IMG/VR virus record: IMGVR_UViG_3300008107_000259
Coordinates: 1 to 41,267 of that record
Length of the DNA stretch: 41,267 nucleotides
Direction: 5' to 3' (one strand)
DNA from: a virus
Lineage: Duplodnaviria; Caudoviricetes
Each line of letters opens with the position of its first letter. Position 1 is the first letter of the stretch. The notes under the pieces were generated by a model. That model was not told the origin of the DNA. It did not search any database and saw nothing but the letters and a program-made list of their open reading frames with translations. A program made the position numbers and the translations under genes. Of this stretch, positions 1 to 41,267 are shown in pieces.

Positions 1-57
1 CACACCGCTTGCTCCTTTTAGGTATCATTTAGGAAGGCAAACCAAACAGGAGGCAAC

Positions 58-414
58 ATGTCTAAAGAAGTAACACTGCCATCAGGGGCAAAAGTAACAT
101 TAAAAGATCCATCAACATTACGCGTAAAAGATCGCAAGAATGTAATGAAGTCTGCGGATAACGCAGTAGGTGGAGATTTAACAAAAGCACTTGCATTAGG
201 TGATGCACTTATTGCCATGCTTGTTGAGTCATGGACATTTGATTTAATTCCGCCATCAGTCAAACTTGAGTCATTAGATGAACTAACAATGGCTGATTAT
301 GATGCTTTGGTAGAACATACAAAAGACGCGCAAAAGTATTTGTTCCCTAATTTAACTGAAACGCCACAGACAGAGGCAGACCCAAAAGCGGGTGGCGAGA
401 ACTCCAACGCCTAA
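58..414 (+). CDS. Tail assembly chaperone (gpG-like)
   Basis: Follows the tail tube gene on the circular map; SD GGAGG; slippery heptamer C-CCA-AAA at 381-387 near its 3' end. Confidence 0.8.
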   Translation: MSKEVTLPSGAKVTLKDPSTLRVKDRKNVMKSADNAVGGDLTKALALGDALIAMLVESWTFDLIPPSVKLESLDELTMADYDALVEHTKDAQKYLFPNLTETPQTEADPKAGGENSNA

Positions 415-611
415 AATGGTTGCTCAAGGGTGGGGAAAGGCATGAAGCCTTTTCCTATCCTGATGAGCATTGGTATTACTACCAAATGGCAGAGCGGTTT
501 GGTTGGACACCTGAACAGGTAGATAACTTGCCCGCTAATACGGCGGATTGGTTAATAGCAATTGCTAGAACCGTTGATGAAGTGAAAACAGAAAGGTTGC
601 AAGATGGCTGA
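381..611 (+). CDS. -1 frameshift extension of the tail assembly chaperone (gpGT-like)
   Basis: The -1 frame is open from CCCAAAA into ORF 420-611; FGWTPEQVDNLP motif typical of gpT regions; the TTG start is TTA in the second copy. Confidence 0.8.
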   Translation, partial: PKSGWRELQRLKWLLKGGERHEAFSYPDEHWYYYQMAERFGWTPEQVDNLPANTADWLIAIARTVDEVKTERLQDG

Positions 612-1077
612 AATTGTTATCAAGAACCTTAAAGATGTTCTCGCCGCTATTGATGGCGCGGCTGAAAAAATTGAACAAGGCGCACAATTAGGAATTATGC
701 GCGTTGGCCTTGCAGTAGAACGCCAGGCAAAATTAAACTTTCAAGGCACACGCAGTTATGAAAAGCGTGTAAGTAAAAAAACTGGCAACCCGTGGTTAAA
801 AATTACTCCACCAAGACATGTTGGCGGATCAGGGCCTAACACTATTACAGGTAATCTCAAACGATCTATTAAAACTACTTACCGTGTTGGCTTAGGTATT
901 TACACCGCTGAAGTTGGGCCAACAATGATTTATGCCCGTCAAGTAGAAAAGGGCGGCGGAAAATGGCCTGCGGGGTTAAAATACCCTTACTTAGAACCTG
1001 CGGCTTTAATGCTATTGCGTAGCGGCAAAATCAACAGGATCTTTACAACCGCTGTTAAAGAGAAATTGGGGAGTTAA
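604..1077 (+). CDS. HK97 gp10-like neck/tail completion protein
   Basis: Motifs TGNLKRSI, YARQVEKG and YPYLEPA. Confidence 0.75.
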   Translation: MAEIVIKNLKDVLAAIDGAAEKIEQGAQLGIMRVGLAVERQAKLNFQGTRSYEKRVSKKTGNPWLKITPPRHVGGSGPNTITGNLKRSIKTTYRVGLGIYTAEVGPTMIYARQVEKGGGKWPAGLKYPYLEPAALMLLRSGKINRIFTTAVKEKLGS

Positions 1078-1079
1078 TC

Positions 1080-4000
1080 ATGGCTGATCTAATCCCCCCA
1101 ATGCTTATTAAATTACAGGCAGATGTAGAAGGTTTAAAATCAGGTTTAGCGCAAGCGGAAAACGCAATCAAAGGCGTAGATAAATCTGTTCAACAGGCTT
1201 CTACTGGCATGACTAATTTTGTTGGCAAGGTAAAACAAATTGGTGCATCTCTTGGTATTGCTTTTGCAGGAACTCAGGTTCTTCAATTTGGTAGAGAAGT
1301 AATACAGCAAGCGCAAGAAGCAGAAGCGCAACAACAGCGTTTGTACCAATTGATGAAGGTTGGTACTGGTGCAACTGATGAACAAATTGCCGCACTTAAT
1401 GCTCAGGCTGATGCTTTACAAAAAGTAGGCGTTGTTACTGCGGGAAACATTACGCAGACACAATCACAGTTGGCAACATTTAATTTGCAGGCTGACACTA
1501 TTGAAAGATTAACGCCTGCCATTCTTGATTATGTCACGGCTGAAAAGGGCGCTAATGCAAGCGCTGATGAATTTAAACAGATGACTAACGGATTGGCACA
1601 AGCGCTTAACGGCAACTTTGGATCTCTTACAAGAGTTGGTTTTGTGCTTGATGAAACTACAAAAAAACAAATTTCATCAGGAACGGAAGCACAACGCTCC
1701 GCCGCTATTGTTGAAGTGCTTAATTCAACATACAAAGATTTTAACAAAGAATTGCGCAATACTCCTGAAGGCCGTATGCAAGTTCTTAGAAATGACTTTG
1801 ATCAATTAAAAGAAGATTTAGGCAAAAAATTATTACCTGCATTAAAAGTTGTAACAGACTTTTTAACTGATCAACTTATTCCAGGGTTACGCACTTTTGG
1901 AACATTTGTTAAAAACAATTCAACGGTTATCATTACATTAACTGGTGCAATTCTAGGAGGTGTTGCCGCTTACAAGGCTTACTTAGCAATTCAAAAATTA
2001 GTAGTTGTTACAACTACTGTTTTAAAAGTTGCGCAAGTTCTTTTTACAGGAGCAACGCTTGCTTCTATTGCTTCTACTAATGGGCTTGCCGCATCAATGC
2101 TTGCACTTAATGCGGCTATGCGAGCAAACCCGATTGGCATCATTGTCACCGCTGTTGCCATGCTTGCTACTGGTTTTGTAGTTGCTTACAAGAAAAGCGA
2201 AACATTTAGAAATGGCGTAGCCGTTGTTGCTAAGGCTGTTATTAGTTATGTAGCCTTTATGATCCGCGCATGGGGTGACATGATTACCATTATTATGAAG
2301 GTAGTCACAGGGCCTCTTAAATTGTTCTTAACCGTTTTATCTAAATTGCCTGGCGTTGGCGGCGCGGCTAAATCAGGTTTAAGCATGATTGACGGCGCTA
2401 TTAAAGGCGTTGGAGATTTTGCTGAAAAAACAGCAACTAAAATTGAAGGCTTAAAAGGCGCTGTAGATAAATTTACTGCCTCCGCAAACAAGTCTGCCAA
2501 AAACGATACAACAAAAGGTAAAGGCGGAGGCGAAGGCGGCGGCGGTGGCGGCGGTAGCGGTAGCGGTGGTGGCCTTACTGACGCACAAAAAAAGAAACTT
2601 GAAGGCTATAAAAAAGATGTAGCAAAAATTTACAAAGACATGAATGAAGTTATTGCTGACTCTCAAGAAAAGGCTCAAGAGGTTCTTGAGGCGCGCAACG
2701 AAAAAATGTTTGAAGCGCACAAGCGTTATGATGAACGCGTTGCTGAACTTAAAAAACGATTTAGAGAAGCAAATGAAGAAGCAGATAAGCGTTTTGAGGA
2801 AGCAAAGGCTGATGCGCAAAAGCGCAGAGATAAGGCTGAAACAGAAGCATACAAGCGTAATAAAGAAACGCTTGAAAACATTGAAAAAGATTATGCTAAC
2901 AAAAAAGCAGATCTTCTTAAAGCCAACAATGACAAACTTGATGACATACGCAAAAGCGCGGCTGAAAAAACCGCCACTTTAACTAAAGCCGCGGCGGAAA
3001 AACAAGCAAACATTATTCAACAGGGCGTAGATCGTTTGCGTAATGCTTTTGCTTCTAAAACTGGTTTTGATGTAGGCGAAGCATTTAAGGGTGGCGCAGA
3101 TAGTGCAGACAAACTTCTTGCTGATCTTAAGGCTAAGTTAGCCGCGGCTAAAGAACTTCAGGCTAATGCGGCGGCTCTCGCTGGCATGGGCTACAGCCAG
3201 GTATTTATTGAGCAAGTTGTTAAAAATGGCCCTGAAGCGGGTAACAAAATTGCAGAGGCTTTAAAAGCCGCATCACCTGAAGCAACAAATGAATTACAAG
3301 AACTTTACTATGGATTAGAAGATGTTTCTGCACATGGGCTAGATACACTTGCTAAGCAAATGAGTACATCTACCAGTTTTGCAACTGAAGAAATGATGAA
3401 CGCATACAACCAAGTTTCTATTGATCTTAAAGAGTCATTGGCTGAAGTCAATACTCAAATGACAGAAGCGTTGGCAGAGTCTAATAAGGCTTATGAAGAA
3501 GCAATGGCTCAAGCCCAAAAAGATCGTAATGAAAAAATTGCTGATGCTAATAAGGCTTTAACAGAAGCGTTGGCTAATGCTAAAGAGGCTTATGATGAAG
3601 CCATAGCGGACGCTACAAAGGCTCTTACAGAGGCTAGAGCGGAAGCGCAAAAAAACTTAACTGAAGGACTTGCGGAAGCAACTAAAGATCTTCAAGAGGC
3701 GCTTGCAGAGGCTCAGAAGGACTATGAAAAGGCTATTGATGACATAAACAAAGCCACAATGAAAAAACTTGCTGACCTTCAAGATAAATTAAAAGAAGTC
3801 GCTGATGCTATGAAGGCTCTTGGTGCGGCTCAAGCGGCTCTTTCTGCAATGCAAAATGCTCCTACTATTGCTAAAAAAGGTGACATTATTCCCGCCGCAG
3901 GTTACGATCCTGCTCGCGCAGGAATGACCGCCAACCCTTACGCTAATTCAAATTTAACTGTTAATAACAACATTACAGCAACTAAAGTTGATCCGTATGA

Positions 4001-4085
4001 TGTTCACTTAGCGGTTATTAGCGCCGTTAAATACGGTAATGCTGTAACGGCTGGTGGGGGAAAAGGTAGTGCGCTAATACTATGA
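1080..4085 (+). CDS. Tail tape measure protein
   Basis: 1001 aa, Ala-rich and helical; hydrophobic ANPIGIIV segment; 11-residue repeats near the C-terminus (ADANKALTEAL/ANAKEAYDEAI/ADATKALTEAR); position after chaperones. Confidence 0.93.
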   Translation: MADLIPPMLIKLQADVEGLKSGLAQAENAIKGVDKSVQQASTGMTNFVGKVKQIGASLGIAFAGTQVLQFGREVIQQAQEAEAQQQRLYQLMKVGTGATDEQIAALNAQADALQKVGVVTAGNITQTQSQLATFNLQADTIERLTPAILDYVTAEKGANASADEFKQMTNGLAQALNGNFGSLTRVGFVLDETTKKQISSGTEAQRSAAIVEVLNSTYKDFNKELRNTPEGRMQVLRNDFDQLKEDLGKKLLPALKVVTDFLTDQLIPGLRTFGTFVKNNSTVIITLTGAILGGVAAYKAYLAIQKLVVVTTTVLKVAQVLFTGATLASIASTNGLAASMLALNAAMRANPIGIIVTAVAMLATGFVVAYKKSETFRNGVAVVAKAVISYVAFMIRAWGDMITIIMKVVTGPLKLFLTVLSKLPGVGGAAKSGLSMIDGAIKGVGDFAEKTATKIEGLKGAVDKFTASANKSAKNDTTKGKGGGEGGGGGGGSGSGGGLTDAQKKKLEGYKKDVAKIYKDMNEVIADSQEKAQEVLEARNEKMFEAHKRYDERVAELKKRFREANEEADKRFEEAKADAQKRRDKAETEAYKRNKETLENIEKDYANKKADLLKANNDKLDDIRKSAAEKTATLTKAAAEKQANIIQQGVDRLRNAFASKTGFDVGEAFKGGADSADKLLADLKAKLAAAKELQANAAALAGMGYSQVFIEQVVKNGPEAGNKIAEALKAASPEATNELQELYYGLEDVSAHGLDTLAKQMSTSTSFATEEMMNAYNQVSIDLKESLAEVNTQMTEALAESNKAYEEAMAQAQKDRNEKIADANKALTEALANAKEAYDEAIADATKALTEARAEAQKNLTEGLAEATKDLQEALAEAQKDYEKAIDDINKATMKKLADLQDKLKEVADAMKALGAAQAALSAMQNAPTIAKKGDIIPAAGYDPARAGMTANPYANSNLTVNNNITATKVDPYDVHLAVISAVKYGNAVTAGGGKGSALIL

Positions 4086-4942
4086 CAACTTTAACGCAGG
4101 TTTATTCATTTGCTTTCAACAATCAAGTATTTGGTGGCGCTGGTTCTCCTTATCAAATTTTAAGCGTTGATGGCCTTGAGTCATTGCCTGGTATCCGCAA
4201 TCAAGATGATAACCGCGGCTATCATGATGGCATGTTTACAGGCCGCGATTTTCTAAGCGGTAGAGTGATTTCAATTATTTTTAATACTTTTGGCGATAGC
4301 AACGGATCTGCTCAAACAAATTACAACACAATTCAAAGCGTTCTTTTGCCTCAAACATCAGGAACAACACCGCTTTATTTTAAGTTTCCAAACATTCCAA
4401 CCAGTGAGCAATTTGTAAACGCCCGTGTTCGCGCAATGCGTACAACCATTGATCCTAATTACACTTATGGATACATTACATCTCAAGTTGATTTCTTTTG
4501 CCCTGATCCAAATTATTACAACAGTAATTTGCAGACTGCAAACATGCTTATTAGCGCGGCTTTAGGGCGTACCTATAACAGAACTTTTAATTATACATAC
4601 GGTGGCGGTTCTTCTAGCGTTACAACAACTATTCAAAACATTGGTTGGGCTACTACTTACCCAACAATTACTATTCAAGGCCCTATTACAAATCCTGTTA
4701 TTGGTAACACAACAACTGGCAATACACTTAATTTTACAGGAACTTATAGCGCTTTAGATACTTTAGAAATTGATCTTTACAATCAATTAATTACGCTTAA
4801 CGGAAACCCTGCGCGTAATCTTTTAATTTCAGGAACATGGTTTGATGCGCCGCCAGGCAATTCAAATTTCTTTTTTACTGGCACAAGCACATTAGCGGGA
4901 ACTACTCAGGCTACCGTTTCTTGGTATTCTGCGTACATCTAA
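4082..4942 (+). CDS. Distal tail (Dit-like) protein
   Basis: Directly after the tape measure gene (ATGA overlap); FFCPDP motif and NIGWATTYPTITIQGP segment. Confidence 0.8.
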   Translation: MTTLTQVYSFAFNNQVFGGAGSPYQILSVDGLESLPGIRNQDDNRGYHDGMFTGRDFLSGRVISIIFNTFGDSNGSAQTNYNTIQSVLLPQTSGTTPLYFKFPNIPTSEQFVNARVRAMRTTIDPNYTYGYITSQVDFFCPDPNYYNSNLQTANMLISAALGRTYNRTFNYTYGGGSSSVTTTIQNIGWATTYPTITIQGPITNPVIGNTTTGNTLNFTGTYSALDTLEIDLYNQLITLNGNPARNLLISGTWFDAPPGNSNFFFTGTSTLAGTTQATVSWYSAYI

Positions 4943-4952
4943 GGGAGAATAA

Positions 4953-5843
4953 ATGACACTACAAACGCCCCCATCATGGCTACAGGCAGGCTCATACCCT
5001 GCTCAGTATGACCGTTTAACAGCGCAAGCATTGTGGGCTACTACTGGCACAATTGGCGCTTCTTCTTTAGCCGTTAGCGCTAATTCACCTGTTGGCATGT
5101 CGGTACGGGTTGCTTCAGGCTGGGCGGCTATTGTTGGAACAACAACAATTAACATGGGTGTTTACACAATTTTTAATGACGCAACAGACACTTTGACAAT
5201 TACAACAGCCGATCCAACAAACCCACGGATTGATCTTGTATGCGCAACAGTGCGTGATGCTTTTTATTCAGGTGCTAACAATGATGTAATTTTTCAAGTA
5301 ATCGCAGGAACTCCTGCGGGATCTCCTGTTGCTCCTACACTTCCTGCCAATTCAATTTCACTTGCAACGGTTGCAGTAGGCGCGGCTGTAACTCAAATTA
5401 ACGCAGGTAACATTACAGACACACGCGTTGATGCAGGAACAAATCTTTCAGGTGACATTTCTAGCGTTACAGCGGGCGCAGGATTAACAGGAGGCGGATC
5501 AAGCGGGGCTGTAACTTTAGCCGCAAGCGTTGCAACAAATGCACAAACAGGAACTTCATACACTTTGGCTTTGTCTGATAATGGAAAACTTGTAACACTT
5601 TCTAACGCATCACCTATTGCGGTTACAATTCCTCTTAACAGTTCTGTAGCGTTACCTGTTGGTGCTGTTATTATGATGAGTGAATACGGTGCTGGCAATG
5701 TAACTATTTCAGGTGCAGGAGGCGTAACAGTGGTTTCAGCGGGAGCAACAGCGGCAAGCCCCATAATCCGCGCTCAGTATTCTTCAGTTGCGGCTATACA
5801 AACTACAGCAAACAACTGGTTAGTAGTGGGAGATCTAATCTAA
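4953..5843 (+). CDS. Minor tail / fibre-anchoring protein
   Basis: DPTNPRIDLV motif seen in actinophage minor tail proteins; C-terminal beta domain ending VVGDLI. Confidence 0.7.
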   Translation: MTLQTPPSWLQAGSYPAQYDRLTAQALWATTGTIGASSLAVSANSPVGMSVRVASGWAAIVGTTTINMGVYTIFNDATDTLTITTADPTNPRIDLVCATVRDAFYSGANNDVIFQVIAGTPAGSPVAPTLPANSISLATVAVGAAVTQINAGNITDTRVDAGTNLSGDISSVTAGAGLTGGGSSGAVTLAASVATNAQTGTSYTLALSDNGKLVTLSNASPIAVTIPLNSSVALPVGAVIMMSEYGAGNVTISGAGGVTVVSAGATAASPIIRAQYSSVAAIQTTANNWLVVGDLI

Positions 5844-7195
5844 TGTCAATGTTGGCTGTTATTTCAGGATCAGGCAGACAAAAACCTAATGCCCCAACAA
5901 TAGGAACTGCAACAAATGTTGGTACTGGACGCGCATACAATAATGGCGCGGCAACAGTTACTTTTACTGCGCCTGCTTACAATGGGCGTTCCGCTATTAC
6001 TTCTTACACGGTTACATCTAGCCCAGGTGGATTTACTGCATCAGGTGCTTCATCACCTTTAACTGTTACAGGGTTGCAATCATCTACTTCTTACACTTTT
6101 ACTGTCACTGCAACAAATGCAATAGGAACATCAAACGCATCATCTGCATCAAACAGTATTACAGCAACAACAGTTCCTCAAGCACCTACAATTGGAACAG
6201 CAACGGCTGGAAACGCAAGCGCAACAGTTACTTACACAGCGGGCGCAACAGGCGGATCTGCAATAACAACATTTACAGCAACTTCATCTCCTGGATCTTT
6301 AACTGGAACAGGTGCAAGCCCAATTACAGTTTCAGGTTTAACCAACGGAACTGCTTATACATTTACAGTTACAGCAACCAACGCTAACGGAACTTCAACG
6401 GCTTCTGCCGCTTCTAACTCTGTAACTCCCGCAATTCCTAAAACTCCTAATGTTGAATACTTTGTTCTTGCTGGTGGAGGACAGGGCGGATACCAATGTG
6501 GAACAAACCCTGGTGGCGGCGGTGGCGCTGGCGGATTATTGACTGGCACAGGTTTAGCGGTTACGGCTGGAACTACTTACACGGTAACGGTAGGCGGTCA
6601 AGGCTCTAACTCAGTATTTTCAAGTATCACTTCAAATGCTGGTGGCCGCGGTGGACAAAATGGTGGAAACGCTGGGCCTGGACAAAATGGTGGTTCAGGA
6701 GGCGGTAACTCAGGTTCAGGTCAAGCATCAGGAACGGGTATTGCAGGACAAGGCAACAACGCTGGTTCAGGTGGTATAGCGGGTGGCGGCGGCGGTAAAG
6801 GTGGCGTTGGTACTTCGGTTAATTATGTGAGTTGTGCATGGCAACCTGGCAATGGTGGTAGCGGTTCTGCATTTTCATTTAGCGGTGCAAGCGTCACATA
6901 CGCAGGTGGCGGTGGTGCTTCAGGATTTAACGGACAACCTCAAGGTTCAGGTGGTAGCGGTATAGGTGGTAACGGTAGCGCTACTGGTAGCGGTGGAAGT
7001 GGAGCGTCTCAAACAGGTTCAGGAGGTGGAGGTAGTGGTTCAGGCGGCCCAGGTTCAGGATCAGGCGGAGTAGTTATGGTTAGATACTCCAATACTTACC
7101 CTGATGCCGCTGCCACTACAGGTTCTCCTTCATTAACAAACACGGGCGGTTACAAAATTTACCGCTGGACTGGAAGCGGGAGCATAACAATCTAA
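5843..7195 (+). CDS. Tail fibre/adhesin with two Fn3 repeats and a glycine-rich domain
   Basis: Two P-x-APTIGTAT...YTFTVTATNA repeats followed by a GGGG-rich C-terminus. Confidence 0.8.
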   Translation: MSMLAVISGSGRQKPNAPTIGTATNVGTGRAYNNGAATVTFTAPAYNGRSAITSYTVTSSPGGFTASGASSPLTVTGLQSSTSYTFTVTATNAIGTSNASSASNSITATTVPQAPTIGTATAGNASATVTYTAGATGGSAITTFTATSSPGSLTGTGASPITVSGLTNGTAYTFTVTATNANGTSTASAASNSVTPAIPKTPNVEYFVLAGGGQGGYQCGTNPGGGGGAGGLLTGTGLAVTAGTTYTVTVGGQGSNSVFSSITSNAGGRGGQNGGNAGPGQNGGSGGGNSGSGQASGTGIAGQGNNAGSGGIAGGGGGKGGVGTSVNYVSCAWQPGNGGSGSAFSFSGASVTYAGGGGASGFNGQPQGSGGSGIGGNGSATGSGGSGASQTGSGGGGSGSGGPGSGSGGVVMVRYSNTYPDAAATTGSPSLTNTGGYKIYRWTGSGSITI

Positions 7196-7572
7196 TGGCA
7201 CATTTTGCAGAACTAGATGACAACAATGTTGTTAAAAGAATAGTTGTTATCCATAATAATGAATTACTTGATGAAAACGGTCAAGAGTCAGAACAAAAAG
7301 GTATTGATTTTTGTTTAGAATTATTTAAAGGGGGTGTTTGGAAACAAGCCTCTTTTAATAAAACTTTTCGCAAAAATTACCCAACGCCAGGAGAAACTTA
7401 CGATCCAATCCGTGATGCTTTTATTCCGTTTAAGCGTTTTGACTCATGGGTGCTAAATGAGGAAACTTGCCGTTGGGAAGCCCCTATTCCAAAGCCTGAA
7501 ATACAGCCTGGAATTAATTACATTTGGAACGAAAATGAGGGTAAGTGGGATCAAATTCAAGTACCTATGTGA
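7195..7572 (+). CDS. Conserved phage protein (MAHFAE type), possible fibre assembly partner
   Basis: Coupled to the Gly-rich fibre gene (TAATG overlap); FRKNYP...YD...DAF and WEAPIPKP motifs. Confidence 0.55.
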   Translation: MAHFAELDDNNVVKRIVVIHNNELLDENGQESEQKGIDFCLELFKGGVWKQASFNKTFRKNYPTPGETYDPIRDAFIPFKRFDSWVLNEETCRWEAPIPKPEIQPGINYIWNENEGKWDQIQVPM

Positions 7573-7604
7573 TAGTCTGTTTGTAATCTATTTTTGGAGG
7601 CAAA

Positions 7605-8300
7605 ATGGAAATTGTATTTACAGATGTTCACAACCCTGAGGGTGTACTAGAAAAACCTAAACCCGCTATTCATTACATTCCTGAATGGTATAAAAACGCT
7701 AAGTCTTACGAACCTGATAACAAAAAAGAACCTTCTTTAGATGGTACGCCTGTATCTACCATAAAACGCTGTATGCCTTTATGGGATCTCATGACGGCGG
7801 GGTACATCATTGAAACACCTTATGACATTTATGTAAGACAAACTCCTGAAGGGCCTTATTTTCAATGGGGCGAAATGCAAGCAGTAGCATTTCAAATAAT
7901 GGAGCAATTTCAAAATCACCCTTATTCAAGAGAAATAAATTACGCAGTCAGAATAGTTCACCCCTGGAGCATTAAAACTCCTAAAGGTTGGTCAATTTTA
8001 GTGTGCGAACCTCAACACCATGAGCCAGGCCCAATTATTTGCACAAATGCAATAGTTGATACAGATAATTTTTCTTTACCTTTTAACATGTTTCTTAAAT
8101 TACGCAATCCTAATTTTGAGGGAATGATCCCTGCGGGAACTCCATTTATTCAAGTTATACCGTTTAAGCGAGAAGCGTGGACATCTAAATTAGGCGGCAA
8201 AAAAGAAAAAGAAAAACATACATCTGATGTGCGTAAGTTTAATACAGTATTCTTTGACCGTTACAAAAAATTTTGGTGGCAAAAAAAAGAATACAAATAG
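7605..8300 (+). CDS. DUF6065-like protein
   Basis: TIKRCMP, PWSIKTPKGWS, IVDTD and IPAGTPFIQVIPFKR motifs; SD GGAGG; extended -10 TGaTAGTCT at 7570-7578. Confidence 0.55.
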   Translation: MEIVFTDVHNPEGVLEKPKPAIHYIPEWYKNAKSYEPDNKKEPSLDGTPVSTIKRCMPLWDLMTAGYIIETPYDIYVRQTPEGPYFQWGEMQAVAFQIMEQFQNHPYSREINYAVRIVHPWSIKTPKGWSILVCEPQHHEPGPIICTNAIVDTDNFSLPFNMFLKLRNPNFEGMIPAGTPFIQVIPFKREAWTSKLGGKKEKEKHTSDVRKFNTVFFDRYKKFWWQKKEYK

Positions 8301-8308
8301 GAGAATGA

Positions 8309-9421
8309 ATGGCTACAACTTATCGTTACCTATTTGTTGATTTGCTTAGTAATACCATCATTGGAGAACTTCCTTTAACTGGTGTTGGTTTTACTCAACA
8401 ACTTAATCAGCCTGGAACTTTTCAAGGCCATCTGCTTCTTTCAGGCGTAAACGCCGATAAATACAATGTTGAACTTTCAACCATTCCTGCGCATTGTGGC
8501 CTTTATGTAGATCGTGATGGCATTTTAGTATGGGGTGGAGTTATTTGGGGGCGTAGTTACAGTAGCGCTTCACAGACTCTTACCTTTAGCGCGCAAGAAT
8601 GGATCTCTTATTTTGATCACAGACGCGTTACTCAAGATGTTCAGTTCACAAACATTGATCAATTAGTAATTGCCAAAACCCTTATTGAAGATGCTCAAAC
8701 AGCAACTTATGGTGACATTGGTGTTGGCTATAACAGTGCAGGTCAAACCACATCAGGCATTTTAGTGAACCGTACTTATTACAATTATGAATTAAAAAAT
8801 GTATTTCAAGCGGTGCAAGATCTTAGCCGCCAGGGTGACGGTTTTGATTTTTCTATTGATGTTGAGTATGACGGCATAACAGGTTTGCCTGTTAAAAATT
8901 TTAACACTTACTACCCGCGTAGTGGAACGGCTTACACATTTGGTGATCCTAATGTTCCCGTATTTACTTTTCCTGCGGGCAACATGGTTGAGTATGAATA
9001 CCCTGAAGATGGTTCAGCCGTAGCCAATACTGTTTATGCGTTAGGGGCTGGATCTAATGAAGGAAAACAAATTGCCGTAGGGCAAGACATTACAAAACTT
9101 TCAGCGGGTTGGGCGTTGTTAGAAACAACGGCTAATTATTCAGACATTACAGATCAAACGGTTTTGCAAGAATTAGCAAATGCCCAATCACTTGCAACTT
9201 CTTACCCACCAACAGTTCTCAAAGTAGTTGTACCCGCGTATGTTGATCCTGTATTTGGCACTTATGCACTAGGTGATGACGCTCGCATTATTATTACTGA
9301 TAGCCGTTTCCCAAATACTCTTGATGAAATTTACCGTATTGTTGGCCTTACGGTTCAACCAGGAGAAGATGGCCCTGAGCGCGTAACATTAACTCTTGCA
9401 CAAGGAGCAGGTGAAGCGTAA
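8309..9421 (+). CDS. Minor tail protein (ReqiPepy6 Gp37-like)
   Basis: VDRDGILVWGGVIW and ANTVYALGAG motifs; located in the tail-tip cluster. Confidence 0.7.
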   Translation: MATTYRYLFVDLLSNTIIGELPLTGVGFTQQLNQPGTFQGHLLLSGVNADKYNVELSTIPAHCGLYVDRDGILVWGGVIWGRSYSSASQTLTFSAQEWISYFDHRRVTQDVQFTNIDQLVIAKTLIEDAQTATYGDIGVGYNSAGQTTSGILVNRTYYNYELKNVFQAVQDLSRQGDGFDFSIDVEYDGITGLPVKNFNTYYPRSGTAYTFGDPNVPVFTFPAGNMVEYEYPEDGSAVANTVYALGAGSNEGKQIAVGQDITKLSAGWALLETTANYSDITDQTVLQELANAQSLATSYPPTVLKVVVPAYVDPVFGTYALGDDARIIITDSRFPNTLDEIYRIVGLTVQPGEDGPERVTLTLAQGAGEA

Positions 9422-9636
9422 TGGCATACATAAATCAACCTTTAGATTTACACAGAATGTTTACGGACATTAATACCCGCTTAAACAAATTAGAAACGGC
9501 TACACGCTTTACATTTCCTAATGTAACTTCAGATCCAACTTATCCGCGTATTGGTGATGCTTGGTTAAACATTACAACTAATCAAGCCAAAATAGTTGAT
9601 GCAAGCGGAAATGTTCGCGTACTTAATTGGACATAA
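9421..9636 (+). CDS. Small tail-associated protein
   Basis: TAATG coupling; short coiled coil followed by a GDAWLN motif. Confidence 0.6.
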   Translation: MAYINQPLDLHRMFTDINTRLNKLETATRFTFPNVTSDPTYPRIGDAWLNITTNQAKIVDASGNVRVLNWT

Positions 9637-9652
9637 TTGGTAACATTTTCTC

Positions 9653-9916
9653 GTGAAAATGTCTTTAGATACCTCATTGGCTGTTGCGCAATTAATCGCA
9701 ATCTGCGTTGGCCTGCCTTTGGGCGGGTTTAAAATTTGGCGCAAATTAGATGTAAGGCTGACAGATCAAGATAAACGCTTAGCCCGTATTGAGTACCAGG
9801 TGTATGAAAACGGTGGCATGTCAATGAAGGATCAAATTAATAAATTAGTGGCCAATCAATCTGACATTAAAACAGATGTAGCGGTATTGAAGGCACAAGT
9901 GGAGGCAACGGCATGA
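9653..9916 (+). CDS. Membrane protein in lysis cassette
   Basis: One N-terminal TM helix, NGGMSMKD motif and coiled coil; extended -10 TGgTAACAT 6 nt before the GTG start (leaderless). Confidence 0.65.
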   Translation: MKMSLDTSLAVAQLIAICVGLPLGGFKIWRKLDVRLTDQDKRLARIEYQVYENGGMSMKDQINKLVANQSDIKTDVAVLKAQVEATA

Positions 9917-10377
9917 TCCAAAAAGTATTAGAACTATGTAAGGCATCAGTGGGCTACACAGAAGGCCCAAATAATGACACAACATTTGGTAAATGGTTTG
10001 GCCTTAACAACCAACCCTGGTGCGCTATGGCGGCCTCAAAAATGTATTTTGACGCTGGCATGATCAAGGCTGTAGCCAACACAAAAAAGGGTTTTGCTTC
10101 TTGTGATTTATGGTTAAAGCACCTAACAAAGAACAATCAACTTGTGCCTATCGGTCAGGCTCAGCGTGGGGATCTTGTCTTTTTTCAGTTTGATGAAGAT
10201 GCCGCCCCTGATCATGTAGGCATTGTAAAGTTCCACAATACAGCCCTTAAATACATTCAGGTGTATGAGGGCAACACCTCAAGCGGTAACGCAGGTAGCC
10301 AATCAAACGGTGATGGGTTTTATCTCAAGAGGCGCACCTATAAAACAATCATGGCGGTAGCCCGCCCAAAGGAGTAA
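9913..10377 (+). CDS. Endolysin, CHAP domain
   Basis: PWCAM (catalytic Cys), HVGIV (His) and EGN motifs. Confidence 0.88.
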   Translation: MIQKVLELCKASVGYTEGPNNDTTFGKWFGLNNQPWCAMAASKMYFDAGMIKAVANTKKGFASCDLWLKHLTKNNQLVPIGQAQRGDLVFFQFDEDAAPDHVGIVKFHNTALKYIQVYEGNTSSGNAGSQSNGDGFYLKRRTYKTIMAVARPKE

Positions 10378-10379
10378 AA

Positions 10380-10637
10380 ATGAACGCAAAAGTTAAAGCA
10401 ATACTAGAGTCCTATGTACGCGCTTTTGTTGTAGCGCTAGGCGTTGCATACAGTGATGGATTTACAGGAGTAGAAGAACTTCTTATTGCTGGTTTAATTG
10501 CTACGGCTGGCCCTGCAATCCGCGCAATCAATCCAAAAGATCCTGCGTTTGGCGTAGTTGCAGATGTAGTAACCGCAGAACTAGACAAGTTGGCGAAGGC
10601 AAGCAAGAAGCCCGCGGCCAGAAAGAAAACGAAGTAA
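10380..10637 (+). CDS. Holin
   Basis: Follows the endolysin; hydrophobic segments, NPKDPAFG motif, basic C-terminal tail. Confidence 0.7.
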   Translation: MNAKVKAILESYVRAFVVALGVAYSDGFTGVEELLIAGLIATAGPAIRAINPKDPAFGVVADVVTAELDKLAKASKKPAARKKTK

Positions 10638-10644
10638 GTAAACT

Positions 10645-10667
10645 GCCCCGCTAACGCGGGGCTTTTT
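10645..10667 (+). terminator. Intrinsic terminator after the lysis cassette
   Basis: GCCCCGC-TAAC-GCGGGGC-TTTTT. Confidence 0.85.
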
Positions 10668-10701
10668 ACTTTGCGGTACGCTTCTCGTAGGAGGTAAGGC
10701 A

Positions 10702-10950
10702 ATGGCATTAAATAACGCATTTCAAGAAATAATTAACAAGCGCACAGCCAGTCGTTTTGCAGGGGTTTGTGCATACCAAACAATGTATGACTCACTCAGT
10801 GAAGCAGATAAAAAGACATTAGATGACGCATGGGAAAAAAATTACCCTGTTAATTTAATCGTTCAGGCTTTGCGTTCTGAAGGACATAAATGTAGTTCCG
10901 ACACAATTAGAATTCACAGAAATGGTACTTGCAGGTGTCCAAAGGAGTAA
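10702..10950 (+). CDS. Small Cys/His protein, possibly Zn- or DNA-binding
   Basis: SD GGAGG; C-terminal HRNGTCRC plus an upstream Cys. Confidence 0.6.
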   Translation: MALNNAFQEIINKRTASRFAGVCAYQTMYDSLSEADKKTLDDAWEKNYPVNLIVQALRSEGHKCSSDTIRIHRNGTCRCPKE

Positions 10951-11192
10951 AGGAAGTTCTTGATGATCGCCAAAGTGAATACGGAAGCGCTCGCAAAAAC
11001 TTTACAGCCATAGGCCGCATGTGGGGTGCGCTTTTAGACATAGAGGACATTGACCCCGCCATTGTTGCGTTAATGTTTGACGCGGCAAAGTCAGTGCGCA
11101 TCACGGCCAACTTAGAGCATGAAGATAGTTGGATAGACAAAGAAGGCTACACACACCACGGCAAGGAGATCGTGTTTACAAATGAGCCTTGA
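10935..11192 (+). CDS. DUF6378-like protein
   Basis: DRQSEYG...NF..IG..W and HEDSWIDKEGY motifs; start uncertain (10929 or 10935). Confidence 0.65.
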   Translation: MSKGVKEVLDDRQSEYGSARKNFTAIGRMWGALLDIEDIDPAIVALMFDAAKSVRITANLEHEDSWIDKEGYTHHGKEIVFTNEP

Positions 11193-12213
11193 AAAAAGAT
11201 TACAGGACATGCCTGAAGGCATTGAGTCACAAGATGTAAAAGAATTACGCCAAGTAATTTTGCGATTACAAAAACAACTTAAGCAATCTAGAGAACGCAG
11301 TGAAGATTTAGTAGAAGCAACTCACCGCGGCGCTTATGACGCAATGATTGCATTGGGTGCAGTGCCGCCTGTTTCTGCGCCACAAAAAGATACGCGCAAA
11401 ATAAATGCTGAAGTTGCTTTAATTCACACAACGGATTGGCAAGGCGCAAAAGTTACAACCAGTTACAACAGCGAAATTATGCGGGATCGCGTGATGCAAT
11501 TTTCTGAAAAAGTTGTACACCTGACTGATCTGCAACGCCATCATCACCCTGTAAAAGAATGTGTAGTGATGTTTGGCGGTGACATGGTTGAAGGTTTGTT
11601 TAACTATCCTGCGCAGTTATGGCAGATAGATGCTTCACTCTTTGGCCAATTCACCACTGTTTCAAGGCTTTGCGTGGATTTTGTGCGCACAATGTTGGCT
11701 AACTTTGAAAAGGTCACAGTGATTGCAGAGTGGGGAAATCACGGGCGCATTGGTGGCAAGCGCGCAGAAGTACCTAAATCTGACAATGTGGATCGCATGG
11801 TTTATGAAATGAGCCGCCAAATCCTTGCAGGGGAAAAGCGTTTAACCTGGGAGGATTGTCCAGAGGACATTCAAGAAGTTGAGATTGGTAATTACCGCGC
11901 CCTGCTTATGCATGGTGATGAATTAGGCCGTTCAGGATTTGCAAGCCCTGCGGCATGGATTGCAGGCGCTAACCGTTGGAAAGCGGGCGCACATGATTAC
12001 GATTTCCACGACATTTTCTTAGGTCACTATCACCGACATGCACAAGAGCCAATTCAAAAGCACTACAACATTTATTGGACAGGTTCAACAGAGTCAGATA
12101 ACCGTTATGCCCGTGACTCAATGGCCGCTAGTGGCAGACCGTCACAGCGTTTGCACTTTGTAGATCCAATTAAGGGCAGAACTACAGCCCAGTATCAAGT
12201 TTGGTTGGATTGA
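11182..12213 (+). CDS. Calcineurin-like metallophosphoesterase
   Basis: TDWQ, GGD, GNH, HGD and GHYH motifs; N-terminal coiled coil. Confidence 0.85.
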   Translation: MSLEKRLQDMPEGIESQDVKELRQVILRLQKQLKQSRERSEDLVEATHRGAYDAMIALGAVPPVSAPQKDTRKINAEVALIHTTDWQGAKVTTSYNSEIMRDRVMQFSEKVVHLTDLQRHHHPVKECVVMFGGDMVEGLFNYPAQLWQIDASLFGQFTTVSRLCVDFVRTMLANFEKVTVIAEWGNHGRIGGKRAEVPKSDNVDRMVYEMSRQILAGEKRLTWEDCPEDIQEVEIGNYRALLMHGDELGRSGFASPAAWIAGANRWKAGAHDYDFHDIFLGHYHRHAQEPIQKHYNIYWTGSTESDNRYARDSMAASGRPSQRLHFVDPIKGRTTAQYQVWLD

Positions 12214-12674
12214 TGGCGCTTGAACCAATCAGAGAAGTATTAAGCGACAATGCAAAAGAGCGCGCAATGGCGGCGTTCTTACAAGAGGCTATGAAATGGG
12301 AACTTTTCCCAACCCCTAAATTTTATTTTACTGATTTCCACATCTTGCAACTGTATGACAATGGGCGCAAGAACTACATTGGTGATCTTGAAATTAAATG
12401 GTTGAACATACCTAGCAATGTTCCCGCAATTTTCCCGTTCAATAAATTACAACAAATGATGATTGCCCCACCGTACACAGATAGCCCTAACTCATTTCAT
12501 AGGATCTGTTTTAGATTTACTGATGGTGTTTTGATGTTGCCTGTAAAGGAATTGGCCCGTTTGCACCCTGAAGTACACACGCGGCGCGATACTAATGAAA
12601 CGGATTTAGTTGTAAAAGTTTCTGTTTCTGATTACACAAAATACTTCAAACCGATTGTTATTGCTGAGCCTTAA
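12213..12674 (+). CDS. PD-(D/E)xK nuclease-like protein
   Basis: TDF...DLEIK motif; TGATG coupling to the upstream gene. Confidence 0.5.
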   Translation: MALEPIREVLSDNAKERAMAAFLQEAMKWELFPTPKFYFTDFHILQLYDNGRKNYIGDLEIKWLNIPSNVPAIFPFNKLQQMMIAPPYTDSPNSFHRICFRFTDGVLMLPVKELARLHPEVHTRRDTNETDLVVKVSVSDYTKYFKPIVIAEP

Positions 12675-12877
12675 TCTTCATCATCATCTGAGTAATCAGA
12701 GGTGATTAGGCGCATGTCAGAAACATCTACACCCGCTTCAACGGCTTTATCCATTGCGTCTTTAAATGTTGATAGGCAACGCCCAGTTAGATCGCTAACC
12801 ATGTCGGGATAGGTTGCTTCTGTTCCCAGTTCAACCATAAGACCGCCTAAGCGGATTGAAATTTGTGAATAAGCCAT
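12671..12877 (-). CDS. Hypothetical protein with acidic tail
   Basis: SD AGGGGG before ATG; convergent 4-bp overlap with the previous gene; ends DYSDDDED. Confidence 0.65.
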   Translation of the reverse strand: MAYSQISIRLGGLMVELGTEATYPDMVSDLTGRCLSTFKDAMDKAVEAGVDVSDMRLITSDYSDDDED

Positions 12878-12939
12878 GATTTCCCCCTGGCCCTAAGTAT
12901 GGCATTTCCGACACGCCAGGAACATAAATTACGGGGTGC

Positions 12940-12968
12940 TTGTATTTGTCAGCGCCATAGGCTTTAAT
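12940..12968 (+). promoter_or_regulatory. Putative sigma-A promoter of the recombination/replication operon
   Basis: TTGTAT-N17-TTTAAT followed by a leader hairpin GGGCT-AGTT-AGCCC (12980-12993). Confidence 0.5.
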
Positions 12969-13011
12969 CCTCCTTACACGGGCTAGTTAGCCCCAAACAG
13001 GAAGGTTACAA

Positions 13012-13602
13012 ATGGCAAGTTACAAAGGCCCACTTGATTACATTGATGTGGCAACAAGAATTATTGAGTTCAGAGAAAAGTTTCCGCATGGTTCATTACA
13101 GTCATGGAAAGATCCCTATGTAATTGAAGTGAAGATGCCTGACGGATCTATTAAAAGTTACATGGTGTACAGCGCCGCGGCATACCGTTCGCCTGATGAC
13201 TCATTACCAGGCGTAGGTTGGGCATACGAGCCAATCCCAGGGCCAACCAACTTTACCCGTGACTCTGAATTACAAAACGCTGAGACAGCCGCCTGGGGGC
13301 GCGCAATGGTGGCCGCTCTTGCAGTGGACACAAAAAAGGGCATTGCATCATCTGAAGAAGTACGCAACCGCCAAACTAAAACAACTGATGCGCCACAAGC
13401 AAAAGCACCTGCGGCAAAACGCGAATACACAGAAGATGAAAAGGCCAGTGCATTTGCTGTTTACACATTGGTAGAAACGCAATCAGATGTGGAAGAACTC
13501 AAAGCGGCATGGCAACTCAATGCAGATTTGCTTGATGTTGTAATCAATGGCGTAAGTCTGCGTGATCACATTTTGGCGCGTAAGGCGGCACTCAATGGAT
13601 AA
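13012..13602 (+). CDS. Single-strand annealing protein (Rad52/Sak-like)
   Basis: YIDVATRI..F and NAETAAWGRA motifs; upstream of a Cas4-like exonuclease. Confidence 0.6.
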   Translation: MASYKGPLDYIDVATRIIEFREKFPHGSLQSWKDPYVIEVKMPDGSIKSYMVYSAAAYRSPDDSLPGVGWAYEPIPGPTNFTRDSELQNAETAAWGRAMVAALAVDTKKGIASSEEVRNRQTKTTDAPQAKAPAAKREYTEDEKASAFAVYTLVETQSDVEELKAAWQLNADLLDVVINGVSLRDHILARKAALNG

Positions 13603-13900
13603 CAGCGTAACGATTGCACACAACGCGCAACGCACATCAATCGCCGCGGCTATAAAAGTTTTGCCTAAAACTGGATCGCTCAAGCGCAAAGTGTATGAAT
13701 ACATTTTGAACCAGGGTTTGCGCGGTGTTACAGATTATGAAATTGAAAAAACATTACAAATAGAGGGCAATACAGTGCGCCCGACACGGATCAGCCTTGT
13801 AAAAGATGGTTACATCATTGACACAGGCACAACAAGAAAAAACCACCACAACAATGACTGCATAGTTTGGCGCGCAGTAGAGGAAGGAATGATGCTATGA
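13595..13900 (+). CDS. Winged-helix DNA-binding protein
   Basis: GVTDYEIEKTLQIEGNTVRPTRISLVKDGYI winged-HTH pattern. Confidence 0.7.
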   Translation: MDNSVTIAHNAQRTSIAAAIKVLPKTGSLKRKVYEYILNQGLRGVTDYEIEKTLQIEGNTVRPTRISLVKDGYIIDTGTTRKNHHNNDCIVWRAVEEGMML

Positions 13901-14151
13901 GTAACAAGGAAAACAAATTTGAACCATCAAACGGATTAAAGGTTGCAGTTCATTTCAACATTATTGCAATCCGCGCAGTAGCCCAGGAGTTAGACATTTT
14001 CCCTGAAGTGTTGGCTGAGAAGTTAGACAGAGCGGGATTTATGCTTACCCCTGATCCGTTTAACATCTCGTCAGATGCAGGCAAAGTAATCGTGTTGCAG
14101 AACAAGCGCGAGAACTCAAACATCAGTTTGGTTAAAGATAATGATGAGTGA
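13897..14151 (+). CDS. Hypothetical protein
   Basis: ATGA overlap with the upstream gene. Confidence 0.6.
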   Translation: MSNKENKFEPSNGLKVAVHFNIIAIRAVAQELDIFPEVLAEKLDRAGFMLTPDPFNISSDAGKVIVLQNKRENSNISLVKDNDE

Positions 14152-14512
14152 AATTGTTACACCCGCAATGGTGGAACAAAAATTACGCGGGCTCTCTAAA
14201 GAAGTTGATGAAGCGCACAAAGCGTTAATTGAAACAGAAACCAGTTATCACACAATCAAAGCAGATTATGAGATAGCAATGGCTAAATCCCGCATGACTT
14301 ACGCAACCAAATCAGCGCCCACTGGTAAGAACTACACCGTGGGAGAGCGTGAGGACATGGCGCTTATTGAAAATGAAGAATTGCATAAGAGCCTGGCTAT
14401 TGTACAAGCGCGTGTTTTGGCATCACGGGCCAATACAAATAGATTAAAAACTCAAGTTGAAATTGCTAGATCCGTAGGCACATCAGTGCGTACAAGTATG
14501 GATCTAACATGA
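14141..14512 (+). CDS. Coiled-coil protein (possibly UvsY-like mediator)
   Basis: All-helical heptad pattern within the recombination cluster; function is a guess. Confidence 0.45.
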   Translation: MMSEIVTPAMVEQKLRGLSKEVDEAHKALIETETSYHTIKADYEIAMAKSRMTYATKSAPTGKNYTVGEREDMALIENEELHKSLAIVQARVLASRANTNRLKTQVEIARSVGTSVRTSMDLT

Positions 14513-14685
14513 TTACTTTTGCGATTGGTTTAGTTATAGGCGTTTTTATTGGTTATTGGGCTTACCCGTTGTACATGGCAGTTAAGTTGTACAGAATAAG
14601 AAAAAGAATAGAACAGATAGAAAAAGATTTTATGGTTTTAAAAGAAGATTTGCATGGCAAACAATGGAATGAGGATAATTTGTGA
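14509..14685 (+). CDS. Small membrane-anchored protein (58 aa, not in ORF track)
   Basis: MITFAIGLVIGVFIGYWAYP TM segment; ATGA and GTGA overlaps with both neighbours. Confidence 0.7.
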   Translation: MITFAIGLVIGVFIGYWAYPLYMAVKLYRIRKRIEQIEKDFMVLKEDLHGKQWNEDNL

Positions 14686-15353
14686 TTAACTTTCAAGAAA
14701 TGATTACAAAAACCCTGGTTGCTAACGACAATTCAAGGGCAAGATCACAACAAACAGCCATTGGCCCATCTGCAATTGGTGGGTGTCACCGCAGGCTTTG
14801 GCATGACATTGCACAAACTGATCCAACAAATGTTGGTGACAAGTTAGGCGCAATTTTGGGAACTTTCATTCACACTGGCATTGAAGATGCAATACGCCGT
14901 GAAGATCCATTTGGCGTTCAGTATGAATTAGAAATTGCTGTTGAAGCCAATGGAGTGCCTGGCCATGTGGATTGCTACGACAAAATCAACCATACCGTTA
15001 TTGACTGGAAAACAATTAAAAAAGGCAGTGGCCGTTATTTTGGTGGCAATAATCGTCAGCAAGTATGGCAAGTTCATCTTTACGGTTATTTGCTTACGCA
15101 AAACGGTTACATTGTTAAAGATGTAGCGCTTGTTGGTATTCCGCGTGATGGCAAAATGTCAGACATTTTGGTTTATTCCGCACCGTATGATGAACAAATT
15201 GCATTAGAAGCCTTAGATCATTTAGAAAAAACGCGTGACATGGTTGAGCAACAACTCAAACCACGGCCTGAAAAACCTTTGGCGTTTTGCGCAGACTTCT
15301 GCCCCTACTACGATCCGAGCGGAGAAGTGGGTTGTCCGAGTACACAAAAATAA
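14682..15353 (+). CDS. Cas4-like PD-(D/E)xK exonuclease
   Basis: PSAIGGC, GHVD, IDWKT, QVHLY and C-terminal C-x3-C-x9-C Fe-S ligand pattern. Confidence 0.85.
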   Translation: MINFQEMITKTLVANDNSRARSQQTAIGPSAIGGCHRRLWHDIAQTDPTNVGDKLGAILGTFIHTGIEDAIRREDPFGVQYELEIAVEANGVPGHVDCYDKINHTVIDWKTIKKGSGRYFGGNNRQQVWQVHLYGYLLTQNGYIVKDVALVGIPRDGKMSDILVYSAPYDEQIALEALDHLEKTRDMVEQQLKPRPEKPLAFCADFCPYYDPSGEVGCPSTQK

Positions 15354-15700
15354 ATGGAGAAGATTACAAAAAAGTTGATTGGGAAAAGGCTGAGTGCAGG
15401 CGTTTAGAAATCTACACAGATTTGTTTTATCAAGTAGAAGAAGAACGCTCAACAAATGCTTACGATCACATCAATTCTTTGCGGGCCATCTGCCTCTCTT
15501 GCCCTATTTGGAAAGAATGTTTAACCTACGCGTTCGCTAATGAAAATTACGGAATGTGGGGCGGCATGACTAGCCAAGAGCGGGTCAGTATGAGTCAGCC
15601 TTTGAGTTATCCAAATCAACGGATAAGAGGCTTGCAATCATTGGCAGAACACGGAATTTCAATGAGAGAAATTAAAGAATGTATGAAGGAGGCGCAATGA
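15332..15700 (+). CDS. whiB: WhiB-family transcription factor
   Basis: W..AEC...LFY...CLSCP...C and YGMWGGMT..ER motifs; start uncertain. Confidence 0.92.
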   Translation: MSEYTKINGEDYKKVDWEKAECRRLEIYTDLFYQVEEERSTNAYDHINSLRAICLSCPIWKECLTYAFANENYGMWGGMTSQERVSMSQPLSYPNQRIRGLQSLAEHGISMREIKECMKEAQ

Positions 15701-16509
15701 CTTCATTGCCATACATGCAGTTGTATGTTTCAGATTATTTAGCCGATACAGCGCATTTAACGGCTCAACAACACGGCGCTTACATGCTGTTGTTGATGAA
15801 TTACTGGCAACGCGGAAAAGCATTGGATAACACCAATGAGCGTTTGTCACATGTGGCCCGTCTTAGTCCTGAAGAATGGGCAGAGGCAAAGCCAACGCTA
15901 GAAGAATTTTTTATTATTGACGGTAATTTATGGACACATGCCAGGGTAGAAGATGACCTTGAAAAGATCCGTGAGAAGTCTGCAAAGGCTTCATTTGCGG
16001 GTAAAAAATCGGTTGTTGCGCGTGGATTAAACGAGCGTTCAACAAACGCTGAACAGTCGTTGAACCATAAAGAGGAAGATAAAGAGGAAGATAAAGATAA
16101 AGACATAAACAAAAAAGATTTGTTTGTGGATTTTTGGAATGTTTATCCAATCAAGGTTGGAAAAGGTGCGGCACTTAAAGCGTTTGAAAAAGCGATCCGT
16201 ACAACTGATGCAGACATAATCATTAAAGGCGCTCTGAGGTACAAATCAGACCCTAATAGAGTGCCAGGGTACACAGCACATGCCTCCACCTGGTTAAACG
16301 CTCAGAGATGGCTTGATGACCCTTTGCCGCCCCGTAATCTTTCTCCCGCAGAAATCAAGGAAAAAGAATTACAAGATGCAAGAGCAAAAGCAGAACGAGA
16401 AAGAGCGGAGAATGAAGCATGGTTCAAGGAACAAGAACTACAAAGAGAACGAGCCGTACCACCACCCGCAGAACTCAGAGAACTATTGAGAAAGAGTTTT
16501 ACAAAATAA
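15697..16509 (+). CDS. Replication initiator (DUF1376/YdaU-like)
   Basis: LPYMQLYVSDYLADTAHL...GAYMLLL..YW N-terminus; FWNVYP.KVGK and HASTWLN..RW C-terminal domain; internal repeats. Confidence 0.8.
   Translation: MTSLPYMQLYVSDYLADTAHLTAQQHGAYMLLLMNYWQRGKALDNTNERLSHVARLSPEEWAEAKPTLEEFFIIDGNLWTHARVEDDLEKIREKSAKASFAGKKSVVARGLNERSTNAEQSLNHKEEDKEEDKDKDINKKDLFVDFWNVYPIKVGKGAALKAFEKAIRTTDADIIIKGALRYKSDPNRVPGYTAHASTWLNAQRWLDDPLPPRNLSPAEIKEKELQDARAKAERERAENEAWFKEQELQRERAVPPPAELRELLRKSFTK
16030..16110. repeat. Iteron-like repeats inside the initiator gene (candidate origin)
   Basis: Three tandem 11-mers AACGAGCGTTC/AACAAACGCTG/AACAGTCGTTG, then a duplicated AAAGAGGAAGAT and an A-rich tract. Confidence 0.55.
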
Positions 16510-16522
16510 CTCAAACATTATC

Positions 16523-16553
16523 TGTAACTGTTACACTTGATGTAACCATTACA
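16523..16553. promoter_or_regulatory. Tandem palindromic operators overlapping an extended -10
   Basis: TGTAACTGTTACA (16523-16535) and TGTAACCATTACA (16541-16553); TGtTACACT at 16529-16537. Confidence 0.65.
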
Positions 16554-16562
16554 GGAGGAACT

Positions 16563-16751
16563 ATGACTAAGCAATTAGTTGATCCCGCAGTTGTGCAACC
16601 AGGTGATCATGTATTAGTTAATAATCATGATTTAATGGTGAAATACATTCAAGGCCCTGATCATGTTGGCGTTTATGATTTTCATGGCGTTAATGAAATG
16701 GGCGCAGATCAAATTGCAACAGCGCAGGATCTCATTACACTGATCAGGTGA
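16563..16751 (+). CDS. Hypothetical protein
   Basis: SD GGAGG before ATG 16563; the track's longer 16419 start overlaps the initiator gene. Confidence 0.7.
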   Translation: MTKQLVDPAVVQPGDHVLVNNHDLMVKYIQGPDHVGVYDFHGVNEMGADQIATAQDLITLIR

Positions 16752-17128
16752 TTACTTTTCAGGTAGATGGCCAACCAGTTCCGCAAGGATCTATGAAAGT
16801 CATCAACGGGCATGTCATTCATGCCAAAGGTTCAGAACTGGCCGCGTGGCGTTCTGCCATTGCTTTGCGGGCTAGAGAGGCAGGGGCAAAGCCCCACCTT
16901 GAGCCAGTGGAAATTGACATGATCTTCACAATGGCCCGCCCAAAGACCGTGAACCGCCCTGAGCCGTCAGTAGCCCCTGACCTGGATAAACTGGTTAGAG
17001 CGGTGCTAGACGGCCTTACAGCCATTGCCTACCGTGATGATGGGCAGGTTGTACGCCTGACCGCGGCTAAGCAGTACGGGATCAACCCTGGCCTTTGGGT
17101 TCAAATGTGGGCCAAAATGCCTGCGTAG
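16748..17128 (+). CDS. rusA: RusA-family Holliday junction resolvase
   Basis: PVPQGS, PDLDKLVRAVLDGL and DDGQVV motifs. Confidence 0.9.
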   Translation: MITFQVDGQPVPQGSMKVINGHVIHAKGSELAAWRSAIALRAREAGAKPHLEPVEIDMIFTMARPKTVNRPEPSVAPDLDKLVRAVLDGLTAIAYRDDGQVVRLTAAKQYGINPGLWVQMWAKMPA

Positions 17129-17132
17129 GGTG

Positions 17133-17148
17133 TGTGAGCCAAATCACA
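17133..17148. promoter_or_regulatory. CRP/GlxR consensus site
   Basis: TGTGA-GCCAAA-TCACA; the palindrome extends to 17131-17150. Confidence 0.7.
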
Positions 17149-17178
17149 CAATAAATGGCACAAATAATGCAAATGTTT

Positions 17179-17207
17179 TTGACACAACCTTAAATTTGCC
17201 GTAATTT
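17179..17207 (+). promoter_or_regulatory. Sigma-A promoter of the small early-gene cluster
   Basis: TTGACA-N17-TAATTT. Confidence 0.8.
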
Positions 17208-17251
17208 ATTCCTTGTAAGGGAGATCCACTCCCAAAGGAAGAAGGCACACA

Positions 17252-17581
17252 ATGACTCAAGATTTAACAGCATCACAAAAAGCAAAGCGCACACGCTTAC
17301 ATAAGAAGGCTTATGCAATTATGGATCAAACAGTTGCTCCACAATACGAAAAGTGGGAAGCGGCTTTAGATCGCAATTGCGCAATCCGTGACCGTTACAT
17401 TGCAAAACTTCAAGCAGAGCGTGACGCGGCTATTGCTGAAATCAACCGCAAGTATGAAGAAGATTACGCAATTCAGATTGCTCAATTTGAACACATGATG
17501 AAGCCAACACAAGATGCTTACGACAAAGCGCGTGAAGAAGCATGGGTTGTTTATTGCGAAACAATGAAGGCAGGCAACTAA
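17252..17581 (+). CDS. Hypothetical helical protein
   Basis: First ORF after the promoter; SD present. Confidence 0.75.
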   Translation: MTQDLTASQKAKRTRLHKKAYAIMDQTVAPQYEKWEAALDRNCAIRDRYIAKLQAERDAAIAEINRKYEEDYAIQIAQFEHMMKPTQDAYDKAREEAWVVYCETMKAGN

Positions 17582-17583
17582 TT

Positions 17584-17931
17584 ATGGGCGAATTAGTAAC
17601 AGGTAAGAATTACCGCACAAACGGCGAATACCGCGCTTTTGACACCAACAATCTTTGGGGTGAAAAGTATCAAAAGCGTCAAAACAACTCAACTGGTTTT
17701 ACATTTACAGCATGTGTTTTTTGCGGGCGCGACACATCAAAGCAAGGCAAATCTCAAGGCGTTTATGTTGGTTGCGGTGGCGCTTTAATTGTTCACCCTA
17801 ACGATTATGAAACATTGGCAATTGACGGCGGTGACATGGGTTGGTTTCCTGTTGGCGCTGAATGTATTAAAGAAGTGCCTGCGGAATTCCGCGCAGGCAA
17901 TCCTTATGATGACAAAGTGAAGGGAGTGTAA
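17584..17931 (+). CDS. Hypothetical protein with a CxxC motif
   Basis: CVFCG...PVGAEC; ATG 2 nt after the upstream stop. Confidence 0.7.
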   Translation: MGELVTGKNYRTNGEYRAFDTNNLWGEKYQKRQNNSTGFTFTACVFCGRDTSKQGKSQGVYVGCGGALIVHPNDYETLAIDGGDMGWFPVGAECIKEVPAEFRAGNPYDDKVKGV

Positions 17932-18159
17932 ATGTTAATTAGAGTAGTTGCGCAGAACAATGCATCAGGTGGCCCGCGTAGGGGTTGGGTGTATGTGGAT
18001 CAGAACGGCGCTTATCTTTCATTCATTGATGAAGGTTATGAAGGTTCGCATGCAATTGAGGAATTTAGAAAAGCAGGCGTAGCGGAAACCATAACTTTGA
18101 ACATTACGCCTAAACAATACAATGATCTCATTAAACGCGAAAGGACATGTTCAGCATGA
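17932..18159 (+). CDS. Hypothetical protein
   Basis: Abuts the upstream stop; SD GGGAG. Confidence 0.7.
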   Translation: MLIRVVAQNNASGGPRRGWVYVDQNGAYLSFIDEGYEGSHAIEEFRKAGVAETITLNITPKQYNDLIKRERTCSA

Positions 18160-18326
18160 AGTTCAAGGTAGAGATGACAGTGGAGTTTAATGATTTTGTA
18201 ATTCCACCAAACAAAAGTCAGTCAATGATCAACGGCATGCAACGCGAGCAAGTAGCGTTTGCATTACAAGATAAATTGGCGGACATGAACCTACAAATTC
18301 ACAATGTCTATAAGCAACGATCCTAG
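18156..18326 (+). CDS. Hypothetical protein (56 aa, not in ORF track)
   Basis: ATGA overlap; SD AAGGA; MKFKVEMTVEF... Confidence 0.6.
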   Translation: MKFKVEMTVEFNDFVIPPNKSQSMINGMQREQVAFALQDKLADMNLQIHNVYKQRS

Positions 18327-18468
18327 TTGCATTTGGTGTGGAACTTTTGGATCACCCGCTAATTTCATAATTGTCCACCAACAAGAAGATGGCAGTTTGT
18401 TATGTGAGTGCGAATGGTGCGCAGGTCACGAATACTTTAGGAGGAAGGCAAGCAATGGCAAAAAGTAG
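18304..18468 (+). CDS. Small zinc-ribbon protein (54 aa, not in ORF track)
   Basis: CIWC...CEWC; fills the gap between two genes. Confidence 0.6.
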   Translation: MSISNDPSCIWCGTFGSPANFIIVHQQEDGSLLCECEWCAGHEYFRRKASNGKK

Positions 18469-18610
18469 AATTACACGCAAAGGCAAAATTGTTTTAGGAG
18501 TTGTATTTGTAATTATAGTTTATTGGCTATACGACATAACAACACCTGATCAATGCAAAGTAGCAATTGAGAACATGTCAGAGTGGTGCAAAGATTTGAG
18601 ATACCCATGA
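18455..18610 (+). CDS. Small membrane protein
   Basis: SD AGGAGG; RITRKGK followed by a TM helix and two Cys. Confidence 0.7.
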   Translation: MAKSRITRKGKIVLGVVFVIIVYWLYDITTPDQCKVAIENMSEWCKDLRYP

Positions 18611-18813
18611 CACCTGAAGAAGTAATTAAAAATCATTTAGAGCCGCTTCAAGATGTTTTAACAACATGGATTGAAGGGCCTTACATAGAAAAGATGTTGA
18701 GCGAGCCTGCCACGCGTGAGCGTTACATAGGTTTTGTAGAAGGCATCAGATTGAGCAGGGCAAATGTAATTCAAGCAATTATTAACTTAACACCCCAGGA
18801 GGAAGAAGAATGA
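18607..18813 (+). CDS. Hypothetical protein
   Basis: ATGA overlap with the upstream gene. Confidence 0.65.
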   Translation: MTPEEVIKNHLEPLQDVLTTWIEGPYIEKMLSEPATRERYIGFVEGIRLSRANVIQAIINLTPQEEEE

Positions 18814-18893
18814 TGTTTATGTTGAGCGTAATTATTGTGACCCTTTTGGGCGTTGTAATCAGTGAGATTTGTTATAAAATAGAGCAGTCCTAA
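18810..18893 (+). CDS. 27-aa hydrophobic peptide
   Basis: SD AGGAGG; ATGA overlap; MMFMLSVIIVTLLGVVISEICYKIEQS. Confidence 0.5.
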   Translation: MMFMLSVIIVTLLGVVISEICYKIEQS

Positions 18894-18917
18894 AAATAAC
18901 CTGAAAGGGGTAAAGAA

Positions 18918-19007
18918 ATGGACAGTTTAGTTAATCGTTGTTTATGCGGTAGTTGGGTTTACGGTACTGCCGTTTGCGAAGTGTGTAGAAAGTTGGCGAA
19001 AGGCTAA
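18918..19007 (+). CDS. 29-aa Cys-rich peptide
   Basis: SD GAAAGGGG; CLC...CEVC. Confidence 0.5.
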   Translation: MDSLVNRCLCGSWVYGTAVCEVCRKLAKG

Positions 19008-19010
19008 AGC

Positions 19011-19436
19011 CTGAAGCGTCTAACACAAATCCTTTTAAGCGCCGCATTAGCGGTAGGAATTGTGTTTGCTTCACCTGCGGCGGCTCAAGCACCAAAAATA
19101 CAGTTGCATCAAATGCCGCCAAAAGTCATAGCACTTGAAATGGTGAAGAAGAATTACCCTGATCATAAGAGGCAGTTCGCCTGCCTGGAACAATTGATCT
19201 ACAAAGAGAGCGGGTGGCGCGTTAATGCGCTTAATCGTTCATCAGGGGCGTTTGGGCTGTTTCAATTTTTGCCGTCCACATGGAAAAATTACAAGTACCC
19301 TTACATGCCCAAAGATGCTTACACGCAAATCAAGGCTGGCTTGCGTTATGTGTACAAGCGTTATTCCACACCTTGCGGGGCGTGGGAGTTTTGGAAAAAA
19401 CAGGCTGGGCCTGACTTACATGGAGGTTGGTATTGA
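19011..19436 (+). CDS. Secreted lytic transglycosylase (SLT/lysozyme-like), probable CTG start
   Basis: KESGW (catalytic Glu), GAFGLFQ and GLRYVYKRYSTPC motifs; in-frame signal peptide from CTG 19011. Confidence 0.85.
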   Translation: MKRLTQILLSAALAVGIVFASPAAAQAPKIQLHQMPPKVIALEMVKKNYPDHKRQFACLEQLIYKESGWRVNALNRSSGAFGLFQFLPSTWKNYKYPYMPKDAYTQIKAGLRYVYKRYSTPCGAWEFWKKQAGPDLHGGWY

Positions 19437-19531
19437 TGAGTACAGCATCACCTTTTGGCCTGCCGTTACGCGTTGATCTTCCTACGGTAGATCCTACTGA
19501 ATGGGAAGATGAAGAAGAAGATGGCGATTGA
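19436..19531 (+). CDS. 31-aa acidic peptide
   Basis: SD GGAGG; TGATG coupling; ends EWEDEEEDGD. Confidence 0.5.
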   Translation: MSTASPFGLPLRVDLPTVDPTEWEDEEEDGD

Positions 19532-19862
19532 TAAGAAAGTTGTTGCTACCGTAATTAACAGGGCTAATGGCTACTGCGAAGTATGCGGTGGCCCTGGCTT
19601 GCCTGAGAACATGGCCCTGCATCACCGCAAACTTAAATCCCGCGGCGGCAAAGACACCGTTTCAAATTTAATCCTGATCCATCACAGTTGCCATAATTTA
19701 AAAACCGATAGTATTCACCTCAAGCCTGCAAGCGCAGAGCAAAAGGGTTGGATTGTGCCATCTTACAAAGAGCCGCATGAATTTCCTTTTGTGAAGCCTG
19801 ATGGTTCAATTGTATTACTACAAGATGACGGCACTGAGGCCGTAATGATGGAAGGTGATTGA
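19521..19862 (+). CDS. HNH endonuclease
   Basis: CEVC...HHRKLKSRGG...NL...HHSCH. Confidence 0.85.
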   Translation: MAIDKKVVATVINRANGYCEVCGGPGLPENMALHHRKLKSRGGKDTVSNLILIHHSCHNLKTDSIHLKPASAEQKGWIVPSYKEPHEFPFVKPDGSIVLLQDDGTEAVMMEGD

Positions 19863-20215
19863 TGAACATAAGCGTAAAAGGTAATTTAGGCAATGACCCT
19901 GACCTAAAATTTTCAAAGAACAACACAGCGTATTGTAATTTTTCATTGGCCTACACACCGCGCAAGCAAGTAAATGGTGAGTGGCAAGATGGCGAAACAA
20001 TGTGGTTCAAGGTTGTTGCATTTGGTACAAAGGCTGAAGCCGTTGCAGACACATTTAAAAAAGGTGACACTGTTTTAGTTACTGGTGAGATGGCACAAAG
20101 CACATACACCGACAAAGAAGGCAATGAAAAAACATCAATGGAAATTACAGCAAGAGAAATTGGCTTAGTTCCTAGACTGGGCAAGCCTAAGACACAGGAG
20201 GCCGCACCGTGGTAG
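19862..20215 (+). CDS. ssb: Single-stranded DNA-binding protein
   Basis: GNLGNDPDLKF, WFKVVAFG and KGDTVLVTG OB-fold motifs; ends in PW. Confidence 0.92.
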   Translation: MNISVKGNLGNDPDLKFSKNNTAYCNFSLAYTPRKQVNGEWQDGETMWFKVVAFGTKAEAVADTFKKGDTVLVTGEMAQSTYTDKEGNEKTSMEITAREIGLVPRLGKPKTQEAAPW

Positions 20216-20394
20216 AAAATCTAATGAGCGCCGCTGAAGTATGCGAGCGTTTGGGAATTACATTAAACAATTTGCGACAGATCCAACACCGCAAGACGCT
20301 TACATGGGTGCAGAAGTCAGGCCGTAATGTGTTCTATACAAAAGAAGATGTTGAGAACTACTTTTTAAAGCGCCAGGAGCGTAATCAAGGCTAA
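20209..20394 (+). CDS. Excisionase/MerR-like HTH protein
   Basis: MSAAEVCERLGIT...GRNVFYTKEDV. Confidence 0.75.
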   Translation: MVENLMSAAEVCERLGITLNNLRQIQHRKTLTWVQKSGRNVFYTKEDVENYFLKRQERNQG

Positions 20395-20403
20395 CATCTT
20401 CAT

Positions 20404-20595
20404 GTGATCGTCATAGAAGAAGAAGTGACATTGGCTCAGATAGATGAATGTCTGAGCCATGTTCACGCCATGCTTAAAACTGATGAATACGGAAACCGCA
20501 TGGATTGGCGCAAAAAAGAAATGCTTACAGAACAATTAGATGAATTGCTTGATGCTCGTATCAACTTAGTAAAGACAGGTAAAGCCCATGAGTGA
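20404..20595 (+). CDS. Hypothetical protein
   Basis: TAACAT 6 nt before the GTG start (leaderless); LDELLDAR motif. Confidence 0.6.
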   Translation: MIVIEEEVTLAQIDECLSHVHAMLKTDEYGNRMDWRKKEMLTEQLDELLDARINLVKTGKAHE

Positions 20596-20725
20596 CATTG
20601 AAGCAATCCTTGATGACATTCTTAGCCGTCAGGCATGCCAAATCTGCAAGGGGCAAAGACTTCTCCCATCAGATGAAGATTGCTTTTGCGTAGATAACAA
20701 GTGTGAGTGTGTGAGTTGTAAATGA
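20588..20725 (+). CDS. 45-aa protein with 7 Cys (not in ORF track)
   Basis: CQIC...CFC...CECVSC; overlaps both neighbours. Confidence 0.6.
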   Translation: MSDIEAILDDILSRQACQICKGQRLLPSDEDCFCVDNKCECVSCK

Positions 20726-20811
20726 ACAACACACCGTTTGATGGCGTAATCCTTTTTATTGTTTTAAGCCTGTTTATTGCGGTAGTTGCAATGGCGCTAG
20801 GAGTTAGATAA
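20722..20811 (+). CDS. 29-aa single-TM peptide
   Basis: ATGA overlap; MNNTPFDGVILFIVLSLFIAVVAMALGVR. Confidence 0.5.
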   Translation: MNNTPFDGVILFIVLSLFIAVVAMALGVR

Positions 20812-20882
20812 GTTACGCAAGTGAGAAGATCTCACAACTTCACACTAGGGAAACATAAGTACCTAGTGAGAGTGCTGGACAC

Positions 20883-20919
20883 AGCCCACATTCTTAATTG
20901 AGTGTGGGTTTTGTTCTTT
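20883..20919 (+). terminator. Intrinsic terminator ending the early/middle operon
   Basis: AGCCCACATTC/GAGTGTGGGTT stem followed by TTGTTCTTT. Confidence 0.75.
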
Positions 20920-20923
20920 CAAT

Positions 20924-20952
20924 TTGCAGGAAACTTTTTATCAGTTTAAAGT
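20924..20952 (+). promoter_or_regulatory. Promoter of the terminase operon
   Basis: TTGCAG-N17-TAAAGT, 9 nt before an ATG that lacks an SD. Confidence 0.6.
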
Positions 20953-20961
20953 GAACACATT

Positions 20962-21459
20962 ATGGTAGAAAATACGCAGGAATTAGTAGAAAAAGAGACA
21001 ACCATAATTGAGTTGCGCCAGGAAGGTTATGTATGGCGTGAAATAGCGGTTATGGTGGACATGAGCATTGCTGGTGTCTCTAAGGCATACAAGCGCGCTC
21101 TAACGCGTCACCCGCATGCCACGATAGATGAACACCGCGAACTTGAATTAAACCGTTTAGACACCTTACAGCGCACCTATTGGAAAATGGCGGTAGAGGG
21201 TAATCTGCGAGCGGCTGAATTTGTTTTGCGTGTAATTGATAAGCGCGCAAAGTTGCTGGGATTAGAAGCACCATTGAAGGTACAAGCAGAGGTGGTTACT
21301 TATGACGGATCAGACCTGGACAGAGAAGTTGAACGAGTCGCAAGAATTATTGAAGCCTCAACAATTGGAGGGGTTGCAACCATCACTGAACTCACGGATA
21401 ACCGCGAGCCGCTGGGTATGGAAGAACAAACTGGCGCGGAAGGAACAATTACCCCCTGA
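20962..21459 (+). CDS. Terminase small subunit
   Basis: N-terminal HTH; RLDTL...DKRAKLLGL motif; directly upstream of terL. Confidence 0.75.
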   Translation: MVENTQELVEKETTIIELRQEGYVWREIAVMVDMSIAGVSKAYKRALTRHPHATIDEHRELELNRLDTLQRTYWKMAVEGNLRAAEFVLRVIDKRAKLLGLEAPLKVQAEVVTYDGSDLDREVERVARIIEASTIGGVATITELTDNREPLGMEEQTGAEGTITP

Positions 21460-22723
21460 CGGTGATTGGAACATTTGGCTTGCAATGGCAGGCCGCGGAT
21501 TTGGCAAAACAAGATTAGGCGCTGAAGAAATTGCGTGGCAAGCGATCATGCAACCTGCAACCAGGTGGGCAGTAGTTGCTCCTACTTTCTCAGATGCTAG
21601 AGATACATGTGCAGAGGGTGAGTCAGGCATTGTCGCAGTGCTACAGCGTTACAAAATGCTTGCAAATTACAACCGTTCTATTGGTGAGATCCTTTTAAAA
21701 AACGGTAGCCGCATCAAACTATTTTCCGCTGATAACCCTGAGCGTTTCCGTGGCCCGCAACATCATGGCGCTTGGTGTGATGAATTAGGTGCATGGCGCT
21801 ATCAAGATGCCTGGGATCAGTTGCAGTTTGGCCTACGCCTGGGTAAAAAGCCGCGGGTCATTGTTACTACTACGCCCCGCTCTACAGCCCTGATACGCAT
21901 GCTTGCAGGCCGTACAGATGGCTCAGTAGTAATCACCAGGGGATCTACATTTGATAACGCCGCAAACCTAGCCCCTAGCGCATTGATGGAATTACAAGCC
22001 CGCTACAACGGAACACGATTAGGCCGCCAGGAACTTTATGGAGAAATCCTTGATGATGTTGAAGGCGCATTGTGGACTAGAGGCTTGATTGATCGCACAC
22101 GCATAGACAAAGCCCCAACTATGGCGCGCATTGTTGTAAGCGTTGATCCTGCCGTAACTAACAGTGAGAAGTCAGATGAAACAGGAATTGTTGTTGTTGG
22201 ATCTACCGCAGATGGCCAGGGTTATGTAATGGGAGATTACTCATTTAGAGGTTCACCGTTACAGTGGGCTACAAAGGCAGTAGAACTATTTGATGCGTAC
22301 AAAGCAGATGCGGTTTTGGTGGAAGTAAACCAGGGCGGTGACATGGTGAGTGCGGTGTTGAAGCAGGTACGGCCTACTTTGCCAATCAGAGAAGTGCGAG
22401 CGCATGTTGGTAAGAGATTACGCGCTGAACCTGTAGCGGCTATGTATGAGCAGGGGCGTATTCACCACATTGGAGAGTTTGCAGAGTTAGAAGATCAGAT
22501 GTGTACCTGGACAGTAGATGAACCAAATTCACCTGACCGCATTGATGCAATGGTGCAGGGCTTTAGCGATTTGTTAGGAAAAGTTACAGTCAGTAATTAC
22601 TTTAACGCTATTGCTAATCATTGCCCTAAGTGCGGCTTGCCAATGCCTAAACAATTTACTCATTGCGCTTCATGTAATACCGCTATGATTAGCGCAAAAT
22701 CAGAAGTGGCGCAGGGAGCATAA
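21302..22723 (+). CDS. terL: Terminase large subunit
   Basis: Walker A AGRGFGKT, Walker B WCDE, TTTP coupling motif, nuclease VSVDPA...SPDRIDA; start uncertain. Confidence 0.95.
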   Translation: MTDQTWTEKLNESQELLKPQQLEGLQPSLNSRITASRWVWKNKLARKEQLPPDGDWNIWLAMAGRGFGKTRLGAEEIAWQAIMQPATRWAVVAPTFSDARDTCAEGESGIVAVLQRYKMLANYNRSIGEILLKNGSRIKLFSADNPERFRGPQHHGAWCDELGAWRYQDAWDQLQFGLRLGKKPRVIVTTTPRSTALIRMLAGRTDGSVVITRGSTFDNAANLAPSALMELQARYNGTRLGRQELYGEILDDVEGALWTRGLIDRTRIDKAPTMARIVVSVDPAVTNSEKSDETGIVVVGSTADGQGYVMGDYSFRGSPLQWATKAVELFDAYKADAVLVEVNQGGDMVSAVLKQVRPTLPIREVRAHVGKRLRAEPVAAMYEQGRIHHIGEFAELEDQMCTWTVDEPNSPDRIDAMVQGFSDLLGKVTVSNYFNAIANHCPKCGLPMPKQFTHCASCNTAMISAKSEVAQGA

Positions 22724-22725
22724 TT

Positions 22726-23271
22726 ATGGCTGTTGTTTACAACCTGGGAATGGATCAAGGCGCTGACTGGGATCTTAATGTTGTTTACAAGCAACCTGCA
22801 TCAATCACAAATGTAGTAGGCAATGGAACAACCGTTACTTACACAGCGGCTAATTCATTTACCGCAGGGCAAACAGTTTCTATTGATCAAGTCATGCCGT
22901 ACATTTACAATCTTCAGAATGTAACAATTGCAACAGCAAACGCCACACAGTTCACAGTGACAAATGGCGCAACAGGCACATACATTTCAGGCGGACTAGC
23001 AACAGCGCCAATTAACATCACGGGATACACAGCGCAGATGCAAATGCGATCAAGTGCAACAAGCCCAACAGCGGTTTTAACTCTTACAACTCAAAACGGT
23101 GGCATTACTTTGACTGGCGCAACAGGCAACATTGCTTTGCATGCAACAGCAACACAAACAGGCGCTATCAATGAAGGCCCTTATGACTATGACATTGAAC
23201 TTTATTCAGGGGCGAGCGTTATCCGCGTTGTTCAAGGTCAGGTGGAAGTTTCTGCGCAGGTGACTAGATAA
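22726..23271 (+). CDS. Virion structural protein (Ig-like fibre adaptor with internal insertion)
   Basis: DQGA...[14 protein letters not shown]...YDIEL...G.V.VS..VTR pattern; coupled to the collagen gene. Confidence 0.6.
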
Positions 23272-26150
23272 TGTGTACCTATTGCGGCTGTAATGCAGTC
23301 ATTATCAAGCCTGTTATTCCAACAATCAATGTAACTACACCTGGCCCTATTGGTATTCAGGGCGTTCAAGGATTGATGGGAACTGGCGTTACTATTCTTG
23401 GTTCTTATCCAACTTATGCCGCACTTGTTGCCGCACACCCAACAGGCAATGTTGGTGATGGTTACATTGTTGATCAAGATGGTGATTTGTATGTATGGAG
23501 CGCAACAACTAATAGTTGGCAGAATGTCGGTCAGATTGTTGGCCCACAAGGAACACAAGGATTAATCGGATCACAGGGTGTTCAGGGAACTGTTGGTATT
23601 CAAGGCACACAAGGTTTGCAAGGTGTTATTGGCGCACAAGGAACTCAAGGAGTTCAAGGTGTGCAAGGTACAGAAGGTTTACAGGGCTTAGAAGGTTTGC
23701 AAGGAACGCAGGGTGTGCAGGGAGTACAAGGCGCTCAAGGCACTCAAGGCATAACTGGTATTCAAGGCGCACAAGGTATTCAAGGAACTCAAGGTGTTCA
23801 GGGCTTGCAGGGTGTGCAGGGAACACAAGGTACACAGGGCATACAAGGCACAAACGGAACTCAAGGAATTACAGGAGCGCAAGGAATTGAAGGCGCTCAA
23901 GGTCAAACAGGAGCGCAAGGTTTTGACGGTATTCAGGGAACAGTTGGCGCACAAGGTGCAGAAGGTATGCAAGGCGCTACTGGCACACAAGGTTTAATTG
24001 GCGCTCAAGGAATTACTGGTGTGCAGGGTTTAACTGGCATACAAGGTTCAACAGGAACACAAGGTTTTGATGGAACTCAGGGCATTACTGGTACACAGGG
24101 TGTGCAAGGAACTGAAGGCATACAAGGTGTTGTTGGATCACAAGGAACAACGGGCGCACAAGGTACACAGGGTGTTCAAGGTGTGCAGGGTGTTCAGGGT
24201 ACAGATGGAATTCAAGGAACTATTGGTGCGCAAGGCGTAGAAGGTTTACAAGGTGTAACTGGTAGCCAGGGAATTACAGGATCACAAGGCACACAAGGAG
24301 TTCAGGGTGTGCAAGGTATAACAGGTGTGCAAGGTACTGATGGACTTCAGGGAATTACTGGCGCGCAGGGAACAACTGGACAAACTGGTTCACAAGGCGT
24401 TCAAGGAATTCAAGGCGTTACTGGAATTCAAGGTACACAAGGTGTTCAGGGTGTTACTGGATCTCAAGGTGTAGATGGTGCGCAAGGAACAACTGGATCT
24501 CAGGGAATTCAAGGCGTTCAAGGCACTAATGGATTGCAAGGTTTAACAGGAGCGCAGGGAACACAAGGCACTCAAGGAATTATTGGAAGCCAGGGTGCAA
24601 CAGGTACTCAAGGCGTTCAAGGTATTACAGGAATTCAAGGCACTGTTGGCTCTCAAGGCACACAGGGTATTCAAGGCATCACAGGTAGCCAGGGCGTTCA
24701 GGGCATCACGGGTATTCAGGGTGTTCAAGGTAATACTGGTGCAAGCGGTACATCATCATCTATTTTTGAGTATCAAACAGACACTACAACTCAAACACCT
24801 GTACCTACCGCTGGCAGAATTATTTGGAATAACACCACACAAATTTCTGCAACAAACATTTACATTTCCCACTTAACAGATTTTAATGTGGACATTGATG
24901 TTTTATTAGGAAACATTAAAGACGGTGACATTTTCTTCATTCAAGATAGAACTAACTCTGATAACTATCAAGAATGGGAAGTAAACGGCACACCAACTTA
25001 TGTAACTAATAGTTACTTCACTTTTCCTGTAACACTTTTAGCATCAGGTGGAACAGGTACAACAGGGTTTGCAAATAACCACAACATTTCTCTTATTACT
25101 CAAAGCGTTGGTATTCAAGGAGTTACAGGTGCGCAAGGTACAACTGGCGCGCAAGGTACTCAAGGTTTACAAGGCAACCAGGGTACAAATGGGCTACAGG
25201 GTTTAACTGGATCACAGGGAACTACAGGATTAACTGGATCTCAAGGAACTCAGGGCGTTCAGGGAACTAATGGCTCTCAAGGTACTAACGGCACACAAGG
25301 CCTTACAGGTTTGCAAGGATTTACAGGCTCTCAAGGATTAACTGGAATTCAAGGCTCTCAAGGAACTCAGGGCCTTATTGGTGTTCAGGGAAATACAGGC
25401 ACAACAGGTGCGACAGGTGCAACGGGATCACAAGGCACTACAGGTACAACGGGTGCGACAGGTTCACAAGGTACTCAGGGAATTCAGGGCATAACTGGCC
25501 TACAAGGTTTGACGGGCTTGCAAGGCACAACTGGTGCAACTGGTGCAACTGGTGCAACTGGATCGCAGGGAACTACTGGCGCAACTGGCGCTACTGGATC
25601 TCAAGGTACGCAAGGAATTCAAGGCAACCAGGGAACTACAGGAATTCAAGGTTTAACTGGATCTCAAGGTATTCAAGGCCGACAAGGAACTACTGGTACT
25701 ACTGGCGCTACAGGATCTCAAGGAACTACTGGTACTACTGGTGCAACAGGTGCAACAGGCGCTCAGGGAGCAACAGGAACTCAGGGATTAACTGGAATTC
25801 AAGGAACAACTGGATCTACAGGAGCAACAGGTTCTCAAGGTACAACTGGAACACAGGGATTAACTGGATCTACGGGTGCGCAAGGCACAACTGGTGCTAC
25901 AGGTATTCAAGGTGCAACGGGAACACAGGGAACAACTGGATCTCAAGGAATTCAAGGCCGACAAGGTACTACTGGAATTCAAGGAACAACAGGTACTCAG
26001 GGAACACAAGGAACACAAGGTTTGCTTGGTTTACAGGGTATTCAGGGAACACAAAGCACACAAGGTACAACTGGTATTCAGGGTGTTCAGGGTACAATCG
26101 GTGCAAGCGCAACAGCATTGCCTGACATTTTAATGCTCGGTGGAATGTAA
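23271..26150 (+). CDS. Collagen-like fibre protein
   Basis: Two Gly-X-Y tracts (23541-24755, about 135 triplets; 25110-26108, about 111 triplets) separated by a globular domain. Confidence 0.9.
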
Positions 26151-26162
26151 AAAGGGAGAATA

Positions 26163-26492
26163 ATGCCAACAAATTACAAAGTATTAGGACAGTTAGCACC
26201 ATCTGCGGCTACTGCTTCTACTCTTTACACCGTTCCTGCCGCAACACAAACGATTGTTTCAACCATCAATGTTGTAAACACTGGTGGAGCATCAGACACA
26301 GTGCGTATTGCTGTTCGCCCCGCAGGTGCAACTCTTTCTATTGAAGATTACATTGTTTACAATCTTAGCCTTAGCACAACTGCCACTTTTACATACACAA
26401 GTGGTGTAACTTTGGGGGCAACAGATGTTGTTACAGTTTATTCACAAAACGGCACATGTTCATTTAACGCATTTGGAAGCGAGATCTCATAA
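26163..26492 (+). CDS. Small beta-rich virion/fibre protein
   Basis: YKVLGQ...TLYTVP...FGSEIS; SD GGGAG. Confidence 0.6.
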   Translation: MPTNYKVLGQLAPSAATASTLYTVPAATQTIVSTINVVNTGGASDTVRIAVRPAGATLSIEDYIVYNLSLSTTATFTYTSGVTLGATDVVTVYSQNGTCSFNAFGSEIS

Positions 26493-26935
26493 TGGCAGTT
26501 TCAATTACACCTAACCCAAATGTACAGGGCCCACAAGGTACAACTGGTGCGCAAGGAGTGCAGGGCGTTCAAGGAACAACAGGTTTACAAGGTACGCAAG
26601 GTATTCAAGGACTTTTAGGTACTGCTTATTCAGCAACTTTTAATCCGCAAACAACTGCATACACACTTTTATCATCTGATAGAAATGTGTGGGTAACTAT
26701 GAACAGCGCTACTTCTCAAACAATCACTGTTCCACCTAGTGTATTTACAAGCGGTCAATTAATTTATGTTCAGCGTATTGGCGCAGGAGCAGTTCCTATT
26801 GCACAAGGCGCTGGTGTAACAATTACATCAAATGCGGCTACTTCTTCAGCGCCTACTTTGCGCGCTCAATTTAGTTCAGCAACAATTCTTTGTACTGGAA
26901 CAAATACATTTACAGTTGTTGGTGACATTGCTTAA
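26492..26935 (+). CDS. Short collagen protein with a VVGD-type C-terminal domain
   Basis: About 10 Gly-X-Y triplets; C-terminal domain aligns with the C-terminus of 4953-5843. Confidence 0.7.
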   Translation: MAVSITPNPNVQGPQGTTGAQGVQGVQGTTGLQGTQGIQGLLGTAYSATFNPQTTAYTLLSSDRNVWVTMNSATSQTITVPPSVFTSGQLIYVQRIGAGAVPIAQGAGVTITSNAATSSAPTLRAQFSSATILCTGTNTFTVVGDIA

Positions 26936-27606
26936 CGCACCCACAACATACCTACATCTGCGGTAGGGCGCAGGTTGGCTACTTTCCAACCGCCGTCAAT
27001 CCAATCATCAGATGTAAGTTGATGCCAGGCTAATAATTGGTTGGTGTTGTTTACTCTTAGATCAAACCATTCATCAGGTTGTTCTAAATGACTAACAATG
27101 TATTGAGGCGCTACTTCTCTGTAACCCAATGTGAACAAATAATCTAATTGATCTTCATGCTGGTGCATGGTTTCAAATGTCCACTCAAAACAAATTGTTC
27201 CCCCGTAATGGCGGGTCATGCCTTTCATTACCTGCCACTCTGCACCTTCAACATCAATCTTGATTAAGTCAGGGTTGCCGTAAAACTCACATAATGTATC
27301 AAGGGTGATCGTTGAAACCTCACACTCTCTGTAAGGTTTGCCCTGGTATGGCATGCCGTCTTTGGTGAGCCAATCTTTGTTGAGCGTACTAAGCCCATCT
27401 TCATCTGCCTCATAGAACTTTAAGCGCTCGCCATCTTTATCGCTCACAGCCATTTTAAGAGGCACAACATTAGGGTTGTAAATAAAGTTATTAACCAACT
27501 GCGCATAAACGCGTGGAGCGGCTTCTAAGGCTATTACACGGTATCCCTGAGCCAACCCTGCAAGCACTGCATCACCACGGTTAGCGCCAACATCAAAAAG
27601 CAACAT
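26932..27606 (-). CDS. FkbM-family SAM-dependent methyltransferase
   Basis: FDVGANRG, TITLD and LIKIDVEGAE motifs. Confidence 0.9.
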   Translation of the reverse strand: MLLFDVGANRGDAVLAGLAQGYRVIALEAAPRVYAQLVNNFIYNPNVVPLKMAVSDKDGERLKFYEADEDGLSTLNKDWLTKDGMPYQGKPYRECEVSTITLDTLCEFYGNPDLIKIDVEGAEWQVMKGMTRHYGGTICFEWTFETMHQHEDQLDYLFTLGYREVAPQYIVSHLEQPDEWFDLRVNNTNQLLAWHQLTSDDWIDGGWKVANLRPTADVGMLWVR

Positions 27607-28156
27607 GTGTAAGCCTTCCTAAATTGCTTTTAACAGCAACTTCATAATCATGGGTTAATTTCATGCCGTCTAACTTATGTAACAATTCAAGACTTTCTTC
27701 TTTGCGCCCAATCCACCAGGCGCTTACTGCCTTCTCAAACAAAAGCACATACTTGCCTTCATACCCCACATCAACAGGAAGCGGTGAATTAAGTTGGTTG
27801 TGCAATCCAATGTTGGCCCAGGTGTAACACTCTTGCCATTGGCCTAAACGCTCATGGAACTGCGCTAGTAAGAAATAACCTTCAGGGCGGTATGGCAAAT
27901 ACGCAACAGCCTGCAATAAACAATTGCTTACAGTTGCCTGGCGGTCATTTTGATCATCAAAACAGTGCGCGGCTTTGAGAAGTGAGGCATAAACCAGGGT
28001 TGGGTGTGACTCATGACCGTATTCAGCGGTGCGCAAATAGAAAGAAACCGCTGATGCTGTTTGGTTTTGCTTCTCATACTCCACGGCTACATCAAAATTA
28101 AGCGTTGGATTAAATGGATCTTTGGATAGTTCTACAACTAACTGCTCAATTTTCAT
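27593..28156 (-). CDS. TPR-repeat protein
   Basis: Helical repeats, e.g. AVAYLPYRPEGYFLLAQFHERLGQWQECY. Confidence 0.7.
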   Translation of the reverse strand: MKIEQLVVELSKDPFNPTLNFDVAVEYEKQNQTASAVSFYLRTAEYGHESHPTLVYASLLKAAHCFDDQNDRQATVSNCLLQAVAYLPYRPEGYFLLAQFHERLGQWQECYTWANIGLHNQLNSPLPVDVGYEGKYVLLFEKAVSAWWIGRKEESLELLHKLDGMKLTHDYEVAVKSNLGRLTHVAF

Positions 28157-29147
28157 AAGCAAGGGCCTCCATAATTAAATCCTCAACTACCAATTTAGGT
28201 ACTTCAAGAACAAATGCGGCGTTATCCTGGAAACCAAAAGACACCAAAAGGTTACCTTTGTGAACCGCCGCCCCTACACAGAATTCAACGCGAGCATCTA
28301 AGAACGAGAATTCCTTACTTAGCCCCACAACATTTAGTTCCTGATCCCACACAACTAAGCGGTGACGGTAAATTGCATCTTTTTGATTTAAGTAATTCTT
28401 AAACAGATCTACCTCATGGGTAATGGAGATGTACATGTTGCCCCACCGTATGACCTGGCTAGATCCGCGCTGATCTTTTGGCGGTATGGCTGTTGGCTTA
28501 ACAAATACTTGTTCACACTCCCCACTAATAGGGCTGGCATAAACTAATTCTGTTGGCATTGTCCATTTGATGAAGTGGTACGGCTTATCAAGGACGGGTA
28601 TCCAATTCTTCTCACAATAAGAAGTATCAGGGGCGGGCGCTTTGATACGCACACGCCTAACCTCTTTGACCGCCCAGTTATCCCAGTCAATCTCAATGCG
28701 ACTGTACTCCATGCGGCCTACACCGTTGGTTGTGGTGTCACGGCGAACTCCCATAAGGTAATAATCATCTAACCACTGCACTACGCGGCAATCTTCTTCA
28801 CCTACAAACTCCCAAATAGGCTCAACATCTAATTCAGATGTATCCACTTTGGCGTGGTGAGTCATCTCAAGATCATCATTGAGGCGGCATAAGTAATTAA
28901 CAGTTACTAAGCGTTGATCCTTTTCAGGGTGCAAGTATGACAATGGCCCAAAACGGCTAGGGAACTTTTGTTCATTTTCTGCATGGTACAGCGTGTAATT
29001 TACATGGCGTAAATTCACAAGAATGTTGCCTTTGTCATCAATGAAGATTGACGGGTTCATTAACCCAGTGCCGCTAGTAAGCCCGTGAGGAATTACCAAT
29101 GGCGCTAATTTGCCTCCGTGATGAACTGCCTTCTCTACTAAGTTCAT
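28146..29147 (-). CDS. GH130-like five-bladed beta-propeller glycoside hydrolase/phosphorylase
   Basis: NPS, EDCR, EKNW, RGS, YRH and EF...G.QD motifs; probable leaderless start at 29147 (TATTGT 7 nt upstream). Confidence 0.7.
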   Translation of the reverse strand: MNLVEKAVHHGGKLAPLVIPHGLTSGTGLMNPSIFIDDKGNILVNLRHVNYTLYHAENEQKFPSRFGPLSYLHPEKDQRLVTVNYLCRLNDDLEMTHHAKVDTSELDVEPIWEFVGEEDCRVVQWLDDYYLMGVRRDTTTNGVGRMEYSRIEIDWDNWAVKEVRRVRIKAPAPDTSYCEKNWIPVLDKPYHFIKWTMPTELVYASPISGECEQVFVKPTAIPPKDQRGSSQVIRWGNMYISITHEVDLFKNYLNQKDAIYRHRLVVWDQELNVVGLSKEFSFLDARVEFCVGAAVHKGNLLVSFGFQDNAAFVLEVPKLVVEDLIMEALAYEN

Positions 29148-29229
29148 AACCCTTACAATACATGAACTGGCGGAAATCGCTATCATTGCAACACGCCTGA
29201 TTTACAAGGGGCATAACAAGGGAGATACA

Positions 29230-30921
29230 ATGGGTCGTGTCCGTGACCGTATCGCAAGAGCAATCGCAACTGGCAACATTGAAAAAGGGCCTAACCTACC
29301 TGTAGGTGCTACAACAATTGGCACTCAAGATTTACTCAATGGGTTGCAAATGCAACAACAGTACGGAAACACAACCGCACTCCCACGCGCACCATTTAGC
29401 GCAACAGTTCCTTTTGGCCCAGGTATGCCAATTCTTCCTGGTGCAATTAACCCAATCAATCCTGAGACTGGCCGCCCTGAGCCGCGTAAGTATGAGTATC
29501 AAGTTGCTCAGAACATCAACATCACTGAAACAAAACTTGTACCGTTTAAAACATTACGAGCAAGCGCTGACGCAATTGACATTCTGCGCCGTTGCATTGA
29601 AGTAACTAAATCAAAAATGAACAACCTTGAGTTTGACATTGTTCTTGGTGCAGACGCATCAGAAAAGATTTCGGCAGAAGCAGGCGGCGATCATGTGCGC
29701 GCTATGGCTAAGGCCCGTGAAAAGTACACAGATGAAATTAACCGCTTGCGTGAGTTTTGGGAAAACCCTGATCCTGCAAATGGATTTACATGGAACGATT
29801 GGCTCAACATTGCTGTTGAAGATGTTTTAGTTATTGACGCATTGGCCATTTATCCTCAGCCAACAGTAGGCGGAGATCTTTACGGTTTCCAAATTCTTGA
29901 TGGCTCAACAATCAAGCCGCTCATTGATGAAATTTCTGTTTATGGATTTAGCCCAGTAGAGCGAGCGCTACCACTTGCTGACATTTATTTGCGCCGCCAA
30001 CAATGGATCAGAGCAGAGTACACAGATGGTGTAATGCCTGAACTCATGTTTACAACTGATGAAGATTGGGGAACTAACCCTGATCTCTTGCTTGCTTATG
30101 AGCGTATCCTCAATGACGATCTTGCAGGACAAACAGAACAGCGCAAGCGCGCTCGCCTATTGCCAAAGGGCCTTTCACCTATTGTTAATGAAGGTTATGG
30201 CGAAAAGTTTAAAGACACACTTGATGATTACCTCATCACTTCTATTTGCGGACACTTTGGCGTTCAACCATCTGAAATTGGTTTCTCTCCAAAGGGCGGA
30301 TTAGGTGGAGCAGGGTTTGCAGATGGCCAGGCAGAAAACGCAGAAGCGTTAGGCGTTGGCCCACTTGCTAGTTGGATCTCACAACAGATTACAAACCTTT
30401 CTTATACATACTTAGGTATGCCACGCGAACTTGAATTTAAGTTAATGATTTCAAAGCGTTTGGACAATGAAGAAAACGCCCGTAAGAATGAGATTGAAGT
30501 TCGCTCAGGCGGTAAGTCAATCAATGAGCGCAGATCAGAACTTGGTTTACCGTTGCTTGATACACCTCAAGCAGACATGCCAATTTTGGTTGCAGGCTCA
30601 AGCGTTTTATTGTTCTCACCTGATGGGTTAATTGATGCGGCTAGTGCGGCAACTGCCCCTACTTTAAGCGGGCCTGATGCAACACCTGATGCGCCTACAA
30701 CGCCTAATCCTTTAGATCAGACTCCTGTAACTGAAGAAGATCCCAGTGAAGCAGAAGCAACTGAAGTAAAAGCGTTTATGAAATGGGCGGCTAAGGGTAA
30801 GCGCGCAAGATTATTTGAATTCAAATCACTTGATCCAATTGTGGGAGATGCGCTCAACCGTTGTGCTTTTGATGGTGATTTAGATACTGCGCGAGCGCTG
30901 GCTAAGGCTTATTTAACATGA
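29230..30921 (+). CDS. Portal protein (possible internal deletion)
   Basis: ILRRCIE, YGFSP and ICGHFGVQPSEIG motifs, SINERRSELGLP; upstream of MuF, protease and capsid. Confidence 0.85.
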   Translation: MGRVRDRIARAIATGNIEKGPNLPVGATTIGTQDLLNGLQMQQQYGNTTALPRAPFSATVPFGPGMPILPGAINPINPETGRPEPRKYEYQVAQNINITETKLVPFKTLRASADAIDILRRCIEVTKSKMNNLEFDIVLGADASEKISAEAGGDHVRAMAKAREKYTDEINRLREFWENPDPANGFTWNDWLNIAVEDVLVIDALAIYPQPTVGGDLYGFQILDGSTIKPLIDEISVYGFSPVERALPLADIYLRRQQWIRAEYTDGVMPELMFTTDEDWGTNPDLLLAYERILNDDLAGQTEQRKRARLLPKGLSPIVNEGYGEKFKDTLDDYLITSICGHFGVQPSEIGFSPKGGLGGAGFADGQAENAEALGVGPLASWISQQITNLSYTYLGMPRELEFKLMISKRLDNEENARKNEIEVRSGGKSINERRSELGLPLLDTPQADMPILVAGSSVLLFSPDGLIDAASAATAPTLSGPDATPDAPTTPNPLDQTPVTEEDPSEAEATEVKAFMKWAAKGKRARLFEFKSLDPIVGDALNRCAFDGDLDTARALAKAYLT

Positions 30922-33266
30922 TTGAGGGCGCTCTCAAGGCAGATGGGCGCTTAGCGGCAAAGAACGCAGTGAAGATTAGGGCGGCACTGCACCAGGTAAC
31001 AGACTTCAAAAGAGTCTTTAGCAAATACCAGGAAACAATGCCTCAGCCTACAAATAACCCTACACAGGATCGTGTGCGCGCTCGTTCATGGGTTTTGCTT
31101 AATGTGTACCTCAATGATGAACCGTTGCGTAATGCTGTTACCCGCGCCTGGAAAGAGGCTTTTGTTTTGGGTGATGTTGCCGCGCAAGAATGGTTAGGAA
31201 AAGCGCGTGAAGCAAAAAAGGCTGATGACATTGAAATTAATTGGGATACCTGGAAACCTGGTGATGTTGATACGGCAATCAACATTAAGAATTTTCAAGC
31301 GTATTTAACAAAGGTAAACGCTGATAGTTATTTCAAAAAGTTTAACAAAGAAACTATTGTAAATTTAGGCACTGCATTATCTGACTCAATTGCCACGGGT
31401 TTAGATGCTGAAAGCGCCGCAATAATGATTGGGCGGCATGTGGCAAGCCCTAGCCGCGCCCTAACTATTGCAATCACTGAGCAAAACCGCGCTATGTCGT
31501 TTTCATCTATTGAGCGTTACAAAGAGGCTGGCCTGGCAAAAATGGAATGGGCTGTATCTGATCCGTGTGACATTTGCGCAAAGAATGATGGGCAAGTAAT
31601 TACTATTGGACAAACATTTGCATCAGGTGACGCGCAACCTCCTGCTCACCCACATTGCCGTTGCGTGTTGCTACCTGTAATTCCTGGAATGGAAGATGAG
31701 CCTGAGTTGCCAGGTACAACAATGGTTGTTCCTCCTTCTCCTGTTGATTTTGGCCCTGATGCCACAACTTTCAGAACACCTAAAGAAGAAATTGAACAAG
31801 TGGTTGCGGCTCTACAAGAGGGCCGTTCATTAAATGAAGCATTAGACATGTATGAAGCATTAGATGCGCGCCCTTATGTTCCTGGACAATGGGAAATTTT
31901 GCCTCAATCTTTGAATAGACAAGCCGCAATAAGTGCTTTAGGCAGAGCCTTAATTTTCCCTATGCCTAGAGAACAAATTGAAAGAACATTTTTTGGTTCT
32001 AGGATTAAAAAAGCAGACAAATTATTTATTGAAAAAGCCGTTATCTATAAAAACGGCCCATTAGAAGTTCAATTTTCTAGTACAGGTTTGAAATTAACTG
32101 AAGCAGAACGCAAATTAGTTATTAAAGAAGTAGAAAAGTTACAAGCAACAAACCCTAAAACACGGGCTGTTGTACACATTGAGAAAGATGCTAGTGGTAA
32201 GTATGGTTGGGCTTACGGCGGCAAGTCAGATTTGTGGGTTGTTCCTAAGATTGTTGCGCAACCTGATCTAAAAGTTTCTGCACAAGGCGCTTACAAGATG
32301 CCTGTAACTCCCGCTACTACGCAATTTGAATACACCATTGCACATGAATGGGGTCATTTGATTGATGACATCACACAAGGAACTCAAAACGCTCAACGCA
32401 CAAATGCAATTAGACGGCTTAAAGCGGAATACCCTAATGCTTTTAAGAGCGGGTACTCAGCGGAAAATAGCAAGGAATTCTTTGCTGAAATGTTTACAGA
32501 GTATTACAGGACTAATGGCCAAACTTCTAACTTGCTTGTACAGGCTATGGCTAAAGAATTTGGTTGGAAAGTTCCTGAAATTGCAGGGCCTAAAATTGGT
32601 TATGTGGCGGCTAAAAAACCTGCCAGTTATTTCACGCCTGAAAAGGCTTTGCAACTAGAAGAAGGCGTACCGTGGCGGCCTGAAGGTGAGAACTTGTATC
32701 TTAAAAAGGTACTTGATGAACAAGGATTTAATGGCAAGCCTAAAGTTGTTTCAGCGGCAGAATTTAAGAAAGCCGTGGACTCAGGAGCAATGCCTTTGCA
32801 TAGAGGTGTTGCAGGAGATACCCCTGAGCAAGTAGATCAATTTGTGGCTCAATTGCTTACAGGGGATACTCCTTATGTTGGGCGTGGAATGTTTGGTGAT
32901 GGTACTTACTTCACCGACAAACCTTCAACAGCACTTAAATTTGCTAAAGAGGACAGGTTTGGAAACCCAATTGAATTTGGTAGAACCATAGAAGCGGCTT
33001 TAGATCCACGGGCAAAAATTGCGTTTTTAGATGACATAAAAGAAGAATTTATGAGTACAACAAGAATGACCCAGGCTCAAAAAGATTTCTATTATTCCTA
33101 TCCACAAGATTTTTATGAAGATGCAAGTATGTGGGCCGCGTCTAATGGTTATGACGCTATTTTGGTTAGAAACCCAGTAGTGAATTGGCAATCACAAGAA
33201 GCATTACCTGATTTGTACACAATTGTTTTGAACAGAACAGCCCTAATCATTAAGGAGATGCCATGA
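30918..33266 (+). CDS. MuF (SPP1 gp7-like) head protein fused to zincin-like and ART-like domains
   Basis: CDIC...PPAHPHCRC MuF motif; HEWGH...EFFAE; LHRG...GRGMFGDGTYF...GYDAI. Confidence 0.85.
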   Translation: MIEGALKADGRLAAKNAVKIRAALHQVTDFKRVFSKYQETMPQPTNNPTQDRVRARSWVLLNVYLNDEPLRNAVTRAWKEAFVLGDVAAQEWLGKAREAKKADDIEINWDTWKPGDVDTAINIKNFQAYLTKVNADSYFKKFNKETIVNLGTALSDSIATGLDAESAAIMIGRHVASPSRALTIAITEQNRAMSFSSIERYKEAGLAKMEWAVSDPCDICAKNDGQVITIGQTFASGDAQPPAHPHCRCVLLPVIPGMEDEPELPGTTMVVPPSPVDFGPDATTFRTPKEEIEQVVAALQEGRSLNEALDMYEALDARPYVPGQWEILPQSLNRQAAISALGRALIFPMPREQIERTFFGSRIKKADKLFIEKAVIYKNGPLEVQFSSTGLKLTEAERKLVIKEVEKLQATNPKTRAVVHIEKDASGKYGWAYGGKSDLWVVPKIVAQPDLKVSAQGAYKMPVTPATTQFEYTIAHEWGHLIDDITQGTQNAQRTNAIRRLKAEYPNAFKSGYSAENSKEFFAEMFTEYYRTNGQTSNLLVQAMAKEFGWKVPEIAGPKIGYVAAKKPASYFTPEKALQLEEGVPWRPEGENLYLKKVLDEQGFNGKPKVVSAAEFKKAVDSGAMPLHRGVAGDTPEQVDQFVAQLLTGDTPYVGRGMFGDGTYFTDKPSTALKFAKEDRFGNPIEFGRTIEAALDPRAKIAFLDDIKEEFMSTTRMTQAQKDFYYSYPQDFYEDASMWAASNGYDAILVRNPVVNWQSQEALPDLYTIVLNRTALIIKEMP

Positions 33267-33472
33267 CAGAGGTAGAGGTAAGCCGTAAAGTGGGCGTACT
33301 TGTTGCGTATCTTGATCAGGAGGCTATTGAAGGATTGTTTGCGGCGCTTAAAAAAAGCACTTCTTATGAAACATTACAAGAGCCATACAAAACATGGCTT
33401 ACGGATCACTCAGCAATACCAACAAAAGATTTACGGACAAACGCAAAAAAGGCAAGAAAGGCAAAGGCATAA
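33263..33472 (+). CDS. Small protein, candidate immunity protein
   Basis: ATGA-coupled to the toxin-like C-terminus of MuF; SD AAGGAG. Confidence 0.5.
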   Translation: MTEVEVSRKVGVLVAYLDQEAIEGLFAALKKSTSYETLQEPYKTWLTDHSAIPTKDLRTNAKKARKAKA

Positions 33473-33475
33473 ATT

Positions 33476-34159
33476 ATGAAAACTGAAAGTTGTGATCCAC
33501 CTAGAGATGTTGATTGGTCAGAAGCCTCAAGCCTAGAAGTGGTTTTAAGCGCGCAAGAAAACATACCTGGCGCTAAGGCTGAATTGGCGCGCAGAGAAAA
33601 AGAAGCGCAAGAGTTAGACAAGAGCGCAGACATTGAAAAGGGCAACCCTAACCGTGACTCTAAAGGCCGTTTTACTTTTGGAGCAGGTGGCCCGCAAGGT
33701 GGCGGCGCTGGTGGTGCGGGTGCGGCAGAAGCAGAAGCGGCAGGAGAGGCTGAGCCGTATGAGGAAACAGATAGTTACCGCATGCGCCATTCAGCCCCTA
33801 GACGGGCTGATGAATTTGGATCACCTGCAACTGATGTTGAAGAAATGATGCCAGGTTTTTATGAAAATCCTAATCTGTATGGATCAGGTTATGCTCAAGC
33901 GGACAAAGAAAGCCGTTCTGCAATTATGGCAATTAGAGGAAAACCTAATGCGCCTGTAACTATTTACAGAGCCGTACCTGAAGGCGTAAACAAAATTAAC
34001 CCTGGTGATTGGGTAACGCTTTCTCCTACTTACGCTAAAGAACATGGGCGCAGTAATGTATCTAGTGGGTTTGATGTGTTAAGCAAAGTGATCCCCGCCA
34101 AAAATTTATGGTTTAACGGTGACAGTATCAATGAGTTTGGCTATGATCCAACAGATTAA
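33476..34159 (+). CDS. Putative ADP-ribosyltransferase-fold protein with an RDxxGRF motif
   Basis: NPNRDSKGRF plus Gly/Ala linker; IYRAVP...PGDWVTLS..YA..H...GDSINEF (R-S/T-E pattern). Confidence 0.55.
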   Translation: MKTESCDPPRDVDWSEASSLEVVLSAQENIPGAKAELARREKEAQELDKSADIEKGNPNRDSKGRFTFGAGGPQGGGAGGAGAAEAEAAGEAEPYEETDSYRMRHSAPRRADEFGSPATDVEEMMPGFYENPNLYGSGYAQADKESRSAIMAIRGKPNAPVTIYRAVPEGVNKINPGDWVTLSPTYAKEHGRSNVSSGFDVLSKVIPAKNLWFNGDSINEFGYDPTD

Positions 34160-34230
34160 AAACGCTTGCGTAACCAAAAATTGATACTCTTTGCGCTAAG
34201 GCTTTATGTATTCCAATGGATTGAGGACTA

Positions 34231-35925
34231 ATGGCTAATCTAACAACAACTTCCTACTTCAGCATTGAGAAGGCTGACCGTAATGCAGACGGCACAATGA
34301 CTGTTTATGGCAAGGCAACTGATGACTCACTAGACATTGATCAACAGATTTGTGATGGCGATTGGTTAAAGCGCGCAATGCCCGCCTGGTTTAAGTCAGG
34401 TGGAAACATTAGAGAACAACACAGCCAAATTGCCGCAGGCGTTGCTAAGGAGTATGAAGCAAAGGCTGATGGACATTACATTGGCGTGTTGGTTGTAGAT
34501 CCTGTTTCAGTTAAGAAGGTTGATGCTGGCGTACTTAAGGGCTTTTCAGTAGGCATTAAAAACCCACGCGTTGTACGCGATAGCAAGGCGGCAAATGGCC
34601 GCATTATTGATGGGCAGATTGTAGAAATTTCTCTAGTGGATCGCCCTGCCAACCCTAACTGCCAATTGGTTTTGGCTAAGTCTGTTGATGGCGAGAAGGA
34701 TTTGGTACAGGTAGAGGAATGGATTGAGAAAAAAGAAGGCGAAAAAGATCCATCTCAAGTAATTAAACCGCGTAAGGGTGAGCCTGCGGATAAAGAATTA
34801 TACGCAGAGGTTATTCAAGCGGCTAAAGCAAAGTTTGATGTGTACCCATCTGCCTACGCTAATGCCTGGGTAGTGCGCGAATACAAAAAGCGCGGCGGCA
34901 AATACAAGGCAGAGAGTAAGAAAAAAGGTTTACAATCTGACGGTAATTTAATGAAAGGTAACTCAATGGAAACAGAAACAATCGCCGTACCTGAGTCTAT
35001 TTTGGGTGATCTATTCAAGTTTGATAAAGGTGAGTATGAGCGCGCTCGCGAAGCGTTAGCAAATCTTATTTCTATTGAAGCGCAGGAAATGAAAGAGGGC
35101 CACAATGAACTGCGCTCTATTTCACATTTACTAGAAGCCGTTTCTCATCTCCATGCTTGGTATGAGGGCGAAGAAGCAGAGGGAGAAGTAATGGAAGAAA
35201 CCGAGATTGAATTAGCCGTAAAGCCTGAAGAAAAAGAAATGATGCCTAAAAAGGGTGAGTCATTAAAAGAATTTAAGGCGCGTTGCAAAGAAGCAGGCAT
35301 GGCTGATGATTATGCTGAGAAGTGCTATGACAAGTACATGGCCGCTGAAAAAGAAGCAGACGCAGATGAAAAGATGTGTCCTGATTGCGAAAAGAGCATG
35401 AAGGAATGTATGTGTGAAAAATCTGCCGCCGCTACTGACATGACACCAACAGCGGAGACAGGTGCAAACCTCAAGGACACAACAATGGTGACACCTGCGG
35501 AAACACCTAAGTCTGCGGAAGCAGAAGAAACAGTTGCAGAAGAAGCAACTGAAGAAGTTACAGAAGAAGTTTCTGTTGATGAAAACTCAACAGAGAAGTT
35601 AGAAGCCATAGTAGAAGAAGTGGTGGAGAAAGCGACAAAGGCTCTCAAATCAGAGATTGCCAACCTTGTGTCCGCAAAAGAGGCGGCTGAGGTGCGAGCA
35701 ATGAGTTTGGAAACTGAGTTAGCAACCGCTAAATCTTTGGCTCTAGGCGGTGGCCCAAAGCGAACAGCAAATCCAGTAGATGTGAAAGCAACTTCTGATT
35801 TGCTAACTAAGGCCGCTGTTTACAAAGCGAAAGCACAAGCAACAACTGACCCAATGCTTGCAAAGGGTTACAAGCAACTTGCAGATGAATTCATCAGCAA
35901 GCATGAAGAAACCCTAAACAAGTAA
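34231..35925 (+). CDS. Prohead protease / scaffold polyprotein (HK97 gp4-like)
   Basis: IREQH, GFSVG and EISLVDRPANP motifs; acidic scaffold-like C-terminus; extended -10 TGaTACTCT at 34182-34190. Confidence 0.9.
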   Translation: MANLTTTSYFSIEKADRNADGTMTVYGKATDDSLDIDQQICDGDWLKRAMPAWFKSGGNIREQHSQIAAGVAKEYEAKADGHYIGVLVVDPVSVKKVDAGVLKGFSVGIKNPRVVRDSKAANGRIIDGQIVEISLVDRPANPNCQLVLAKSVDGEKDLVQVEEWIEKKEGEKDPSQVIKPRKGEPADKELYAEVIQAAKAKFDVYPSAYANAWVVREYKKRGGKYKAESKKKGLQSDGNLMKGNSMETETIAVPESILGDLFKFDKGEYERAREALANLISIEAQEMKEGHNELRSISHLLEAVSHLHAWYEGEEAEGEVMEETEIELAVKPEEKEMMPKKGESLKEFKARCKEAGMADDYAEKCYDKYMAAEKEADADEKMCPDCEKSMKECMCEKSAAATDMTPTAETGANLKDTTMVTPAETPKSAEAEETVAEEATEEVTEEVSVDENSTEKLEAIVEEVVEKATKALKSEIANLVSAKEAAEVRAMSLETELATAKSLALGGGPKRTANPVDVKATSDLLTKAAVYKAKAQATTDPMLAKGYKQLADEFISKHEETLNK

Positions 35926-35955
35926 ACCCAACCCAATCTCTGAAAGGAAACACAA

Positions 35956-37641
35956 ATGGCACTTACACCTCCAAAGGTGGCCGATCTATTCAGTGATGCA
36001 ACTCCAAAGGAAGCGGCAGAACGCTTTGAGGAATTCTCTAGTGAACTCACTAAGTCTCTCTCACATGCTTCTCATGTTCCAGGACAAGCACCACAAGCAG
36101 ATCCACTCTCAGCACTTGAAGCACTAGCGGCTAACAAGTCATTAACAGGAGACGCGGCGGCAGGACTTAACACTGCTCTAGCGGCTCAGCGCATGGCAAT
36201 GCAGGACATTCAGAAGGAAATCACAACTACTTCTCCATTGTCCACATCATTTGCGGCGTTTGACCTTGAAGCACCTGCGAAGTTGCTTACACCACGCCCA
36301 ACTCCACTCCGTAACCGTATTCCCCGTAAAAAGGGTGTTGGTACTTCACACCGTGTAAAGCGTATTCTTGGTTACACAGGTACAGGTACAGGCGGACAAG
36401 GACAGATTTGGCCTGGTATTACAGAAACTACTCAGAACAACTTTGCACCAGGAGCATCTAACCCGTTCTACTTAGAGCGCGGCCCACAGATCTCCTATAC
36501 CGCAGATGATCTGATCTTGCCTTACAACTCATACTCACTATCTGATCAGGTTTCATTTGATGCAAACTTCTCAGGTATGGGCTATGAGGATCTACGCCAG
36601 TTGTCATCAACTTCTACTCTTTACGCAACAATGCTTATGGAAGAACGCATGATGCTAATGGCTCGCGGAACAGCATCAGGGTACTCAGGTACTCTCGCCG
36701 CTCCAACATTTACACTTGCTTCACCTGTTGCCTCAGGGTCACAGACAGCACTTGCTAACACAACTTACTATGTGAATGTCACAACTGACGCAGGTATTTC
36801 TGCGAACGGTTTTGGTGAGTCAATTCTTGGTACAGAGGCAAACACAGCCGTTGCATCAGGTGATGTTCTAACAGTCACCGTTACAACTCCTGTTGTTGGC
36901 GCACTTGGTTACAACATCTATGTTGGAACAGCAACAGGTGCGGCTAACCTCACATACCAGGGAACACTCAAGGGAACTGGCACATTCACAATCCAGGGCG
37001 CAACTGCATCAGGTTTAACTGGTAACAACGCGGCCTACACAACAACTGGTGCGGCGGCTTCACGCGCAACATCAAACACATCTGCTTACGCAACTGGTTA
37101 TGACGGAATTCTTCCTACAGTTCTAGGCCCTAACACTGGCTTCAACAACGCAATCAACAGCACATTCTCAACATCTAACCCAGGTGCAGAATTCCAGACT
37201 GTTTTTGCTAACTTGTACCAGAATGTAAAGGCTGATCCTGATGTTGTATTGATGAACGGAAATGATCGCAAGCAACTCTCTGATGCAATCAAGAGCGGCT
37301 CAACAGCGAACTACCGTTTGGTTATCAACAACCCAGGTGAGAGCGGTACAACATACGGCTCAATTGTTACAGGACTTCAGAACGAAGTTACAGGTAAGGC
37401 AGTGGATCTTATGGTTCACCCGTGGTTGAACTCAGGTGTTGCACCTGTTCTTTCATGGACACTACCAATTCCTGATACACAGGTTTCTGATGTATGGGCG
37501 AACTTCTTGGTACAGGACTACATGGGTATCCAGTGGCCAGTAACACAGTTCACTTATGACTTCTCAACCTACTTCCGCGGAACATTCTTCTGCACCGCTC
37601 CTGCATGGAATGGCGCAGTTTCAGGTATCGTTTCAGCGTAA
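35956..37641 (+). CDS. Major capsid protein with Ig/Fn3-like insertion
   Basis: Follows the protease; strong SD GAAAGGA; TPLRNRIPR motif; followed by a strong hairpin. Confidence 0.85.
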   Translation: MALTPPKVADLFSDATPKEAAERFEEFSSELTKSLSHASHVPGQAPQADPLSALEALAANKSLTGDAAAGLNTALAAQRMAMQDIQKEITTTSPLSTSFAAFDLEAPAKLLTPRPTPLRNRIPRKKGVGTSHRVKRILGYTGTGTGGQGQIWPGITETTQNNFAPGASNPFYLERGPQISYTADDLILPYNSYSLSDQVSFDANFSGMGYEDLRQLSSTSTLYATMLMEERMMLMARGTASGYSGTLAAPTFTLASPVASGSQTALANTTYYVNVTTDAGISANGFGESILGTEANTAVASGDVLTVTVTTPVVGALGYNIYVGTATGAANLTYQGTLKGTGTFTIQGATASGLTGNNAAYTTTGAAASRATSNTSAYATGYDGILPTVLGPNTGFNNAINSTFSTSNPGAEFQTVFANLYQNVKADPDVVLMNGNDRKQLSDAIKSGSTANYRLVINNPGESGTTYGSIVTGLQNEVTGKAVDLMVHPWLNSGVAPVLSWTLPIPDTQVSDVWANFLVQDYMGIQWPVTQFTYDFSTYFRGTFFCTAPAWNGAVSGIVSA

Positions 37642-37657
37642 GTTAAAACTTAATAAC

Positions 37658-37698
37658 GGGAGGGGCGCGGCACATTTGAAAAGCCGCGCCCCTTTCCC
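37658..37698 (+). terminator. GC-rich hairpin after the capsid gene
   Basis: AGGGGCGCGGC/GCCGCGCCCCT 11-bp stem; weak U tract. Confidence 0.65.
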
Positions 37699-37716
37699 AA
37701 TTTACTAGGAGGCAAA

Positions 37717-37992
37717 ATGGCAAGATGGGTAGCACCTGATAAGGGTGTAAAAGAAACTGTTATTGGCGGTCAAAGTTATTACACAGATCGCCAGGGTATT
37801 TACAATGTAGAAAACAAGGCACACCAACGGGCTATGAAGGCTGAAGGTTTTTTTGAAGCGTCATTAAATCCGATTTCTGCTCAAGACCGCATGCGCGGAT
37901 TTACTTGCGTAGAATGTGGGTTTGATGGCTGGTTTCGCAAGTGTGGGCGTTGCGGATACGAGTCACAAGACATACCGCGAGATGGAGAATAA
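37717..37992 (+). CDS. Zinc-ribbon protein in the head-tail region
   Basis: SD AGGAGG; CVECG...CGRCG. Confidence 0.7.
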   Translation: MARWVAPDKGVKETVIGGQSYYTDRQGIYNVENKAHQRAMKAEGFFEASLNPISAQDRMRGFTCVECGFDGWFRKCGRCGYESQDIPRDGE

Positions 37993-37994
37993 CA

Positions 37995-38888
37995 ATGGCT
38001 GTTGGTATCACGCCTGACATTAGTAATGAAAATTCTTATTTAAGTGTTGCAGAATACAAGCAAGCACCAACGGCCTTGAGCCTTAGCACCCTTGTTGTGG
38101 GTGGTAATCAAAACGCACAAGACGCTGAATTGGCTTCTGTAATTTTGCGCGCTTCTTCATACATGAATGAGTACCTCAACCAAAATCTTGTGGCCACTGA
38201 GTACACAGAAACACAGCGCATACGGTATTCAGCATCAGGCGGCTATTACGCTTTACACCCTTACAACGCGCCAGTTATTTCTCTTTCATCATTTGAGTAT
38301 GGATCAGATCCAAACCAGTTGTACGCATTGGGTGATTGCTCAACAGCATGGTTTGAAGGGCAACAAATCATTATCCCTGGCAATCAAATTGGTTGGAATT
38401 GGACTTCTCAAGGGCCTTTGGGATTTGGTGGGCCAACAGGTCAGAGCAATTACACATTTACTAAATACACCTACATTGCAGGTTATGCGAACACAATAAA
38501 CACAGTAAATACAATTGTGGGCGCTACATCAATTACGGTTGAAGATCCAACTGGTATTTTGCCAGGAGAGCAATACCGCATTTTTGATGGCGCTAATACT
38601 GAGCGCGTTACCGTAAGCAGTAACTACACATACGGAAGCAGTACCGTAACTTTGCAATCTCCTATGCTTTATGCACACTTAACGGGGGCAACATTTAGCA
38701 ATCTTCCAAACGCAATCAAGGAAGCCTGTATTTTAATTACAAGCGCTTTCATTAAAATGCGTGGTGATAGTTCAACAACTATGGCTTACACAACTAGCCC
38801 ATCAGGTAACATTCCTGGTTCTGTTCGCTATGGTAATGACATAGCCGTTGCCTTAGACATGGTAAATAAATACCGCAGGATACGCTAA
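37995..38888 (+). CDS. Head-to-tail adaptor
   Basis: YLSVAEYK, ILRAS, LPNAIKEACIL and terminal YRR motifs typical of SPP1 gp15-like adaptors. Confidence 0.7.
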   Translation: MAVGITPDISNENSYLSVAEYKQAPTALSLSTLVVGGNQNAQDAELASVILRASSYMNEYLNQNLVATEYTETQRIRYSASGGYYALHPYNAPVISLSSFEYGSDPNQLYALGDCSTAWFEGQQIIIPGNQIGWNWTSQGPLGFGGPTGQSNYTFTKYTYIAGYANTINTVNTIVGATSITVEDPTGILPGEQYRIFDGANTERVTVSSNYTYGSSTVTLQSPMLYAHLTGATFSNLPNAIKEACILITSAFIKMRGDSSTTMAYTTSPSGNIPGSVRYGNDIAVALDMVNKYRRIR

Positions 38889-39391
38889 TGAGTACCCCTA
38901 TCCTTACAGGCCGCGCCGCTGTACGCGATACACTTTCACGCTTTCTTTTTAATCCTCCTATTGAAAATGTCAATCAGGTATTTACTTCTTTTCCTAAAAT
39001 TATTAATTATGAGGTAAATGCACAACCTGGCCAAATGACTAGAAGCGTTCTTGTTATTTACATTGCTGATGAGTATGAAACCCGTTTGGCTATTGGCGGG
39101 GCAACTGATGGTTGGAAACGAATTGATTACACCGTAATTGTTCAAATCTTTTGCATTTCATTTCACCGCAATTCTGAATACGCTATGGCTGATTTTGATG
39201 CAGTGGTTGATTGTGTAAAAGACCGTTTGCGCTCTGATCATAACTTTGGCGATCCTTCAGGAAATCTTGTTTGGCAAGGTGCAGAGCCAGTTATTCAAGC
39301 CCGTTATGGAGAGCCTTCTACTGAAAAAGAAGGCGTTACAGAAATCTTTGCTGAGATACAATTTCCCGTAACACAGATGATCCAAGCATAA
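38888..39391 (+). CDS. Tail terminator-like protein
   Basis: Position before the tail tube gene; RLRSD..FG motif. Confidence 0.55.
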   Translation: MSTPILTGRAAVRDTLSRFLFNPPIENVNQVFTSFPKIINYEVNAQPGQMTRSVLVIYIADEYETRLAIGGATDGWKRIDYTVIVQIFCISFHRNSEYAMADFDAVVDCVKDRLRSDHNFGDPSGNLVWQGAEPVIQARYGEPSTEKEGVTEIFAEIQFPVTQMIQA

Positions 39392-39396
39392 GGAGC

Positions 39397-39531
39397 ATGA
39401 TGAAGTATAAATACAATGGAACAGAAGAACGCGTGTTCCCTAGCATTGGGATCACTGTAAAACCTGGTGACGAATTTGACGCACCTGAAGGATTTGATGC
39501 TGCCGCGTCAGACAAGAAACTAGGAGAGTGA
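39397..39531 (+). CDS. 44-aa protein (not in ORF track)
   Basis: SD AAGGAG; YNGTEERVFPSIGITVKPGDEFDAP; fills the gap before the tail tube gene. Confidence 0.65.
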   Translation: MMKYKYNGTEERVFPSIGITVKPGDEFDAPEGFDAAASDKKLGE

Positions 39532-39535
39532 CCAC

Positions 39536-40522
39536 ATGGCTGTTCAACAGTCCGTACGCTCGTATCTCGGCATTGCTAAAGAAGTAACCCGCGGTACGGC
39601 AGTAGCACCAACAGATTTCATTCCAGTAATGAAAGACAGCCTCAAGCCAGTGGACATTGTTGATCCACTTTATGACACAGGTTTGCGCGGCTCAAATGCT
39701 TTGAATTACAACTACATTCAAGGCCGTACCCGTTCAACAGTAGATTTTGGTGGAGCAGTATTTGCAGACACCGTTGGATACGCCATTGCAGGCGTTCTAG
39801 GCTCTGTTGCAACAACTGGCGCATCTGCACCATACACACACACAATCTCATTGTTTAACAGCCTTGCATCAGGCGGAGATGTACAGCCAATCTCATACAC
39901 ATTGACTGACTTCTATGCTGTTGATGTTCGCTCATACCCTGGTTGCCAATTCTCTGACTTCTCATTGAAGTTTAATGCAGACGGCATGCTTGAGTATGAT
40001 GCAAAATCAACTGGTTTCCAATCAGAAACAGTTTCAGATCCAACACCTACATTCTCAACAGTTCTACCTACACCAGTGTGGCGCGGTACTGTTTCAATTG
40101 GTGGATCTGCCGTTTCAACAGCCATGACTGGCAACATTGACATGAAACGCCCTGCAACACCTATCTATGGCATCTCAAACACACAAGATCCATACCAGGT
40201 ATTTTTAGGGCCTTTGGAAGTAACAGGCAAGATTACATTTGTCATGGACAATGATGATCAGTTGGTTAATTTCCTATCAAATACACAGCCTGCACTTGTA
40301 TTTAACTGGGCCTATGGTTCAGGCGCAACTGAAGTTCAGATCCAGGCAACTCTTACTAAGGGCGCTTACACCACTGGTGTGATTGAACGCGGTGAAGATT
40401 TTGTACAGGTATCTGTTGATTTCAATGCTCAATCAAACACAACTGATGATGGCGCTTCAGGCGGATTTGCACCTATCAAATGGGTACTAAAGAACGCAAA
40501 GCCATCAGGCACATACGCATAA
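39536..40522 (+). CDS. Major tail (tube) protein
   Basis: YLGIAKEVTRG N-terminus, beta-rich; precedes the frameshifted chaperones. Confidence 0.85.
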   Translation: MAVQQSVRSYLGIAKEVTRGTAVAPTDFIPVMKDSLKPVDIVDPLYDTGLRGSNALNYNYIQGRTRSTVDFGGAVFADTVGYAIAGVLGSVATTGASAPYTHTISLFNSLASGGDVQPISYTLTDFYAVDVRSYPGCQFSDFSLKFNADGMLEYDAKSTGFQSETVSDPTPTFSTVLPTPVWRGTVSIGGSAVSTAMTGNIDMKRPATPIYGISNTQDPYQVFLGPLEVTGKITFVMDNDDQLVNFLSNTQPALVFNWAYGSGATEVQIQATLTKGAYTTGVIERGEDFVQVSVDFNAQSNTTDDGASGGFAPIKWVLKNAKPSGTYA

Positions 40523-40530
40523 AGTAGATC

Positions 40531-40628
40531 AGGGCGGCGGTGTGGTTGAGGGCGATTGCCTTCCCGCTCTCCCACACCGCTTGCTCCTTTTAGGTATCAT
40601 TTAGGAAGGCAAACCAAACAGGAGGCAA
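40531..40628 (+). other. Long hairpin whose loop is complementary to downstream sequence (terminator or structured leader)
   Basis: About 20-bp stem across 40532-40586; loop TTGCCTTCC is the reverse complement of GGAAGGCAA at 40604-40612. Confidence 0.6.
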
Positions 40629-40629
40629 C

Positions 40630-40986
40630 ATGTCTAAAGAAGTAACGCTCCCATCAGGAGCAAAAGTAACTCTCAAAGATCCATCAACCCTGCGCGTAAA
40701 AGATCGCAAAAATGTTATGCGCAGTGCAGACAATGCAGTTGGTGGAGATCTTACAAAAGCGCTTGCATTAGGTGATGCGCTTATTGCCATGCTTGTAGAG
40801 TCATGGACATTTGATTTAATTCCACCATCAGTCAAACTTGAGTCATTAGATGAATTAACAATGGCTGATTATGATGCTTTGGTAGAACATACAAAAGACG
40901 CGCAAAAGTATCTGTTCCCTAACCTGGCTGAAACGCCACAGACAGAGGCAGACCCAAAAGCAATTGGCGAGAACTCCAACGCCTAA
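40630..40986 (+). CDS. Tail assembly chaperone, second allele
   Basis: Three amino acid differences from 58-414. Confidence 0.8.
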   Translation: MSKEVTLPSGAKVTLKDPSTLRVKDRKNVMRSADNAVGGDLTKALALGDALIAMLVESWTFDLIPPSVKLESLDELTMADYDALVEHTKDAQKYLFPNLAETPQTEADPKAIGENSNA

Positions 40987-41183
40987 AATGGTTACTCAAG
41001 GGTGGGGAAAGGCATGAATACTTTTCCTTTCCTGATGAGCATTGGTATTACTACCAAATGGCAGAGCGGTTTGGTTGGACACCTGAACAGGTAGATAACT
41101 TGCCCGCTAGTACGGCAGATTGGTTGATAGCAATTGCTAGAACCGTAGATGAGGTGAAAACAGAAAGGTTACAAGATGGCTGA
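40953..41183 (+). CDS. -1 frameshift extension, second allele
   Basis: CCCAAAA conserved at 40953-40959; -1 frame open. Confidence 0.75.
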   Translation, partial: PKSNWRELQRLKWLLKGGERHEYFSFPDEHWYYYQMAERFGWTPEQVDNLPASTADWLIAIARTVDEVKTERLQDG

Positions 41184-41267
41184 AATTGTTATCAAAAACC
41201 TTAAAGAAGTTCTTGCCGCAATTGATGGATCTGCGACAAAGATAGAACAAGGCGCACAAATAGGAAT
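41176..41267 (+). CDS. HK97 gp10-like protein, second allele (truncated by window end)
   Basis: MAEIVIKNLKEVLAAIDG..., homologous to 604-695. Confidence 0.75.
   Translation, partial: MAEIVIKNLKEVLAAIDGSATKIEQGAQIG

Follow-up and report, generated by a model that had tools for sequence, protein, structure and literature searches.

The window analysed here is the whole of IMGVR_UViG_3300008107_000259, 41,267 nt of DNA from a lake or freshwater tailed phage (Caudoviricetes), and its main features are collected in Table 1. A Pfam search of the 56 ORFs found no integrase and no DNA methyltransferase, the only methyltransferase being of the FkbM type, which agrees with the earlier claim that the phage has no recognisable DNA methylase. 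The gene content alone suggests a non-temperate lifestyle. In size (about 40 kb), base composition (44% GC), WhiB gene and freshwater origin the phage resembles the WhiB-bearing freshwater actinophages, including the Planktophila phages E7 and F5 (PMC10202952). Unlike the E7/F5 group it has no recognised sigma-70 gene in the window, and the accessible part of that paper reports no motif purging.

Table 1. Coordinates of features in the window.
Feature	Positions	Strand	Remarks
GCWGC site 1	7109..7113	.	
Exonuclease/metallophosphoesterase	11182..12213	+	Allele tracks clade, yet present in ATAT-bearing contig L084
PD-(D/E)XK nuclease (PDDEXK_14-like)	12201..12674	+	
WhiB-like regulator	15287..15700	+	Pfam PF02467 (E 6e-13); PHROGs; Actinomycetota-host marker (PMC10202952)
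Reverse-strand cassette: FkbM methyltransferase, TPR protein, unknown protein	26932..29186	-	
Probable major capsid protein	35956..37641	+	25% to annotated major head protein
GCWGC site 2	39499..39503	.	

The reverse-strand cassette is common to the whole clade, its largest gene having 89-95% protein identity, and is therefore long-resident and not a recent accessory. It contains no ATAT (10.7 expected). The sequence-only reading was right about its cleanness and long residence.

Absence of ATAT from the window

ATAT does not occur in the window (1..41267). The base composition predicts 249 copies, a first-order Markov model 149-150 and a maximal-order Markov model 72 (z -10.3). In 200 shuffles of the codons of 53 genes, a null which preserves every protein and the codon usage, the mean was 144.7 ATAT and the minimum 122. 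The genome-wide lack proposed in the sequence-only reading thus amounts to 0 against about 145 expected at fixed proteins and codon usage, far below expectation. Each 10-kb block is empty with 32-41 expected, the intergenic DNA is empty with 16.9 expected, and all 16 NATATN contexts are empty with 4-28 expected in each. The 12 one-letter neighbours of ATAT are all normal (O/E 0.77-1.62), and so is the frequency of gapped AT-N-AT. The purged word is exactly ATAT, four letters wide.

TATA, which had been called common, is rare (25 copies, 128 expected; in genes 19 and 115). We rejected it as a second purged word; most of the shortage follows from the ban on ATAT and from a shortage common to kin and hosts, the O/E of TATA outside ATAT contexts being 0.35 in the window, 0.42-1.06 in kin and 0.44-0.55 in hosts.

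The codon choice does bend around ATAT, as had been noticed for GAC and AAC before ATT. Asp before an ATN codon is written GAC 47 times and never GAT (elsewhere 128 GAC and 429 GAT), Asn in the same position AAC 35 times and never AAT (elsewhere 251 and 282), and Tyr after a codon ending in A is TAC 63 times and never TAT (elsewhere 177 and 184). At the 52 aligned ATAT sites of the relative G016 the window never has ATAT, and at 33 of them the encoded amino acids are the same in both; control words are retained in 40-71% of cases. Judged from this alignment ATAT is lost mostly by silent changes. The codon-shuffle null, the normal neighbours and the silent losses relative to kin make the loss specific to the word and not to base or codon composition.

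Companion words, known enzymes and relatives

Five 4-mers are missing from the window. Four of them, AGCT, ACGT, CCGG and TCGA, were already listed by the sequence-only reading as absent type II targets; each counts 0 and each is a known type II site in REBASE 404, which we used as shipped with Biopython. Only ATAT has no enzyme there. GCWGC has 2 copies, about 121 being expected, at the two places where they had been reported. There are eight minimal absent 5-mers (GGATG, CGATG, CCTCG, CGWCG, GCACG, GAWTC, GGWCC and GGGAC), the non-palindromic companion words are absent on both strands, and 67 of the 467 testable REBASE sites have an O/E below 0.1. GATC is retained in 201 copies.

REBASE 404 holds enzymes for 14 of the 16 four-base palindromes and none for ATAT and TATA; the same statement is made in PMC3724700, and a REBASE-derived site table gives both as 'added palindrome' with no enzyme (PMC4687349). 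The ATAT motif is absent from the published methylome tables and supplements searched, and no ATAT enzyme was found in the literature searched, in line with the earlier remark that no common 4-cutter for ATAT is known. To our knowledge decades of screening have given no ATAT enzyme. As a four-base palindrome ATAT is like the type IIP sites of AluI (AGCT), HpyCH4IV/MaeII (ACGT), HpaII/MspI (CCGG), TaqI (TCGA), MseI (TTAA) and MluCI/Sse9I (AATT), and it differs from them in having no REBASE 404 enzyme. EcoRV (GATATC), NdeI (CATATG) and SspI (AATATT) have six-base sites with an ATAT core, which are also absent from the window, and the accessible part of PMC12679398 describes CATAT methylation in Campylobacter jejuni. 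A union of known six-cutters was rejected as explanation: these three enzymes cover 3 of the 16 flank contexts and CATAT a few more, and all 16 are empty.

The survey of virulent dsDNA phages by Rusinov et al. (2018, PMC6286503), in its accessible part, takes complete elimination to be a ratio below 0.1 with more than 15 copies expected; for ATAT in the window the figures are 0 of 145-150. The same part resembles our case in that the words are short and mostly palindromic, no integrase is recognised, and the companions are orthodox type II sites. There, elimination is found at hardly any sites other than those of orthodox type II systems, while type IIM and IV sites are only weakly avoided. 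Unlike our analysis the survey covers known sites only; no enzyme is known for ATAT, and the window has an extreme number of purged sites. AGCT, TTAA and AATT are present in the accessible supplements, ATAT and TATA are not.

Relatives were collected with the probable major capsid protein, from which a tree was built with FastTree. In this family 23 of 86 rows are ATAT-free, and the tree has 8 changes of the ATAT state, at least 6 of them forced by well-supported branches. Other lineages purge GATC, TTAA, AATT, TGCA, GGCC, GTAC or GCGC instead. In four genomes with a nucleotide identity of about 82% no ATAT occurs where 579 would be expected in total, and sister groups that keep ATAT have otherwise the same barcode of purged words. 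In G008 all 10 ATAT are confined to one 1.6-kb tail module. The purge of ATAT switches on and off by lineage, as the purging of type IIP four-base sites does within this family. A mild background shortage also exists, as the closer ATAT-keeping kin have an O/E of 0.35-0.79. Phage-borne methylases were rejected as the reason why these kin keep ATAT, as PF01555 matches came from no more than 3 of 42 records, including one that is itself nearly devoid of ATAT; scanning 27 relatives for motifs gave one further methylase, of the C5 type. The sequencing runs searched contained relatives only (share 0.40 at most), and the closest cultured relatives found are distant, at best 25% for the capsid and 51% for the terminase.

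The host is a freshwater member of the Actinomycetota. Below that rank the composition distances disagree, dinucleotides favouring low-GC Actinomycetales genomes and trinucleotides the presumed Nanopelagicaceae (the family of G263). Capsid matches occur in five GTDB genomes, two freshwater Actinomycetota bins, two soil Actinomycetota (50-53%) and one Polynucleobacter bin which is probably misbinned. When 96 and 86 candidate hosts were searched at the DNA level, nearly all matches were noise from collagen repeats, apart from one phage-like stretch in bin G002. In the presumed Nanopelagicaceae GATC systems are the commonest D12-type matches, and since the window keeps GATC the species sampled are probably not the host. 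Candidate host chromosomes are not purged: ATAT occurs 1353 times with 1212 expected (O/E 1.12) and, in a Luna-type genome, 722 times with 1096 expected (0.66).

The candidate hosts carry a patchy set of type II systems with enzymes of the HpaII (CCGG), DpnII, Sau3AI, HinP1I, Eco47II, LlaMI, BglII, NotI and EcoRV families, none of them assignable to ATAT, and many nuclease-methylase gene pairs from which the specificity cannot be read. The host loci inspected (the best 30 per search) yielded neither an enzyme nor a methylase for ATAT. Several candidates were rejected: an EcoRV-like gene (L302), which keeps the EcoRV recognition loop GSGNT and whose sole viral match sits among bacterial-looking genes; PDDEXK_11 nucleases beside Dam-like methylases, for which no viral relative was found; and the word content of a cassette itself as a readout of specificity, for which the controls were inconsistent (the DpnII cassette holds 8 GATC, 13 expected). 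G054 (ATAT 0.60) has only a type I-like methylase and no PF01555 or PF02086 match. For Planktophila a defence island of the patchy type II kind, including DarT, has been described (PMC12817590); in the Lake Biwa acI genome bins listed, neither a methylated motif nor a methylase is reported (PMC6329791).

Models for the loss of ATAT

The footprint in the phage, and not an enzyme, gives the site as a short double-strand palindrome, ATAT. We think that the purge was probably driven by a type IIP restriction-modification system of the host which recognises ATAT and is so far undescribed. The model proposes that some strains of the freshwater Actinomycetota host have a restriction enzyme which cuts unmethylated ATAT and a partner adenine methylase which shields the host's own sites; as ATAT has no cytosine, its methylation would have to yield N6-methyladenine. 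One cut would kill an incoming genome, so that selection would remove every ATAT site. A location in a variable defence island would leave ATAT in the host chromosomes, and lineages moving to host populations without it would have regained ATAT. The suggestion in the sequence-only reading of a defence specificity in the host lineage is in this way supported by inference: the ATAT count is far from expectation, the candidate host chromosomes are not equally depleted, and no characterised ATAT system was found in REBASE 404, the REBASE-derived table or the methylome supplements searched. Against the model speak the host loci inspected, which gave no ATAT system, the disagreement of the composition distances on the host, the GATC kept by the window although GATC systems are frequent in the presumed Nanopelagicaceae, the Lake Biwa bins, the mild background shortage in the kin and the decades of screening with no such enzyme.

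It is unlikely, though worth considering, that another host DNA-level defence reads ATAT, either a lone adenine methylase that marks ATAT on phage DNA, with a modification-dependent nuclease in the next host which destroys it, or a DarT-like enzyme or a base-excision enzyme of the PabI kind. Rhodoluna has two conserved lone m6A methylases (PF01555 in 121 and PF02086 in 80 of 151 genomes), modification-dependent nucleases of the Mrr, GmrSD and AspBHI families occur in candidate hosts, DarT is present in the Planktophila island, and one capsid lineage purges TTAA together with AATT. A perfect palindrome, however, fits a dimeric double-strand binder, and the chromosomal shortage of the lone-methylase type (in Rhodoluna O/E 0.38 for TTAA, 0.77 for ATAT) is seen for ATAT in no sampled host; the weak avoidance of type IIM and IV sites in the accessible part of PMC6286503 also speaks against it. 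We give little credence to a lone ATAT nuclease in a rival phage of the same host, which would select co-infecting phages for loss of ATAT, as no such phage was among the loci fetched and the numerous companion words correspond to enzymes of host type. Slightly less credible still is selection on transcripts by a toxin-type endoribonuclease that cuts AUAU. Since ATAT is its own reverse complement, the strand cannot separate selection on RNA from selection on DNA; yet the intergenic DNA is as clean as the genes, the non-palindromic companions are gone from both strands, and a complete purge would need near-lethal single sites, which better fits a DNA break.

The phage does encode PD-(D/E)XK, HNH, Cas4-like, RusA and exonuclease genes and no DNA methylase, and an ATAT nuclease of its own, harmless through absence of its site, might be imagined. 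This is very improbable, and the PD-(D/E)XK, exonuclease, HNH and RusA genes were rejected, as no nuclease co-occurs with the purge. The 40 kb fetched from the ATAT-free G006 and G019 showed no PD-(D/E)XK gene, whereas G020, G024 and G025, each with 94-112 ATAT, have one; contig L084 has this gene at 95% and the exonuclease at 96.5% and still 7 ATAT in 5.5 kb; HNH and RusA are 91-94% identical in the ATAT-keeping G016; and no gene cluster occurs in ATAT-free lineages alone. Least probable of all, and refuted by the data, are an artefact of assembly and a bias in mutation or composition. Words containing TA are generally low, as in the ATAT-keeping kin and the Luna-type hosts, but 0 is found against 145-150 with normal neighbour words, dozens of contigs that were assembled independently show the purge again, and ATAT is kept in sister lineages whose GC is the same. 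The retention of ATAT in candidate host chromosomes also makes mutational bias unlikely.

A wider reading is about as likely as not: that freshwater Actinomycetota carry a four-base ATAT enzyme and an m6A methylase, so that only one four-base palindrome would still lack an enzyme; that the system is common and old enough to have caused no fewer than three separate purges within this phage family; and that the set of purged words of each lineage is a readable barcode of the pan-restriction repertoire of its host, in which GCACG and CCTCG would be examples of other specificities not yet described. No restriction enzyme is described for two of the four-base palindromes, ATAT and TATA, and the footprint shows where an ATAT cutter should be sought. 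The place to look is the defence islands of those Actinomycetota that are abundant in lakes, and the sign would be m6A in ATAT in long-read lake data. The enzyme, if real, would add a new reagent to those for AT-rich DNA. The findings suggest strong restriction pressure from populations of streamlined lake bacteria, which are regarded as poor in defence, and purge barcodes could group uncultured phages by host.

Absence of the word ATAT

The word ATAT does not occur in the window, just as the sequence-only reading had claimed. The count of 0 should be compared to 249 expected from base composition, to 149-150 and 72 from first-order and maximal-order Markov models, and to a mean of 144.7 (minimum 122) in 200 codon shuffles of 53 genes. 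It is 0 in all 16 flank contexts and in every 10-kb block. The 12 one-letter neighbours have observed/expected ratios (O/E) of 0.77-1.62 and the gapped word AT-N-AT is normal, and thus the purged word is exactly ATAT. The codon choice was said to bend around the word, and Asp before ATN is indeed written GAC 47 times and GAT 0 times, compared to 128/429 elsewhere. AGCT, ACGT, CCGG and TCGA are likewise missing (0 each) and GCWGC is found only twice, as first read. TATA had been called common; this is at variance with the 25 copies found vs 128 expected, a deficit accounted for by the ATAT ban together with a shortage common to kin and hosts.

The 41,267-base tailed-phage genome has a GC content of 44%. 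Its ends overlap by 695 bases with 58 differences; since the identity is only 91.7%, they probably come from different population variants, and neither copy contains ATAT. Matches to Pfam and PHROGs include terminase, portal, tail tube, WhiB, SSB, RusA, HNH and Cas4-like proteins. Among the 56 ORFs these collections gave no integrase and, in agreement with the sequence-only reading, no DNA methylase. The WhiB match and capsid relatives (50-53%) in Actinacidiphila and Actinocrinis genomes indicate, on protein similarity, a host in the Actinomycetota. Sequencing runs with related sequence are mostly from freshwater, and no cultured close relative was found.

Two gene regions deserve mention. The domain of the gene following MuF is fused to MuF in three relatives (G017, G020, G024), and the region looks like a polymorphic effector module. 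The reverse-strand cassette is conserved throughout the window's clade and may modify the adjoining tail fibre.

Features of the window and of the relative G008
Feature	Coordinates	Strand	Remark
Terminal copies	1-695 and 40573-41267		overlapping ends
GCWGC	7109 and 39499		
PD-(D/E)XK nuclease gene	12201-12674	+	
Tail fibre and cassette	23271-29186		long collagen-like fibre adjoining the cassette
Cassette	26932-29186	reverse	FkbM, TPR, unknown protein
MuF-type head protein region	30918-34159		HExxH metallopeptidase-like match (Pfam ATLF); C-terminus variable among kin
Probable major capsid protein	35956-37641	+	
G008, lone DNA methylase (L167)	346-1611		
G008, tail module with ATAT	13931-15553		all 10 ATAT of G008

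Distribution of the purge among relatives

In 80 capsid-defined IMG/VR loci a zero count was found for ATAT in 17, AGCT in 60, ACGT in 71, CCGG in 44, TCGA in 34, GATC in 7 and TTAA in 8. Near-whole relative genomes (at most 40 kb fetched of each; aligned DNA about 82% identical to the window) are ATAT-free (observed/expected 0/144 in G006, 0/147 in G009, 0/139 in G019, 0/45 in G041), ATAT-poor (10/144 in G008, 2/47 in G022) or ATAT-keeping (82/179 in G016, 136/231 in G012, 36/103 in G017). The clustering of the G008 copies is as expected for a recent import.

On a capsid tree (FastTree, 86 rows, 23 ATAT-free) the ATAT-free state requires 8 changes, compared to an average of 20.1 for shuffled states, and branches supported at 95 or higher impose at least 6 of the 8; the tree does not separate gain from loss, and recombination may add changes. 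The state is found in the window's clade (with reversals), separately in the loci L047/L078/L079 and separately in L063. Scans with the endolysin and a cassette gene gave ATAT O/E below 0.1 in 40/79 and 32/80 loci, some of them on contigs already counted, and sister groups in these scans carry the same barcode of purged words and keep ATAT. G016 has 52 ATAT sites within aligned codons, and all of them have disappeared from the window, 33 silently; six control words are kept 40-71% of the time.

A capsid lineage with 52% GC (L034, L038, L042, L054) has purged TTAA, AATT and ACGT and kept ATAT, AGCT and TCGA; its member G013 encodes a C5 methylase. Lone DNA methylases occur sporadically in the relatives G007, G008, G018 and G019: beta-class, a ParB-like fusion, and a short one which we take to be a T1-type Dam. 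They have not relaxed the purge pattern in G008 and G019.

Known specificities and candidate hosts

The sites were taken from REBASE emboss release 404 (Biopython copy; 1,088 enzymes, 618 sites). Of the 467 with at least 8 expected occurrences in the window, 67 were purged (O/E <0.1), many nested within each other, including those of FokI, TfiI, AvaII, Hpy99I, BsmFI, NlaIV, HincII, StyI, BsmI, EarI, PstI and BglI. Among the words of four letters, 136 in all, five are purged. AGCT, TCGA, CCGG and ACGT are type II sites, as had been stated; ATAT alone has no enzyme in this release, and none of the degenerate sites in it with five letters or fewer covers the word. Other purged words without a match there are GCACG (0/67 expected) and CCTCG (0/29), and also CCGAA (2/48), GACCA (3/60), CAGCAG (0/28) and CTGCTA (0/21); these may be more undescribed specificities.

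ATAT and TATA are without a known enzyme in the accessible part of one study (PMC3724700) and are added as palindromes without enzyme in a supplement table of another, as far as accessible (PMC4687349). As a whole word ATAT was not found in supplements of PMC6286503, PMC8919816, PMC9516812 and PMC4752239, control words being run and found in the first and last of these. The motif is absent from the accessible text of PMC6329791 and of the preprint bioRxiv 10.64898/2026.06.24.734251, whose supplements, outside the search, may bear on the point. CATAT is listed in C. jejuni (accessible part of PMC12679398). The full-text search gave no ATAT enzyme; since it did not extend to the bulk of the subscription literature or to the complete list of REBASE methylases, the specificity is probably, not provenly, new.

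Two host sets were compared: complete 1.35-1.50 Mb rhodopsin-bearing Actinomycetes genomes of the family of G263, presumed Nanopelagicaceae, and six small genomes from the genus Rhodoluna and the order to which it belongs. ATAT numbers 1,353 vs 1,212 expected in the former (360 kb, 11 genomes) and 722 vs 1,096 in the latter (452 kb), and AATATC 498-1,321 per genome (five genomes); thus the candidate hosts are not purged. The methylases of the G263 family are patchily distributed (over cut-off PF02086 20/251, PF01555 22/251, PF00145 45/221, PF07669 23/171), with neighbours of the HpaII, DpnII, MutH/Sau3AI, HinP1I, Eco47II, LlaMI, BglII, NotI, EcoRV, BpuJI and MvaI families. The Rhodoluna genus has PF00145 in 26/151 genomes and two conserved lone m6A methylases (PF01555 121/151, PF02086 80/151), presumably MseI-like and Sse9I-like; its DNA is low in TTAA (0.38) and GTAC (0.51). 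No methylase or nuclease locus among the best 30 per search was assignable to ATAT, and composition pointed to no single host. Enzymes of types I and II as well as Dcm and DarT are reported from a Planktophila island (accessible part of PMC12817590).

Possible causes of the purge

The purge of ATAT is exact in width, has taken a silent route and is on or off by lineage. The sequence-only reading proposed a host defence specificity, and we likewise favour, with some confidence, a host type IIP system which would methylate an adenine in ATAT and cut the unmethylated word; we infer not only the enzyme but also the methyl mark and the species of the host. Three observations count against a simple picture: the composition signal is ambiguous as to the host, systems for GATC occur often in the G263 family while GATC is retained in the window, and no methylation was seen in those acI bins from Lake Biwa that were examined (accessible part of PMC6329791). 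Another host defence reading ATAT at the DNA level is possible, though clearly less likely. A lone ATAT cutter of a rival phage seems improbable. Cleavage at the RNA level is quite improbable; between the genes of four ATAT-free genomes there are 0 ATAT vs 16.9 expected. Bias or artefact can practically be disregarded.

The purge might also go back to a nuclease of the phage's own, which we find very hard to believe: the PD-(D/E)XK gene is present in G020, G024 and G025 despite 94-112 ATAT, and contig L084 has 95% and 96.5% versions of it and the adjacent exonuclease, yet 7 ATAT in 5,538 bases. The gene was not found in the ATAT-free G006 or G019 (at most 40 kb fetched of each), and none of the gene clusters was exclusive to lineages free of ATAT, though the genomes of the other purged lineages are incomplete. 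A different phage type with the same gene (L103-L156) has purged AGCT, CCGG, TCGA, GATC, CATG and mostly GGCC and CGCG, with ATAT at normal levels.

Site elimination is found almost solely at orthodox type II sites according to the accessible part of PMC6286503. The window works like known cases of restriction-site avoidance and shows the testable features of that family, and the host type IIP system that we favour is, as read from the phage DNA, a putative member of its class.
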